Positions 1 to 64,000 of a DNA stretch of 64,000 nt are shown piece by piece. The translations under genes and the position numbers were made by a program. Source of the DNA: an uncultured Gemmatimonadales bacterium (lineage in GTDB: Bacteria > Gemmatimonadota > Gemmatimonadetes > Gemmatimonadales > GWC2-71-9); NCBI GenBank assembly GCA_963828735.1, contig CAWHFW010000005.1, positions 256,001-320,000 of the forward strand, read 5' to 3'. The notes under the pieces are model-generated. The model worked only from the letters and a program-made list of their open reading frames with translations. It made no database searches and had not been told where the DNA came from. Positions within the stretch are counted from its first letter, which is position 1. Every line of letters begins with the position of its first letter.

Positions 1-470
1 TCAGCGTGCTCGCGCCGAAGCCGACGCTCGAGCTCACGCGCCTCGATCCGTCGGGGCGGCAGGATGACCTCGACGGGATGTGGCGCACGATGTCCTGGGA
101 CGGCGCCAAGGCGGAGGCGGGGGAGCGGTTGCCGCACATCGACGGACTGCCGGTCGTGCGGGTGCAGGTGCAGAGCGGCGAGCAGAGCTCGCGGCCCGTT
201 ACCGTCGTGGCTCAGCAGCTCGCTTCGGGCCAGGTGATCCGCACGATCGAGGGGCCGGCCACGGATGTAACCGAGATCCTGTCGCGCCGCTCGACAGCCG
301 ATGTGGACTCGCTGCTTCGGGCCGGCGACTCGAGCGCGCGCGTGAACGACGGCGGCCACGCCATGGCCATGCAGGTCGGCGACCGGATGCTGGCCATCAC
401 CGGGGACCTCCCGGCGGACAGCCTCCGCGCCATGATTCGCCGCCTCAACGCGGAGATGCGCAGCAAGTAG
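1..470 (+). CDS. C-terminal part of a hypothetical protein (5'-truncated by the window; possibly an anti-sigma-factor-like C-terminus)
   Basis: Frame is open from the window edge to TAG at 468-470 with GC-rich codon usage; no diagnostic motif. Confidence 0.55.
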   Translation, partial: SVLAPKPTLELTRLDPSGRQDDLDGMWRTMSWDGAKAEAGERLPHIDGLPVVRVQVQSGEQSSRPVTVVAQQLASGQVIRTIEGPATDVTEILSRRSTADVDSLLRAGDSSARVNDGGHAMAMQVGDRMLAITGDLPADSLRAMIRRLNAEMRSK

Positions 471-477
471 CTCGCGG

Positions 478-545
478 GTCATCCTGAGCGAACAAGGAAG
501 GGGGCATGCCTCACAGGCATGCCCCCTTCGCGTTGCCCAGGCGAC
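478..545. repeat. Degenerate GTCATCCTGAGCG-type palindromic element with a perfect 15-bp inner hairpin; probable bidirectional terminator
   Basis: GAAGGGGGCATGCCT(497-511)-CAC-AGGCATGCCCCCTTC(515-529); outer arms GTCATCCTGAGC / GCCCAGGCGAC are imperfectly inverted; lies between convergent genes. Confidence 0.6.
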
Positions 546-553
546 CTCCCGGC

Positions 554-1924
554 CTACTCGCGCGGGTGGCCCCGCCGCTCCACCGCGTCGGGTGAGACGT
601 AGTCCTTCGGGCTCTCCTCGTGCTCGTATTCCGCCGAGATCAGCGCGCTGGCGTGTCCACGCTCGCGTTCGAGCGTGATCTCCGCCAGGCCGGGCGAGAT
701 CATGGGAAACGTCCGAGCATAGAGCGCGTAGGCGAGCAGGTACAGGCCGATGAAGAGCAGCGTCGGGCCGGCCTCGGGAAGGCGGAAGACCGGCCCCGGC
801 TGCAGCGTGATCGACGGCATCACCAGCAGATAGCGCTCCAGCCACAGCGACACGAGGCTGATGGTCGCGAAGAAGCCGAGCGTCACCCTGACCTTCTTCG
901 GGGCCACGCCGAGCAGGCCGAAGAACGGCACGATGAACATGCCGATGAGCACCACCTTGCCCACCGGCAGCCAGTGGCCCCAGAGACGCGTGAACACGAA
1001 GCCGGTTTCTTCCGGAAGGTTGCCGTACCAGATCACGAGGAACTGGGCCCACATGAGGTAGGTCCAGAACACCGTGAATCCGAAGCACAGCTTCCCGAGA
1101 TCGTGGCGCTGCTTGGGCGAAACGAGGTCGGTCACGCCCAGGTGCGACGCGCCGTAGATGGTCATCAGCGCCAGCAGCATGTGGGCGCCGAGGAACGACC
1201 CCATGAAGAAGAATCCGCCGAGCAGGTTCGAGAACCAGTGGGGCTGAAGCGCCATGATGCCGTCGAACGCGATCAGCGTGAGCACGATCGCATAGGTGAC
1301 GACGTAGCCCGGCGCCAGGCGTCCGATGTGCTCCTGGAGCGCGAACCTCGCCTCGCTGCTCCCGTCGAAGCCGCGGGTCCACCGGTCGTAGAGCGCCCGC
1401 CGATTGGCCGGCACGACCGCACGCACGGCGAGCAGGTCGGGCACCATGTCCGCCCGCACGAGCCGCCAGGCGAGGACCGTGAGAAAGCCCAGGCCGATGA
1501 ACAGGCGCGCGAACATGAAAGGATGGGAGAGCCACACCACCTTCCCGTGTTGCATCCCGTGGGTGGCAGCCACCATCGGCCCGTAGATCGCCGAGTATCC
1601 CGCCGTGAAGATCAGCACCAGGGCCACGAACGACACGGGAAGAAACGCCGCCGAGGCCGAGGCGAACCGGATGATCATGCCGGACCACTTGGCGTTGGTG
1701 ACCTTCTGTACGGCCACGAACGCCACGCTTCCGGTGGCGAGGCCGGTGAAGTAGAGCCAGTTCACGTGCACCAGGTGCCAGACCCGGACCGTCTGCCCGG
1801 CGTTTACCGCCCAGGCGATGAAGATGAGGCCGAGCACGGCCAGGCCGCCGCCCAGGCCGAGGAAGAGATCATACCGGCCGGCGACCGCGCGTTGGGCGAG
1901 CCGCTCGCGAAGCGTGGGACTCAT
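554..1924 (-). CDS. actF: Alternative complex III membrane subunit ActF
   Basis: Multi-TM NrfD paralogue with HDLGK..FGF..FWTYL...QFLVIWYGNLPEE motif; ATG at 1924 overlaps the actE stop (ATGA). Confidence 0.88.
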   Translation of the reverse strand: MSPTLRERLAQRAVAGRYDLFLGLGGGLAVLGLIFIAWAVNAGQTVRVWHLVHVNWLYFTGLATGSVAFVAVQKVTNAKWSGMIIRFASASAAFLPVSFVALVLIFTAGYSAIYGPMVAATHGMQHGKVVWLSHPFMFARLFIGLGFLTVLAWRLVRADMVPDLLAVRAVVPANRRALYDRWTRGFDGSSEARFALQEHIGRLAPGYVVTYAIVLTLIAFDGIMALQPHWFSNLLGGFFFMGSFLGAHMLLALMTIYGASHLGVTDLVSPKQRHDLGKLCFGFTVFWTYLMWAQFLVIWYGNLPEETGFVFTRLWGHWLPVGKVVLIGMFIVPFFGLLGVAPKKVRVTLGFFATISLVSLWLERYLLVMPSITLQPGPVFRLPEAGPTLLFIGLYLLAYALYARTFPMISPGLAEITLERERGHASALISAEYEHEESPKDYVSPDAVERRGHPRE

Positions 1925-2622
1925 CGGGGCCTCTCTCCGGTCGAGCCGGTAGCGCTCGGCGCGGGCGGGATGCCCGCCGCCGCCGCCGCCGGCTCGGGCG
2001 CGAGGGGCACCTGCCCCTGGAGCTTGCGCACGTGATTGACGATGGCCCACCGATCACTGGGCAGATACACCTTGTCGCCGTATCGCGGCATCACCCCGCG
2101 ACCATACCGAATGATGCTGTAGACGTAGCCGTCCGAGTACCCACGGGCCCGCCCCGTGAGCAACGAGGGCGCGCCGATCCGCGACGAGACGGGTCCCTTC
2201 GCGTCGCCGGCCGTGCCGTGGCACACCGCGCAGTAGGTCTGGAACAGCGTGTCGCCCGCGGCGTCGATGTCCCGGGGAATGACGGACACGGACGGGCCCG
2301 CAGACTTCGCCTTGACGGTGTCCCCGGCGCCGGCCGCGTACGGGTTCTTGAGCGCGTTCGCGGTCGTGAGCTTCCCGGTCGTCCACTCGCCCGACCAGTC
2401 GGGCTCGCCGCCGGTGACGGGCACGATGCCCGGTGGCGTGTAGCGCGGGACGGCGGCGGTCTGGTACGGGTGGACGTACTTGGCGCGGATCATGTGGTCG
2501 AACCAGGGGATCACGTGCCAGAGATCGTCCGGCGACGGGACCCGGTTGTACCAGACATCGCAGCCGGTGGTCGCCACGGTGAGCGCGGCGAGGCCGGCCA
2601 GGCACCACTCACGCCGCCTCAC
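1921..2622 (-). CDS. actE: Alternative complex III monoheme cytochrome c lipoprotein ActE
   Basis: Lipobox-like TTGC, single CAVCH motif, distal Met in GRGVMP; operon position. Confidence 0.88.
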   Translation of the reverse strand: MRRREWCLAGLAALTVATTGCDVWYNRVPSPDDLWHVIPWFDHMIRAKYVHPYQTAAVPRYTPPGIVPVTGGEPDWSGEWTTGKLTTANALKNPYAAGAGDTVKAKSAGPSVSVIPRDIDAAGDTLFQTYCAVCHGTAGDAKGPVSSRIGAPSLLTGRARGYSDGYVYSIIRYGRGVMPRYGDKVYLPSDRWAIVNHVRKLQGQVPLAPEPAAAAAGIPPAPSATGSTGERPR

Positions 2623-3130
2623 GACGCACCTCCACGGCTCCCGCCGTCCGCAGCAGCTGCTCGACCGCGCCCTGCTGATCGGCCCCGCCCGGGACGAAGA
2701 TGCCGATCCGATCGTCGCTGTAGCTGGGGTCGTAGGCGATCCCGCGCTTGCCCATGAGGACGCTGAACAGCGCCACGGCCACGACGGTGCTGAGCGCGCC
2801 CAGCAGGATGGTCAGTTCAAACGCGATCACGACGTAGGGAGGGATCGAGGCGATCGTCTTGCCGCCCACGATGAGCGGCCAGTCGAGCGACATCCAGATC
2901 GTCATGCCGAACCCGGCCGCGCAGCCGGTCAGCCCGCCGATGAGGGTGAAGAGCCGCACGGGACTCACCGAGTGCTCCAATGCCTCGTCGATCTCGTGGT
3001 TCGGCGAGGCGGAGTAGACCACCATGTTCCTGTGCCCGCGGGCGCGGAGGGCCCGGATCGCCTCGGTCGCCGCGTCCACGTGGACGAACGAGGCGAGCAC
3101 GCCCGGGGTCCGGCGGTTCGACAGGGCCAT
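2609..3130 (-). CDS. actD: Alternative complex III subunit ActD (DUF3341)
   Basis: MALSNRRTPGV..., two TM helices, DWPLIVGGK and FELTIL motifs; TGATG overlap with actC. Confidence 0.85.
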   Translation of the reverse strand: MALSNRRTPGVLASFVHVDAATEAIRALRARGHRNMVVYSASPNHEIDEALEHSVSPVRLFTLIGGLTGCAAGFGMTIWMSLDWPLIVGGKTIASIPPYVVIAFELTILLGALSTVVAVALFSVLMGKRGIAYDPSYSDDRIGIFVPGGADQQGAVEQLLRTAGAVEVRREAA

Positions 3131-4503
3131 CAGTGGTGCCCTCCCCCCCGCTTCCGAGGCATCGGGATCATCTCCTTGATCTCCTGGATCGCGACGATCG
3201 GGAAGCTCTTCGCGAAGAGGAGGAACCACATCGAGAACCACCCGAAGGAGCCGAGCAGGATGCCCCAGTCGGCCCAGGTGATGGTCGGATTCGACCAGGC
3301 CCAGGGGATGTAGTCGTTGCTGAGCGACGAGACGATGATCACGAAGCGCTCGAACCACATCCCGAGGTTGATGAAGATCGAGATGACGAACAGCGAGGTC
3401 AGGTTGGTGCGGATCTTCCGGAACCAGAGCAGCTGCGAGACGAAGGCGTTGCAGATGATCATGGTCCAGCCGGCCCACCACATCGAGCCGAACGCGCGAC
3501 GGAAGAAGGTCGTCTGCTCGAAGGTATTTCCGCTGTACCACGCCACGAAGTACTCCATTCCGTAGGCGTAGAACAGGATCGAGCCGGTAAACAGGGTGAG
3601 CTTGGCCAGGTTATCGAAGTGGTACTCGGTGATCATGTGCTCGATCCGGAGCGTCCGGCGGAGCGGGATGATCAGCGTGAGCACCATGCCGAGGCCCGAG
3701 TAGATCGCGCCGGCCACGAAGTACGGGGCGAAGATCGTCCCGTGCCAGCCCGGAACGATCGACGCCGCGAAGTCCCAGCTTACGACGGAGTGCACGGACA
3801 GCACCAGCGGCGTCGCGAGCGCGGCAAGATAGAGGTACGCGCGGGAGTAGTGGCGCCACTGATTGTCGGTGCCCTGCCAGCCGACGGAGGCGAGCGAATA
3901 CACCGACCTCCGCCAGCCCGTCACCTTGTCACGGACGGCCGCGACGTCCGGGATCAGGCCGAACACGAGGAAGGTGGAGCTCACCGTGAAGTACGTCGAG
4001 ATGGCGAAGACGTCCCAGAGGAGCGGCGACTTGAAGTTGGGCCAGAGCCAGCGCTGGTTGGGGTACGGCAGCAGCCAATAGAAGATCCACTGGCGCCCGA
4101 TGTGGATGATCGGGAACAGCGCCGCCGTCATCACGGCGAACACCGTCATGGCCTCGGTGGAGCGGTACACCGCGGTCCGCCACGGGCTGCGGAACAGGAA
4201 CAGGATCGCCGAGATCAGCGTCCCCGCGTGGCCGATGCCGATCCAGAACACGAACGTCGTGATGTAGACGCTCCAGAAGATCGGCGGGGTGTATCCGGCA
4301 TGGCCCAGGCCGTCCTTGACCAGGATCAGGAACGTGAGCAGGCCGAGGAGGAACGCCGAGACGGCGCAGGCCAGCAGCAGGAGGTAGCCCGTGCTCGGTT
4401 GCCCCAGGGTCGCCACGACGTCGCGGGTGACGTCGGCATGCGTCTGGGTGATCTCGAGCTCCGGCTTGGCGCCGGTGGGGGTCGGGTGTGCGACGACAGC
4501 CAT
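3130..4503 (-). CDS. actC: Alternative complex III quinol-binding subunit ActC (NrfD/PsrC family)
   Basis: FVFWIGIGHAGTLISAIL, PNFKSPLLWD, LVLSVHSVVSWDFA motifs. Confidence 0.93.
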   Translation of the reverse strand: MAVVAHPTPTGAKPELEITQTHADVTRDVVATLGQPSTGYLLLLACAVSAFLLGLLTFLILVKDGLGHAGYTPPIFWSVYITTFVFWIGIGHAGTLISAILFLFRSPWRTAVYRSTEAMTVFAVMTAALFPIIHIGRQWIFYWLLPYPNQRWLWPNFKSPLLWDVFAISTYFTVSSTFLVFGLIPDVAAVRDKVTGWRRSVYSLASVGWQGTDNQWRHYSRAYLYLAALATPLVLSVHSVVSWDFAASIVPGWHGTIFAPYFVAGAIYSGLGMVLTLIIPLRRTLRIEHMITEYHFDNLAKLTLFTGSILFYAYGMEYFVAWYSGNTFEQTTFFRRAFGSMWWAGWTMIICNAFVSQLLWFRKIRTNLTSLFVISIFINLGMWFERFVIIVSSLSNDYIPWAWSNPTITWADWGILLGSFGWFSMWFLLFAKSFPIVAIQEIKEMIPMPRKRGGGHH

Positions 4504-4506
4504 CGA

Positions 4507-7503
4507 TCAGGCCTCCACCGATTGCAGGACCTTGGCCAGGTACGTGACCGCCGGGCGGGTGTTGACGTCCTCGAGCGCGTGGTACCCTCTGGGGTCCTGC
4601 TTGATCGCCGCCACACGGCTCTGGGGGTCGCGCACGTTGCCGAACACGATCGCGTCCGACGGGCACGCCTGCGCGCAGGCCGTGGTGAACTCCCCGTCGC
4701 GGATGGGCCGGTCCTCGAGCCGGGCCTGGTTCTGCGCGCCTCGGATCCGCTGGATGCAGAAGGTGCACTTCTCCATGACCCCGCGGGCCCGCACCGTGAC
4801 GTCCGGGTTGAGCTGCAGGTGGAGCGGCTCGGGCCACGCCATCTCGTTGTACTTGTACCAGTTGAAGTAGCGCACCTTGTATGGGCAGTTGTTGGCGCAG
4901 TACCGGGTACCGACGCACCGGTTGTAGACCTGGCCGTTGAGGCCGTCGGCGGTGTGGTACGCGGCGTACACGGGACATACGGGCTCGCACGGCGCGTTGC
5001 CGCAGTGCTGGCACAGCATCGGAATGAAGCGCGCCGACGGCGTCTCGCCCGCCTCCTCGCCACCCTCCCAGTACCGCTCGATGCGGATCCAGGTGAGTTC
5101 CCGGCCCTTGAGGATCTCCTGCTCACCGACGGTCGGAATGTTGTTCTCCGCGTAGCAGGCCGTCACGCACGCCTGACAGCCGGTGCAGCGGGCGAGATCG
5201 ATCGCCATCCCCCACTGCGGCAGATCCCGGGTGTAGTCACCCTTGGTGGCGGCCCGGTGCTGGGCCTCGCTCCACCCCTTGAGCGCCTCCACCTCGCGCT
5301 CGTTAACCTCGTGCTCGCCCTCGCCTTCGCCCAGGTGGAACTCCTGGAGCGTGAGCCCCTTCTGCGCGGCCGCGACCGGCATCGCCTCGGCGATGCCGCG
5401 CCCGAGCTGCCGGGGGACGCCCTGCACGCTCGCGAGCTTCCGGAAGGCGCCGGTCTTCTCGAGGGTCACCCGGGTGGACACATAGGCCACGTATTCCCCG
5501 GTGGGCGCGCCCAGCAGGTCGAGCGCGTTGACCCCGCGGCCCTTGGCGAACGCCCCGTACTCGGTGTGGCCCAGCCCCAACGGCACGGCGACGGCGTCCT
5601 GGTGCAGTCCGAAATGGATGTAGGCCGGCGCCTCGAGCGCGCCGTGCGGCGAGGTGAGTCGCACGATCTCGCCATCCTGGATGTCGAGCCGCCGCGCCGT
5701 CTCGGGGCTCACCTCGACCCAGGAATGCCACGTGATCTTGGTGACGGGGTCGGCATTCTCGAGCAGCCACGGCTTGTTGGCCCCGCGGCCGTCGTGCAGC
5801 AGGCCGTGCGGATAGGCGAGGAGCACGAAGCTCCCATTGCCCTCGAACGCCGGCTTGGTGTACGCGATGTCCGCCGCGCTCGCCGCGAGGGCGACCGACG
5901 CCGGCGGCGCCGGTTCCGCGAAGACGCCGCCGCGCTGCAGGGCCGCGCGCCAGAAGTCGTCCGGACTGGTCGCCTTCGCCTCGTCCGCGAGCGCCTGCCA
6001 ACGGCTCCTGAGCCGGGCCTCCCAGCTCGCATCGGTGAATTTCCCGAGCGCGCCGCCCGCCTTCTTGGCGGCGAGCAGCAGGATGTCACCCGCGGAGCGG
6101 GTATCGAACACCGGCTCCATCACCGGCTGCATGAGGCTCCGCACGCCGGCGCGGGGCGCAAGGTCGTCCCACCGCTCGAGCGCGTGGTGTTGCGGGAGCA
6201 GGAGGTCGCACTGGGCGGCCGTCTCGTCGAGGAAGACCGACGTCGAGACCTTGAAGGGCACCTTCTTCAGCTTGTCCGCGAAGCCCGAGGCCTTGGGCAG
6301 TGCGTAGACCGGGTTGGCGTCGTGCACCAGCAGGACCGCCACCTGGCCGCCGTCCATCGCCGCCGCGAGCTGCGCCAACGCGGCGTAGCCGTCGGCCGCG
6401 GCGAGCTCGGGGCCGAACAGGACGGTCTGGCCGACGTTCCCGGCGACGAAATTGAGCAGGTTCACCGCGGCACACAGCTCGGTCGCGCCCGCGTGCTGCG
6501 TACCCACGCCGCCCGCGACGGCCAGGCTGGGCTTGGCCGCGGCGAACTCGCGTGCGACGCGCTCGATCTGGTCGGCCGGCACGCCGGTTTCCTGCGCCGC
6601 CGCGGCTGGCGTGAACTTGGCGAGCGCCTGGGCCACGCCGGCGGGCGCGCCGTTCGCGGTCGCAACCGCGTTGGCGATCGCGAGGGCGAGCACCGTCTCG
6701 GTGCCGGGGCGAACCGCCAGCCACTGGTCCGCGTTGAGCCCGGTGAGATCCCGGCGCGCACCGGCATAGACGAACTTGGCCACGTCACCGTCGGCGAATC
6801 CGTGGGCCTGGGCGAAACCGCGCTGGTTCTCGGTGGGCGAGAGCCAGGTCTCCAGGAAGTCCGCGCCGAAGGAGAGGATGTACTGCGCCTTGCCGAAATC
6901 GTGCGCCGGGAGCTGGTCCACGCCGAACACGCGGCGGTTCGCCGCCCGGACCGGCTCGTGGTCGAACGGCGTCCAGCGGACCGCCTTGCCGCCGAGCGCG
7001 GCGGTCCATTCGGCGAGGAACTCCGAAAACGTTCCCGGGCCCGCGCCGCTCAGCACCGCGACCTTGCCCGCGGCACCTCCGAGCTTCGCGGCCAGCCGGC
7101 CGATGGCGTCGTCCCAGGTGATCTCTCCGAACGACCCATCGGGCTTCCGGGCCATCGGCGCCTTGATGCGCCCCGGGTTGTAGAGGCCCTGGAGCGCCGC
7201 CTGGCCGCGCGAGCACAGCTTGCCCTGGTTGACCGGGTGCTCAGGATTGCCTTCCAGCTTGACGGCACGTCCCTCGCGAGTGCGCACGTGCACGCCGCAG
7301 CCGGCCCCGCACTCCGTACAGGTACTCGCGTACCACGTGGGTACGCCCGGGATCTGATCCTCGGACTGCACCAGGTACGGCACCAGCTTCTCGACGTGGC
7401 TGGTGGAGCACCCGGACAGTGCGAGCGCGCCACCACTGGTGGTGCCGAGCACCGTCAGGAACTTGCGGCGATCCATCCCGGCCGGACGATCGACCTCAGA
7501 CAT
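4507..7503 (-). CDS. actB: Alternative complex III subunit ActB (molybdopterin-oxidoreductase-like domain fused to a four-cluster ferredoxin domain)
   Basis: Tat motif DRRKFL followed by lipobox LSGC; C-terminal CTGCQACVTAC, CQHC..APCEPVCP, CVGTRYCANNCP and CTFC...ACAQACP. Confidence 0.92.
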   Translation of the reverse strand: MSEVDRPAGMDRRKFLTVLGTTSGGALALSGCSTSHVEKLVPYLVQSEDQIPGVPTWYASTCTECGAGCGVHVRTREGRAVKLEGNPEHPVNQGKLCSRGQAALQGLYNPGRIKAPMARKPDGSFGEITWDDAIGRLAAKLGGAAGKVAVLSGAGPGTFSEFLAEWTAALGGKAVRWTPFDHEPVRAANRRVFGVDQLPAHDFGKAQYILSFGADFLETWLSPTENQRGFAQAHGFADGDVAKFVYAGARRDLTGLNADQWLAVRPGTETVLALAIANAVATANGAPAGVAQALAKFTPAAAAQETGVPADQIERVAREFAAAKPSLAVAGGVGTQHAGATELCAAVNLLNFVAGNVGQTVLFGPELAAADGYAALAQLAAAMDGGQVAVLLVHDANPVYALPKASGFADKLKKVPFKVSTSVFLDETAAQCDLLLPQHHALERWDDLAPRAGVRSLMQPVMEPVFDTRSAGDILLLAAKKAGGALGKFTDASWEARLRSRWQALADEAKATSPDDFWRAALQRGGVFAEPAPPASVALAASAADIAYTKPAFEGNGSFVLLAYPHGLLHDGRGANKPWLLENADPVTKITWHSWVEVSPETARRLDIQDGEIVRLTSPHGALEAPAYIHFGLHQDAVAVPLGLGHTEYGAFAKGRGVNALDLLGAPTGEYVAYVSTRVTLEKTGAFRKLASVQGVPRQLGRGIAEAMPVAAAQKGLTLQEFHLGEGEGEHEVNEREVEALKGWSEAQHRAATKGDYTRDLPQWGMAIDLARCTGCQACVTACYAENNIPTVGEQEILKGRELTWIRIERYWEGGEEAGETPSARFIPMLCQHCGNAPCEPVCPVYAAYHTADGLNGQVYNRCVGTRYCANNCPYKVRYFNWYKYNEMAWPEPLHLQLNPDVTVRARGVMEKCTFCIQRIRGAQNQARLEDRPIRDGEFTTACAQACPSDAIVFGNVRDPQSRVAAIKQDPRGYHALEDVNTRPAVTYLAKVLQSVEA

Positions 7504-7518
7504 CGCGGTTCCTCACCA

Positions 7519-8106
7519 TCAGTAGTGGCACACCGAGCAGTCGCGCGAGACCTTCCGCTCGACATGGCAGGTGATGCAAAAACCCATGTTGTTGACGTTG
7601 TTCACCTTGAAGACCTGCGGCATGCGATCGACGTCGCCGTGGCAGGTGGTGCAGGCGTTCGGGCCGAGCACTTTGATGTGCCGCTGATGCGGAAAGTGCG
7701 CATGGCGTGCGATGTAGTGAACGCGCACCCATTCGACGGGCTTCTTGTCGGTCCAGGCCTGACGGAGCTTCTTGATCTCCGTCTTCGCCCCGCTGTCGCT
7801 GCCGCTCACGACCAGGTGACAGCCCATGCAGGTCTGGATGGACGGAATGCCCGGCTCCGTCGAGACCGCCACCGAGTAGTGGCAGTACTGGCACTGGAGC
7901 TTGAACTGGCCGGCGTGGATGTCGTGACGGAAGAAGATCGGCTGGCGCGGCCCCTCGAGCGCTCCGGTGTCGGAAATGACCGGGGCCGCGATCGAGTCGG
8001 CGGCGGGCTTGGCTTGCTGCGCCTGGGTCGAATGACCTCCGAACGCTAGCAGCGCCACGATTGCAGAGGCCGCCACGCCCCCGGCCACGAGAGCCAACGT
8101 ACGCAT
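7519..8106 (-). CDS. actA: Alternative complex III pentaheme cytochrome c ActA
   Basis: N-terminal hydrophobic anchor; five CxxCH motifs (CQYCH, CMGCH, CTTCH, CITCH, CSVCH); start may be TTG at 8118. Confidence 0.9.
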   Translation of the reverse strand: MRTLALVAGGVAASAIVALLAFGGHSTQAQQAKPAADSIAAPVISDTGALEGPRQPIFFRHDIHAGQFKLQCQYCHYSVAVSTEPGIPSIQTCMGCHLVVSGSDSGAKTEIKKLRQAWTDKKPVEWVRVHYIARHAHFPHQRHIKVLGPNACTTCHGDVDRMPQVFKVNNVNNMGFCITCHVERKVSRDCSVCHY

Positions 8107-8261
8107 TATCGATCCCAAACGGTGAAGGAGACGCCGCCGAGTGCTCGTACAGCCTTCGCTAGCTCGCGTGCCCGAACGAAATCGCGCCCGGCCAAGAGCG
8201 CGCCGAAGTATATTCGCCGCATCCTAGTACACAACCCGACCCATGGTCTATCCCGACCTTA

Positions 8262-8792
8262 TTATTCGGGATCCTCGAGGCCGTTGCCGGCCCGCCGGCG
8301 CGCGCGAAGCTGCGGGGCCCGCTGCGGCGCTGGCCGCTCGCCCAGCCACTCGGCCTTTCGGGCGGCGAATCGCAGGAACGTGTCCACCGAGCGGCGATCG
8401 TCCAGCAGCAGCCAGCACCATTTGAGCGGGCCGGTTCGCTGGCCTTCGTCGATGGCACGCCGGATCTCCGCGGGCACCCGGCCGGCCCGTCCGAGGCGAT
8501 CCTCTTCGGCATCGCTCAGGGTGAAGGTGGCCGACAGAGCGTCACCGATCACGTGCACCCAGCAGAGCTTCCGGTTGCCCACGCCATATTCCCACGCCCA
8601 GCGCCACGAGACTCCCATGTAGCGCACCACCTCGGCGACGCCGCCGAGCGCGGTGAGGCCCGTCCGCAGCGTTCGGAACCGCGACGCGGCAGCCGCCGGC
8701 AGGTCCTTGAGGGGGGCCGCCGCGGCCGGCTCGCTGGCTTCGTCGCTGTAGCGGTTGGCCGCCCAGTAGGCGTTCGAGCGTGCTCTCGTCAT
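8262..8792 (-). CDS. DUF3788-like protein
   Basis: W.W.Y..G.RKLCWV and G.LKWCW..L pattern; ATGA overlap with trmJ. Confidence 0.55.
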   Translation of the reverse strand: MTRARSNAYWAANRYSDEASEPAAAAPLKDLPAAAASRFRTLRTGLTALGGVAEVVRYMGVSWRWAWEYGVGNRKLCWVHVIGDALSATFTLSDAEEDRLGRAGRVPAEIRRAIDEGQRTGPLKWCWLLLDDRRSVDTFLRFAARKAEWLGERPAPQRAPQLRARRRAGNGLEDPE

Positions 8793-9605
8793 ACCCCCTC
8801 TTCGTCGGAAGTGTCCACGGAAGTGTCCCCGGCCACCGGCGGGGCGCCTGCCAGTGGGGCTCCTACCCGCTGGAGATACCGCGCCACCTCGATCCCCATC
8901 GCGCGCACCAACGAGGCTTCGCGGCCGTCGAGGTCGGCACGAAAGACGAACTCGCGAAACGAGCGCATCACGCTTTCCGAGCGCCGGGTCTTGAAGAAGT
9001 CGATGGCCCAGAGCGCCCGGTGCCAGTCGTCGAAGAGCTCCTCGAGCTGGCCCGAGGTGGCCGGCGCGGCCTCGCGGCGGGGAGCCTTGAGAGGGAACGC
9101 CTCCCCGCCCCGCGCGTTCCACGTCTCGTATGCCATGATCGCAACTGCCTGCGCCAGATTGAGCGACGGGTGCGTGGGATCGGTTGCGATCGTGACCACG
9201 GTGCGGCACAGATCGAGCTCGGCGTTGGTGAGCCCGCTGTCCTCGCGGCCCGCGACGATGGCGACCGGGCCCGTGCGCAGGTCCCGCACCAGCTCGGCCG
9301 CCGCTTCCCTGGGCCGCAGCGTCCGCCGCTTGGCGGCACGCTCGCGGCCGGTCAGCACGAAGCTCGACACACAGTCCGCGAGAGCAGCCTCGAGCGTCGG
9401 AAGGATCTCGATCCGCGCGACGAAGTCGGCCGTGTTGTGCGCGATCCCCTCGATCCGCCACGGATCGAACACCTCGGGGTCCACGAGCCGCATGCGCTCG
9501 ATCCCGAAGTTCCTGGCGATGCGAACCGCGCTCGCGATGTTGACGATGTCCTGGGGGTTGACCAGAACGAGGATGGGCGACACAGCGGGCGCCTGCCGCC
9601 CCGCG

Positions 9606-9634
<29 letters not shown>
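8789..9634 (-). CDS. trmJ: SPOUT tRNA/rRNA 2'-O-methyltransferase (TrmJ/TrmH family)
   Basis: LVNPQDIVNIAS..R, GREDSGLTNAEL, SLNLAQAV motifs. Confidence 0.85.
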
Positions 9635-11063
<1,429 letters not shown>

Positions 11064-11071
11064 AGGCAGTC

Positions 11072-11533
11072 TCAGTCGAGGGGGCGCGCGAAACGGACGC
11101 GCGACTTGTTGATGTACCAGCTGATGTCGTCGCGACCGAGGACGAAGAAGACGCCCGGTCCGTTCAGATAGTCGAGGCTTCGCGCCCGCGACGGCGGCAG
11201 CTCGAGCGCGGCACGGCCACGATATTCCGTCCCACCCTGCACCACCACCTCGAGCTCGATGTGCCGCGCCGCCGATTCCCGCTCGGGATCAAGGAGACGC
11301 GGCCGGTCCCGGCAGGAAACGACGACCACCTGGGTCTTCGGAATGAACGTGACCCCGCCGCCCTCCAGCGTGAGCGCGAAGAACCCGTCGTCCCGATTGA
11401 GCATCTCGAGCGGCGTCTCCGGCCCGGGCGGGTACGTGGTACGGGCGTACAAATGCAGGTCGCCCGCGAGGGTGATGCCCTCGGCCAGCACGACTTCCGC
11501 GGGCACCTTGGTGGTGATTCCCCAGTCGCTCAT
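11072..11533 (-). CDS. Hypothetical protein with two tandem beta-rich repeats
   Basis: MSDWGITTKV...; the two halves align (V.L..G....G...LN....FF.L.......I.K..V). Confidence 0.7.
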   Translation of the reverse strand: MSDWGITTKVPAEVVLAEGITLAGDLHLYARTTYPPGPETPLEMLNRDDGFFALTLEGGGVTFIPKTQVVVVSCRDRPRLLDPERESAARHIELEVVVQGGTEYRGRAALELPPSRARSLDYLNGPGVFFVLGRDDISWYINKSRVRFARPLD

Positions 11534-11594
11534 TCGCTCTGTCCGGGCAAGTGGAGGGAAGCTGACGACAGGGGCCCACCGCGGCAAGTGGGCA

Positions 11595-12479
11595 TCAGCC
11601 GCGGATCTCCACGCCTGCTTGCCGCTCGGTGAGCCGGATGGGATCGAGGTAGTCGGCCGCCTCGCCGAGGGTCGACCGCGCGCTGGCAAGCACGGAGCGA
11701 GCGAGTTCGAAGATCGGCCCGGCCACGCCGGTCTCGGCCAGGAGGTCCGTGGCGATCGCGACGTCCTTCTCGAGCAGGGCCAACCGGAACGTTCGTGGCC
11801 AGGCTCCCGTGAGGACCCGTTCGGGCACGAGCACCTCGCTGACGAAGGAACGCCCGCTCGAGACGTTGAGGACGTCGAGCGCGAGGCGCGGCGCGACTCC
11901 CGCCTTGACCAGGGCCGCGAGTCCCTCGCCCACCGCCTGGATGTTGACCGCGAGCAGGGCGTTGTTCACGGCTTTGAGCGCGTCGCCTGCGCCCACCGGA
12001 CCCACGTGCTCGATGCGACGCCCGAACGCCTCGAGCACGGGCCGGGCCCGCGCGAACGTCGCCGCGTCCGCGCCCACCATGATCGTGAGGGTCCCCGACT
12101 CGGCGCCGTTCGTGCCGCCGCTGACGGGTGCGTCTGCGAAGGCCACGCCCTGCTCGGCCAGGCGAGCCGCGATGCGCCGCGAGGTCGCCGGGTCTCCGGA
12201 CGTACAGTCGAGGAACAGGGTGCCCGGCCGCAGGCCCGCGAGCAGCCCGTCGGGGCCGTCGAGCAGCGAGACCACGTCGGCCGAGGTGCTGAGGCAGGTG
12301 ATCACGACCTCGGCTGCCGCCGCCTCGCGCGGCGTGGCCACGGCGGTCGCGCCGTAGCGCGCCGCAAAGGCGGTCGCCCGCGACCCGGTCCGGTTCCAGA
12401 CCGTGAGGCCGCCACGACGGGCGAGATGCGCGGCCATGGGAGCGCCGATGGCGCCCAGGCCGAGGAAGCCGACGTGCAT
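11595..12479 (-). CDS. NAD(P)-dependent beta-hydroxyacid dehydrogenase (3-hydroxyisobutyrate dehydrogenase family)
   Basis: GFLGLGAIGAPMA, DAPVSGG and KAVNN motifs. Confidence 0.9.
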   Translation of the reverse strand: MHVGFLGLGAIGAPMAAHLARRGGLTVWNRTGSRATAFAARYGATAVATPREAAAAEVVITCLSTSADVVSLLDGPDGLLAGLRPGTLFLDCTSGDPATSRRIAARLAEQGVAFADAPVSGGTNGAESGTLTIMVGADAATFARARPVLEAFGRRIEHVGPVGAGDALKAVNNALLAVNIQAVGEGLAALVKAGVAPRLALDVLNVSSGRSFVSEVLVPERVLTGAWPRTFRLALLEKDVAIATDLLAETGVAGPIFELARSVLASARSTLGEAADYLDPIRLTERQAGVEIRG

Positions 12480-12607
12480 CAGACGGACCTTTCGGGAGCG
12501 CGAGCGGGCGAGCGAGGACGTCGAAAAGTAGCGAGGGCGCGCGTCGATGGAACTGCCGGCCGGTCCGGCGCCACACGTCCGGCACTCGGCCGGGCTAATT
12601 TGAGAGC

Positions 12608-13810
12608 ATGGGTGCACGCATCCTCCACGTCGACCTCGACGCCTTCTTCGTCGAGGTCTGCCGACAGCGACATCCCGAGCTTCGCGACGTCGAGCTCCTG
12701 GTCGTCGGCGGGCGCCGCGATCAGCGCGGCGTGGTCCAATCCGCCTCCTACGGGGCGCGGCGCTTCGGGATTCACGCCGGGATGCCCATCGCGCAGGCGG
12801 TCCGCCTGTGTCCCGCGGCGACCTTCTTCCAGGGCTCCTTCCCCGACTACCGCGACGCCTCGCGCGCGGTGCGCGCGGTACTCCAGGGCTTCAGCCCGAC
12901 GGTGGTGATGGCCTCGCTCGACGAGGCCTACCTCGACTTCGCCGGGACTGAGCGCCTCTATCCGGTGTCCCTGCTTCCCGTCGCGGAGCAGATCCGGGAC
13001 ACCGTGCGCGCAAACACCGGGCTCGATTGCAGCATCGGCATCGGACCGAACCGGATGATCGCGAAGCTCGCGTCCGACGCCGCCAAGCCGCGCGGCCTGA
13101 TGGAGGTGCGCGCGGGATGGGAGGAGGGGTTCCTGGCGGGACTGGCGCTGCGGGCGATGCCCGGCGTCGGCCCCAGGACCGCGGAGCGCTGGGCGGAGCT
13201 CGGACTGGCGGACGTCTGGCAGGTTCAGCGGATGGAGGAGGGAGCGCTCGAGCGGCTGATCGGCCCGGAAGCGCGGCCTCTCAAGCGGCGCGCGCACGGG
13301 TACGGCGGCACCACGCTCCGCGCGGACCGGCTGCCCCGCTCCGTGAGTCGGGAGACGACCCTGTCGCGAGATCTTCGCGACCCCACCCAGCTCGAGGCCA
13401 CCTTGTCGCTGCTCGCCGCCCGCGTCGCCGGCCAGCTCCGCGACGAGCATCTGGTGGCCCGCACGGTGACGCTGAAGCTGCGCCACGACGATTTCCGCAC
13501 CGTGACACGCCGTCACACCTTCGAGATGGCCACGGATCTCGACGCCGAGCTCTACGGCGCTGCGCGCGATCTGTTCCGGGCGGCGTTCGAGGAAGTGCGG
13601 GTGCGGAACCGCGGTGTGCGGCTCATCGGCGTCGCCGCAACAAACCTGTCCGAGGCCGCCGAGGCCGACCTGTTCGAGCCGCCCCGGCGTCGGCGCCTGC
13701 GCGACCTCTCCGCCGCGGTCGACCAGTTGCGGGAGAAGTACGGCTTCGCGGCCGTCACGCCGGGGAGCGCGCTCCGCTCGAAGCGGCGGCGGGATGCCGA
13801 CTCGCCGTAA
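12608..13810 (+). CDS. dinB: DNA polymerase IV
   Basis: ILHVDLDAFF, SYGARRFG, SLDEAYLD, AKLASD..KP motifs. Confidence 0.93.
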   Translation: MGARILHVDLDAFFVEVCRQRHPELRDVELLVVGGRRDQRGVVQSASYGARRFGIHAGMPIAQAVRLCPAATFFQGSFPDYRDASRAVRAVLQGFSPTVVMASLDEAYLDFAGTERLYPVSLLPVAEQIRDTVRANTGLDCSIGIGPNRMIAKLASDAAKPRGLMEVRAGWEEGFLAGLALRAMPGVGPRTAERWAELGLADVWQVQRMEEGALERLIGPEARPLKRRAHGYGGTTLRADRLPRSVSRETTLSRDLRDPTQLEATLSLLAARVAGQLRDEHLVARTVTLKLRHDDFRTVTRRHTFEMATDLDAELYGAARDLFRAAFEEVRVRNRGVRLIGVAATNLSEAAEADLFEPPRRRRLRDLSAAVDQLREKYGFAAVTPGSALRSKRRRDADSP

Positions 13811-13826
13811 CCGCCGCTCGCGACCG

Positions 13827-14486
13827 CTACCTCATATCCTTGTCCTCGAACCTGAGCCCCACCGCGCCATCCGCCGCCGTCACCTGTCCGCCGAGATCCT
13901 GGAAGGTTGCCGATCGCGCGGCCACCCCCCGCGCCTGCACCGTGCTGTTCCGAAAGAGCCGGTAGTAACCGATGAAGACGCGGCGCCCGCCGGCACGCAC
14001 GGCGCAGCCGCAATCCAGGGCGCCTTGCAGACCGGCGTTCACGATGAGCCGGAGCGGCTGGGTCGACGCGTTGGTGATGAGTGGCGCGAAATACGCGCCG
14101 TCGGCCGTCCGGCTGGCCGATCGCAGACGGGTCGTGCCGGAGGGGCGCTGCAGCACTGAGGAGCCCCGCATCTCCTCGCCCATCGGCGTGCCGTCGGCCG
14201 AGCGGGGACGAAGCAGCTGCCACTGCACTACCGCCGTTCGCCCACGCGGGACTCCGACACGCACCGTGCTTCCGGGCGCGACGGTCAGTGGCGACCCGTT
14301 GCCCACGACCAGACGCACCGGCGCCGTGAGCGTATTGGTGAACGCCACGTGAGGCCGAAGCAGCAGCAGCACGCCGGCCGCCGCGGCGACAATCAGGAGC
14401 AGGAGCAGCGCGATCGGCAGGACCGGCATCCGCGGCCCTTCCAGGCCAGGGGCGGAAGGCACCGGGTTCTGGTCGGCGAAGGTCAT
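13827..14486 (-). CDS. Membrane-anchored hypothetical protein, paralogous to the extracytoplasmic domain of the adjacent kinase
   Basis: One TM helix then a beta-rich domain with FAPLI.N, DCGC and GYY; alternative ATG at 14429. Confidence 0.75.
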   Translation of the reverse strand: MTFADQNPVPSAPGLEGPRMPVLPIALLLLLIVAAAAGVLLLLRPHVAFTNTLTAPVRLVVGNGSPLTVAPGSTVRVGVPRGRTAVVQWQLLRPRSADGTPMGEEMRGSSVLQRPSGTTRLRSASRTADGAYFAPLITNASTQPLRLIVNAGLQGALDCGCAVRAGGRRVFIGYYRLFRNSTVQARGVAARSATFQDLGGQVTAADGAVGLRFEDKDMR

Positions 14487-14506
14487 CAGGTGATTGGCGC
14501 GGGTCG

Positions 14507-16279
14507 TCAGTGAGTGGGGAGAAAGCCCCGCAGCGGATCGCGACGCTCCGGGGGACGCGAACGGCGGACGACCGCCGGCTTGAGCGGGGTCAGTAGCGAC
14601 GCCGGCATGACCCGGAAGACGACCACGCCGGACATCGAGTCCACCCCGGTGAGGATGGCATTGAATTTCCCGACCGCGTGAGCCGTGTCCCGGACCCGAA
14701 CCGAGCTGGTGCGGTCGAGCGGGTAGTAGCCCAGCCGAAGCGAGTCGCCGGGCGCGATGATGCACGCGCAGTCGAATGTGTCACGGCCGCTCACGACCGC
14801 GGCCTCGATGCGTCGGCCGCTGCGGTTCACGATCAGCGGCGCGAACCGTGGCCGCCCCCCCGTCCCGGCGGCGACGACCTCGCGCACGTCGCCGCGCACG
14901 TCGTCGGCCACGATGCTGCCCTCCACTTCCCCGCCCAGCGGCCGGCCGGTTCCCGCGGTAGGGCGCACCATCGCCCAGTGCGCCTCGAGCGGTCGGCGCG
15001 GCCGCAGCGGCAGGCGGAGGCTATCGCCCGAGCGCACGGTGAAGCCGGTGTCGTCGAGCGTGAGCGCGATGGGCTCCGTGAGACGGTTGTACACCACCAG
15101 CGATGCGTGCGGCCGCACCGATGCCCAGAGCGCTCCCACCACCGCCACGAGACCGAGCGCCACGAGGGCCCGGCGTCGTCCGACGCGACGACGAGCCCGG
15201 GGCATCGCGGCCGTCGGCGTTTCGTCCTCCGCGGAGGCGGCCGGGAGGCGGGCCGGAGCGGCGCCGTCGTCCTGGACCGCGCCGGGCACCGGGGTGGACA
15301 GGCCTGCCCTCCGTCCGTCCCGGATCGCTTCGAGCACGGCGCGCGCGCTCGGATAGCGGTCGTCCGGGTGTTTGGCGAGGCACCGGAGGATGATCGCCGT
15401 AAGCCAGGGCGGCACGCGATCCCGCGAGAGGGTGGCCACCGGGACCGGCTGGTGCAGGTGACGGGTGACGATCTCCTGCGAATCGTTCCCCTCGAACGGC
15501 GGCGCGCCGGTCAGCATCTGGAACAGCACGACGCCCATTCCGTACACGTCCGCCCGAGCATCCACGTCGTCCCGCCCGAGCGCCTGCTCCGGACTCATGT
15601 ACAATGGCGTGCCCACGATGAAGCCGGTCTGCGTGTGACCGGCCGCCCCATCCAGATCCTTCACGATGCCGAAGTCGACCAGGAGCGGGCGCCCCGTTCC
15701 GGACTCGATGAGAATGTTGTCCGGCTTCACGTCCCGATGCACCAGCCCGGCCTCATGGGCGTGCTGCAGGGTCTCGAGGATCGGCTCCGCGATGGCCAGC
15801 GCGCGGTGGAACGGCAACGCCCCGTCCGCCCGAAGCAGATCGGCCAGCGTGCGCCCCTCGCAGTACGGCATCACGTAGAAGACGAGCCCTTCGACTTCGC
15901 CGACGAAATGGATCGGTAGCGTGTTGGGGTGGTTGAGGCGCGCGATGGCGCGGGCCTCCTGCTTGAAGCGCGCGAGCGTGGCCGGGCTCCAGGGCAGATC
16001 GGCGCGCAGGACCTTCGCCGCGAGCCGACGCTGGAGGTCCTCGTCCCGGACCTCGTAGACCTCGGCGAATCCCCCGCGGCCGAGCAGGCGAACGACCCGG
16101 TATTTGCGCCCGAGCGCCCGCGCGAGCGCGGGCCCGCGATCGGCTTCCGGAACCCGCGGTGAGGGAAGCGGCAGCTCGCCGGTCGCGAGCAACGCCAGGC
16201 TCCCCGGGCCGCAGCGCGGACAGTCGGCGTTGCCCTCGGGGAGCGGGGCGTGACAGGACGAGCAGACCAGCAGGGCCAG
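14507..16279 (-). CDS. Hanks-type Ser/Thr kinase: zinc ribbon, kinase, TM helix, extracytoplasmic domain (probable CTG start)
   Basis: GRGGFAEV, HRDVKPDN, DFG, GTPLYMSPE; in-frame CSSC..CPRC upstream of the first TTG (16192); GGAGG at 16288-16284. Confidence 0.88.
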   Translation of the reverse strand: MALLVCSSCHAPLPEGNADCPRCGPGSLALLATGELPLPSPRVPEADRGPALARALGRKYRVVRLLGRGGFAEVYEVRDEDLQRRLAAKVLRADLPWSPATLARFKQEARAIARLNHPNTLPIHFVGEVEGLVFYVMPYCEGRTLADLLRADGALPFHRALAIAEPILETLQHAHEAGLVHRDVKPDNILIESGTGRPLLVDFGIVKDLDGAAGHTQTGFIVGTPLYMSPEQALGRDDVDARADVYGMGVVLFQMLTGAPPFEGNDSQEIVTRHLHQPVPVATLSRDRVPPWLTAIILRCLAKHPDDRYPSARAVLEAIRDGRRAGLSTPVPGAVQDDGAAPARLPAASAEDETPTAAMPRARRRVGRRRALVALGLVAVVGALWASVRPHASLVVYNRLTEPIALTLDDTGFTVRSGDSLRLPLRPRRPLEAHWAMVRPTAGTGRPLGGEVEGSIVADDVRGDVREVVAAGTGGRPRFAPLIVNRSGRRIEAAVVSGRDTFDCACIIAPGDSLRLGYYPLDRTSSVRVRDTAHAVGKFNAILTGVDSMSGVVVFRVMPASLLTPLKPAVVRRSRPPERRDPLRGFLPTH

Positions 16280-16481
16280 AACACCTCCGTTGGAACCCAG
16301 TGGAACCCACGGCCCTGTAAAGCTTAACGCATCCGTCGAGGGGGGGTGAGTGCAATTTTGGGGATGGGTGAAGCGGTGGTGGCTTCAGGCATATTATGCA
16401 GTCATTGTGGCCCAATTCTCGTCTACTGCGGTCAGGTTTGCACCTATGAACAGCATTTTGTGCAATGTGTGCACGATTCTC

Positions 16482-16510
16482 TTGACATGAAAAGTGCCGG
16501 TTCGTATACT
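16482..16510 (+). promoter_or_regulatory. Sigma70-type promoter for glnA
   Basis: TTGACA(16482-16487)-17 nt-TATACT(16505-16510). Confidence 0.8.
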
Positions 16511-16516
16511 CCGCTA

Positions 16517-16703
16517 GTCGAGATGCCGGACCCTGTACCCGGAGCCACGATGCGCCAGTCCTTCCGAAATCCGTCGCCGCGCCATCGCGAACCGCCCGGG
16601 CCCCCGTCCCGCTGCCCCGCAGCGTCCCCGATGCCCCTGCGTTCGCGATGCGACGCAGGGGCATCTCACTGAGATCCACCTCCACCACCAGCGCGAGACC
16701 GCC
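16517..16703 (+). promoter_or_regulatory. Structured 5' leader of glnA
   Basis: 16-bp hairpin at 16630-16665; competing perfect helices 16520-16527:16660-16667 and 16583-16592:16641-16650. Confidence 0.5.
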
Positions 16704-18170
<1,467 letters not shown>

Positions 18171-18211
18171 TGCACCGCGAGGCCTGATAGCGCGTTCGCG
18201 GTAGCGACGCC

Positions 18212-18269
18212 CGTGGGACGTGAGTCGCGGGTCGTGGGATCTCCCACGGCCCGCGACTCACGGCTTCAC
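18212..18269. repeat. Inverted heptamer-repeat hairpin between glnA and ilvD
   Basis: CGTGGGA/CGTGAGT/CGCGGGT/CGTGGGA followed by their inverse; stem of about 21 bp at 18219-18262 with one G-U pair. Confidence 0.65.
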
Positions 18270-18292
18270 CGCCCCCCCTCTACATTTCCGTC

Positions 18293-19969
18293 ATGCCCGA
18301 CTCCCTCCGCAGCGCCGCGATCACCGCCGGCGTCCAGCGCGCGCCCAACCGCGCCATGCTTCGCGCCGTCGGCTTCGGCGACGCCGACTTCGGCAAGCCC
18401 ATCATCGGGATCGCGAACGGCTACAGCACGATCACGCCGTGCAACGCGGGACTCGACGTCCTCGCGCGGCGGGCGGAGGCGGCGGTACGCGCCGCCGGGG
18501 CCATGCCGCAGCTGTTCGGCACGATCACGGTGAGCGACGGGATCTCGATGGGAACCGAGGGCATGAAGTACTCGCTCGTCTCGCGCGAGGTGATCGCCGA
18601 CTCGATCGAGACGGCCTGCGGCGCCGAGAGCATGGACGGGGTGGTGGCGGTGGGCGGGTGCGACAAAAATATGCCGGGTGCCATGATCGCGATGGCCCGG
18701 ATGAACATTCCGGCCATCTTCGTCTACGGCGGCACGATCAAGCCGGGGCACCTGCACGGCCGCGACCTCACGGTCGTGAGCGCCTTCGAGGCGGTGGGGC
18801 AGTTCAGCGCGGGCCGGATCGACGAGCGCGAGCTGCTCGACGTCGAGCGCCACGCCTGCCCGGGCATGGGCTCGTGCGGCGGGATGTTCACCGCCAACAC
18901 CATGTCCTCCGTGTTCGAGGCGATGGGCATGAGTCTGCCGCGCTCCTCGACGATGGCGGCCGAAGACGGCGAGAAGGCGGACAGCGCGGCCCGCTCGGGC
19001 GAAGTGCTGGTGGCGGCGGTTCGCCGCGACATCCGGCCGCGGGCCATCCTCACCCGGCAAGCGTTCGAGAACGGCATCGCCGTGGCGATGGCGCTCGGAG
19101 GGAGCACCAACGCGGTCCTCCACCTGCTCGCCATCGCCCACTCGGCGGGCGTCCCGCTGGCCCTGGACGATTTCGAGGCGATCCGCGCGCGCGTCCCGGT
19201 ACTCTGCGATCTCAAGCCGTCGGGCCGCTACGTCGCCACCGACCTCCACGCGGCCGGCGGCGTGCCGCAGGTCATGAAAATGCTCCTGGCGCACGGCCTG
19301 CTGCACGGCGACGCCCTCACCGTCAGCGGCGACACCATCGCCGAAACGCTTCGCGACGTGCCCGAGGCGCCGCGTGCGGACCAGGACGTCATTCGTCCCT
19401 GGACGCGCCCCCTCTATGCCCAGGGGCACCTGGCGGTGCTGCGGGGCAACCTGGCCCCGGAGGGATCGGTCGCGAAGATCGCCGGCGTGAAGGAGCCCCG
19501 GATCACCGGGCCCGCGCGCATCTTCGAGTCCGAAGAGGCCTGCCTCGACGCCATCCTCGATGGTCGGATCCGGGCGGGCGACGTCCTTGTGATCCGCTAC
19601 GAGGGTCCACGGGGCGGGCCGGGAATGCGCGAAATGCTGGCGCCGACCTCGGCCATCATCGGCGCCGGCCTGGGCGACTCGGTCGCGCTGATCACCGACG
19701 GCCGGTTCTCGGGCGGCACCTACGGCCTGGTGGTGGGACACGTCGCCCCGGAAGCTGCCGTCGGCGGGCCGATCGCCCTGCTCGAGGAAGGCGACCTCAT
19801 CACCATCGACGCGAACGAACGGCTGTTGGCCGTGGACGTCTGCGAGGAGGAGCTCGCGAAGCGGCGCGAGGCGTGGACGCCGCCGCCGGCCCGCTACACA
19901 GCCGGCGTCCTCCACAAGTACGCCCGACAGGTGTCGAGCGCGAGTCTGGGCGCGGTGACCGATCTCTAA
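18293..19969 (+). CDS. ilvD: Dihydroxy-acid dehydratase
   Basis: [32 protein letters not shown] motifs. Confidence 0.96.
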
Positions 19970-19973
19970 CGCC

Positions 19974-20639
19974 CTGGCCGTCGATCGTCCGCAGTCGGCG
20001 TCCCGGGCGACGCGAAGCGCGGTCCTCGCGGGCGTCTGCTTCGCCTTGTTCGGCGCGGTCGCAGTCGCTGTGTTGGCCGGATGGACCCAGGCGCTCGACG
20101 TTCGCCTGATGCTGGCCGTCGGCCAGCTCAGGACGGACGAGCTGACGATCGTGATGCAATCGGTCAGCGCCATCGGCGCCGGCGAAATCGAGGTGCCCCT
20201 CGCCCTGCTCCTGAGCCTCCGCCTGTCCATGATTCGCCGTCGACCTGAGGCGGCAGGCTACGCCGCCGCCACTCTGAGCGGCTGGGCCCTCTATGGCGTG
20301 ACCAAGTGGGTGTTCCAGCGCCACCGCCCGCGCGTCATTCCGAGGCTGTCCTCGGCGGGCTGGCTCTCCTTTCCTTCCGGTCACGCCACCATGGCGCCAC
20401 TGGTGTTCGGCCTCGGCATCCTGATCTGGTCCGCGCCGTTGGCGCGAGGCACGCGGGTCGCGCTGCTCGTGCTGGCCGCCTTCGTGTCGCTCCTCATCGC
20501 CTTCTCGCGCGTGTACCTGGGCGTTCATTGGCCGACCGACGTGCTGGCAGGTCTGCTGCTCGGAACGGGGTGGGCGGCGCTATGGGTGTGGTGGTGGGAG
20601 CAGGCCGACCTGAGGCGCTCGAAGGTTCGGAATCCCTAG
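19974..20639 (+). CDS. PAP2-family membrane phosphatase (probable CTG start)
   Basis: K....R.RP, SFPSGH, SRVYLGVHWPTDV; the first TM helix begins upstream of TTG 20046; in-frame CTG 4 nt after the ilvD stop. Confidence 0.85.
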   Translation: MAVDRPQSASRATRSAVLAGVCFALFGAVAVAVLAGWTQALDVRLMLAVGQLRTDELTIVMQSVSAIGAGEIEVPLALLLSLRLSMIRRRPEAAGYAAATLSGWALYGVTKWVFQRHRPRVIPRLSSAGWLSFPSGHATMAPLVFGLGILIWSAPLARGTRVALLVLAAFVSLLIAFSRVYLGVHWPTDVLAGLLLGTGWAALWVWWWEQADLRRSKVRNP

Positions 20640-20683
20640 AGGCAGGGCTCGCCCGTCGAGGCGCGCGAGGGTCGCCTGAGCGG

Positions 20684-21769
20684 TCAGCTCCGCTCGACGA
20701 GTTGCCCCCGGAGCACCGCCCGTGCGACCCACTCGCCCAGCTCGCGGGTTCCGACAGTCGGCTCCCCCGGCGCGGCAATGTCCGGCGTGCGGAGGCCCGC
20801 TGCGAGGACCCCGGCCACCGCCTGGTCCACCTGGTCGGCCGCGTCCGCCTGGCCAAGCCCGTACCGAAGCAGCAGGGCGGCCGACGCGATCGCGCCGAGC
20901 GGGTTGGCAATGCCCCGGCCGGCGATATCGGGCGCCGAACCGTGGACCGGCTCGAACAGTCCGGGCCCATCGCCGATCGAGGCCGAAGGCAGGAGGCCCA
21001 ACGAGCCGCTCAGCACGGCCGCTTCGTCGCTCAGGATGTCGCCGAACAGGTTCTCGGTCAGCAGGACGTCGATCGCCGCCGGGTTGGCCACGAGGCGCAT
21101 CGCCGCGTAATCCACGTAGAGGTGCTCCAGGCGCACGTCGGGATATTCCGCCGCCACCCGACTCACCGTTTCCCGCCAGAGCTGCGAAACCTCCAGCACA
21201 TTCGCCTTGTCCACCGACGTCAGCGTCTTCCGGCGCCCCTGGGCGGCCTGGAACGCCACGCGGGCCACCCGCTCGATCTCCCCCACGGAGTAGCGCATGG
21301 TGTTGACCGCGGCCTCCCGGTCGAGCGCTCGGGGCTGCCCATAGTAGAGCCCTCCCAGGAGCTCCCGCACGATCAGGAGGTCGACGCCGTCGAGCCGCTC
21401 CGGCCTGAGGGGTGAGGCGTGGCGCAGGGCGGCATGAACCGTGACCGGCCGGAGGTTGGCGTACGCACCGAGGAGCTTCCGCAGTGCCAGGAGACCGGCC
21501 TCCGGCCGGCGCCGCCCCTCCGCAGCCGCCAGCGACGGGTGCCCGACCGCGCCGAGCAGGACCGCGTCAGCCTGCGTCACGCCGCCTGCGGTGGCGTCGG
21601 GCAGCGAGTCGCCCGCCTCCGCGACCCCCGCCGCGCCGACGGCAAACTCGCTCGTCTCGATCACGAACCCATGCAGGTCGGCAACGGCGCGGAGGACCCG
21701 GACCGCCTCGGCCGTGACCTCGGGGCCGATGCCGTCGCCGGGAAGCACCGCGATCGCGTACCGGGTCAT
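20684..21769 (-). CDS. leuB: 3-isopropylmalate dehydrogenase
   Basis: [33 protein letters not shown] motifs. Confidence 0.96.
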
Positions 21770-22377
21770 ACCGAATTCCGAGCCGTGAGGGCGGCGCGAC
21801 GCCGCTCGAAAGCGGCGATCCTGGGTTCCTCCAGCAGGGTCATCCCGATCTCGTCGAGCCCCTTCAGAAGCATCTCGCGACGGTAGTCATCGAACTCGAA
21901 GGTGGCCGCGAAGCCCTCACCGTCATGAACGCGGCGTTCCCGCAGGTCGATCGTGACGCGGTGGTGCGGCGACGAATCCGCGCGCTCGGCGAGCGCACGG
22001 ACCTGGCCCTCTGGCAAAACCACGGGCAGTAAGCCATTTTGACAGCAGTTCCCAAAGAAGATGTCTGCGAAGGACGGGGCAATGATCGCCCGGAATCCGT
22101 AGTCCGCGAGGGCCCATGGGGCATGCTCCCGGGAGCTGCCGCACCCGAAATTCGAGCCCGAGATCAGAATCGTGGCGCCGGTCGCGCCGGGGCGGTTGAG
22201 CTCGAAGTCCGGGTTCGGCGAGCCGTCGGAGAGGTACCGCCAGTCGTAGAACAACGAAGGACCGAATCCGGTCCGTTCGATGCGCTTGAGGAACTGCTTC
22301 GGGATGATCTGATCGGTGTCGACGTTCGCTCGCGGGAGCGAAACAGCACGTCCGCTATGCAAAATGAAGGGCTGCAT
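21766..22377 (-). CDS. leuD: 3-isopropylmalate dehydratase small subunit
   Basis: [28 protein letters not shown] motifs. Confidence 0.96.
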
Positions 22378-22378
22378 A

Positions 22379-22531
22379 CGCTCTCGGATAAATATTCAGT
22401 CGTTTTGGAGATTGATATTAGTATTTACTTTAAGTAAATCTAGTAATAGACTTCTTGTGAGTAAGTTACGATGTCTACTGTAAGTGATTTCTGACTATGT
22501 ATCCAGCTTCGTATTGCCTGCATATTGAGCC
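22379..22531. other. AT-rich intergenic insert between leuC and leuD
   Basis: 51/150 G+C counted over 22381-22530; palindrome ATTTACTT-T-AAGTAAAT at 22423-22439; CTGCATA direct repeats at 22372-22378 and 22518-22524. Confidence 0.6.
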
Positions 22532-22533
22532 CA

Positions 22534-23949
22534 TCACCCCCGCATGAGCCCTCGAACGTCCACCAGACGCCCTTCCACCGCCGCTGCGACGGCCATGATT
22601 GGACTCACGAGGTGAGTTCGGCCTCCCTTTCCCTGTCGGCCCTCGAAATTCCGGTTCGATGTCGAGGCGCAACGCTCCCCCGGACCCAGGATGTCGTCGT
22701 TCATCCCGAGGCACATCGAGCAGCCTGGATTCCGCCATTCGAAGCCCGCCTCGGTGAAGATCCGGTCCAGGCCCTCTTGCTCAGCCATCGCCTTCACGCG
22801 CTGCGACCCGGGAACCACCATCGCACGGACCCCATTTGCCACTTTTCGGCCTCGCGCCATTTTGGCAGCTTCGCGAAGATCTTCGATCCTCGCGTTGGTG
22901 CACGATCCCAGGAATACCCGATCGACTTTCAGACCTTCGAGAGGTGTCCCGGGACGCAGTCCCATGTACTCGAGTGCGCGCTCGTACGACCGCCGCTCGG
23001 CCTCGGAGGGCGCCTCCGCCGGGTCGGGAACGCGCCCGGTGATGTCCGCCGTCATGCCGGGGTTGGTGCCCCACGTGACTTGGGGAGCGAGTCCCGACGC
23101 GTCGAGGAGGACCGTGGTGTCGTAGGTGGCGCCGGGATCGGCTCGGAGCTGCGCCCAGGAGGCCGTGGCCCGGTCCCACCGGTCGGCCCGAGGAGCACGG
23201 GGACGCCCCCTCAGGTAGGCGAATGTCGTGTCGTCAGGGGCGACCATCCCGGCCCGGGCGCCTGCCTCGATGGACATGTTGCACACGGTCATCCGGCCTT
23301 CCATGGACAGGGCCCGGATGGCTTCCCCGGTGTACTCGATGACGTGGCCGGTGGCACCGGCGGTCCCGATCCGGCGGATGAGCGCCAGGACCAGGTCCTT
23401 GGCCGTCACCCCGGGCGCCGGCCTACCCTCGAACCGCACTTCCATGGTTCGGGGGCGAGCCTGGACGATGCACTGGGTCGCCAGCACGTGCTCGACCTCG
23501 CTGGTCCCGATCCCGAATGCCAGGGCGCCGAAGGCCCCGTGGGTGGCAGTGTGGGAGTCGCCGCAGACGATGATCATCCCCGGCTGGGTCAACCCCAACT
23601 CGGGCCCGATGACGTGCACGATGCCCTGCTCCGGGCTCTCCAGGTCGAACAGCTCGACTCCGAATTCCCGGGCGTTGCGGACCAGGGCGTCGACCTGTCG
23701 GGCCGATACCACGTCCGCGATCGGGAGCCGCCGATCCCCGGTGGGCACGTTGTGGTCCACCGTGGCCACGGTGAGCTCGGGGCGCCGGACAAGCCGTCCG
23801 GCGAGGCGAAGGCCCTCGAACGCCTGGGGCGAGGTGACCTCGTGGACCAGATGGAGGTCAACGTAGAGCAGCGCCGGCCCGGATCCCGGCCCGCCGGGGA
23901 CGACGTGCGAGTCCCAGACCTTCTCGAACAGGGTTCGCGGAGCCGTCAC
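22534..23949 (-). CDS. leuC: 3-isopropylmalate dehydratase large subunit
   Basis: [39 protein letters not shown] overlap with ilvC. Confidence 0.96.
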
Positions 23950-25019
23950 GAGACGGCTGCCGGCTTCCGGGGCGTCGGCTCCCTGGCCTCGGGCGCCCCT
24001 CGCGGAGCCGCCTTCCCCTCCTCGGACCAGGGCATCATGGCGCGAAGCCGGGCGCCCACCTGCTCGATCGCGTGGTCGCGGTCCGCCTGCCGCATGCGCT
24101 CGAAATTGTGACGACCGCTCCGGTTCTCGGCGAGCCACTCCCGGGCGAACGATCCGTCCTGGATCGCGTCGAGGATCTTTCGCATCTCGGCGCGGGTCGC
24201 GTCGGTCACGATGCGCGGGCCCCGGGTGTAGTCTCCATACTCCGCCGTGTCGCTGATCGAGTAGCGCATGAACTGCATGCCGCCACGGTACATGAGATCC
24301 ACGATGAGCTTGAGCTCGTGGAGGCACTCGAAGTAGGCCATCTCGGGCCGGTATCCGGCGGCGGTGAGCGTCTCGAACCCGGCCTTGACCAACGCCGTCA
24401 CCCCACCGCACAGCACCGCCTGCTCGCCGAAGAGATCGGTCTCCGTCTCCTCGCGGAAGGTCGTCTCGATGACGCCGGCCCGCGTGCATCCGATCCCCGC
24501 GGCGTAGGCGAGCGCGTTCGCCAGCGCCTGCCCACTGGCGTCCTGGTGGACCGCCACCAGCGCCGGCACGCCCCGCCCGGCTTCGAACTCACTGCGCACC
24601 AGGTGTCCCGGCGACTTGGGCGCGACCATCGACACGTCCACGCCCTGGGGCGCCACGATCTCGTCGAAATGGATGTTGAACCCATGGGCAAACATCAGGG
24701 TCTTGCCAGGGGTGAGGCCCTGGACGACCCCGCCCTCGTAGATCGCGCGACCGTCCTGATCGGGGGTGAGCATCATGACCACATCCGCGGCCGCCGCCGC
24801 GTCGGCGACCGTTCGGACGTCGAGGCCGGCCGCCCTGGCCTTCTCCCACGAGACGCCGCCCTTCCGGAGGCCCACGACGACCTTGGCACCGCTGTCGCGG
24901 AGGTTCAGGGCATGGGCGTGACCCTGGCTGCCGTAGCCGATGATCGCGAAGGTGCGGCCGGCGAGGCGGCCCCGGTCGGCATCGGCATCGTAATACACGC
25001 GCGTGGGATCGTTCGTCAT
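23946..25019 (-). CDS. ilvC: Ketol-acid reductoisomerase
   Basis: [26 protein letters not shown] motifs. Confidence 0.96.
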
Positions 25020-25033
25020 TGCTCCGTCTCTCG

Positions 25034-25549
25034 TTAGATGTTCGCCGGCATCCGGGTGCCGGCCTCGGTCAGGCCCGTCTCGAGCGCGACCGCGCCGCTC
25101 CGGGCCACTTCCAGGATGTCGAAGCGCTCGAGCGCGCGGATGCAGGACAACACGAAGGCCTCGGAGCCCGTGAGCTCGATGATCGTGGCTTCCGGGTCGT
25201 CGTCGACCACGGAGGCGTGGTAGAGCTGCACGACGTCGAGGAGCTCGCCGTACCGATCGGCGGTGGCGCGCACCTTGACCAGCGCCAGCTCGCGGGTGAC
25301 GCCGTCACGGGCCGGAAAGGAGGTCGCCTGCCGGACGCCCACGACCTTCTCGAGCTGCTGGACGGCGCGTTCGGCCGTCGCTTCGTCGGACTGGATCATG
25401 ATGGTGAGTCTCGAGACGCCCGGCGTGACCGTGGGACCCACGGCGATGCTCCGCACGGGCAGGTTTCGCCGTCGGATGAGCCCGACGGCACGATTGAACG
25501 TGATGATACGGTCCTCGAGGAGAACGGTGACGGCGCGCTGCATCGTCAT
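25034..25549 (-). CDS. ilvN: Acetolactate synthase regulatory subunit (divergent ACT domain)
   Basis: ACT-like N-terminus, [20 protein letters not shown] overlap with ilvB. Confidence 0.88.
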
Positions 25550-27237
25550 ACCGTGACCGTCTCCGACTCGATCGGCTCGCTGAGCGACGCCCCCGGCGGA
25601 ATCATCGGGAACACGTTCGCTTCCTGCTCGATCAGGAACTCCACGAGCGCCGGTCCCTCGTAGGCCAGCGCGGCGCGCACCACGCCGTCCACCTGGTCCG
25701 CCCGCTCGACGCGGTACCCCTGAATTCCATACGCCTCGGCGAGTCGGACATAGTCGGGGCTCCAGATGGGCGTGGCCGAATAGCGACGGCCGTGGAAGAA
25801 CTGTTGCCACTGCCGCACCATCCCCAGGTACCCGTTGTTGAAGATCGCCATCTTCACGGGGATCTCTTCCTGCACCATGGTGGCGATCTCCTGCATGTTC
25901 ATCTGGAAGCCGCCATCCCCCGAGATGGCCCACACCGGCTCGCCGGGGCGCGCCAGCGCGACGCCCATGGCGGCCGGCACCGCGAACCCCATCGTTCCCA
26001 GGCCGCCGGAGGTGATGTGGGTGTTGGGCCGTTGATACCGGAACAGCTTTGCCACCCACATCTGGTGCTGGCCCACGTCCGAGACGATCGTGCAGCGCCC
26101 GGCGGTGGCGTCCTCGAGCGCCGAAAGAATTCCGTCGGGGGACAGCCCGCCCTTGAAGCTCTCCACGCGCGGCCGCACGAAGCTTTCGATCTCGGCCCGC
26201 CAGCCGTCGCAGTGGCGCGCCTCGACGCCCTCGAGCAGGGCCCGGAGCGTTTCGCGCGCGTCACCGACCAGGCCGACCGTGACGGGCACGTTCTTCCCGA
26301 TCTCGGACGCGTCGAGCTCGATATGGATGATCTTCGCGCCGCGCGCGAAGGCGGCGAGGTTGCCGGTCACCCGGTCGTCGAACCGGAGCCCGATCCCGAT
26401 GAGGAGGTCGGCCTGCTGGATGGCCCGGTTGACGTGGACCTCGCCGTGCATGCCCGGCATCCCCAGATGCAGCGGGTGCGACTCGGGGAACGCGCTGATG
26501 CCGAGGAGCGTGGTGATCACCGGGATGCCGGTGCGCTCCGCCAGCTCGCGGAGCTCGGCGTAGGCGTCACTCAGGATCACGCCGTGCCCGGCCAGAATGA
26601 CCGGCCGCTCGGCACGGGCCACGAGCCGCGCCGCCTCGACGAGCGCCGTGCGGGTGGCTCGTCCCACCAATCCTTCGCGCCGCTCGTCGGCCCCGCCGCC
26701 CGCTTCCGCGCGATTGGGGACATCGAGCTTCTGGTTCTGCACGTCCTTCGGGACGTCAAGCAGCACCGGACCGGGCCGTCCTTCCCGCGCCACCGCGAAG
26801 ACCTCATGGACCGCGTCCGCGAGCTCGCCGACGTCTTCAACCAGGCGGCTGTGCTTGGTGATCGGCTGCGTGATCCCGATGATGTCCGTCTCCTGGAACG
26901 CGTCCCGCCCGATCATCGCGCGCGGCACCTGGCCGGTGATGGCGACCAGCGGAGTGCTGTCCATGTGCGCCGTCGCGATGCCGGTCACCAGGTTGGTGGC
27001 ACCCGGTCCCGACGTCGCCACGCACACGCCCGGTCGCCCGCTCGCGCGGGCGTACCCGTCCGCGGCATGCGCCGCGGCCTGCTCGTGGCGCACCAGCACG
27101 TGCCGGAGACCGGGATGTTCCGGCAGCGCGTGGTAGAACGGCATGATGGCCCCGCCCGGGTACCCGAAGAGGATGTCCACGCCTTCCTCGAGCAGTGCCC
27201 GGCAGAGAATCTGCGCGCCCGTCAGCTGCTCGGCCAT
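25546..27237 (-). CDS. ilvB: Acetolactate synthase large subunit
   Basis: FGYPGGA, RHEQ, TSGPGATN, GDGGFQMN...NN.YLGMVRQWQ; TGATG overlap with leuA. Confidence 0.96.
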   Translation of the reverse strand: MAEQLTGAQILCRALLEEGVDILFGYPGGAIMPFYHALPEHPGLRHVLVRHEQAAAHAADGYARASGRPGVCVATSGPGATNLVTGIATAHMDSTPLVAITGQVPRAMIGRDAFQETDIIGITQPITKHSRLVEDVGELADAVHEVFAVAREGRPGPVLLDVPKDVQNQKLDVPNRAEAGGGADERREGLVGRATRTALVEAARLVARAERPVILAGHGVILSDAYAELRELAERTGIPVITTLLGISAFPESHPLHLGMPGMHGEVHVNRAIQQADLLIGIGLRFDDRVTGNLAAFARGAKIIHIELDASEIGKNVPVTVGLVGDARETLRALLEGVEARHCDGWRAEIESFVRPRVESFKGGLSPDGILSALEDATAGRCTIVSDVGQHQMWVAKLFRYQRPNTHITSGGLGTMGFAVPAAMGVALARPGEPVWAISGDGGFQMNMQEIATMVQEEIPVKMAIFNNGYLGMVRQWQQFFHGRRYSATPIWSPDYVRLAEAYGIQGYRVERADQVDGVVRAALAYEGPALVEFLIEQEANVFPMIPPGASLSEPIESETVTV

Positions 27238-28793
27238 CACACGCCCCACAGGTAGACGGCGTTGAGCGAGGTCGCCTCCAGCCGGTCGGCGTGGTGCGCC
27301 TTGTTGATCGCATGGATCAACGCCCGCGCGCTGGCCTCCACGATGTCCGTGGATGCCCCGTTCCCGGAGAGCGATTTGCCGTCCACCTTGGCCTGCAGGA
27401 ACACCTGGCCCACGCTGTCGCGCCCGGGCGTGAGCGAGCGCAGCGAGAGGCTCAGCACCTCGAGCTGACGGCCGAGAATCTCGCTGATCGCCGTGAACGC
27501 GGCGGCGATGGGGCCGTCGCCGGTCCCGCGCGCGGAGCGCTCGCCCGCCCACGGGCCGGTCATCCGGACCTCGGCCGTCGGCGTGATGCTGCCGCACACG
27601 ACCCGCAGGTGGCTCAGCTGGTACTCCTCGGGCGCGTCGTGAAAGGTCTCGTGGAGCAGCGCCAGCAGATCTTCGTCCAGGATCTCGCGCTTGCGGTCGG
27701 CCAGGGCGGAGAATTCCTGATAGACCTCCCCGACCTGCTGCTCGGTCAGGTCGTATCCCAGCTCGCGGTAGCGACGCTCGAGCGCGTGGCGGCCCGAGTG
27801 CTTGCCGAGCACGAGGGTCGAGCGCGGGATCCCCACCATCTCGGGCCGGATGATCTCGTAGGTCAGCCCGTTCTGCAGCATGCCATGCTGATGGATGCCG
27901 GCTTCGTGGGCGAACGCGTTCCGGCCGACGATGGCCTTGTTGGCCTGGGGAAAGCTGCCGGTGAGGTAGGACAGCAGCTGGCTGGTGCGGTAGATCTCGC
28001 GGGTATCCACGTTGCAGCGGAACCCCAGGGCCGAGCCGCGCACGTGGCTGGCCATGACCAGCTCTTCCATGGCGGCATTCCCGGCGCGCTCGCCGATGCC
28101 GTTGACGGTGCATTCGACCTGGCGTGCGCCGGCCTCCACCGCGGCGAGCGAATTGGCCACGGCGAGCCCCAGATCATCGTGGCAGTGCGCGCTCAGCACG
28201 ACGGTGTCGGCGCCCGGCACGCGGGCCAGCACGCCGCGAAACATGTCGCCGTACTCGCCCGGCATGGCGTAGCCGACCGTGTCCGGGAGGTTCACGGTGC
28301 TTGCTCCTTCCCGGATCGCCGCTTCGACGATGCGACAGAGGAATTCGGGGTCGGTGCGGCTCGCGTCCTCCGCCGAGAACTCGACGTCGTCGGTGTAGTC
28401 GCGCGCCTGGCGGATGGCGGCGCGCGCCAGGGCGAGAACGTCCTCGCGGGTGCTCTTGAGCTTGTCCCGGATGTGCAGGTCGGACGTGGAGATGAACACA
28501 TGCAGGCGACCCCGCTCCGCGGCGCGGATGGCTTCGCCCGCGAGCTCGATGTCGCGCGCGTGGCATCGGGCCAGCGCGGCAATCACCGGGCGCCGGAGCT
28601 CGGTCGCGATCTGCAGGACGCTGCGGTAGTCGCCCTCGGACGCCGCCGGAAACCCGGCTTCCATGACGTCCACGCCGAGCGCGTCGAGCTGCCGGGCGAG
28701 TCGAAGCTTCTCCTCGGGGCTGAGACTGTTGCCGGGAGCCTGCTCGCCATCGCGCAGGGTGGTGTCGAAGATGAGAACGTCGTGGATCGCCAT
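27237..28793 (-). CDS. leuA: 2-isopropylmalate synthase
   Basis: [25 protein letters not shown]-terminal regulatory domain with G.GPI. Confidence 0.96.
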
Positions 28794-28821
28794 ACGGTCG
28801 CCGGCTCGTGAGTGAAGGGTG

Positions 28822-28858
28822 AAACGAAAAACGCCGCGGACCTCTGGGTCCGCGGCGC
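28822..28858 (-). terminator. Attenuator terminator upstream of leuA
   Basis: Minus strand CGCCGCGGACC-CAGA-GGTCCGCGGCG followed by TTTTTCGTTT. Confidence 0.88.
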
Positions 28859-28885
28859 CGGTGCATTCGGTGGAGACTTACTGTC

Positions 28886-28987
28886 TCACGTTGCTCGTGT
28901 CGGCACGCCGCGGACCCCTGGCTCACCAATAAGGACGGTAAGCAGGAGGCCAATAAGGACGACGACGAGCACGAGATTGAGCAGCAT
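28886..28987 (-). CDS. ilv-leu leader peptide MLLNLVLVVVLIGLLLTVLIGEPGVRGVPTRAT
   Basis: 33 codons with 9 Leu, 7 Val and 2 Ile, using CTT/ATT codons; contains a 12-nt antiterminator complementary to the terminator 5' arm. Confidence 0.88.
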   Translation of the reverse strand: MLLNLVLVVVLIGLLLTVLIGEPGVRGVPTRAT

Positions 28988-29043
28988 GGATCCTGAAGTG
29001 CGCTGGTGGTCGCCGAGAGCCCACGGTGGGCGAGCGAGTTATG

Positions 29044-29073
29044 AGCCTAACGCGTGGCCCCGCTGCGCGTCAA
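29044..29073 (-). promoter_or_regulatory. Sigma70-type promoter for the ilv-leu leader
   Basis: Minus strand TTGACG-18 nt-TAGGCT. Confidence 0.6.
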
Positions 29074-29086
29074 GGGGGAGCGCCGC

Positions 29087-29115
29087 TTGACACATGCATC
29101 GTGGTGCATAATAAT
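29087..29115 (+). promoter_or_regulatory. Sigma70-type promoter for gltB with a palindromic spacer
   Basis: TTGACA(29087-29092)-17 nt-AATAAT; spacer contains ATGCA-N6-TGCAT. Confidence 0.65.
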
Positions 29116-29122
29116 ACGGTAC

Positions 29123-29191
29123 ATGAACGCCACGCGCCTCCCGGTCGCCGCCCGCATCAATCTCGCTACCCCTCGGGGAGCGACCGGGTAA
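29123..29191 (+). CDS. Candidate leaderless leader peptide MNATRLPVAARINLATPRGATG upstream of gltB
   Basis: ATG sits 7 nt after the -10 box (the expected start site); the ORF spans segments 1 and 2 of a mutually exclusive helix set. Confidence 0.5.
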   Translation: MNATRLPVAARINLATPRGATG

Positions 29192-29217
29192 GCGAGCGTT
29201 CTCGCGCAGGAACCCCG

Positions 29218-29249
29218 GCCCGCTCCCAGATCGGAGCGGGCTTTTGCTT
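29218..29249 (+). terminator. Intrinsic terminator inside the gltB 5' leader
   Basis: GCCCGCTCC-CAGATC-GGAGCGGGC-TTTTGCTT, about 50 nt before the gltB ATG. Confidence 0.75.
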
Positions 29250-29299
29250 GCCCTGGATCGGTCTCTCCGGCCGCCGGGCTCACCATCGCAGGAGGCACC

Positions 29300-32200
29300 A
29301 TGGCCGCCCCTGGGCAGCGGATCCACCCGGCCGGTTCCCACTCGCTGGACCCCCGACATCGCGCGGCGCCCCCCGATCGGGCCCTCGATCCCGCGCGGGA
29401 GCACGACGCCTGCGGCGTCGGCTTCGTCGCGCACGCGTCGGGCGCGCGATCGCACGAGGTGGTGCGGATGGCGCTCGAGGCAGTGGCACGCGTCGCGCAC
29501 CGCGGCGCCGCCTCGACCGACAACTCGGGTGACGGCGCGGGACTGCTCACCCAGATTCCGCATCGGCTGTTTTATCGCGACGCCTACCGCCTCGGCCTGC
29601 ACTTGCAGCCGGGCCTGCCGTTCGGCGTCGGCGCCTTCTTCCTGCCGCGCGAGCCCCACGCGCTCGGCGAGTCCGTGGCCATGGTGGAGGCCGTGCTTGC
29701 CGAGGACGGGATCCCGTTCCTGGGCTGGCGCGACGTGCCCACCCACCAGGCGGCGCTCGGCCCCACGGCGCTCGCGTCGTGCCCGGTGATCCGGCAGGTG
29801 CTCGTGGGTCGGCCCGCGCTCGCGGCGGACGAGGAGCAGTGGGAGCAGTCGCTCTACCTCGCGCGACGAGAGATGGAGCGACGCGCGGAGGAGCGACGGC
29901 TCCCCGACTTCTACGTCTGCAGTCTCTCCTGCCGCACCATCGTCTACAAAGCCCTGCTCACCGGGACCCAGCTCCCCGCCTTCTTCACCGATTTCCGGTA
30001 TCCGGAGTACGAAAGCGCGATCGCCGTCTTTCACCAGCGGTACTCCACCAACACGCTGCCGAGCTGGCCGCTGGCGCAGCCGTTCCGGCTGCTGGCGCAC
30101 AACGGCGAGATCAACACGCTCTGGGGCAACCGGAACGCCATGACGATGCGCCAGCCGATGCTGGCCTCGCCGGTGTGGGGCCGGAAGATCGAGCGCCTGC
30201 GTCAGGTGATCTGGCGGGAGGGCAGCGACTCGGCCAGCCTGGACAACGCGATGGAGCTGCTGGTGCGCTCGGGCCGCGACGTCGTGCACACGTCGATGAT
30301 GATGGTGCCGCAGGCCTGGGAGAAGTATCCGGACGTGGACCCGGCGGTGAAGGCGTTCTACGAGTACCACCAGTGCGTGCTCGAGCCGTGGGACGGCCCC
30401 GCGGCCATCGCCTTCACCGACGGCGTGCGATGCGGCGCGTCGGTCGACCGGAATGGACTCCGGCCCTCGCGCTACAAGGTCCGGCGCGACGGCCTCGTCG
30501 TGTCGGGCTCCGAGGTCGGGCTGGTGGACCTGGATCCCCGCGAGGTGGTCGAGTGCGGGAAGGTGGGTCCGGGCGAGGTCCTGGTGGTGGACACGGGGCG
30601 AGGCGAGGTCATCCGGAACCTCGACGCGAAGCGCGAGGTGGCCGGCCGCCGGCCGTACGCCCGCTGGGTCGCGCGCTACATGGCGACGCTGGTCCCGGAT
30701 CCGGCGCGCGTGCCGCCGGTTCACACGGGGACGCGGCTCGCCCACTCGCAGCGGACGTTCGGGTACGGGTTCGAGGATCTCCGGCTGGTGCTGGAGCCGA
30801 TGGGCGGCACGGGCGCCGATCCCGTGTGGAGCATGGGCGACGACACGCCGATCCCCCCGCTCTCGGCGGTGCCCCAGAGCCTGTACGCGTACTTCCGACA
30901 GCGCTTCGCGCAGGTCACCAACCCCCCGATCGACTCGCTGCGCGAATCGATGGTCATGTCGCTCCGCATGCACCTGGGCCGGCGTGGCTCGCCGCTGCTC
31001 GAGCGGCCGAGCTATGCGCGCATGCTGCGCCTCGAGCATCCGGTGCTGCTCCCCGAGGAGATGGCCGCGCTGCGGAACGTCGCGGGGTTCTCGACCGTCA
31101 CGCTCGACGCCGTGTGGGACCCGACGCGCGGGGTGGACGGGCTCCGCCCCGCCCTCACGGCGCTCCGCCGCGGTGCCGAGCGCGCCGCCCGCCGCGGGGC
31201 GCACATCCTCGTGATCAGCGATCGCGCCGCGGACGCGACGCACGCGCCGATTCCGATGCTGCTCGCCGTCGGCGCCGTCCGCCAGCATTTGGTGCACACC
31301 GGTCTTCGGGCACGGGTAGGACTCGTGGCCGAGGCGGGCGACGCGTTCGACATCCACCACTTCGCCACGCTGATCGGCTACGGCGCGGAGGCGGTGCACC
31401 CGTGGCTGGCGCTCGAGACCCTGGAAGGCCTGTTCGCCGAAGCGCGGGAGCCGTCGCGGCGCGAGCGGGACGGCGATGCGGCGCCCCGCCCGACGCCCGC
31501 AGAGGCACGCGGGCAATTCCGCGCGGCGGCCGAGAAGGGCCTGCTCAAGATCCTGTCGAAGATGGGCATCTCCACCCTCAGCTCCTACTGCGGCGCTCAG
31601 ATCTTCGAAGCGCTCGGGCTCGGCCAGGAAGTGATCGGCGCATGCTTCGCGGGCACCGCCTCGCCACTCGGCGGCATCGGCTTCGAGGAGATCGCCGAAG
31701 ACGTCCTGGCGCGCCATCGCGCGGCCTACCCGCCCGCCCAGGCTGCCGACGACGAGGTCTCCCTTCCGGACCACGGGCGCGTCCGGTTCCGGAAGGACGG
31801 CGAGGATCATGGCTGGGCACCGCCGGTCGTGGTGGCGCTCCAGCAGGCGGTAAAGTCCGGCGGCTCCGACGCGTACGGCGGATTCCTCGTCAAGCACGGG
31901 AGCCGGCGGCCGGCGGGACCGCGCGATCTCCTGACGATGCGCGCCGGGACACCGGTGCCGCTCGAGGAGGTCGAGAGCGCCGAAGCGATCCGCACGCGGT
32001 TCGTGTCGTCGGCCATGTCGCTCGGGGCGCTCTCGCCGGAGGCGCACGCCACCTTGTCCATCGCGATGAACCGCATGGGCGCACGCTCGAACTCGGGCGA
32101 GGGCGGCGAGGATCCGCACAGCTATCACGGATTCGCCAACGGCGACCGGGCGGACAACCGGATCAAGCAGGTGGCGAGCGCCCGGTTCGGCGTCACCACC

Positions 32201-33922
32201 GAGTATCTCGCCCGCGCGGAGGAGCTGGAGATCAAGATCGTCCAGGGCGCGAAGCCGGGCGAAGGCGGACAGCTCCCGGCGCACAAGGTCACCGATCTGA
32301 TCGCCCGCCTCCGGCACTCCGTGCCCGGCGTGTCGCTCATCTCGCCGCCGCCCCATCACGACATCTATTCAATCGAGGACCTGGCGCAGCTGATCCACGA
32401 TCTCAAGACGGTGAATCCGCGCGCGCGGGTGGGCGTCAAGCTGGTCGCCGAGACCGGCGTCGGGACCGTCGCGGCGGGCGTGGCGAAGGCGTACGCCGAC
32501 TACGTCCTCATCGCCGGACACAACGGCGGCACGGGCGCCTCCCCGCTGTCATCCATCAAGCACGCGGGCTCGCCGTGGGAGCTCGGGCTCGCGGAGGCGC
32601 AGGCGACCCTCGTCCGCAACGGGCTTCGGCACCGCATCGAGGTGCGGACAGACGGCGGGCTCAAGGCCGGACGTGATGTGGTGATCGCGGCGCTGCTCGG
32701 CGCGGAGTCCTACGGATTCGGAACGGCCCCGCTTGTCGCGATGGGCTGCGCGATGGCGCGCCAATGCCACGTCAACACGTGTCCGACCGGCATCGCCACA
32801 CAACGGGAGGATCTGCGGGCCAAGTTCAAGGGCACCCCCGAGCAGGTGATCCGGTACTTCACGCTCCTGGCCGAGGATGTCCGGCAGATTCTCGCCGGCA
32901 TGGGCTTCCGCACGCTCGACGAGATCATCGGCCGCTCGGACCTGCTGCAGCGGATCGAGCGACCGGACGTGCCGCGCGCGCAGATGCTGGACCTTTCGGT
33001 CCTGCTCGCGCCCCCGGCCAGCGCCGGCCCCACCCGGCGCACCGAGGCGCGGAACGATCGGCCGGGGGTCGTGTCCCTCGATACGGAGGTCCTCGCCGAT
33101 CTCGAGCCGTACCTCGAGAGCGGACTGCCCTTCTCGGGAGCGTATCCGATCCACAACCATCATCTGACCGTGGGCGCGCGAGTGGCCGGCGCCATCGCCG
33201 AGCGCAACGGCGACGCGGGCCTTCCCCCCGGGGCGGTCCGCCTTCGGTTCACCGGGAGCGCAGGTCAGAGCTTCGGTGCGTTCACCTGTCGGGGCATGCA
33301 CCTCGAGCTCGAAGGCGAAGCGAACGACTACGTGGGCAAGGGACTGAGCGGTGGCGAGCTGGTCATCCGGCCCTTCCGCCGGGCCGCGTACGCCGATGCG
33401 TCGCACCAGCACCTGATCATCGGCAATACGATCCTCTACGGCGCCACCGCCGGGAAGCTGTTCGCCGCCGGCCAAGCGGGCGATCGCTTCGCGGTGCGCA
33501 ACTCCGGCGCGATCGCGGTGATCGAAGGCGCCGGCAACCACTGCTGCGAGTACATGACGGCCGGCATCGTGGTCGTGCTCGGCCGGGCGGGGCGGAACTT
33601 CGGGGCCGGAATGTCGAACGGCGTGGCGTACGTCGTGGACGAGGCGGGCACCTTCGGGACCCGCGTCAACCAGGACATGGTGGAGGTCGCGGAGCTCGAC
33701 GACACCGATAGCCTGGTCCTTCAACGTCTCATCCGCGAGCACGAGGAGAAGACCGCGAGTCCGCGCGCACGCCGCATCCTGGTCCACTGGGATCAGTTCC
33801 TGCCCGTGTTCAGGAAGGTGGTCGCCCGGAATTCGGCCCAGCTCGTGGCCGCGGCACGGGACGCGTATCTCCAATCCGTTTCGAGCGAGTTGGAGGTGGT
33901 GCTGGAGCGGCGAAGCGCGTAA
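29300..33922 (+). CDS. gltB: Glutamate synthase large subunit
   Basis: Propeptide then DACGVGF, HQRYSTNT, SNSGEGGE, GAKPGEGGQLP, CAMARQCHVNTC [3Fe-4S] motif; GGAGG ribosome-binding site. Confidence 0.97.
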   Translation: MAAPGQRIHPAGSHSLDPRHRAAPPDRALDPAREHDACGVGFVAHASGARSHEVVRMALEAVARVAHRGAASTDNSGDGAGLLTQIPHRLFYRDAYRLGLHLQPGLPFGVGAFFLPREPHALGESVAMVEAVLAEDGIPFLGWRDVPTHQAALGPTALASCPVIRQVLVGRPALAADEEQWEQSLYLARREMERRAEERRLPDFYVCSLSCRTIVYKALLTGTQLPAFFTDFRYPEYESAIAVFHQRYSTNTLPSWPLAQPFRLLAHNGEINTLWGNRNAMTMRQPMLASPVWGRKIERLRQVIWREGSDSASLDNAMELLVRSGRDVVHTSMMMVPQAWEKYPDVDPAVKAFYEYHQCVLEPWDGPAAIAFTDGVRCGASVDRNGLRPSRYKVRRDGLVVSGSEVGLVDLDPREVVECGKVGPGEVLVVDTGRGEVIRNLDAKREVAGRRPYARWVARYMATLVPDPARVPPVHTGTRLAHSQRTFGYGFEDLRLVLEPMGGTGADPVWSMGDDTPIPPLSAVPQSLYAYFRQRFAQVTNPPIDSLRESMVMSLRMHLGRRGSPLLERPSYARMLRLEHPVLLPEEMAALRNVAGFSTVTLDAVWDPTRGVDGLRPALTALRRGAERAARRGAHILVISDRAADATHAPIPMLLAVGAVRQHLVHTGLRARVGLVAEAGDAFDIHHFATLIGYGAEAVHPWLALETLEGLFAEAREPSRRERDGDAAPRPTPAEARGQFRAAAEKGLLKILSKMGISTLSSYCGAQIFEALGLGQEVIGACFAGTASPLGGIGFEEIAEDVLARHRAAYPPAQAADDEVSLPDHGRVRFRKDGEDHGWAPPVVVALQQAVKSGGSDAYGGFLVKHGSRRPAGPRDLLTMRAGTPVPLEEVESAEAIRTRFVSSAMSLGALSPEAHATLSIAMNRMGARSNSGEGGEDPHSYHGFANGDRADNRIKQVASARFGVTTEYLARAEELEIKIVQGAKPGEGGQLPAHKVTDLIARLRHSVPGVSLISPPPHHDIYSIEDLAQLIHDLKTVNPRARVGVKLVAETGVGTVAAGVAKAYADYVLIAGHNGGTGASPLSSIKHAGSPWELGLAEAQATLVRNGLRHRIEVRTDGGLKAGRDVVIAALLGAESYGFGTAPLVAMGCAMARQCHVNTCPTGIATQREDLRAKFKGTPEQVIRYFTLLAEDVRQILAGMGFRTLDEIIGRSDLLQRIERPDVPRAQMLDLSVLLAPPASAGPTRRTEARNDRPGVVSLDTEVLADLEPYLESGLPFSGAYPIHNHHLTVGARVAGAIAERNGDAGLPPGAVRLRFTGSAGQSFGAFTCRGMHLELEGEANDYVGKGLSGGELVIRPFRRAAYADASHQHLIIGNTILYGATAGKLFAAGQAGDRFAVRNSGAIAVIEGAGNHCCEYMTAGIVVVLGRAGRNFGAGMSNGVAYVVDEAGTFGTRVNQDMVEVAELDDTDSLVLQRLIREHEEKTASPRARRILVHWDQFLPVFRKVVARNSAQLVAAARDAYLQSVSSELEVVLERRSA

Positions 33923-34042
33923 GGAGCCACCGAGACATACGCCTGCACCACATGCATCCCAAATTGCGGCGGTGCAAGCAGTTAAAGTTGCTCTCCATCG
34001 TGGGTCGCATGGCCCGGGTAGTCGGCACCGGGCCGTTGGCTC

Positions 34043-34089
34043 TTGCATGGTTGAGTCACGAAGCATACACTTGCTAGACGACAAGCAAG
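34043..34089 (+). promoter_or_regulatory. Sigma70 promoter with overlapping palindromic operator, probably bound by the TetR protein
   Basis: TTGCAT-17 nt-TACACT(34066-34071); CTTGCT-N8-AGCAAG at 34070-34089. Confidence 0.6.
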
Positions 34090-34110
34090 CCATGCCAACT
34101 GGAGATTCTC

Positions 34111-34785
34111 GTGACCCAGCCCGCCGAGAAGGAACGCAACGCCGCTCGGTCACGATCGGCCATCCTCGATGCGGCCGAACGCCTGTTCGCCGAACGCGGA
34201 TACGACGGGACCAGCCTCAACGAAGTCGGCGCCGCCGCCGGCGTCAGTCGGGGCACGCCCGGCTATTTCTTCGGCAGCAAGGCCGATTTGTACCGGGCCG
34301 TCCTCGATCGTGCGTTCGCGGAGGTGCGCGAGGCGGTCCGCGCCGGTCGCGCGCGCGCGCTTGCGAGCAGCCAGACGGCCGAGGCGATTCTCGCCGGCGC
34401 CGTCTCCGACTACTTCGACTTCCTGACCGCGCGACCGAATTTCGTTCGCCTCATCGAGCGGGAGGCCCTCAGCGGCGCGGGCCTGCTCGAAGGCGCCAGC
34501 CATCTCTCCGCGGGACAGGAGGCGCTCGCCGCGATCAGCGCCGAGCTGGGCCTCGACGACGGCGAATCGGGCGACGCAGCACAGCTCCTCCTGAGCATCA
34601 TCTCTCTCTGCTGGTTCCCCCTGATCCATGCGCGCACCGTGGCGCCCGCCGTCGGTGTCGAGCTCGAGCGCGCCGGCGACTTCGAGCGCCGCAAGCACCA
34701 CGTGGTGAGCCTGGTGCTCCACGGATTGCCCGGACTCGCCCGTTCCGCGACCCCCGCTCTCGTCGAGGCCAAGACCCATGACTGA
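34111..34785 (+). CDS. TetR/AcrR family transcriptional regulator
   Basis: [27 protein letters not shown]...YFFGSK helix-turn-helix. Confidence 0.93.
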
Positions 34786-36652
34786 CGTCCTCACCCCTCG
34801 CACGCCGCCACCCGAGCAGCCGCTCGCCACCGAGCAGGAGGCTCGAGAGGTGGCCGAGGCGGCCCGGGAAAAGGAATGGGAGGCGCCGAGCTTCGTGCGC
34901 GAGCTGTTCGAGGGCTCCTTCCGCCTGGACCTGGTCCATCCCTTCCCTGCAATGGACCCCGCGGATGTCGAGCGTGCCCGGCCCTTCATGGAGCGCCTCG
35001 AGCGCTTCCTCGCCGAGCGCGTCGACAGCGACCGCATCGACCGGGAGGGCAGGATCCCGGCGGACGTGATCCAGGGACTTCGCGACCTCGGCGCGTTCGG
35101 CATCAAGATTCCCGAGGAGTACGGCGGCCTCGGCCTGAGCCAAACCGCCTACACTCACGCCATCGGCATGGTGACCAGCGTGGACGGCAACCTGACGGCG
35201 CTGCTCTCCGCCGCGCAGTCGATCGGCGTGCCGCAGCCGCTCAAGCTCTTCGGCACCCCGGAACAGAAGCGGCGGTACCTGCCGCGCCTCGCCAAGGGGG
35301 CGATCAGCGCGTTCGCGCTCACCGAGAGCAACGTCGGCAGCGACCCGGCCGCCATGCAGACGACCGCGGTGCTGTCGGAGGACGGCACGCACTACCTCCT
35401 CAATGGCGAGAAACTCTGGTGCACCAACGGCACCATCGCCGAACTGATGGTGGTGATGGCACGCACGGGGCCCAAGAAGATCACCGCCTTCATCGTCGAG
35501 GCCGACTGGCCCGGGGTGGAGGTGGTACAGCGCCTCCATTTCATGGGCCTCAAGGCCATCGAGAACGGCATCATTCGCTTCACCGACGTGAAGGTGCCCG
35601 TCGAAAACATGCTGTGGGGCGAGGGGAAGGGCCTGAAGCTCGCGCTCGTCACCCTCAACACCGGCCGGCTCACGCTTCCCGCATCGGCCGTGGCGGGCTC
35701 GAAGCGCGCCCTGGCGGTGGCGCGCCGCTGGGCAGCGGAGCGAGTCCAGTGGGGGCAGCCGATCGGCAAGCACGACGCCATCGCACAGAAGCTCGGGCGG
35801 ATGGCGGCCGACATCTTCGCCATGGAAGCGGTCGCCGATCTGGCGTCGCTCATGGCCGATGGTGGTCGCACGGACATCCGGCTCGAGGCCGCGATGGCCA
35901 AGATGTGGAACACCGAGGCCGGCTGGCGGATCGTGGATGACGCCCTCCAGATCAAGGGCGGCCGGGGGTACGAGACGGCGGATAGCCTGCGCAGTCGAGG
36001 TGAGCGTCCCGAGGCGATCGAGCGCATGATGCGCGACTACCGCATCAATCTGATTTTCGAAGGGTCGAGCGAGATCATGCGGCTGTTCATCGCACGGGAG
36101 GCGGTGGACACACACCTGAAGGTTGCGGGCGCTTTGATCGATCCCAAGCGCTCGACAGCCGAGAAGCTCTCGGCGCTGGCGCGATCGGCAGTGTTCTACG
36201 GGACGTGGTACCCCCGCCTGTGGTTCGGCCTCCGGGGGCGGATCGGGTACGGCGGCTTCGGCCCGCTCGCCCCGCACCTTCGGTTCGTGGACCGCGCCAG
36301 CCGCAAGCTCGCGCGGACGCTGTTTCACTGCATGGTGCGATTCGGTCCCAAGCTCGAGAAGCGGCAGGCGGTCCTGGGACGACTGGTCGAAATCGGCGCC
36401 GAGCTGCTGGCGATCAGCGCAGCCTGCAGCCGCGCTCAGGCCATGATCCAGCGGGATCCGGCGAACCGCGGCCCGGTGGAGCTGGCCGACCTCTTCAGTC
36501 GTCAGGCCCGCCGCCGGATCGAGGACCGGTTCGCGGCTGTGTTCGACAACGACGACGTCGCCGCGTACGCGGTGGCCCAACAGGTGATCCAGGGCCAGCA
36601 TGCCTGGCTCGAGCAGGGGATGGCACGGGTCGAGCCCTGGACCGCGGCCTGA
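34778..36652 (+). CDS. Acyl-CoA dehydrogenase (long, VLCAD-like)
   Basis: [33 protein letters not shown] motifs. Confidence 0.92.
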
Positions 36653-36708
36653 GGCCCGTGGTCCGGCGGCCGCCGACTATCTTTCAGCAACCCCAACGCG
36701 AGCGGCAG

Positions 36709-37098
36709 ATGGCGATAGCCGAAGGCAGGACGATACCGTTCACCGGTCCCGAGGCGGTGGATGTGGCCGTGCTCGAGACGTTCGAGTACGCCGGCCCCGA
36801 GCAGGAGATCGTGACCGAGACGCGGGAGTTCAGCCCGGTCTGCCCCTACAGCGGGCTGCCGGACTTCGCCACGCTACGGATCGTGTACGTGCCCGGCGAC
36901 CGGTGCATCGAGCTCAAGAGCCTCAAGTACTACGTCATCAGCTATCGCAGCGTCGGGATCTTTCAGGAGCACGCGACCGCCAAGATCGCCGAGGATCTGT
37001 TCGGCGTCCTACGGCCTCGGCGACTCACCGTGACCACGGTGTACAACACGCGTGGCGGATTCGACACCACCTGCTCGGTGACGCTGCCCCGCGCGTAG
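36709..37098 (+). CDS. queF: NADPH-dependent preQ0 reductase (type I)
   Basis: EFSPVCPYSGLPDF, ELKSLKYY, RGG motifs. Confidence 0.9.
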   Translation: MAIAEGRTIPFTGPEAVDVAVLETFEYAGPEQEIVTETREFSPVCPYSGLPDFATLRIVYVPGDRCIELKSLKYYVISYRSVGIFQEHATAKIAEDLFGVLRPRRLTVTTVYNTRGGFDTTCSVTLPRA

Positions 37099-37122
37099 AT
37101 CGTCGTCTTCGGCAAGCGAGAA

Positions 37123-37168
37123 GAGTGCCCGAGTGCGTCGCGGTGACGCATTCGGGCACTCCGTCTTT
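37123..37168. terminator. Long hairpin between convergent queF and M28 peptidase genes
   Basis: GAGTGCCCGAGTGCGTC / GACGCATTCGGGCACTC 17-bp stem with one G-U pair. Confidence 0.6.
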
Positions 37169-37240
37169 CACGTGACGCCGTCAGTTCATCCCGCCAGGGC
37201 TCACGCGCGTTCCGCTGCCGCCTGAGCCCGGAATGCGTAA

Positions 37241-38755
37241 CTAGTTGGTCGTCGCGCCGGCTGACGGCTTGGTGGGCACGGTCTCCGGCGCGCGCTTGGG
37301 TCCGCGCGCCAACAGCTCCGGCAGGTTCGCCAGCTCGAACGCCGTCACGGCCATGACCGCGGCAGCCTGTTCGAGGTCCCCCGGCACGGCCTTGTCGAAG
37401 GTGTCGCTCTGCGAGTGGTGGGTATGGGGGTAGCCACGGGGGAGCTGGTCGAAATTGAAGCCGGGCACGCCGTACGGCAGGAAGCTCAGATGATCGGTGC
37501 CGGACTTCGAGGCGTTGCGAACGCTGTCGGCGCCGAGGTAGGCCACCGGCGCGAGCAGGTCGCGCCACAGTCCTTCGAGCTCCGGGCGACCCTGGAGCGC
37601 CTGGCCGGTGATGGCTCCGGTCCCGTTGTCGAGCACCAGCACGGCCTGCATGCTGTCCGCCTCTCCCGCATGCGCGGCGGCATACGCCTTCGAGCCCAGC
37701 AGTCCCTCCTCTTCGCCGCTGAATAGGATGAAACGGATCGTCCGCTTCGGTCTGAGGCCCGATTGGGCGAGCATTCGCGCGGCCTCGAGCACGACCATCG
37801 AGCCGGTGCCGTTGTCCGTGACGCCCTGCCCCAGATCCCAGCTGTCGAGATGCGCGCCCAGGATGACCACCTGCCCTGGCCGCTCGCTGCCGCGGAGCTC
37901 GGCGACGGTGTTCCGCTGCTGCACCGGAGCCCGGCCGATGACGTTCTCCACCTTTCCCTGGAGACGCGGGCCGGCGCCGGAGACGATCTGTCGCTCGAGC
38001 ATCGCGTAGTCCTCGTGCGCGATCACGAGGTTGGGGAGCGGTGACACCCGGTTCGGCGAGCCGCTCATGGTCATCAGGGCGTGCTCCTTGGAACCGTCCA
38101 CCAGGGTGCCCAGGGCGCCGGCGGTCTTGAGCACGTACGGCAGGTCGAGCGCGAACTGCCGGCGCGCGAGGACGGCGGCCGCGCTCGTGTCCGCCGTTGC
38201 CTGCCCGCGTGCCTTGAGGGTCTGGGCCTGAGTCGCCGAGTCGGCCGCGGTCATCGGGGGTCCGTCGGGATTCCAGAGCGGATACGCCGAGCGCGGTAGG
38301 ACCCAGGCACCTCGAACCTTGCCCTTGTACGCGGCCAGGCTGTCTGGCGTGGTCAGGTCCGCGAGCACCACCGGCCCGGTGAGGATCTTGCCGACCGTTC
38401 CGGCGGTCCACGCCCAGCTCTGTGCCGTGATCGTTCGCGTGAACGGCGCGATCAGCCTGAGGGACGCCGACCCGCGCTCCCACGTGACGCCGAAGGTGTA
38501 GGCCTCCAGGGATGTGGTGAGGCCATAGGCGCGGAACCGTCCGGCGGTCCAGTCGTTCGCGCGGCGCATCGCGGCGGAGCCGGAGAGACGGGGGCCGATG
38601 ACGTCGCTCAGCTCCCGGAGATTGGTCATGACTTCGGAGTGGTCCATCGCTTGGGCGATGAGCGCGCCGGCGCCGGTGGTATCTACCGTGACCTGCGCGT
38701 GGACACGCGGCGGAGTCGCGAGCAGGATCGCGAGGAACAGCAGGGATCGGGACAT
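37241..38755 (-). CDS. Secreted M28 family peptidase (carboxypeptidase Q-like)
   Basis: Signal peptide; GAHLDSWD, DNGTG, GEEEGL, DH and HH zinc-site motifs. Confidence 0.88.
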   Translation of the reverse strand: MSRSLLFLAILLATPPRVHAQVTVDTTGAGALIAQAMDHSEVMTNLRELSDVIGPRLSGSAAMRRANDWTAGRFRAYGLTTSLEAYTFGVTWERGSASLRLIAPFTRTITAQSWAWTAGTVGKILTGPVVLADLTTPDSLAAYKGKVRGAWVLPRSAYPLWNPDGPPMTAADSATQAQTLKARGQATADTSAAAVLARRQFALDLPYVLKTAGALGTLVDGSKEHALMTMSGSPNRVSPLPNLVIAHEDYAMLERQIVSGAGPRLQGKVENVIGRAPVQQRNTVAELRGSERPGQVVILGAHLDSWDLGQGVTDNGTGSMVVLEAARMLAQSGLRPKRTIRFILFSGEEEGLLGSKAYAAAHAGEADSMQAVLVLDNGTGAITGQALQGRPELEGLWRDLLAPVAYLGADSVRNASKSGTDHLSFLPYGVPGFNFDQLPRGYPHTHHSQSDTFDKAVPGDLEQAAAVMAVTAFELANLPELLARGPKRAPETVPTKPSAGATTN

Positions 38756-38805
38756 GACAGGCCGTTCGGTGGCTTGGGAGTCGGTGAAGTTCGTCATCGA
38801 GGCGC

Positions 38806-39633
38806 TCAGGCCGTGGCCGGCACACCTGAGACCAGCCGTCCGGCAAGGCCCATCAAGATGGGCCGGTCGACCGAGGCCGTCCAGGCGGACGGAATCGCCG
38901 CTGCCCCGTCGCGGGCCCCGAGCAGCGCGCCGACCAGTCCCGCCCTGCCGGCCCTCGCCGAGCCCGCCCCCGCGAACTCGGCGAGGCCGCGCTCGAGCAA
39001 CGGCTCGTGGTAGGCGAGACGAAGTGCCGCCACGACGTCGGCCGGCGCGTGACCGGCCGCGACGGCGGCCTCCTCGACCTGCGCGCGGCGCGGTAGCGGC
39101 ACGCGCCGTACGGCAAGGAGTAGCTCCTCCGGCACATCGTTACTTCGAAGCGCCTCGATGACGTCGGGCACCACATCCCGCTTCCCGTTCACGCAGCCGG
39201 CGACGGCGACGTTCATCGCCACCGCCGCCCACGCGACCAGGGGGTGAGGATGGGTCAGCGCGACCACGTGATAGGTCGCGCTCACGAGGGTGCGAGGCGC
39301 GTCGTGGCAGGCCAGCGCGATCGGGACCGCGCGCAGCAGCGGGTCGCTGCCGAGACCGGCCGCCTGGGACGGAGGAGCATCGTGACGCGTAAGGTGGGCC
39401 AGCGCGGCGCTGGTCTCGGCATCGATGTCCGTCGAATCGGCCGCGTGGCGCGCTACCCATCGATGCGCCAGCGCCTGGAGGTCGCGACGCCCGGATGCGA
39501 GCTCGTCGGCGAGGAGGAGCATCAGCGCCATGGTGCCGTCCGGGCCCCGGTCCTGCGCCAGCGCGCGTCCCGCGCCAAGGCCGAGGAGCGCGCCCGCGGC
39601 GCGATCGGTGAGCGTGGAAACGGGCTTGGTCAG
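38806..39633 (-). CDS. ADP-ribosylglycohydrolase-fold protein, catalytically degenerate (probable CTG start)
   Basis: DRAAGALLGL N-terminal motif, THP, GALLGARDG..AIP..W C-terminal motif; GGAG 5 nt before CTG at 39633. Confidence 0.75.
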   Translation of the reverse strand: MTKPVSTLTDRAAGALLGLGAGRALAQDRGPDGTMALMLLLADELASGRRDLQALAHRWVARHAADSTDIDAETSAALAHLTRHDAPPSQAAGLGSDPLLRAVPIALACHDAPRTLVSATYHVVALTHPHPLVAWAAVAMNVAVAGCVNGKRDVVPDVIEALRSNDVPEELLLAVRRVPLPRRAQVEEAAVAAGHAPADVVAALRLAYHEPLLERGLAEFAGAGSARAGRAGLVGALLGARDGAAAIPSAWTASVDRPILMGLAGRLVSGVPATA

Positions 39634-39742
39634 GGTCGCTCCGGACGAATTTTTCGGGTGGCGGACGGTACCCGGCTCAAGTTATACTCGGGAAACCGTC
39701 TTACGCTCACCTGGCGCGCTCGACTTACGAAGGAGCAGGCTC

Positions 39743-41026
39743 GTGGCCAAAGATACGCTCACGATCACGGACAACCGCACTGGGAAGAGCTACGAGGTAC
39801 CGATCGAGGATGAGACGATCAAGGCCACCGATCTCCGCCAGATCAAGGTGTCGAGCGACGAGTTCGGGATGATGACGTACGACCCGGCATTCATGAACAC
39901 CGCCGCCTGCCGGAGCGGGATCACCTTCATCGACGGCGACAAGGGCATCCTGCGGTATCGCGGGTATCCCATCGAGCAGTTGGCAGAGCAGTCGAGCTTC
40001 CTGGAGGTGGCGTACCTCCTGTGCGAGGGAGAGCTCCCCACCAAGGCCCAGCTCAAGACGTGGGACGAGACCATCAAGTTCCACACCTACGTGCACACCA
40101 ACATCACCAAGTTCCTCGAGGGGTTCCGCTACGACGCCCACCCGATGGGCATGCTCCTCGGCGTGGTCGGCGCGCTCTCGACGTTCTATCCCGACGCCAA
40201 GAACATCCACGACCCCGCCAATCGCTACCTGCAGCGCGTCCGGCTCCTGGCCAAGGCGCCCACGATCGCGTCCTTCGCGTTCCGCCACTCGCGGGGGCTG
40301 CCCTTCGTCTTCCCGGACAACGATCTGGACTACATCGGCAACTTCGTCAACATGACGTTCAGCATCGGCGGCAGGCACCGGCCGAACAAGGTGCTGCAGC
40401 GCGCGCTCGAGATCCTGCTCATCCTGCACGCGGATCACGAGCAGAACTGCTCGACCAGCGCCGTGCGCGCGGTCGGCTCCTCGCACGTGGATCCGTTCTC
40501 CGCCATCAGCGCGGGCATCGCCGCCCTGTACGGTCCGCTCCACGGCGGCGCGAACGAGGCCGTGCTCCTCATGCTGGACGAGATCGGCGAGAAGAAGAAC
40601 GTCCCGCGCTTCATCGAGGAGGTGAAGGCTGGCCGCGGCCGGCTGATGGGATTCGGCCACCGCGTGTACAAGTCGTACGACCCGCGGGCCAAGCTCATCA
40701 AGCGGGTGGCGGACGATGTGTTCGGCCAGACCGGCCTCAACCCCAAGCTCGAGATCGCCCTCGAGCTGGAGCGGATCGCGCTCGAAGACGACTACTTCAT
40801 CAAGCGGAAGCTGTATCCGAACGTGGACTTCTACTCGGGGCTCATCTATCAGGCGATGGGCTATCCCACCGAGTACTTCACGGTCCTCTTCGCCCTGGGC
40901 CGGATGCCGGGCTGGCTGGCGCAGTGGGAAGAAATGCTGCTCGACAAGGACCAGAAGATCGCCAGGCCGCGACAGATCTACACCGGAAAGGACGAGCGGC
41001 CGTTCGTCCCCATCGACAAGCGGTGA
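39743..41026 (+). CDS. gltA: Citrate synthase
   Basis: [36 protein letters not shown] start with AGGAG. Confidence 0.96.
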
Positions 41027-41030
41027 ACGC

Positions 41031-42971
<1,941 letters not shown>

Positions 42972-42984
42972 GGCAGGCAGTCGG

Positions 42985-43014
42985 AGGTCGTAGGCCGCGC
43001 GGCCTACGACCTTT
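42985..43014. terminator. Hairpin terminator between convergent acs and speA
   Basis: AGGTCGTAGGCC-GCGC-GGCCTACGACCT. Confidence 0.65.
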
Positions 43015-43027
43015 CGCGGGGCAGCGG

Positions 43028-44950
43028 CTATCTCACCGGAACATCACCTTCCAAATACGTGTACCCCTCGAGCCCGGCCACGAAGTCGGCGATGAAGCTG
43101 TTCGCCTCCTGCCGGCTCAGCTCCTTGGCCGCGCTCACCTTGCGGCGGAACGTGGCCAGCAGGTCGGAGGCGTGGAACTGCACGTAGTTCAACACCTCGG
43201 TGACCGTGTCGCCATGGACCAGGTCGGTGATCTCATAGCCCTGCTCGGTGAGCCGGACGTGCACGGCGTTCGTATCACCGAACAGGTTGTGCAAATCACC
43301 GAGAATCTCCTGGTACGCGCCGGTGAGAAAGATGCCGAGGATGTAGGGTTCGCCCTCGTGCACCGGATGCACCTCGAGCGAGGGCTTCCCCTTCCGGCCG
43401 CCGGCGAAGCGGTCGATCACGCCGTCCGAGTCGCAGGTGACGTCCTGCAGGGTCCCGCGCCGCGTGGGCTGCTCGGTTAGCCGGTGGATCGGCATGATCG
43501 GAAAGAGCTGGTCGATCGCCCAGTTGTCGGGCAGCGACTGAAAGACGGAGAAGTTGCAGAAGTAGCGGTCCACCAGCGCGCCATCGATGTGGGCGGCGAT
43601 CTCGGGGAACGATGAGCGGTCCTCGCCCATGGCATGCTGGATGGAGTTGAGCGTGACCAGGTACAGCTGGTCGGCGGCGGCCTTCTCGCGCAGGGAGAAC
43701 ACTCCGCTCGCGAAATATTCCTGCGCCCGCTCCTTGGCGAACACGGCGTCATGGAAGGCCTCCTCAACCCGGTCGGCGGAGAGCTCGTCCAGGTTCTCGG
43801 CCATCTCCTTGAGCAGCGGGTGGGCATCCTTCTCGAGCTCGGGCGGGACCGGTTCGATCTGGGATTCGACGTCGATGACATTGATGAGCAGCAGCGCGTG
43901 GTGCGCCGTGAGCGCGCGGCCGGACTCCGAGATCAGGTGCGGCATCGGGAGACCCTCGGTGCGGCACACGGCTCCAATGGTGTACACCACGTCGTTCGCG
44001 TATTCCCGCATCGAGTAGTTCATGCTGGCGGGCCGCGTGGATCGCGAGCCGTCGTAGTCGACCCCCAAGCCGCCGCCCACGTCGACGTGAGTCAGATCGA
44101 ACCCCATGCCGCGGAGCTCGGCGTAGTACCGGCCGACTTCCTCCAGGCCGGCCTTCACGTAGCGGATGTCGGTGATCTGGCTGCCCAGGTGGAAGTGCAC
44201 GAGCTTCAGGATGTCCTTGCGCCCCAGGCGATCGAGCTGGTCGAGGAGCCGCATGAGCTCCACCGCGCCGAGGCCGAACTTGGAGCGCTCGCCGCCGCTC
44301 TTGGCCCACCGCCCCGAGCCTTCGGTCGCGAGCTTGACCCGGACGCCGGCCGTCGGCTGCACGCCCATCTCGTCCGCCACCTTGAGCAGGACCTCGAGCT
44401 CGTTCAGCTGCTCGAGCACGATCATGACGGTGTGACCCAGGCGCTGCCCCATGAGCGCCAGCCGCATGAACTCCTCGTCCTTGTAGCCGTTGCAGACGAT
44501 GAGATGGGTGGTGTTCTCGTTGAGGCCGAGGATGGCCTGAAGCTCCGGCTTGCTCCCGCACTCCAAGCCCACGCCATGGGGCGCGCCGAACTCCACGATC
44601 TCCTGCACCACATGTCGCTGCTGATTGACCTTGACCGGATACACCGTCGTGTAGCTGCCGTCGTAGCCGAATTCCTTGATGGCGCTGGCGAACTGGGACG
44701 CCAGCGATTCGATCCGGGACCGCAGGATATCGCTGAAGCGGAGCAGGAGCGGAAGGCCGACGCCCTGGGCGTTGAGATCCATCGCGAGCTGATAGAGATC
44801 GAGCCCGCGCTTGCGATTGGTGTCGGGGTGGACGGTGACGTGCCCGTCAGGGCTCACGCGGAAGTAGCCCAGTCCCCAGCCGCTCATGTTGTAGAGCTTC
44901 TCGGCGTCCTTGACGCTCCAGCTCGGCTGGGCGACGACAGTGGTGGCGAT
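43028..44950 (-). CDS. speA: Biosynthetic arginine decarboxylase (probable ATC start)
   Basis: YPVKVNQ (PLP lysine), HFHLGSQI, DVGGGLG, TCDSDG, GAYQEILG; conserved WS..DA..LY...WG.GYF begins upstream of the ATG at 44887. Confidence 0.93.
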   Translation of the reverse strand: MATTVVAQPSWSVKDAEKLYNMSGWGLGYFRVSPDGHVTVHPDTNRKRGLDLYQLAMDLNAQGVGLPLLLRFSDILRSRIESLASQFASAIKEFGYDGSYTTVYPVKVNQQRHVVQEIVEFGAPHGVGLECGSKPELQAILGLNENTTHLIVCNGYKDEEFMRLALMGQRLGHTVMIVLEQLNELEVLLKVADEMGVQPTAGVRVKLATEGSGRWAKSGGERSKFGLGAVELMRLLDQLDRLGRKDILKLVHFHLGSQITDIRYVKAGLEEVGRYYAELRGMGFDLTHVDVGGGLGVDYDGSRSTRPASMNYSMREYANDVVYTIGAVCRTEGLPMPHLISESGRALTAHHALLLINVIDVESQIEPVPPELEKDAHPLLKEMAENLDELSADRVEEAFHDAVFAKERAQEYFASGVFSLREKAAADQLYLVTLNSIQHAMGEDRSSFPEIAAHIDGALVDRYFCNFSVFQSLPDNWAIDQLFPIMPIHRLTEQPTRRGTLQDVTCDSDGVIDRFAGGRKGKPSLEVHPVHEGEPYILGIFLTGAYQEILGDLHNLFGDTNAVHVRLTEQGYEITDLVHGDTVTEVLNYVQFHASDLLATFRRKVSAAKELSRQEANSFIADFVAGLEGYTYLEGDVPVR

Positions 44951-45285
44951 GGCGCAACTCCGGCAAAGGAGAAGGCGGCAAATGTAATGGGCTTTAGCGG
45001 AGATTACCTCCCCCGGTTACGGCTCCGCGTCGGTCCCGACAGGTTCCCGTGCCTCACACCCAGCCACGGGTCAGCCTGTCGCCACTCCCCCCGCAGGGCG
45101 AGCGGCCAGCCCTGTTTTGCCGATCAAGCCGGACGCCTGTAGTCCCACAACGGCGTCTCGGGCGCAGTAGCGCCCGTGCCACAGCGCGCGTTTCTGCGCC
45201 TCTGTGCAAGCCCTCGCATGACTACTAAGTCGTCATTCCGTAACCGGATGCGGGCGAGCATCCGGACGGGCGGGCGGCGGCCCGA

Positions 45286-45301
45286 GGGCACGATCCTCGC
45301 A
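45286..45301 (+). promoter_or_regulatory. Sigma54 (-24/-12) promoter
   Basis: GGGCACGATCCTCGCA with GG-N10-GC spacing, close to the TGGCACG-N4-TTGCW consensus. Confidence 0.6.
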
Positions 45302-45372
45302 TTTTTAGCCGTCGCTCAGCGTGACACCTTTCAATCCCAGTTCTTGCACTGATCTACGGAAGAGGGGGCACC

Positions 45373-46032
45373 ATGGCTGCGCCCAGTCTGATCGCCGCTC
45401 GCCGTTTCTCGCACTCGCTGCGTCTCCGCCTTCAGGTGCTGTTCGCGAAGGCGTTCGAGTCGCTCGCCGATACGTATCGCATCCAGGCCGTGGACTTCGT
45501 TCGCCGTCTGCGCGGGCGGATGACCGTGGAAGAGGCGCTCGAGCGGTACTTCCGCGAGGTCGGCGTGCCGCACGCGATGGAGCAGACGGTCAGGGCCCGG
45601 GCGCTGATCGCGCTCGCGCCGACCGCCCACGACTTCCCGGAGCCGGATACCCGCTCGAGCGGCGGCTGGGCGCAGCTCCGGCCCGACCAGCTGCTCGATA
45701 CGCTGCGCCGCAGGGCGCAGACGCAGGAAGAGACCAGCCTGGACTGTCGTATGGCGGCGTCCGTCTCCGACGAGGCGATCGCGGCGACCCACGTGGCCAT
45801 GGCCCTCGAGACGGTGGCCCTGCTGGAGGACGAAGTCAGCGCGGACGACGCCATCATGCACTACGTGCGCTACTTCAACCTTCCCTCGATCGAGGCCCAG
45901 ATCATCTTCCGCCGCACGCTGGCGGCCTGGGCGGAGCGGCACCCCGTCCGGGACCCGTCCGCGACCGTGTGCGCCACGCCGTCCCTGCCCTTCACGCCCC
46001 GGGTTCCGCTCAGCCTGCGCGTCGCCGGCTAA
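45373..46032 (+). CDS. Hypothetical helical protein with an internal duplication
   Basis: GAGGGGG ribosome-binding site; two alignable repeats of about 55 aa. Confidence 0.75.
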   Translation: MAAPSLIAARRFSHSLRLRLQVLFAKAFESLADTYRIQAVDFVRRLRGRMTVEEALERYFREVGVPHAMEQTVRARALIALAPTAHDFPEPDTRSSGGWAQLRPDQLLDTLRRRAQTQEETSLDCRMAASVSDEAIAATHVAMALETVALLEDEVSADDAIMHYVRYFNLPSIEAQIIFRRTLAAWAERHPVRDPSATVCATPSLPFTPRVPLSLRVAG

Positions 46033-46117
46033 GCACCCGGACGCACCGCAGCGACTCCGCGGGGTAATATCTTTCCGCTGGCGCCGGCAACCCCCGGCGC
46101 CAGCGGAGGAGCTTGTC

Positions 46118-47197
46118 ATGCGGTGGTCGTATACGATCGCACGAATCGCCGGCACGGACGTGAAGGTCCACGTGACCTTCCTACTGCTGCTGGGCTACAT
46201 CGCGTACGACGCGTGGTCCGTCGAGGGGCCAGCCGCCGCGGCGGCCTACACGTTGTTCTTCATCGCCTTCTTCCTCTGCATTCTCCTCCACGAGTTCGGG
46301 CACATCACGATGGCTAGGCGATTCGGCGTGCGCACACCGGACGTGATTCTCCTGCCCATTGGCGGCGTGGCGCGATTGGAGCGCATTCCAGAGGATCCGC
46401 GGCAGGAGCTCCTGGTGGCGCTCGCGGGACCGGCCGTCACGGTGGCCATCATCGTCGGGCTCCTCGTCGCCATCCTCGCTACAGGCGGGTCCCTGGTCCA
46501 CCCCGATCCGTTGGCCGAGAGCACCCCGTTCCTGGTGCGGCTCCTCGGCGTCAACGTCTACGTGCTGGGGTTCAATCTCCTGCCCGCCTTTCCGCTCGAC
46601 GGCGGGCGCGTGCTGCGGGCGTTGCTCGCGCGCCGCATGGGACTGGCGCGGGCCACGAGGATCGCCGGGGCGATCGGGCAAGTCTTCGCCGTGGGGTTGG
46701 GCGTGCTGGGGTTCGTCCAGAGTCAGCCGCTGTGGATGCTCGTCGCGTTCTTCATCTTCCTTGGCGCCGGCAGCGAGGCCAGCGCGGTGGCCACCCGCCT
46801 CGCCGGCCGGGGGCTCACCGTCTCCCACATGATGGTGACCGAGTTCCGGACCATTCCGGTGCATGCGTCGCTCCAGCAGGCCGTGGACCTGCTGCTGTCG
46901 GGCGAGCAGCGCGAGTTTCCAGTGGTGGACAACCTGGGCCGGACCGAAGGGCTGCTGACGCGAGACAACCTGATCCGCGGCCTGAGCCGCCTGGGACCTG
47001 CGGGCACCGTCAGCGAGGCGATGACCACGGACACCCCGACCGTGACGCCCACGCTCGGGTTTCAGGAGGCGCTCGACCGGCTCCGAGCCAGCGGGCTGCC
47101 CGCCCTGCCGGTCGTGGACGCCGGAGGGGCGCTCGTCGGGCTTCTGACCAAGGACAACATCACCGACCTGCTGCTGGTGCGGGGAGCCACACGGTAG
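46118..47197 (+). CDS. Site-2 protease (M50) with tandem CBS domains
   Basis: HEFGH, NLLPAFPLDGGR, C-terminal CBS pair. Confidence 0.92.
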   Translation: MRWSYTIARIAGTDVKVHVTFLLLLGYIAYDAWSVEGPAAAAAYTLFFIAFFLCILLHEFGHITMARRFGVRTPDVILLPIGGVARLERIPEDPRQELLVALAGPAVTVAIIVGLLVAILATGGSLVHPDPLAESTPFLVRLLGVNVYVLGFNLLPAFPLDGGRVLRALLARRMGLARATRIAGAIGQVFAVGLGVLGFVQSQPLWMLVAFFIFLGAGSEASAVATRLAGRGLTVSHMMVTEFRTIPVHASLQQAVDLLLSGEQREFPVVDNLGRTEGLLTRDNLIRGLSRLGPAGTVSEAMTTDTPTVTPTLGFQEALDRLRASGLPALPVVDAGGALVGLLTKDNITDLLLVRGATR

Positions 47198-47211
47198 GCT
47201 CCCGCCGTCGG

Positions 47212-49113
47212 TCAGCGGAGCCGGTTGTTGCCCCGCTCGACGTCCGGCAACACTGACCGGGGATCGACCAGCACGCCGGTGACCTTCTTGCCGCCGCGGA
47301 CGCGGTAGGCGAAGGCCGGACCCAGGTTCCACATCTCGACCGGCAGCCGCACCCGCTCCGTGGTCCCGTCCTCGTAGGTCAGGTCCATCTCCAACGGCAG
47401 GGTCATCGTACCCCGATTGGAGAGAAAGACCTTCTGCTGTTTCTCGACCATCGCTACCGAGTCCACCGCCTGATCGAGCCGGGCCGTCGAGTAAATCCAG
47501 TCGCGCCAGAAGAAGTCCAGATCCATCCCGGATGCGTCACGCATGGTGCGGAAAAAATCGGCGGGGGTGGGGTGCTTGAACGCCCATGCCCTCAGGTACC
47601 GCCGGAACGCGTCGTCGAAGCGCTCCTTGCCCAGGACCTCGTAGCGGAGGGTCTGCATCATCAACGCCGGCTTCTGGTACCCGGTCCAGAACAGGTCGTG
47701 GGACTCGACGGGCCGGCTGATGAGCGGCTCCTCCTTCCCCGGGATGGCGTGATCGGCGTACAGGTGGAGCGGGTGTACCTCGATGCTGTCACCGTACGGG
47801 GTGCCCTTGAAGTAGCGGGCCGCGTTGCCCAAATCGATGAACGTGTTGAAACCCTCATCCATCCAGGGGTAGAGCCGCTCGTTCGAGCCGACGATCATGG
47901 GAACCCACTGATGTCCCAGCTCGTGAGCCAGCACCCACTGCCGCTCTTCCCGGCTCGGCGAGCGCGGGCAGAAGGTGATCATCGGGTACTCCATCCCCTC
48001 GATCGGGCCCTCGATGCTGGTGATGTGCGCATAGGGGTACGGATACCACTGCTCGCTGTAGTATTGCACCGCATCGCGCACCATCCGGTTGGCTTCCTCC
48101 CACTCCGGCGCCGACGATCGGTAGAGCGTGTGAACCAGCGTGCGGCGATACGCGCTTGCGTCCCACCGGAAGTCCGGCGCCGCTCCAAAGGCGAAGTCCC
48201 GGACACTGTCCGCCGAGAACCGCCACGTGAGCGTCCCGGACGAGGTCGGTCGGGTACGCGCCGCGTCGCCGGCCTCGTCCGCGCTGATGATGGCGACAGG
48301 CGTCGCCGAGCTCCGGGCCTTGTCGAGGCGGGCACGCTGGGTGGCCGTCAGCACCTCGGCAGCATTGAGCAGCACGCCGGTCGCGCCCACGACGTAGGTC
48401 GCCGGCACCGTGAGGGCGACGTCGAAGCGCCCGTACTCGAGATAGAACTCGCCGCCACCGATGTAGGGCTCGTGGTTCCATCCGCGCACGTCGTCGTACA
48501 CCACGACGCGCGGGTACCACTGGCCGAGCTCGTAGAGGGTCCCATCGCGTCCCATGCGCCCCGCGCCGTAGTCGGGCACGGTGAACCGCCAGCCGATGTC
48601 GAGGTCGATGAACCGCCCCGGTGCGAGCGGCCGCGGCAGGTTCACCCGCATCGTGGTGCCGTAGACGACGGTGGGCACCTCGTGGAGCCCGAGGCGCACG
48701 TGCTCCAGGGTGAGTCCGCCCGCGAAGCTCTTGCACGAGAAATCGAAGATCGATCCGAGGAAGACCAGGGCGGGCTGATCGAGCTGATTGGTCACGCTGC
48801 CCGGCGCGCAGATGTTCTGCTCGAGAAACAGCCAGACGTAGGGCAGCGAATCCGGACTGTGATTGACGTAGTGGATCGTCTCGCGGCCGCGGAGCTCGTG
48901 CCGCTCGGGATCCAGGGTGGCCCGGATGCGATAGTCCACGCGTTGCTGCCAGTAGGCTCGCCCCGGCCGGCCGGAGCCCGTCCGCGCCTCGCTCGGCGCG
49001 GGGAGCACGAGGGGCCGGAAGGGGGAGCTGCCGACGGAATCGGAGGATTGCGCGCGGACGGGGCCCGCGAGCGCGAGGAGCAGGGTGGCCATGCACGCGG
49101 GGCGGCGAGACAT
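47212..49113 (-). CDS. Secreted M1 family metallopeptidase
   Basis: Signal peptide; GMEYP and HELGH...W.DEG motifs. Confidence 0.9.
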   Translation of the reverse strand: MSRRPACMATLLLALAGPVRAQSSDSVGSSPFRPLVLPAPSEARTGSGRPGRAYWQQRVDYRIRATLDPERHELRGRETIHYVNHSPDSLPYVWLFLEQNICAPGSVTNQLDQPALVFLGSIFDFSCKSFAGGLTLEHVRLGLHEVPTVVYGTTMRVNLPRPLAPGRFIDLDIGWRFTVPDYGAGRMGRDGTLYELGQWYPRVVVYDDVRGWNHEPYIGGGEFYLEYGRFDVALTVPATYVVGATGVLLNAAEVLTATQRARLDKARSSATPVAIISADEAGDAARTRPTSSGTLTWRFSADSVRDFAFGAAPDFRWDASAYRRTLVHTLYRSSAPEWEEANRMVRDAVQYYSEQWYPYPYAHITSIEGPIEGMEYPMITFCPRSPSREERQWVLAHELGHQWVPMIVGSNERLYPWMDEGFNTFIDLGNAARYFKGTPYGDSIEVHPLHLYADHAIPGKEEPLISRPVESHDLFWTGYQKPALMMQTLRYEVLGKERFDDAFRRYLRAWAFKHPTPADFFRTMRDASGMDLDFFWRDWIYSTARLDQAVDSVAMVEKQQKVFLSNRGTMTLPLEMDLTYEDGTTERVRLPVEMWNLGPAFAYRVRGGKKVTGVLVDPRSVLPDVERGNNRLR

Positions 49114-49353
49114 TGCGTACTCCGACGGAGGCTGGGGTTGCGGGAAGTTACGCGCCCCGACCGGTGCGGGCGAGTCGCCTTTTGCGCGCGCTGCATGCGG
49201 TCGTCATACTTCACGTTGGGTGGCAGGGTGTAAAACGCCCAAGCCATGGGATGGCGCCGCCCGCCGCCGAGCCGAGCAGCGCCGCTCCGACCGCGAGCCC
49301 TGCCATGAGTTCGATCGACCTGACGGTTGCCAATCCAGGAAGGCCCTCCGACG

Positions 49354-50751
49354 ATGCCATCCCGTCCCACGGTGCTCGAGCGGTCCGTTCACCTTCCCTT
49401 TCCGGCCGACGAGGTGTTCAGGTGGCACGAGCGCCCTGGAGCGCTCGAGCGGCTCACGCCTCCATGGGAGCAGGTGGACGTGCTCGAGCGCTCCGGCGGC
49501 ATCGAGGACGGGGGTCGGGTCGTCGCGAAGATCGGGTGGCCGGTCGCGATCAGGTGGGTCGCGCGCCACCGCGACTACCAGCCCGGCCGCCAGTTCGCCG
49601 ACGAACAGGTGCAGGGCCCCTTCTCCCGCTGGGTGCATCTCCACCGCTTCGAGCCGGACGGTATAGGCTCGTGTGTGGTCACCGACCGTATCGAATACAC
49701 TCCGCCGCTGGGTGCTCTGGGCGCGGCGAGCGTGCCGGCGCTGGTCCAGCCACGGCTCGAGCGCCTCCTGGGCTATCGGCACGAAGTGCTTCGGCGAGAC
49801 CTCGAGACGCACGCCCGCTTCGCCGACCGGCCGCGGCTTCGCATCGCCGTCACGGGGGCCAGTGGGTTCATCGGCCGCGCCCTCGTGCCGTTCCTCACGA
49901 CAGGGGGGCACATCGTCGTTCGCATGGTGCGGAAGCGGCGGCCGGGCGAGAACGAGGCGTCGTGGGACTGGGGGCTCGGCCGCATCGATGCCGACCGTCT
50001 GGAGGGGCTGGACGCCGTGGTCCACCTGGCCGGCGAGAACGTGGGGGCCCGGTGGACGCCCGAACGGCGCCGGCGCATCCGCGACAGCCGCGGGATCGGC
50101 ACCCGGTTTCTGAGCGAGACCCTGGCACGCCTCGCGCTCCCGCCGCGGGCGCTCGTCTCGGCCTCGGCAGTGGGCATCTACGGGAACCGCGGGGACGAGC
50201 CCCTGACCGAGTCCAGTTCCACGCTCGCGCCGACCAAGGACTTTCTCAGCGACGTCAGCCGGGAGTGGGAGGCAGCCACCGAGCCGGCCCGCGCGGCGGG
50301 CATCCGGGTCGTGCTACCCCGCTTCGGCATGGTCCTGAGCCCGGCCGGGGGCGCGCTCGGTCGGATGCTACCGCCGTTCCGCCTGGGCCTCGGCGGCCCG
50401 TTCGGAAGCGGCCACCAGCAGGTGAGCTGGATCTCGATGGACGACCTGCTCGGCATCATCAACCACCTCCTGATGACCGAGTCGCTGGACGGGCCGGTCA
50501 ATGCGACCGCGCCGCACCCGGTGACCAACCTGGAATTCGCCAGGACGCTGGGGCAGGTGCTGGAGCGGCCCACGGTGGTACCGGTGCCCGCCGCCGCGCT
50601 GCGTCTGGCCTTCGGTGAGATGGCGGACGTGGCGCTGCTCTCGGGCGCCCGCGTGATGCCCGCCCGACTCGAGGCGTCCGGTTACCCTTTCCGCTACCCC
50701 GTTCTCGAGGGCGCGCTGCGCCACCTCCTGGGCCGGCTGCGTCCGACATGA
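49354..50751 (+). CDS. SRPBCC domain fused to TIGR01777-family NAD-dependent epimerase
   Basis: [15 protein letters not shown] and F.DEQ..GPF..W.H.H, then TGASGFIG and DAVVHLAGE. Confidence 0.88.
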
Positions 50752-50783
50752 CAGCCCTCCGCCCCTCCCCTACTTTTCGCCCC

Positions 50784-51482
50784 ATGACGTCTCCCAAGGC
50801 CGTAGTCCTCCTGAGCGGCGGGATGGACTCCACGACCACCGCGGCCATCGCCCAGCGCGAGGGCTTCGACGTGCACGCCCTCAGCGTGCGCTACGGCCAG
50901 CGGCATGCGGTGGAGCTCGAGGCCGCGCGTCGGGTCGCCGAGCGGCTCGGCATTCGTCATCACGTCGTGATCGATCTCGACTTAGGTGCGTTCGGAGGCT
51001 CGGCTCTGACCGCCGACGTCCCGGTCCCGAAGGACACGCCGATGTCCGAGATCGGGAGCCGGATCCCGTCAACCTATGTTCCCGCCCGCAATACGATCTT
51101 CCTCGCCCTCGCGCTCGCCTGGTCCGAGACGCTGGGCGCCAGCGACATCTTCATCGGCGCCAACGCGCTCGACTACAGCGGCTATCCGGACTGCCGACCG
51201 GAGTATCTGGAGGCATTCGCGCGCATGGCGACCCTGGCGACCCGGGCGGGTGTCGAAGGCGCGCGCCTCACGATTCACACTCCGCTCCTCCGCCTCACCA
51301 AGGCCCAGATCGTGGCGCGGGGCCTCGAGCTGGGTCTCGACTACGGCATGACCAGCACCTGCTACGACCCCGCCGCTGACGGGGCCGCCTGCGGGCGATG
51401 CGAGGCATGCCTGCTCCGGCTCAAGGGCTTCGAGGAGGCCGGAGTCCCGGATCCCGCGAGGTACCAGGCCGCTCACGCATGA
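50784..51482 (+). CDS. queC: 7-cyano-7-deazaguanine synthase
   Basis: [20 protein letters not shown]...CGRCEAC; alternative start at 50748. Confidence 0.95.
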
Positions 51483-52117
51483 CGTACGCGGTGAAGGAGA
51501 TTTTCTACACTCTGCAGGGCGAGGGCGCGAACGCGGGGCGCCCGGCGGTGTTCTGCCGCTTCGCCGGGTGCAACCTGTGGACGGGCCGCGAGGCCGACCG
51601 CGCATCGGCCGTCTGCCAGTTCTGCGACACCGATTTCGTCGGGACCGACGGGCCGGGCGGCGGCAAGTTCGGGACGCCGGCGGCGCTCGCCGCGGCGGTG
51701 GCGGCAGCGTGGCCGCAGGGCGATCCCCTGGCCCGCCCGCTGGTCGTCTGCACGGGGGGCGAGCCGCTGCTCCAGCTCGACCCGCCGCTCGTCGGGGCGC
51801 TGCACGCAGCCGGCTTCGAGATCGCGGTGGAGACCAACGGGACCGTGGAGCCGCCGGCGGGCCTCGATTGGGTCTGCGTCAGCCCGAAGGCAGACGCGGC
51901 GCTCGTCGTGACGTCGGGCGACGAGCTCAAGCTGGTGTTCCCCCAGGAGGACGCGCCGCCCGAGCGCTTCACCGGGCTCGCCTTCCGGCACTTCTTCCTC
52001 CAGCCGATGGACGGCCCGGCGCGCGAGGCGAACACGCGCTCGGCCCTCGCCTATTGTCTCGCGCATCCGCGCTGGCGACTGAGCCTGCAGACGCATAAGC
52101 TTCTCGGCATTCCTTAA
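51479..52117 (+). CDS. queE: 7-carboxy-7-deazaguanine synthase (radical SAM, CX14CX2C type)
   Basis: [41 protein letters not shown] motifs. Confidence 0.94.
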
Positions 52118-52127
52118 CCGGCCCTCC

Positions 52128-52745
52128 ATGCACGGATATTCCGACCGCATCAACCACGCGTTCGCGTTCGCGGCCAAGTACTACAACGTGCTCGCTCCTG
52201 CCGGTGCCGGGGTGGACTACCTCGCGCATCCCGCCAACGTCGCCGTCATCCTGTCCCGCTATGGGTGCGAGCAGGTGACCATCGTCGCGGGCATCCTGCA
52301 CCACGTGCTGGAGGAGAGCCCGCCGGACCAGTGGCCGGCCCTGGAGCACAAGATCGGCGAGAAGTTCGGCCCGGTCGTCCTGGCGGTGGCCAAGGACGCC
52401 ATCGAGCCCAAATACGACCGGCGCGGCACCGAGCGCGCGTGGCAGCCGTGCAAGCAGGAGTATCTGACCCAGCTCGCGATCGCGGAGCCCCGCGCGCTCG
52501 ACATTATCGTGGCCGACGAGCTGCACTCCTGCGGATCCACCATGACGGCGCTCCGGCGCCTGGGCGTGGAGTACCTCCGCACCGTGTCGCGGGCGGGCTC
52601 GGAGCAGACGATCTGGTGGTATCGCTCGCTCCTCGAGATCCTCACGGCGCGCTCGGACTGGCCACGGCGCGAGATGCTCTCGGAGCTGCGTCTCATGAGC
52701 GCCGAGATGGTGCGAAGCCTACGCCAAAGCGAGGAGGGGCTGTGA
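52128..52745 (+). CDS. RelA/SpoT-type HD-domain protein with degenerate active site
   Basis: AF.FA, Y..HP..VA.IL, AGILHHVLEE (for LHDVVED), ADELHS (for ADKLHN). Confidence 0.75.
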   Translation: MHGYSDRINHAFAFAAKYYNVLAPAGAGVDYLAHPANVAVILSRYGCEQVTIVAGILHHVLEESPPDQWPALEHKIGEKFGPVVLAVAKDAIEPKYDRRGTERAWQPCKQEYLTQLAIAEPRALDIIVADELHSCGSTMTALRRLGVEYLRTVSRAGSEQTIWWYRSLLEILTARSDWPRREMLSELRLMSAEMVRSLRQSEEGL

Positions 52746-54271
52746 GCGGATGTCGGGTGCGGGCGATCCTCGGGGGCATGCTGCTGGGCGCCGCCGCATG
52801 CGTCAGCGGCGCCGCGCCGAAGCCGGCGCCGCTCAATCCGGTCCGCTTCCTGCTCGTGAACGACGTGTACGTCGCCGACACCATGGCCGACGGCAGCGGC
52901 GGGCTGGCGCGCGTCGCCACCGTCCGCCAGCGCCTCGCCGACGAGGGGCCGATCGTCTTCGTGCTCGCGGGCGACGTCCTGAGTCCGAGCCTGTTGAGCA
53001 AATACTACTCCGGTCGCCAGATGGTCGAGGCGTTCAACGCCGCCAAGCTCGACTACGCCACCTTCGGGAATCACGAGTTCGAGCTGCCGCTCGATACGCT
53101 CGAGGCCCGAGTGGCCGAGTCCCACTTCAAGTGGATCTCCAGCAACTGCGGCAAGGCCGACGGCTCCCCGATCGCGAAGGTCCTGCCGTGGGACACGCTG
53201 CGGGTGTCGGGGCAGAAGGTCGGCCTGTTCGGCCTGACACTCATCGGCGCCTACCGGAAGGCCTACCGCTGCACCGACCCGGACAGCGCGGCGCACCTCG
53301 TGATCGACACGCTGGTGGCGCAGGGTGCCGAGCTGGTGGTGGGGATCACCCACCAGACGATCGAAGCCGACCGCAGCCTGCTGTCGCGCGAGTCGCGCCT
53401 GGATCTCATCCTGGGCGGGCATGAACACGAGTGGCACGACTCGGTGGTCTCCGGCCGTCACGTCGTCAAGGCCGACGCGAATTCCCGGACCGCCCAGTTC
53501 GTCACCCTCTGGGGCGGGAAGGGCGCATGGCGACAGGCAGTCGGACTGGTGAAGATGGACAACCGCCTGCCGGACGACACGACCGTGGCGGAGATCGTGG
53601 ACCGGTGGGACGACAGCCTGCGTGCACGGCTCGGCCCTGAGCGGGTGATCGCCGGGACGTCGGTGCCGATCGACGCCCGAGACGAGATCGGTCGCCAGCA
53701 GGAGTCGGTGCTCGGCGACCTGGTGACCGATGCGATGCGCGCGGGCACCGGCGCGGACGTGGCCGTGCTCAACGCGGGGACGCTCCGCCTGGACGACGTG
53801 ATCCGACCGGGCCCGCTCAGCAACTACCAGCTCGAGTCCATCTTCCTTTTCCCCGACGAGACTCGCGTGCTGACCGTTCCCCTCACCGGAGCGCGGCTCC
53901 GGGAACTGCTGGAGCATGGCGTGGCGGAGGGGTCGCTCGGCAAGGGCGCATTCCTGCAGGTCTCGGGTCTGGCGTTTGCGTTCGACCCGAGCGCGCAGTC
54001 GGGCCGGCGTGTGGTGGGTGAGGTCCGACGGCCGGCTGGGGGGATCATCAAGCCCGGTGACACCATCCGGGTGGCGATCCCGGTCTATCCCGCGTGTGAG
54101 GGGGGCGACGGGTACCAGGTTCCAGAGGCCGCGGGAGCGTGTGCGAGCCGGGACTCGGCTCCGCGTGCCGCGGATCTGCTCATGAAATACGTCGGGGATT
54201 CTCTGCGCGGCGTCGTTGTCGCACCGGATACCGGGCGGATCTCGCGGACCAAAAACACAAATCCCGGCTGA
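52742..54271 (+). CDS. 5'-nucleotidase/UDP-sugar hydrolase family lipoprotein
   Basis: Lipobox AAAC; NDVY, AGD.LSPS, GNHEF, GGHEH motifs; GTGA overlap with the HD gene. Confidence 0.88.
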   Translation: MSGCRVRAILGGMLLGAAACVSGAAPKPAPLNPVRFLLVNDVYVADTMADGSGGLARVATVRQRLADEGPIVFVLAGDVLSPSLLSKYYSGRQMVEAFNAAKLDYATFGNHEFELPLDTLEARVAESHFKWISSNCGKADGSPIAKVLPWDTLRVSGQKVGLFGLTLIGAYRKAYRCTDPDSAAHLVIDTLVAQGAELVVGITHQTIEADRSLLSRESRLDLILGGHEHEWHDSVVSGRHVVKADANSRTAQFVTLWGGKGAWRQAVGLVKMDNRLPDDTTVAEIVDRWDDSLRARLGPERVIAGTSVPIDARDEIGRQQESVLGDLVTDAMRAGTGADVAVLNAGTLRLDDVIRPGPLSNYQLESIFLFPDETRVLTVPLTGARLRELLEHGVAEGSLGKGAFLQVSGLAFAFDPSAQSGRRVVGEVRRPAGGIIKPGDTIRVAIPVYPACEGGDGYQVPEAAGACASRDSAPRAADLLMKYVGDSLRGVVVAPDTGRISRTKNTNPG

Positions 54272-54398
54272 CATCGCCGGGACCGGTGGCCTTAGCGGTT
54301 TTTGGTCACCCAGGCCGCAAAGCCGAAATCCCCTGGGGCCCCGAAGGGCTATGCTTCTGTTGTCTGCGTAGTAGAGTAGTCGGGTCGCGCCACCGGTG

Positions 54399-54411
54399 CA
54401 AGTCGTTGTTA
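54399..54411 (-). promoter_or_regulatory. Possible IHF-binding site upstream of the diguanylate cyclase
   Basis: TAACAACGACTTG, one mismatch to WATCAANNNNTTR. Confidence 0.3.
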
Positions 54412-54538
54412 CACAGCGTTACGGATGCTCTTTCGCCTCCTCGGCACCCCGTCGGCACGGGGGGGCCGGCGCTTGCGGGGGCCAAGGCGCCAAGGCCGTC
54501 CCGCTCCCCACAACTCCTGTCCGCGGGTATACTTGGGC

Positions 54539-55873
54539 ATGGCTTCAACGCCGCCAACCGCTCTCGCCACGCTTCCCAGTGCCTTCGCCGCCGCCTGCCG
54601 CCTCTCGCGTACCGAGGGAGAGCTGTTCGAGCGTTGCCGGGTGGCCCTGGTGCGCCGTTTTCAGAGCGAGTTGATCTGGCTGTCCCTGGTTTCCCCCACG
54701 GAGCACATGCCGCGGGTTGGCCCGGCCAAGGGCTTCGAGGACGCCCAGGAAGTCGCCCGTCTGAGCAGCGGGGAGACCGAGGTCCTGATCCACGCGGATC
54801 CGGGGGTGGCGGGAGAGATGCGGGCGGTCGCCATGCCGCTGGCACTCGGCCTCAGCGTCGTCCTCGAGCTTCGGAGCATTCTGCTCGAGCGGCAGGCCGC
54901 CCTCGATGACGCGGTCTTCCAGCTTCGCGCGCTCCGTCAGGTGGCGCGGCTCCTGTCGTCCGTCCACTCGATCGAGGATACCGAGCAGCTCATCCTCGAT
55001 TTCATGGCCGAGGTCTTCTTCGCCTGGTGGGCCTGTCTCTACCGTCCCGAGGGCGACGCCTACGCCCCCAAGGTCTTCCGCTCGCTCAATGACCGCCTGC
55101 GGCCCGCCCCGATGGACCGGGCCGCGCTGGACCGCGCGCTTCCACCCGGCAGCGCGGCGACGGGCGCCGACGACGTGGCGGTGGCCTCATTGCTCGGGCC
55201 GGGAGCGGAGCTGGTGGTACCGCTGGACGCGGGCGCGGAGCGGATGGCGGTACTGGTCCTCGGCTCCCGGATCAGCGACAAGCTCTACGGCCGCGCGGAG
55301 CTCGAGCTGGCCGGTACGCTCTCCTTCGCCGCGGCGATCGCGCTCAAGAACTCGGAGCTCGTCGAGCAGCTCCACAGCGCCGCGACCACCGACGAGCTGA
55401 CGGGGCTCTACAACCGGCGCGCGCTCGAGGAACGACTCGCGGCCGAAATTTCGCGCAGCCTCCGGCACCAGCTGCACACCAGCGTGCTGCTGCTCGACCT
55501 GGATCGCTTCAAGGTCATCAACGATACGATGGGCCACGCGGCGGGCGATCGGCTGCTCATCCTGGTGGCCAAGATCCTGCGGCAGCAATGCCGCGCGCTC
55601 GACGTCGTGGGCCGGCTGGGCGGCGACGAGTTCCTGGTCATTCTCCCGATGACCAAGCCGAGTGAGGCGCAGGTATTCGTCGGCCGCGTGCAGGCGAGCC
55701 TCCGTGACATGGAAAAGGGCAATCCGGAGTTCGGGTCCTGCACGCTCAGCATGGGCGTCGCCGAGTCGCCCCGGCATGGAACCACGGTGAGCAGCCTGCT
55801 CGCGGCCGCTGACAGCGCGCTCTACAAGGCCAAACGCGGCGGTCGGAATACCGTTGAGGTTGCGGACGACTAG
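54539..55873 (+). CDS. GAF-GGDEF diguanylate cyclase
   Basis: TDELTGLYNRR, DLDRFK.INDT.GH..GD, RALD I-site, intact GGDEF. Confidence 0.92.
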   Translation: MASTPPTALATLPSAFAAACRLSRTEGELFERCRVALVRRFQSELIWLSLVSPTEHMPRVGPAKGFEDAQEVARLSSGETEVLIHADPGVAGEMRAVAMPLALGLSVVLELRSILLERQAALDDAVFQLRALRQVARLLSSVHSIEDTEQLILDFMAEVFFAWWACLYRPEGDAYAPKVFRSLNDRLRPAPMDRAALDRALPPGSAATGADDVAVASLLGPGAELVVPLDAGAERMAVLVLGSRISDKLYGRAELELAGTLSFAAAIALKNSELVEQLHSAATTDELTGLYNRRALEERLAAEISRSLRHQLHTSVLLLDLDRFKVINDTMGHAAGDRLLILVAKILRQQCRALDVVGRLGGDEFLVILPMTKPSEAQVFVGRVQASLRDMEKGNPEFGSCTLSMGVAESPRHGTTVSSLLAAADSALYKAKRGGRNTVEVADD

Positions 55874-55878
55874 CCGCG

Positions 55879-56424
55879 ATGCCCCTCGAAGCGTTCATCG
55901 TCCTCGGCGACGCTCTCTGGCTGGACTTCGTCAACACCGCCCGCGGCCGCACGGCCTTCCCTCCCGATCAACTCCCCGATCCTGACGCCTACGCCGCGTG
56001 GTGTGCCCGCCAGCAGGTGGCTGGCGCTGGCGGGGCAATCCCTTTCCCCCGAGTGCTCGCGTTCCGGGACCGGCTGAGCGAGCTGGCGGAGGCGCTGGCG
56101 GACCGGCGCCAGGTGCCCGGCGCCGCGATCGCAGCACTCAACGATCTCCTGGGCCGGAGCCCTGGCATCCAGCGGCTGACGCGGGTTCGCGGCGAGTGGC
56201 GGCTCCGCTTCGCGCCGGTCCGCGCGCCCGAGGCGCTGGAGGCGATCGCCCGCTCGGCGGCGGCGACGCTGGTCGACACGCGGCTCGCCGTCCGCCGTTG
56301 CGCGGCCGAGGGCTGCTCCCTGCTGTTCGCCGACAACTCGCCCACCGGTGTCCGGCGCTGGTGCGATCCCGCCACGTGCGGCCTCAACGGCCGAGTCGAG
56401 CGACGCCGCGGGCTCCGCCGATGA
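55879..56424 (+). CDS. ABATE/CGNR zinc-finger protein
   Basis: LDFVNT N-terminus; C....C...F.D.S....RRWC....CG motif. Confidence 0.85.
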   Translation: MPLEAFIVLGDALWLDFVNTARGRTAFPPDQLPDPDAYAAWCARQQVAGAGGAIPFPRVLAFRDRLSELAEALADRRQVPGAAIAALNDLLGRSPGIQRLTRVRGEWRLRFAPVRAPEALEAIARSAAATLVDTRLAVRRCAAEGCSLLFADNSPTGVRRWCDPATCGLNGRVERRRGLRR

Positions 56425-58175
56425 CCACGCCGAATCCGGTCGCTTCGTTCGACCGCACCCGCGCGGCGTTGGGCGACCGCTACCGGCTCGAGCGCATCGC
56501 GGCCGCCAACGCGGACCGGGTGCTGTTCGAAGCGTACGATGAGACGCTCAAGCGGCGCGTGAGCGTCCGGATCAACTTCTTCCGTGACGGCGCCATCCGC
56601 GCCTGGTTCCTCCGGGAGGCGGAGGCGCTCGGGCAGCTCGACCATCCCGCCATCCGGCACGTCTACGACGCGGGCGTCGTGGGCGATCTGGCGTACCGCA
56701 TCGGGAATTGGATCGAGGGGGAGGGCCTGGCCGATGCCGTGCATCGGGGACCGCGCATCATCCCCGCGGTCCTGTCTCTCGCGCGCGATCTGCTCGGCGC
56801 GCTCGATCACGCCCACCTCCAGGGCATCATCGTGCGCCGGATCTCTCCGGCCTCGGTCCTCGTCAGCGCGAGCGGTCGCGGGACCGTGACCGACCTTCGC
56901 TGGAGCAGCTACACGCTGCCGGCCATTCCGGCCGGCACCGCCCCCAGCATGCTGATGTTCATGGCCCCGGAGGTGCGCGGCGGCGCGGTGGGCGATCCCG
57001 CCTGCGACGTGTATACCGCCGGGGCGCTGCTCTACTTCGCGGTCACCGGCCAGGAGCCCCCGCTCGACGTGCGGCAGCTCCGGCGGCCCACCGAGCTCCG
57101 CCCGACGTGCCCCCGGGCCATCGAGCGCATCGTGATGCGCGCGCTCAAGCTCGCCCCGGATGATCGGTACCTGACGGCGGCGGAAATGCTGGAGGATCTG
57201 GCGTCGGACGCCGGAACGTTCGAGACCCGCGCGGCGGCGGTGGTGCAAGGGCCGATCACCGACTCGGAGGAGAGCACGCGGGTCGAGAAGTGGCTCCGCC
57301 GCGCGCTGGGCGACGACTACGAGCTGCTGTCGCTCCTCGGGCGCGGCGGGTTCGGCAGCGTGTATCGGGTGCGGGATCTCCATCTGGAGCGCGAGGTGGC
57401 CCTCAAGGTCCTGCACCCGGCGCTCACACAGGATCCCGAGGTGATCGAGCGGTTCCGGCGCGAGGCGCAGCTCGCCGCGGGTCTGAGCCACCCGAACATC
57501 GTGAACATCTACGACATCGCGGGGCGCTTCGGCCTCATCTGGTACACGATGGAGCTGGTCAACGGGCCCAGCCTTGCGCAGCTCGTGGAGCGTGACGGCC
57601 CTCTCTCGCTGGAGCAGGTACTCCGGCTGCTTCGGGAGGCGCTCTCCGCTCTGGCCCACGCGCATGGCTCGGGGCTGGTCCATCGGGACATCAAGCCGGA
57701 GAACATCCTGATCGACCCGACCGGGAGCGTGCAGATCACCGACTTCGGCCTCGCCCTCGCGCTCCGAGGAAAGTTCGGCGGGGCCACCAGCCAGAGTGGG
57801 ACGCCGCAGTTTGCGAGCCCCGAGCAACTGCTGGGAGAGCGCGTGGATCAGCGCTCCGACCTCTACAGCCTGGCCGCCGTCGCCTACTACGCGTTGCTCG
57901 GCATGCCGCCGTTTCCGGGCGCGACCACCGAGCAAGTCCTGGCGCGACAGACGACTAACCAGTTTCCGGCCCCACGTGAGCAGCGCGACGACGTGAGCGA
58001 GGCGTTCGAGCGCGTGCTCGATCGCGCGCTGAGCGCGGACGTGGAGAGTCGCTTTCCATCGGCGGCAGAATTCCTGCAGGCGGTCAACCGGGCGTCGGAG
58101 CCGGGGCACCGGGAGCCCGTCGCGGACTGGGCGCGGGCCGCCGCGCGGTGGCTCAGAGGGTCGCCTCTTGACTAA
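56421..58175 (+). CDS. Tandem pseudokinase-Ser/Thr kinase protein
   Basis: Two Hanks-type domains; only the second has GRGGFG, VALK, HRDIKPEN and DFG; ATGA overlap with the CGNR gene. Confidence 0.88.
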   Translation: MTTPNPVASFDRTRAALGDRYRLERIAAANADRVLFEAYDETLKRRVSVRINFFRDGAIRAWFLREAEALGQLDHPAIRHVYDAGVVGDLAYRIGNWIEGEGLADAVHRGPRIIPAVLSLARDLLGALDHAHLQGIIVRRISPASVLVSASGRGTVTDLRWSSYTLPAIPAGTAPSMLMFMAPEVRGGAVGDPACDVYTAGALLYFAVTGQEPPLDVRQLRRPTELRPTCPRAIERIVMRALKLAPDDRYLTAAEMLEDLASDAGTFETRAAAVVQGPITDSEESTRVEKWLRRALGDDYELLSLLGRGGFGSVYRVRDLHLEREVALKVLHPALTQDPEVIERFRREAQLAAGLSHPNIVNIYDIAGRFGLIWYTMELVNGPSLAQLVERDGPLSLEQVLRLLREALSALAHAHGSGLVHRDIKPENILIDPTGSVQITDFGLALALRGKFGGATSQSGTPQFASPEQLLGERVDQRSDLYSLAAVAYYALLGMPPFPGATTEQVLARQTTNQFPAPREQRDDVSEAFERVLDRALSADVESRFPSAAEFLQAVNRASEPGHREPVADWARAAARWLRGSPLD

Positions 58176-58418
58176 ACGCAACCCCGCGACAGATTTATGC
58201 GCGCTTGGCCATGGCCAGGCCCGAACGGACCGCCGAAACAACACCCACCCTGGCGTTCGCGGCTAGGGTTTATCTCGTTCAAAATCAAGACTATAGCTGA
58301 CGAGCACGGCAGGTCGGCTACCCGCTTTGCATCACTCGGGATAGGCCCGAGCGTATGCAAACTCGGTGGACCACGCACGTGGTCCCCGACGCAGTCAAAC
58401 AAACATGGAGTAGGAGCA

Positions 58419-58631
58419 ATGGCTCGCACCCTAGGCACGGTGAAGTGGTTCAACGACGCGAAGGGCTTTGGTTTCATCACTCCGGAGAATGGGGACAAGG
58501 ACTGCTTTGTCCACCACACCGCCATCAAGGCAGAGGGCTTCCGCAGCCTTGCCGAGGGTGACCGGGTGGAGTTCGACATCGTGCAGGGTGCGAAGGGGCC
58601 TGCCGCTGAGAACGTGGTCAAGCTCAAGTAA
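58419..58631 (+). CDS. Cold-shock protein
   Basis: [15 protein letters not shown] and DCFVH motifs; AGGAG ribosome-binding site. Confidence 0.96.
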
Positions 58632-58649
58632 GCACGATCGACTGTAACT

Positions 58650-58686
58650 CAACGGGCCGCTCGACAGAGCGGCCCGTTGTTGTTTC
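58650..58686 (+). terminator. Intrinsic terminator after the cold-shock gene
   Basis: CAACGGGCCGCTC-GACA-GAGCGGCCCGTTG-TTGTTT. Confidence 0.82.
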
Positions 58687-58749
58687 GGATGCCTCCATGG
58701 CGCCGGCGCCGGACCGTCAGCCGGTCGGGATCGGGCGCGTATTCCGGGG

Positions 58750-58968
58750 TCACTTGTGGCGATAGATCACCCGGCCGCGCGTCAAATCGTAGGGGGAGAG
58801 CACGACACTGACCCGGTCGCCTTCGAGCACCCGGATCTTGAACTTGCTCATCTTCCCGGCGGCGTACGCCAGGATCTCGTGACCGTTCTCGAGCATCACC
58901 CGGTAGTTCCGGTCGGGCAACACCTCGGTCACGACCCCTTCCATTTCGATCCCTTCTTCTTTGGCCAT
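58750..58968 (-). CDS. infA: Translation initiation factor IF-1
   Basis: [18 protein letters not shown]...[13 protein letters not shown], 72 aa. Confidence 0.96.
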
Positions 58969-59184
58969 CCAGGCTCTCCTATAACGAGACAGGCAATCGG
59001 CGCCGCGGCACCGGGCTCGGCAGCGCCGGGCTCGGGGGAGGAATCTTGCGCCGAGGGGGCCGGGAAGCAACTCGTCGGGGGGTGGCGAGAGGCGGTTGGG
59101 ACAGGAGCTGAATGGCCGCGGAGGCTGGGATGGGTGGGTGGCCATCCCCCCCTCGGGCGGAACCTGGCAGCTCGCTCTCGGACC

Positions 59185-60900
59185 CTACGCCGCCGCCTGG
59201 AGTTGCGAACGGATCTGCTCGATCTGGTCCTCGACGAGCTGGACCAGCTCGCCGATCAGGCCGGCATCGAACGTGAGCTTCGCGCCGGCGGTGCGGTACA
59301 TGTCCGGCAGGCTCCGGACCGCGCCCAAGGCGAGCGCCTCCCGGTAGTGAGCCACCGCTCCGGCGTGATCCTTCAGGCTGTTACGCCAGATCTGGAGCGC
59401 GCCGAGCTGGGCGATGCCGTACTCGATGTAGTAGAACGGATACATGAAGATGTGCAGCTGCCGATACCAGCGAGCGATCCGCTCGGTTTCCAGGCCCGTC
59501 CAGTCCACCCCCCGCTCGAACCGGCTGCGAATGCGGAGCCATTCGTCGTCACGCGCCGCGGCATCGCCGCCGTTCGGATCGGTGTAGATCCACGTCTGGA
59601 ACGCATCCACCGAGGCGATGTGCACCAGGCTGAGCAGCACATCCTCCAGATGCTCGAGCCACGCGCCGCGGTGATCCTGCGCCGAGAAGTAGCCGGTGGG
59701 CTGGGCCAGATGCGGCGAGGCGAGCAGCTCCATGGACATGGAGGCCAGCTCTGCGGCTTCCGATCCGGGGTGGCGCTGCCAGATGAGCGGCTGCCGATGC
59801 GAAGCGAACGCGTGGAACGCGTGCCCCGCCTCGTGGAGAAGCGTCATCACATCGTCGACCAGCCCGACCGCGTTCATGAAGATGAACGGGCGCCCGCGGA
59901 AGTGGAGCGTCTCGCAGTAGCCACCCGGCGCCTTGCCCTTCCGACTGTCGAGATCCAGCAGCCGCTCGTCGATCATAGTCTGAAACTGACCGCCAAGGAG
60001 CGGGTCCACCCGATCGAAGACATGGCGGGCCGTCTTCACGAACTGCTCGACCGTTTCGAACGGCCGGAGCGGCGTGGCGCGGTAGGGATCGACGGCCAGG
60101 TCCCACGGCCGTAGCACGTCAAGCCCGAGGCGGCGCCGCCGTTGATCGAGCACGCGCGCCACCGCCGGCGTGACCTTCTCCTCCACCGCCTCGTGGAAGC
60201 GCTCGACGTCGTCCGGCGTATAGTCGAATCGGAACTTGGCGGGAAACACGTAGTCTCGATAGTTGGCGAACCCCGCGTTGCGCGCCGCCTGCTGGCGGAG
60301 ATAGAACATCCGGTCGAACAGCCCGGCCAGTGCGCCGTGCTCCTCGATATATGGCTGGGTGGAGGCCCGGAACGCGCGCTCGCGCACCGCCCGGTCCGGG
60401 CTCTTGAGGAAGGGCTGCAGCTGTGGCAGCGGCCGCTCGACGCCGTCCCATTCGACCGTCATCGACCCCGTGATGCGCTGGTACCGGGCGCTCAGCTCTT
60501 CCAGCTCCGAGAAGAGCGGGACGTTCGCCTCGCGGAAGATGTCGATCGACGTCCGGAACCGGGCCAGCGTGGTGACGAGCTCGGGCGTGCTGTGCTCCAG
60601 GGCGACGAAGCGCCGCGCGAGCTCGACGCTCCGCTCCTCCATTTTCGGCAGGATCTCGGTGGAGAAGCGAAGGTGGTCCTTCTCCTTCTCGGCATCCGAG
60701 GTGTCGATGGTATACGCGATCATCGCGAGCGCGGCGGCCTCGGTGACGAGCTCTTCCAGTCGCGACCACGCGAGGAGCCAGGCGTCAACGGTCGAGGCGT
60801 CGAGCGGCCGCTCGACGAGATCATCGAAGTAGGGGACGACGTCGTCCCAGGTAGCTTTGGCGAAGGCCGTTGGAGAAGCTGGCAATACCGACGCGGTCAC
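59185..60900 (-). CDS. pepF: M3 family oligoendopeptidase F
   Basis: KGKAPGGYC, HEAGH, E.ASMSME, PFYYIEYG; GTG start with AGGAG. Confidence 0.88.
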   Translation of the reverse strand: MTASVLPASPTAFAKATWDDVVPYFDDLVERPLDASTVDAWLLAWSRLEELVTEAAALAMIAYTIDTSDAEKEKDHLRFSTEILPKMEERSVELARRFVALEHSTPELVTTLARFRTSIDIFREANVPLFSELEELSARYQRITGSMTVEWDGVERPLPQLQPFLKSPDRAVRERAFRASTQPYIEEHGALAGLFDRMFYLRQQAARNAGFANYRDYVFPAKFRFDYTPDDVERFHEAVEEKVTPAVARVLDQRRRRLGLDVLRPWDLAVDPYRATPLRPFETVEQFVKTARHVFDRVDPLLGGQFQTMIDERLLDLDSRKGKAPGGYCETLHFRGRPFIFMNAVGLVDDVMTLLHEAGHAFHAFASHRQPLIWQRHPGSEAAELASMSMELLASPHLAQPTGYFSAQDHRGAWLEHLEDVLLSLVHIASVDAFQTWIYTDPNGGDAAARDDEWLRIRSRFERGVDWTGLETERIARWYRQLHIFMYPFYYIEYGIAQLGALQIWRNSLKDHAGAVAHYREALALGAVRSLPDMYRTAGAKLTFDAGLIGELVQLVEDQIEQIRSQLQAAA

Positions 60901-61049
60901 GAGCGCTCCTGCGGTGGGCGGTCGAAGTGGTGCCGAGATATAACCGTGATCGCGCGAAGGCCACAATAGTTGCATCCGGGACCGCGGGAGGCGGCGGAAC
61001 GGCCAGGCGAAGAGCCCGGAACGCTCACGTCGGCCCGAGCGCGCGCGGC

Positions 61050-63017
61050 TCAGGCACGCTCGCTGCGGTCGTACCGATAGTAGAGGTACGCGAGCGAGAG
61101 CGCCACGAGCGCCAACAGGAACACCGAGCCGACGCGATAGAGCGCATCGAGCGAGGAGAGGTCGAAGAAGACCACCTTGAAGACCGCGAGCCCCGCCACG
61201 GCCAAGCCCGCCACGCGTGCAGGCTGCAGCGAGAGGCGAAATCCGACCGTGACCAGCGTGGCCGCGTACAGGAGCCACCAGGCGCTGACCGCGAGACCCG
61301 ACGCAAGGCTCGCCGTCTCGGCAGTCAGACTGCGAAGCTCGAAGAAGCGCCTGAGCTCCCCCGTCACGCCGAAGAGCGCCATGGCCCCGGCGGCCACCCA
61401 GAGGCCCGAGCGGATCAGGCGGGTATCCTCTCGCCCACCTTCCACCCGCCAGAGCCGCGCGGCGAATGCGAACGTCACGGCCACAGTGCCCCACAGCGCG
61501 AGCGGCCACGGCCCGACGAAGGCCTGGTCGTCCGCACCCCTGATGCCCGCGGCGCCATCGAACAGCTGCTGCGCCGCCGCGATCAGCGTCAGGAGGCCGT
61601 ACCAGCGGCCGTCGGTTCGGTCGAGCCGCCGATCGAGGAGCGCCCAGAGCCCCGCGAGTGCCAGGAGAGCCCAGACTTGCGGCACGCCATCCCAGCGCTG
61701 CACGGCGGACACGCCCAGGGCCGTCGCACCCACCGCGGCGAAGGCGGGTCGGGGCCGCAGGTACCCGGCGGCCAGGTACGGAACCGCCACGATCGCCGGC
61801 GCCAGCCACGGCCGCGCGTCGAAGAAGTGCGCGTCCAGGCCGTGCACGGCCCACCCGAGCAGGATCGGCGTGACGAAGAAGTACAGCGCTTCGCCGGCGG
61901 ACCAGCCCGGGCCCGCACCGCGCGGCCCGAGATGGAGTGGGCTGACCTGGGGCCGGCGGAGCCCATGCCACCACACCGGCGCCGTGAGCACCAGTCCGGC
62001 GATCAGCACCGCCCAATGCTGCGGAATCCGCTGCCCGGCCACGGCGAGCAACGTCCACCCGCCGCCGAACGTCAGCAGTCGAGTCTCCCACCAGCGCTCG
62101 CGCAGCCCCACATACAGGCCGGCGCTCCCGCCCACCAGGCCATACAGGAGCACCCCCCAGGGGTGGGCGTGATCCGCCGCCCCGATCGTTCCGACGCCGA
62201 AATAGCTGGCGGCGACGACCAGGGCGGCGAGGCGCCATTGCCGCCGGGCAGCCACCATGCCGAGACCCGCGGCCATGCAGAACAGATAGAGCAGCAGCAG
62301 GTCGGCATTGGCCTGGTTCCGACCCAGCAGGATCGGAGCGAAGAACGCGCCGAGCGCGGCGGTGACGCCGAGCGCCTCGACGTTGATCGCGTAGGCGATC
62401 ATGGCCAGGGCGGCCGAGACCAGCGCGAGTCCTACGATTCCGGAGGTCGAGGGCAGGACACCGTAGAGCTCGGACGCGGCCCAGATGGACAGGTAGATGA
62501 TGCCGGCACCAGTCCCGATGAGAGCGGCGCCGTAGGTGCGGTAGCGGGACTCGAGCCGCCACCCGAGCGCGCCGATGGCGAGCCCGGTGACCACGCCACC
62601 CACGCAGCGCAGGACCGGGGAGATCCAGCCCCGGTCGAAGCTGAGCTTCAGCAGGTAGCCAGCGGCCAGCAGCAGCGCGACGACGCCGATGCCCAGGAAC
62701 ACCCGTTGGCCTATCCACCGCTCCGAGTCGAGCGAGGGCGTGCGGGCGCCTTTGCGACCGGGTGCCGGGCGAGCGATGGGCTGCGGACGAGGGGGGGCGG
62801 CGGGCCGCGGGGGCGGCAGTTCCGCGCGGGGCGGCGGCTCTACAGGGGGCGAGGCTCCCGGCGGTGGCGCCGCCGTATCAACGGAACGCGCCGCCGGCGG
62901 TGCGACGGACGCCTCGGGCGCTCGCGGCGTCCCGCTTCCAGCGGCGAGCTGCCGGATCAGGGTCTCGAGCACGGCGACCCGCTGTTCGAGGCGGTCGAGC
63001 CGGTCTTCGCTGCTCAG
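61050..63017 (-). CDS. DUF2339 family multi-pass membrane protein (probable CTG start)
   Basis: Coiled N-terminus SSEDRLDRLEQRVAVLE, Pro-rich linker, ERWIG, KVVFFDLSSL..LYRVGS. Confidence 0.8.
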   Translation of the reverse strand: MSSEDRLDRLEQRVAVLETLIRQLAAGSGTPRAPEASVAPPAARSVDTAAPPPGASPPVEPPPRAELPPPRPAAPPRPQPIARPAPGRKGARTPSLDSERWIGQRVFLGIGVVALLLAAGYLLKLSFDRGWISPVLRCVGGVVTGLAIGALGWRLESRYRTYGAALIGTGAGIIYLSIWAASELYGVLPSTSGIVGLALVSAALAMIAYAINVEALGVTAALGAFFAPILLGRNQANADLLLLYLFCMAAGLGMVAARRQWRLAALVVAASYFGVGTIGAADHAHPWGVLLYGLVGGSAGLYVGLRERWWETRLLTFGGGWTLLAVAGQRIPQHWAVLIAGLVLTAPVWWHGLRRPQVSPLHLGPRGAGPGWSAGEALYFFVTPILLGWAVHGLDAHFFDARPWLAPAIVAVPYLAAGYLRPRPAFAAVGATALGVSAVQRWDGVPQVWALLALAGLWALLDRRLDRTDGRWYGLLTLIAAAQQLFDGAAGIRGADDQAFVGPWPLALWGTVAVTFAFAARLWRVEGGREDTRLIRSGLWVAAGAMALFGVTGELRRFFELRSLTAETASLASGLAVSAWWLLYAATLVTVGFRLSLQPARVAGLAVAGLAVFKVVFFDLSSLDALYRVGSVFLLALVALSLAYLYYRYDRSERA

Positions 63018-63027
63018 AAGCGTTCCG

Positions 63028-64000
63028 TCATGTCGCGCGCGCCTCCTCCGGGGTCGATGCGGCTACCTGTGGGTCCCTGGGAACCTGCAACATGAGAACG
63101 GCAGCGACGGTGACGATGCCGCCGGCCACGAAGAACGGCCAGTCGTGCCCGAGTCGCTGGTAGATGGTCGTGGCCGCCAGCGGCGCGACCACACGAGCGA
63201 GCCCGGCGAACGTCTGGGCGACGCCCATCGTCGTCCCCAGCTCGCTCGCGTCCGAGTAGCGGGACATGAGCGAGGTCGTCGCCGGGAACAGCAGCGCCGT
63301 GCCAATCGGAACCAGGGGGATGACGGCCGCCAGGGGCCAGAGACTCTCTGGAATAGGATACAGCCACAGGCCCACGGCGAGAAGCAGAGCCCCCAATCGC
63401 ATGGTCCAGCGCTCCCCGAGCCGGTCCACGATGGGGCCAAGGAGGAGGCTCCGCATGACAAGGGACAGGACCCCCACATAGGCGAAGATCCACCCGATCG
63501 TCTTCTCCGTCAGGCCGAACTCCGCCGCGAGATAGAGCGCCAGCACCGAGGTCATCGCCGAGAAAGCCACCATCCCGATCCCGTAGATCCAGATCAGGCG
63601 CGAGACCAGGTTGCCCGGGTGGCGCACCACGAGCCACGCCGGGTGCCAGATGGGTCGGCGCGGGCCCTCCTTCCGAGCCGTGGCCGGCCGCGATTCCGCG
63701 AGCCACCGCCACGCAAAGGCCACGTTGATGAGACACAGCGCGGACGCGACGAGGCCCGGCGCCGCCGGCCCCAGGTTGAACGCGAACGAGCCGATCGCCG
63801 GCCCGAGAATGACGCCCGCTGCCGTCGCCGATGAAAGCCAGCCCAGTGCTCGCGCCCGGTCCTTGGGCTCGACGGTGTCCGCCACATACGCCTGGGCCAC
63901 GCCGGTCGTGCCACCACCGGCGCCCTGCACGATGCGTGAGATGAACAGCAGCCACACCGCGTCGGCGACGCTGAACACCGCGAACGCGATCGCCGACGCG
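63028..64000 (-). CDS. MFS transporter, TetA/DHA1-like (5'-truncated)
   Basis: SRIVQGAGGGT, AYVADT...RARALG, GPAIGS motifs. Confidence 0.88.
   Translation of the reverse strand, partial: ASAIAFAVFSVADAVWLLFISRIVQGAGGGTTGVAQAYVADTVEPKDRARALGWLSSATAAGVILGPAIGSFAFNLGPAAPGLVASALCLINVAFAWRWLAESRPATARKEGPRRPIWHPAWLVVRHPGNLVSRLIWIYGIGMVAFSAMTSVLALYLAAEFGLTEKTIGWIFAYVGVLSLVMRSLLLGPIVDRLGERWTMRLGALLLAVGLWLYPIPESLWPLAAVIPLVPIGTALLFPATTSLMSRYSDASELGTTMGVAQTFAGLARVVAPLAATTIYQRLGHDWPFFVAGGIVTVAAVLMLQVPRDPQVAASTPEEARAT

Follow-up and report, generated by a model that had tools for sequence, protein, structure and literature searches.

Near-cognate codons at the heads of five genes

The window, that is, the whole stretch of 64,000 nucleotides analysed, comes from an uncultured soil bacterium of the Gemmatimonadales. 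The caller used here gives 50 genes in it, rather than the approximately 45 of the first-pass annotation. Judging from the DNA alone, the start of five of the 50 is most likely CTG or ATC, replacing ATG, GTG or TTG. The genes, their presumed starts and the associated elements (SD, Shine-Dalgarno motif) are as follows:

14507..16279, minus strand: Ser/Thr kinase (Pfam Pkinase) of 590 aa from CTG 16279-16277, with a Cys-rich (zinc-ribbon-like) segment at its N-terminus
16284..16288, minus strand: SD GGAGG ahead of the kinase CTG, dG -10.4 with the anti-SD of this genome
19954..19958, plus strand: SD-type GGTGA within the last ilvD codons, aligned spacing 5 nt before ATC 19962, dG -8.8
19962..20639, plus strand: PAP2 phosphatase of 225 aa, its start corrected to ATC 19962-19964, which gives an 8-nt overlap with the ilvD stop
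38806..39633, minus strand: ADP-ribosylglycohydrolase-fold (ARH) gene (Pfam PF03747), 275 aa from CTG 39633-39631
39639..39642, minus strand: SD GGAG of the ARH gene, dG -5.8
43028..44950, minus strand: speA, biosynthetic arginine decarboxylase (TIGR01273), 640 aa from ATC 44950-44948
44958..44961, minus strand: SD GGAG of speA, dG -6.5
44981..44986, minus strand: TACATT, a -10-like hexamer ca. 35 nt ahead of the speA ATC, putatively part of a promoter
61050..63017, minus strand: DUF2339 membrane protein (Pfam PF10101), 655 aa from CTG 63017-63015, in a CTGA overlap with the TGA of the upstream ORF

The first-pass annotation had placed the PAP2 start at CTG 19974 and the other four as listed. 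All five codons lie in frame at the positions it gave, with no ATG, GTG or TTG back to the preceding in-frame stop, and its family names were confirmed by Pfam and, for speA, by an equivalog match. Orthologues supported the kinase, ARH, speA and DUF2339 starts but not the PAP2 one: CTG 19974-19976 (plus strand) has no SD (dG -0.5) and CTG occupies its column in only 2 of 21 loci, the start being most likely ATC 19962. The reported GGAG(G) motifs do stand 4, 5 and 7 nt ahead of the kinase, ARH and speA codons, and the contacts with upstream stops are likewise present, the PAP2 CTG lying 4 nt past the ilvD TAA and the DUF2339 CTG overlapping a TGA. The next canonical codon downstream is 29 codons away in the kinase gene, 24 in the PAP2 gene (from CTG 19974), 34 in the ARH gene, 21 in speA and 15 in the DUF2339 gene.

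All five codons, including ATC 19962, differ from AUG by one mismatch, keep the central U and are in frame. Each has either an SD at proper spacing or an overlap with an upstream stop, which for the DUF2339 codon means the overlap, its SD being weak (dG -3.5). The SDs are of average strength (dG -3.5 to -10.4, versus a median of -6.6 for ATG), and in orthologues the same column, except that of CTG 19974, holds the same codon or a canonical one. Five such genes out of 50 have a p of 0.017 at a rate of 3% and of 0.003 at 2%, with ca. 75 such windows per genome. We conclude that the codons are more than chance as starts, but that they are not clearly clustered in the window; given a genome-wide rate that we put at roughly 1-3%, five of 50 is a high draw. 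A public contig covers position 63017 with a sole difference at 63196, and a second, from another study, covers 44950 without difference; an assembly error at these two sites is unlikely.

Public gene calls cut four of the proteins short, as had been anticipated: the speA, kinase, ARH and PAP2 products are 619, 561, 241 and 176 aa long in the public records for a contig of this length, compared with 640, 590, 275 and 225 aa here, a shortfall of 21-49 residues. A public look-up returned no N-extended proteins, but the queries began with Leu, Ile or an unknown residue, so the blank carries no weight.

Conservation and exchange of the codons in relatives

Two patterns of conservation were observed. 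At the aligned kinase start, 25 loci of the genus contain CTG (18), GTG (3) or ATG (2), with GTG at +1 and TTG at +2 once each, while 11 ARH loci, all with GGAG ahead, contain CTG (5), TTG (2), GTG (2) or ATG (2); neither gene has its codon fixed across relatives. Differences in the kinase extension are concentrated at third codon positions (0.20, 0.14 and 0.49 by position), versus 0.70, 0.70 and 0.71 upstream of the CTG. The DUF2339 comparison took in 11 of 17 family matches and revealed ATG or GTG exactly in the column in seven and within two codons in four; genome G004, the twelfth relative, has ATG. CTG is present there in this genome alone (1 of 13), and DUF2339 is the weakest of the five cases.

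In the case of speA, ATC follows GGAG in all 17 loci of family f1, which span three genera, whereas family f2 has ATG in 8/8 loci. The TIGR01273 match begins at residue 11, ahead of the first ATG (residue 22), and a TA(C/A/G)A/G(A/T)T-like word is aligned in all 17 leaders. ATC 19962 of the PAP2 gene stands behind GGTGA in 22/22 loci. The ilvD Val codon under this motif is GTG in 21 of them, and the ilvD codons GAT and CTC are invariant in all 22, although synonymous sites farther upstream vary and GAT makes up 23% of Asp codons. The frame from the ATC to the PAP2 domain is kept in 21/22 loci, although the length of the linker changes.

Similar cases were found beyond the window. The start of infC is CTG in 10/10 genomes of f1 and in 0/11 of f2 and f3; truB has CTG in 5/5 f1 genomes and a canonical start in 9/9 others; and pth has CTG in 5/6 f1 genomes and CTG or ACG in two that are not of f1, and within a single genus it has TTG in one genome but CTG in another. 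The hflX start is ATC, ATT or ATA in 16 of 19 genomes of the class (11 of 14 fetched, the rest being two ATG and one ACG or ATC, plus 5/5), and f2 also has ATC or ATT at both hflX and infC. Thus speA (17/17), PAP2 (22/22), hflX (16/19) and infC have codons fixed across relatives. A frameshift-like break was noted in the assembly at hflX, near C5:58450.

A Pfam scan of 19 candidates placed the profile start no more than three residues from the proposed codon in seven (rimK-like, ydjM, truB, DNA ligase, yaiI, pth and flavin reductase); three had no match and several matched far downstream only, and these were hence left unanchored. A twentieth candidate, CTG at rpsM, had been dropped before the scan since an ATG follows. 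Also rejected were ATC at an f2 lipoyl-domain gene, where GTG stands at the family start, a near-cognate start at C2+389889, where GTG lies two codons upstream, and ATA at C5+1149293.

Frequency of near-cognate starts and the initiation machinery

The lineage-wide tendency proposed in the first-pass annotation is supported for CTG in f1, but at an estimated 1-3% of genes instead of 10%. CTGA overlaps lacking a normal start were found at 19 of 1686 junctions in f1 versus 0 of 360 elsewhere (a weak contrast, p 0.025, with related genomes and small controls), the latter being 178 f2 junctions and 182 from an outgroup of Nonomuraea (71% GC), Paraburkholderia and Ensifer; in G140, which belongs to the same genus, the count was 0 of 128. 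No canonical start was nearby in 14 of 136 CTGA overlaps; of the 25 TGA junctions that lack one, CTGA accounts for 14 (ca. 19% expected, p 4e-5). A noisy mixture model of 1310 junctions gave 35.5 for CTG versus 22.4 for TTG, with artefacts (GTA, CTA, ATA) at 1-4% each. A joint multi-genome model was likewise noisy and, with the decoy CTC at 5.6% beside CTG at 7.6%, served only as a candidate list; a single-genome mixture model with frame-shifted decoys was discarded, its signal being absorbed by the decoys. In family f1, CTG seems to serve as one more routine start codon, at the head of about one to three in every hundred genes.

The genome-wide scan for SD-led near-cognate codons revealed no enrichment behind GGAG (odds 0.72 for CTG and 0.68 for ATC, versus 6.8 for ATG and 2.8 for GTG), the look-alikes CTC (0.52) and TTC (0.56) falling lower still. 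A first boundary test, which flagged 119 of 308 genes, was confounded by overlapping upstream genes; redone with limits, it flagged 43 of 308 (29 of 335 well-aligned), and on inspection most of the genes flagged were boundary or pairing errors. Ribosomal-protein genes, among those listed, start with ATG or GTG.

Relaxed start selection could stem from altered machinery, but IF3, the initiator tRNA and the 16S P-site all proved ordinary. IF3 retains the fidelity residues R25 and Q33. Its position 66 is Lys in 10/10 f1 members and Arg in 33/34 other members of the phylum. Lys66 is, however, found in 4/6 unrelated bacteria, and Phe75 in 2/6 plus the Geobacillus IF3, and since both variants are natural there, they were rejected as the cause of the near-cognate starts. 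The three GC pairs of tRNA-fMet, the anti-SD, the uS9 tail, RsmB, RsmD and IF1 are present and ordinary, as are the 16S residues that we take to be G1338, A1339 and A790 (E. coli numbering assigned from sequence context). The genome contains a second IF1 gene. With IF3, initiator tRNA, 16S P-site, uS9 and RsmB/RsmD ordinary, broken proofreading is therefore not supported, and no new machinery is revealed by the findings.

Explanations and relation to known weak starts

The reading we favour, with somewhat better than even confidence, is that these are true but weak starts read by normal machinery, some of them drifting and some fixed by selection. The weak codons would be read by fMet-tRNA, with ribosome and IF3 both ordinary, and aided by the SD or by coupling to an upstream stop (CTGA or a short overlap). 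In one class (kinase, ARH, DUF2339, pth), CTG would act in f1 as a fourth NTG start that swaps with TTG, GTG and ATG; it probably arises mostly by TTG-to-CTG transition in a genome of 69% GC and may be tolerated in genes of low-level need, while in infC, truB and pth it is retained across the family. In the other class, ATC, ATT or ATA would be under selection (family-wide in speA, genus-wide in PAP2, class-wide in hflX), keeping output low, and should be sensitive to the level of IF3, as for infC. The regulatory layer suggested in the first-pass annotation is plausible, on these patterns, for the fixed cases only (speA, PAP2, hflX, infC). A bolder version, which we regard as tentative and rather doubtful, is that f1 adopted CUG as a regular start, at about the frequency of UUG, with IF3 feedback rewired (infC, pth, truB), and that an older AUH set (hflX, speA, PAP2) makes ribosome recycling and polyamine synthesis depend on how faithfully translation is initiated.

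Several alternatives were weighed; published work is cited here and below from excerpts. The family may not be special at all, many GC-rich slow growers having 1-3% of near-cognate starts hidden by annotation and the window being a high draw. The ATC/ATT starts of f2 hflX and infC, the pth codons outside the family and four such genes in Deinococcus (PMC2830850) are consistent with this, but the lack of CTGA cases at f2 and outgroup junctions and the restriction of CTG at infC and truB to f1 argue against it, and we hold it to be fairly unlikely. That f1 ribosomes or IF3 accept CUG (and AUH) efficiently, leaving the codons near neutral, would fit the excess of CTG over TTG in the junction model, the shift of the infC start from ATC/ATT to CTG in f1, the Lys66 of f1 and the second IF1 gene; in E. 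coli, IF3 R66A raises AUA initiation 1.5-2-fold (PMC9723500). We nevertheless think it improbable, given Lys66 and Phe75 in unrelated bacteria, the ordinary tRNA, 16S, uS9, RsmB and RsmD, the avoidance of near-cognate codons by highly expressed genes (ribosomal-protein genes among those listed), and the retention of a near-cognate infC start, which fits working IF3 feedback.

We give equally little credence to a built regulatory layer in which weak codons are switches, comprising an IF3-coupled set (infC, hflX, pth, truB, rluD-like, rimK-like) and a polyamine-sensitive speA. Fixation over long distances and the fact that several of the supported cases are ribosome-related point towards it, as do the stimulation of weak UUG/GUG initiation by polyamines in E. 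coli (PMC4405209) and the effect of medium on ccpN AUA efficiency in S. aureus (PMC13009471). However, the kinase, ARH and DUF2339 starts exchange freely, f2 speA has ATG, translation genes are simply easier to anchor, and stimulation of speA by polyamines would mean positive feedback. Least probable is an artefact, either assembly errors or real use of the downstream canonical codons: frameshift-like breaks such as that at hflX, 5% contamination, a DUF2339 CTG confined to one genome and many of 125 coding-extension candidates without a near-cognate codon would fit, but conservation over 11-25 genomes refutes it for four genes, public contigs match two sites, and what lies ahead of the canonical codons includes conserved residues as well as a Cys motif and a transmembrane helix.

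NCBI translation table 11 allows CTG, ATC, ATT and ATA starts, and so every codon seen here is permitted. Annotated starts are ATG (81.8%), GTG (13.8%) and TTG (4.35%), with alternatives far below 1% (10.1101/063800), compared with the ca. 1-3% estimated here. The output of such codons may be low: CUG, AUC, AUU and AUA give 1-2% of AUG in E. coli (10.1101/063800), and AUU/AUA sites about 10% in S. aureus (PMC13009471). Like infC (AUU/AUA) and pcnB (AUU), weak starts discriminated by IF3 (PMC2830850, 10.1101/063800, PMC4611024), infC, speA, PAP2 and hflX here keep an SD-led near-cognate codon across relatives, but the excerpts give two to four such genes in model bacteria, compared with at least ca. 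20 supported in one genome here, mostly with CTG, as at infC itself. N-terminal proteomics in Deinococcus identified ATC at dnaA and CTG at rpsL and Deide_03051 (PMC2830850), the same two codons in a GC-rich host, lineage-conserved and mis-annotated; that excerpt describes four genes, two with peptides, whereas the cases here, known from sequence, are more numerous, exchange with ATG/GTG/TTG and include CTGA overlaps. Ribo-RET in S. aureus revealed AUU at cvfC1 and AUA at ccpN and citZ (PMC13009471), which like those here are conserved, SD-assisted weak starts of genes for metabolism and regulation, but with four sites per genome, extended SDs and, in the excerpt, no CUG, while the SDs here are average. 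The open-access literature yielded no relevant report of non-canonical starts in Gemmatimonads or of hflX with an ATC/AUU start.

Database proteins of an abundant soil order thus lack 20-50 N-terminal residues, including the Cys motif of the kinase and the transmembrane helix of PAP2. The genes described here provide named, conserved cases for the question of whether near-cognate bacterial starts are rare or missed by annotation, and they suggest that a weak start is under selection in hflX and speA as well as in infC.

Start codons of the five window genes

The window corresponds to G000:C5:256001-320000, from the G000 assembly (4.78 Mb, 69% GC), and the gene caller placed 50 genes in it. The five near-cognate start codons (codons other than ATG, GTG or TTG) put forward by the first-pass annotation are present and in frame, with no ATG, GTG or TTG between each and the preceding stop, and the Shine-Dalgarno (SD) words and stop overlaps of these genes are as it described them. 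Comparison of the 5' ends of the 50 genes with up to four relatives each revealed no sixth case in the window. Since related loci are not independent, orthologue tallies are given as counts rather than p-values. We conclude that the near-cognate starts in the window are most likely real, with one coordinate (PAP2) corrected.

Among 25 genus loci, the aligned start of the kinase gene (CTG 16279) was CTG in 18, GTG in three and ATG in two, with GTG at +1 codon and TTG at +2 codons in one locus each; differences within the N-terminal extension fell mostly at third codon positions. At least 20 Ser/Thr kinase genes in G000 match this kinase at E<=1e-60, and two more of these genes look CTG- or ATC-started. 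For the ARH-fold gene (CTG 39633), 11 of 15 loci were alignable, the other four being cut or late matches; CTG was found in five, and TTG, GTG and ATG in two each, with GGAG ahead in all 11. The speA gene (ATC 44950) showed GGAG followed by ATC in 17/17 loci (15 genus loci and two from other genera), with a -10-like word ca. 35 nt upstream of the ATC. Upstream GTG or TTG codons were scattered over 8 of the 17 loci and not conserved, and the family profile begins 11 residues ahead of the first ATG. In family f2 of the same order, speA starts with ATG in 8/8 loci. The speA leader (44951-44990, minus strand) is short; within the genus it retains, besides the -10-like word, a CTTCGCC-like pyrimidine-rich stretch ahead of the SD word.

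The CTG of DUF2339 (63017), part of a CTGA overlap with the upstream stop, is found in G000 only: of 11 other loci, seven have ATG or GTG at the aligned position and four within two codons of it, and G004 has ATG. The site agrees with a public contig, which may stem from a related sample. Two further window genes (55986-58175, plus strand; 11595-12890, minus strand) have ATG in G000, whereas a relative has CTG within a CTGA overlap (orthologues from G004 and G049); thus, the exchange runs in both directions.

CTG 19974, initially proposed as the PAP2 start, was rejected, as the codon is conserved in just 2 of 21 loci; ATC 19962 is conserved instead. This ATC sits within the ilvD tail GTG ACC GAT CTC TAA, where GAT and CTC are kept in 22/22 loci and GTG in 21/22. 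Yet GAT makes up 23% of all Asp codons and 32% of those followed by CTn, and synonymous sites near the ilvD tail vary. The ATC is in frame with the PAP2 domain in 21/22 loci despite varying linker length, the exception being a frameshifted copy.

The expectation that gene callers would shorten such proteins was borne out, the public products of 619 (speA), 561 (kinase), 241 (ARH-fold) and 176 aa (PAP2) lacking 21, 29, 34 and 49 N-terminal residues, respectively. A shortened DUF2339 form was absent from the same protein collection.

Near-cognate starts elsewhere in the genome and the class

Loci and candidate starts outside the five window genes were as follows (own family, f1).

infC, G000:C4:37200 region (L001), with L052-L060, L071 and L094: CTG throughout f1, ATC/ATT in sister families
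hflX, G000:C5:58291-58740, minus strand, with L333-L346: ATC/ATT/ATA-started in 16/19 class genomes
ydjM, G000:C5:2361711, minus strand: candidate ATA start overlapping a stop
RluA/RluD-family gene, G000:C2:244626, minus strand: candidate CTG start
UvrD-type helicase gene, G000:C5:2249171, minus strand: candidate CTG start
DedA-type gene, G000:C1:91962, plus strand: candidate CTG start

infC had CTG in 10/10 f1 loci and ATC or ATT in 11/11 loci of f2 and f3, both families of the same order; in some f6 and f10 genomes it is apparently GTG-started. truB had CTG in 5/5 f1 loci and canonical starts in 9/9 others. pth had CTG in five of six f1 loci and TTG in one; outside f1 (n=9), six starts were canonical, one CTG, one ACG and one unresolved. 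With TTG common too, pth may prefer weak starts class-wide. The apparent ACG belongs to an f7 genome and the CTG to an f5 genome (loci L357 in G084, L359 in G069, L358 in G202). In the hflX sample, which included 14 of 23 other matched genomes, two of the 19 genomes had ATG and one ACG or ATC; a frameshift near codon 96 of the G000 copy is an assembly error or marks a pseudogene. CTG was kept in 3-4 genomes in yaiI, a solute-symporter-like gene and the gene at C5:250292. For 7 of 19 G000 candidates, the family profile starts three residues or fewer from the proposed codon. Ribosomal-protein genes, among those listed, start with ATG or GTG.

Frequency of near-cognate starts

By strict count, CTGA without a nearby canonical start occurred at 14 of 1310 G000 operon junctions (1.1%); no canonical start whatever was found at 40 (3.1%), some of which are assembly breaks. 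A junction mixture model returned 2.7% for CTG and 1.7% for TTG, with spurious GTA, CTA and ATA also at 1-4%. Across 335 well-aligned orthologue groups, six G000 genes, three of them window genes, were forced to a near-cognate start, and ca. three more were probable. A plain genome-wide SD test in G000 gave no absolute enrichment of near-cognate codons. We take ca. 1-3% of genes as an estimate for G000; at this rate, 5 of 50 genes in the window is a high draw, and no separate cause for the cluster is needed.

With junctions scored by the same criterion, relatives in f1 yielded 5/376 cases (G004, 3/142; G140, of the same genus, 0/128; G049 and G066 together, 2/106), while no CTGA cases were seen at 178 f2 junctions or at 182 junctions of Nonomuraea, Paraburkholderia and Ensifer. 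The comparison of f1, including G000, with these controls (one-sided p 0.025, the genomes being related) is at most suggestive of a raised CTG-start rate in f1. Among 162 genes aligned in the f2 pair, hflX starts with ATC, and infC of this pair starts with ATT; ATC/ATT/ATA starts are therefore not peculiar to f1.

Initiation machinery and a possible origin

G000 carries a single full-length IF3 with R25 and Q33. Its K66 is f1-specific within the phylum sample and F75 order-specific; however, K66 occurs in 4/6 and F75 in 2/6 unrelated bacteria, and F75 is also found in Geobacillus IF3 (a PDB chain); the residue with an assigned role at position 75 is Y75. tRNA-fMet has the three G-C pairs and is mismatched at 1-72, nothing is unusual in the 16S P-site bases or the anti-SD, and the uS9 C-terminus reads QFSKR. 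The genome encodes RsmB and RsmD and has two IF1 genes. Relaxed start selection through altered machinery, a form of one possibility raised by the first-pass annotation, is not supported by these sequences.

The second infA gene (TIGR00008 above cut-off; window 58750-58968, minus strand) adjoins a cold-shock gene; G004, G049 and G066 carry it too, with an identical N-terminus. The other copy lies at G000:C5:2711452-2711643 (plus strand). Contig C2 carries two 16S genes (13635-15182 and 46434-47965) that are just 82% identical; the first looks actinobacterial, which probably reflects contamination or a chimeric join. G000 also has two different tmRNA tags and tRNA-Sec.

Published work drawn on comprises PMC2830850, 10.1101/063800, PMC13009471, PMC13245402, 10.64898/2025.12.20.695498, PMC4405209, PMC9723500 and PMC4611024; neither Gemmatimonadota start codons nor an hflX ATC start was found in the open-access literature. 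We regard as established the codons, their SD words or overlaps, conservation and exchange, the protein shortening and the ordinary sequence of the machinery. fMet-tRNA would initiate at near-cognate codons with low efficiency. CUG would be a widening of a first-position tolerance that already admits GUG and UUG, 3'-G codons being named as the tolerated class in a review (PMC4611024). CUG starts may have arisen through TTG-to-CTG change under GC pressure, and ATC, ATT and ATA starts may have been retained by selection for low, IF3-sensitive output.

Follow-up and report, generated by a model that had tools for sequence, protein, structure and literature searches.

A conserved candidate attenuator with asparagine-led control codons upstream of glutamate synthase in Gemmatimonadales

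The glutamate synthase gene gltB in the 64,000-nucleotide stretch of an uncultured Gemmatimonadales genome analysed here (hereafter, the window) is preceded by a short upstream open reading frame (uORF) and by the elements of an RNA switch, namely an antiterminator (segments 2:3) and an intrinsic terminator (segments 3:4) that share segment 3 and are mutually exclusive. We are highly confident that this leader is a real and conserved attenuator. It probably works as a classical ribosome-dependent transcription attenuator, led by asparagine (Asn) codons, that senses amino-nitrogen by proxy. In the mechanism proposed, a ribosome initiating on the uORF and reaching its stop codon would cover segment 2, upon which the terminator would form and gltB be switched off; a ribosome waiting at an upstream control codon would leave segment 2 free to pair with segment 3, giving read-through into gltB. 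Control would be exerted by codons for Asn, in most cases AAT, a rare wobble codon, and by codons for Ile, Leu and Val (ATT, CTT), and never by those for Glu. The leader would then read the charged tRNAs of amino acids that draw their nitrogen from glutamate or glutamine, not that of the product itself, and Asn-tRNA would stand as a proxy for amino-nitrogen supply. Since Glu-tRNA is a poor reporter of the large glutamate pools, such proxy sensing would be favoured. From the leaders and their predicted folds we infer translation of the uORF in vivo, ribosome stalling, the direction of regulation and the link between nitrogen shortage and low Asn-tRNA.

Results

The gltB locus and the parts of its leader

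The features of the locus are collected in Table 1. Identification of the downstream gene as glutamate synthase, proposed in a first-pass annotation made from the sequence alone, was borne out by a match of its product to NCBIfam PRK11750 at 1668 bits (cut-off 1047), and the nearest relatives of this GltB, at 77-90% identity, come from Gemmatimonadales genomes. No gltD scored over the cut-off anywhere in the genome (97.5% complete); the electron donor of the solitary GltB is possibly a ferredoxin. The leuA and ilv genes lie on the opposite strand, divergent from gltB, with a leader of their own in front which is not part of the gltB switch. That leader, whose 33 codons are rich in Leu, Val and Ile and which is kept in the genus, resembles a classical ILV-type attenuator.

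The sigma-70-type promoter of the gltB leader matches 11 of the 12 box positions (0.0 expected in shuffles), and both of its boxes precede the uORF throughout the genus alignment. Its spacer holds a partly palindromic element, ATGCA...TGCAT (29098-29109), that is conserved in the genus and may be a regulator site. As the first-pass annotation had proposed, an ATG at the predicted start of transcription opens the uORF, 7 nt past the -10 box; the distance is 5-7 nt in the 23 leaders parsed, and all but one of the 108 distinct leaders have a uORF of 20-28 codons. The window peptide has neither Glu nor Gln codons, again as noted at first pass. Twelve RNA runs, small shares of which were available as assembled contigs, provided two relevant contigs, neither of which gives a transcript start, end or level: one, from a relative (104 differences over ~660 nt), begins ~11 nt before 29141 and crosses the terminator into gltB, and the other ends a few bases past 29244, yet covers the promoter as well.

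Table 1 Features of the gltB leader and adjoining elements (window coordinates)
Feature	Position	Strand	Remarks
leuA leader, Leu/Ile/Val uORF and terminator	28830..28987 (uORF 28886-28987; terminator 28830-28859)	-	Internal control
Sigma-70-type promoter, TTGACA, 17 nt, AATAAT	29087..29115	+	-10 box at 29110-15
uORF, 22 codons, probably leaderless	29123..29191	+	Peptide MNATRLPVAARINLATPRGATG, then stop
Segment 1, anti-antiterminator arm, lineage-specific	29140..29148	+	Pairs with 29180-88
Control-codon region V-A-A-R-I-N-L-A	29144..29167	+	Asn13 (AAT) at 29159-29161
Segment 2, antiterminator 5' arm	29176..29188	+	Stops directly 5' of the stop codon
Segment 3, common to antiterminator and terminator	29214..29227	+	
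Intrinsic terminator hairpin (3:4) and U tract	29217..29245	+	Hairpin 29217-29242, 10 pairs
Shine-Dalgarno AGGAGG of gltB	29290..29295	+	Read from the sequence; conserved in genus alignment
gltB, glutamate synthase large subunit	29300..33922	+	No gltD after gltB

The leader is conserved and its helices covary

The region is recovered by DNA search in 33 of the 36 members of the genus, which offer little variation for testing covariation. Of the 25 gltB loci with a 5' end elsewhere in the family, 21, spread over many genera, were recognised by an RNA model derived from 32 close leaders (L139, L142, L145 and L147 were missed; L131 was assessed through its twin L033), the GltB N-terminus having been found in 26 of 81 family genomes. 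The pattern of segments 2 and 3 occurred at 80 loci of the GTDB collection, 76 of them in Gemmatimonadota or a subgroup thereof. The remaining four, all actinobacterial (L152, L192, L199, L225), were set aside as chance matches, no stop codon or terminator being present in the three that were viewed; also discarded were weak model matches inside coding or unrelated DNA (L254, L294, L296, L299, L301). L292 proved to be another gltB leader and L293 a duplicate of L332, and L298 was left out. Altogether, uORF and switch could be parsed at 134 of 144 loci (not at L137, L139, L142, L145, L152, L189, L192, L199, L213 and L225), yielding 108 distinct leaders after one duplicate from an unpublished genome was dropped; the unpublished genomes G003, G246 and G128 were counted in tallies only.

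Covariation in related leaders, which the first-pass annotation had named as a check, was assessed in 39 leaders picked for breadth. Pairing reached 91% in the antiterminator, where 6 of 12 pairs changed on both sides (1 of 500 shuffles as good), and 96% in the terminator, where 5 of 10 did (0 of 500), under a shuffle control that ignores kinship. Both helices thus covary, and the uORF is conserved with them. Conservation of the peptide, a companion check, extends to an L-N-L core, the rest being poorly conserved.

Outside the phylum, none of 77 gltB loci (L034-L110) carried this scaffold; five had a terminator-like hairpin and one was unparsed. Nor did any of 13 loci from other families of the class (L237-L249) give a full-length model match. 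Among these 13, a terminator with an upstream short frame was seen by eye at L237, L239, L240, L241 and L243, their homology being uncertain, and none at L238 and L244-L249 (L242 was unparsed). The uORF at L237 (G393), read by hand, is Ala/Thr-rich and ~66 codons long, stands before a related terminator of gltB, and may represent a variant in the control residue. At L146 and L193, the gltB leader precedes a divergent GltB (at L146, 42% identical to that of the window over the N-terminal 200 aa), which suggests from the sequences that the gene may have been replaced behind a retained leader.

Predicted folding places the control codons where a switch would need them

The whole leader of the window folds with a minimum free energy (MFE) of -64.3 kcal/mol (z -3.68; 0 of 200 shuffles as good), in a structure containing the 3:4 helix and a 1:2 helix between 29140-48 and 29180-88. 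The 1:2 pairing that the first-pass annotation had described is thus present in the MFE structure of the window, but it does not seem to extend through the family: the segment 1 motif CCGGTY occurs in 12 of 32 leaders (hand count), the long helix forms in the window and L028, many genus members have a short hairpin closing over segment 2, and L018 adopts the antiterminator as its MFE structure even without a ribosome, 1:2 not being dominant. The 1:2 helix appears lineage-specific, not family-wide.

Ribosomes were mimicked by removing 5' sequence, and the RNA was ended before the 3' arm of the terminator; folding covered six leaders, four by 5' truncation plus L348 and L295. In the window, the 2:3 antiterminator folded when the RNA was exposed from positions 29144 through 29177, was reduced to its short inner part when exposed from 29183, and was absent from the whole 3'-shortened RNA and from RNA beginning at 29138 or 29201. 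The alternative pairing of segment 2 with 29214-27, as first read, is therefore available once the 5' part is removed, and the terminator predicted to overlap segment 3 is likewise present, with a U-rich tail. In silico, the control codons are placed such that a stalled ribosome frees segment 2 and a ribosome at the stop codon covers it. On full-length RNA, the terminator formed in all five truncations, i.e. at every ribosome position tested, so that the gltB switch must be kinetic, a property of known attenuators.

Asn leads the control codons of gltB leaders

The interval from 33 to 12 nt before segment 2 comprised 843 codons in the 108 leaders, which were compared with the 1625 long ORFs of the genome. 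Asn accounted for 13.9% of these codons against 2.1% of the background, a 6.7-fold enrichment which, as with the other ratios given here, is overstated, the leaders being related and the interval having been set after viewing the alignment, and which shows a direction, not a P value. Ile (2.5-fold), Leu (2.3-fold) and Val (2.25-fold) were enriched as well; Ala was at 1.08-fold, Arg at 0.15-fold and Gln at 0.12-fold (3 of 843), and Glu did not occur (0 of 843; 3 of 1955 overall). Of the Ala, Asn or Arg charging considered at first pass as the signal, Asn is thus favoured and the other two are not, and the enrichment in Ile, Leu and Val was not among the candidates then listed. With Glu absent, the control codons do not specify the end product.

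At the codon level, AAT was enriched 34-fold, ATT 20-fold and CTT 18-fold, and each was confined largely to the reading frame of the uORF (116 in frame vs 7 off frame for AAT, 73 vs 3 for ATT and 98 vs 8 for CTT). None of the three has an exact-match tRNA in the genome, and they must therefore be read by wobble. The common Asn codon AAC likewise appeared at control positions (74 in frame). At least one Asn was present in the interval in 86 of the 108 leaders and none in 22. The best-conserved control position of the family, 18 nt before segment 2, carries Asn in 62 of 108 leaders and Ile, the residue of some lineages at this key position, in 14; it corresponds to Asn13 of the window peptide, the single Asn of its control region. 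At the same loci, the leuA leaders consist mainly of Leu, Val and Ile (over 50% I/L/V) and have few Asn, which argues that Asn is not a generic feature of leader composition. Most gltB leaders read segment 2 in frame 0 and about a fifth in another frame, three frames in total, with the frame differing between genera; the C-terminus of the uORF is thus fixed by RNA pairing, not by the peptide.

Charging and supply of Asn in the genome

The genome encodes an AsnRS (over cut-off in 55 of 61 genomes), and its AspRS carries Leu, a mark of discriminating enzymes, at the position of His in the Pseudomonas Asp/Asn enzyme. From these two sequences, the genome looks to charge Asn directly, which weakens a reading in which Asn-tRNA made by GatCAB would be a direct glutamine sensor. 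Two AsnB-family genes scored over the cut-off and no match to AsnA was found in the genome, so that the supply of Asn plausibly depends on glutamine (and aspartate); the AsnB-family copies are numerous, and they may not make free Asn. As GatB is present and GlnRS was not found in the genome, Gln codons would be a direct reporter of glutamine, and they are depleted in gltB leaders despite this expected role. Two copies of gatB lie ~46 kb apart (G000:C2:40718-42119 and 87214-88629), one of them split in two pieces; the pair may reflect a duplication or an assembly artefact (contamination 5.17%).

The same scaffold precedes other genes

The RNA model found a second site in the same genome, before a gene for a Gcw_chp outer-membrane protein, where a promoter (TTGACG-16-TACATT) is followed by a leaderless uORF encoding MRPTCNSNRNRAANYYAFT, the same CCCGGCCCGCTC scaffold and a U tract; the leader lies at about 1407370-1407590 of G000:C5. 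A pattern search of the genome returned only these two good sites and one lacking a proper hairpin tail, with 2 control matches. Of 30 homologous Gcw_chp loci, 22 were picked and aligned; uORF and terminator are kept at 21 of them, L330 having lost both, and by hand count these leaders hold 71 Asn among ~384 non-start codons, with at least two in each of the 21. In 20 of 21 cases, their 3' end reads A/V/G-F-T-stop (TAG), with synonymous variation (L253:1460-1471 and relatives), an ending that the Asn model does not explain.

In relatives, the scaffold precedes genes for an activator with GAF and sigma-54 domains, whose best NCBIfam match is NifA at 526.7 bits against a cut-off of 528.85. A uORF and hairpin were present in 8 of the 10 upstream regions of NifA-like genes that were read, with Asn in all eight (1, 1, 3, 4, 3, 1, 3 and 4 by hand translation; at least three in five leaders and a single one in three); neither this genome's own NifA-like gene nor L347 has such a leader upstream, and L349 was left out. 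When a Gcw_chp leader and a NifA-like leader were subjected to a folding walk, both gave the expected on/off pattern; in the Gcw_chp leader, the antiterminator folded with RNA exposed from the last third of the uORF and not from past its stop. The scaffold was also seen once each before genes for a BBP2 barrel, for a HAD phosphatase and, in a different genus, for a Gcw_chp protein, with 3, 2 and 4 Asn, respectively. The HAD-family phosphatase has its Asn leader in one genus (L300, G070:C115), and a similar HAD-family protein is encoded convergently to a NifA-like gene in another (L368:2119-3315, minus strand). Two barrel genes abut putrescine-aminotransferase-like genes, a neighbourhood hint only; co-transcription of the polyamine and HAD genes with the barrel or NifA-like genes was ruled out, the genes being convergent on opposite strands.

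The paralogous leaders are Asn-rich and poor in Ile, Leu and Val, and Asn is the sole residue enriched across gltB, Gcw_chp and NifA-like leaders. Asn-enriched short ORFs thus stand at several unlinked loci (gltB, Gcw_chp, NifA-like, BBP2, HAD). In the stretches read, such a leader was absent before amtB, both glnA and two asnB-family genes of the genome; with the genome's own NifA-like gene also lacking it, the regulon is partial. Some of the targets are nitrogen-linked; any role of the Gcw_chp, BBP2, HAD and NifA-like genes in nitrogen metabolism would be putative. Asn-tRNA would be the likely shared signal of all target classes, to which the gltB leader would add Ile, Leu and Val. Taken together, and tentatively, as a proposal whose chances we place slightly short of even, part of the nitrogen-starvation response of Gemmatimonadales might run through an Asn-codon 'ribulon', in which one mobile scaffold jointly serves glutamate synthase, uptake barrels of the outer membrane and a sigma-54 activator of NifA type, stalling acts as a nitrogen gauge and the activator relays the signal to other genes.

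Discussion

Four other readings of the gltB leader were weighed. It could be an attenuator for branched-chain amino acids, co-regulated with the divergent ilv-leu operon, in which Asn is incidental. The enrichment of Ile, Leu and Val (with CTT and ATT markedly enriched), the 22 leaders without Asn in the control interval, the single base that separates AAT from ATT and the adjoining leuA-ilv genes all speak for this reading, but the most enriched residue is Asn, and it is so as AAT and AAC alike, the true ILV leaders next door carry little of it, and the paralogous leaders on the same scaffold are Asn-rich and I/L/V-poor; we regard it as unlikely. Rather less probable still is a sensor of general translation speed, in which slow wobble codons of any amino acid would time the ribosome. 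The 18- to 34-fold enrichment of three rare codons, each ending in U, would fit such a sensor, as would the distant leaders L033, L237 and L239, rich in Lys, Thr or Ala instead. Common AAC codons, however, sit beside AAT at control positions, rare codons for Glu, Gly, Phe, Tyr and Ser are not enriched, and whole classes of amino acids are excluded from the leaders.

The first-pass annotation had also entertained a ligand-dependent arrest of the nascent peptide and a riboswitch, both of which are now disfavoured. For an arrest of the TnaC type, which we consider very improbable, one may cite the A-F-T-stop ending of the Gcw_chp leaders and an N-x-F/W-R-stop ending in three NifA-like leaders, each with synonymous variation. 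Against it, segment 2 is read in three frames that differ between genera, gltB leaders have no conserved C-terminal peptide and little conservation outside the L-N-L core, and a ribosome arrested at the stop codon would sit over segment 2 and promote termination. Least credible, and hardly to be expected, is a riboswitch or protein-binding leader with an accidental uORF: across 108 leaders the frame is open, its start and stop are conserved and the codon bias is in frame, conserved bases lie within the two switch helices with none aptamer-like outside them, and no Rfam family reached its gathering score at 12 loci, the best match in the window being Thr_leader at 19 bits (gathering 55). Asn-led attenuation by a translating ribosome is the reading that we consider probable.

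No Rfam family came near its gathering score between 27500 and 30500 or on 12 related loci, and a search of open-access literature yielded no account of a leader-peptide attenuator for Asn or gltB; within this scope, the earlier statement that none of this kind is known for gltB stands. Leader-peptide attenuators usually count their own end product. Classical examples are those of trp, his, thr, leu and ilvGMEDA and Listeria Rli60, and in thr and ilv leaders several amino acids are read by one leader, as they would be in that of gltB. The nitrogen status of bacteria is usually read as glutamine and 2-oxoglutarate via PII, NtrBC, GlnR/TnrA and glutamine riboswitches. Asn-specific T-box leaders of Firmicutes read the charging of Asn-tRNA and control genes for Asn supply; unlike them, the gltB leader has no T-box or specifier structure by Rfam, and its codons would be read by the ribosome.

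The mechanism of leader-peptide attenuation is stated in PMC5864092. With classical attenuators the gltB leader shares a uORF overlapping the antiterminator, a stop codon at segment 2 and an intrinsic terminator, whereas its Asn-led control codons are not those of the product, its target is nitrogen assimilation and its sequence is unrelated. Leaderless polycysteine sORF attenuators at several unlinked mycobacterial loci are described as a Cys 'ribulon' in 10.1101/834739. The present system resembles it, from sequence alone, in having short, often leaderless ORFs enriched in one amino acid at unlinked loci, and departs from it in the amino acid (Asn, not Cys), in using intrinsic termination where the Cys ribulon uses Shine-Dalgarno occlusion, in having one terminator scaffold common to the loci and in including a transcription activator among its targets. 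The glnA-family glutamine riboswitches and the gltD motif of Negativicutes, presented in PMC8632094 as aptamers or candidates without a uORF, likewise place glutamate synthase genes under cis-acting RNA control, but the gltB leader has a uORF, no Rfam match and a different phylum as its home. If true, the counting of Asn (with Ile, Leu and Val) before glutamate synthase would bring proxy logic and a newly sensed amino acid. A scaffold common to unlinked genes, among them one for a transcription activator, would in turn carry the ribulon idea over to the control of nitrogen in a soil phylum that is abundant and little studied.

Other nitrogen genes are found in the surroundings of the gltB leader. 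The amtB-glnK pair lies 11-16 kb away in 5 of 12 genomes checked, which is a neighbourhood hint only, and glnA is located ~11 kb upstream of gltB within the window. The latter gene is preceded by a strong promoter of sigma-70 type and by a long 5' region (L304:926-1147, window about 16480-16705), in which a GC-rich hairpin without a U tract accompanies a possible 45-codon frame.
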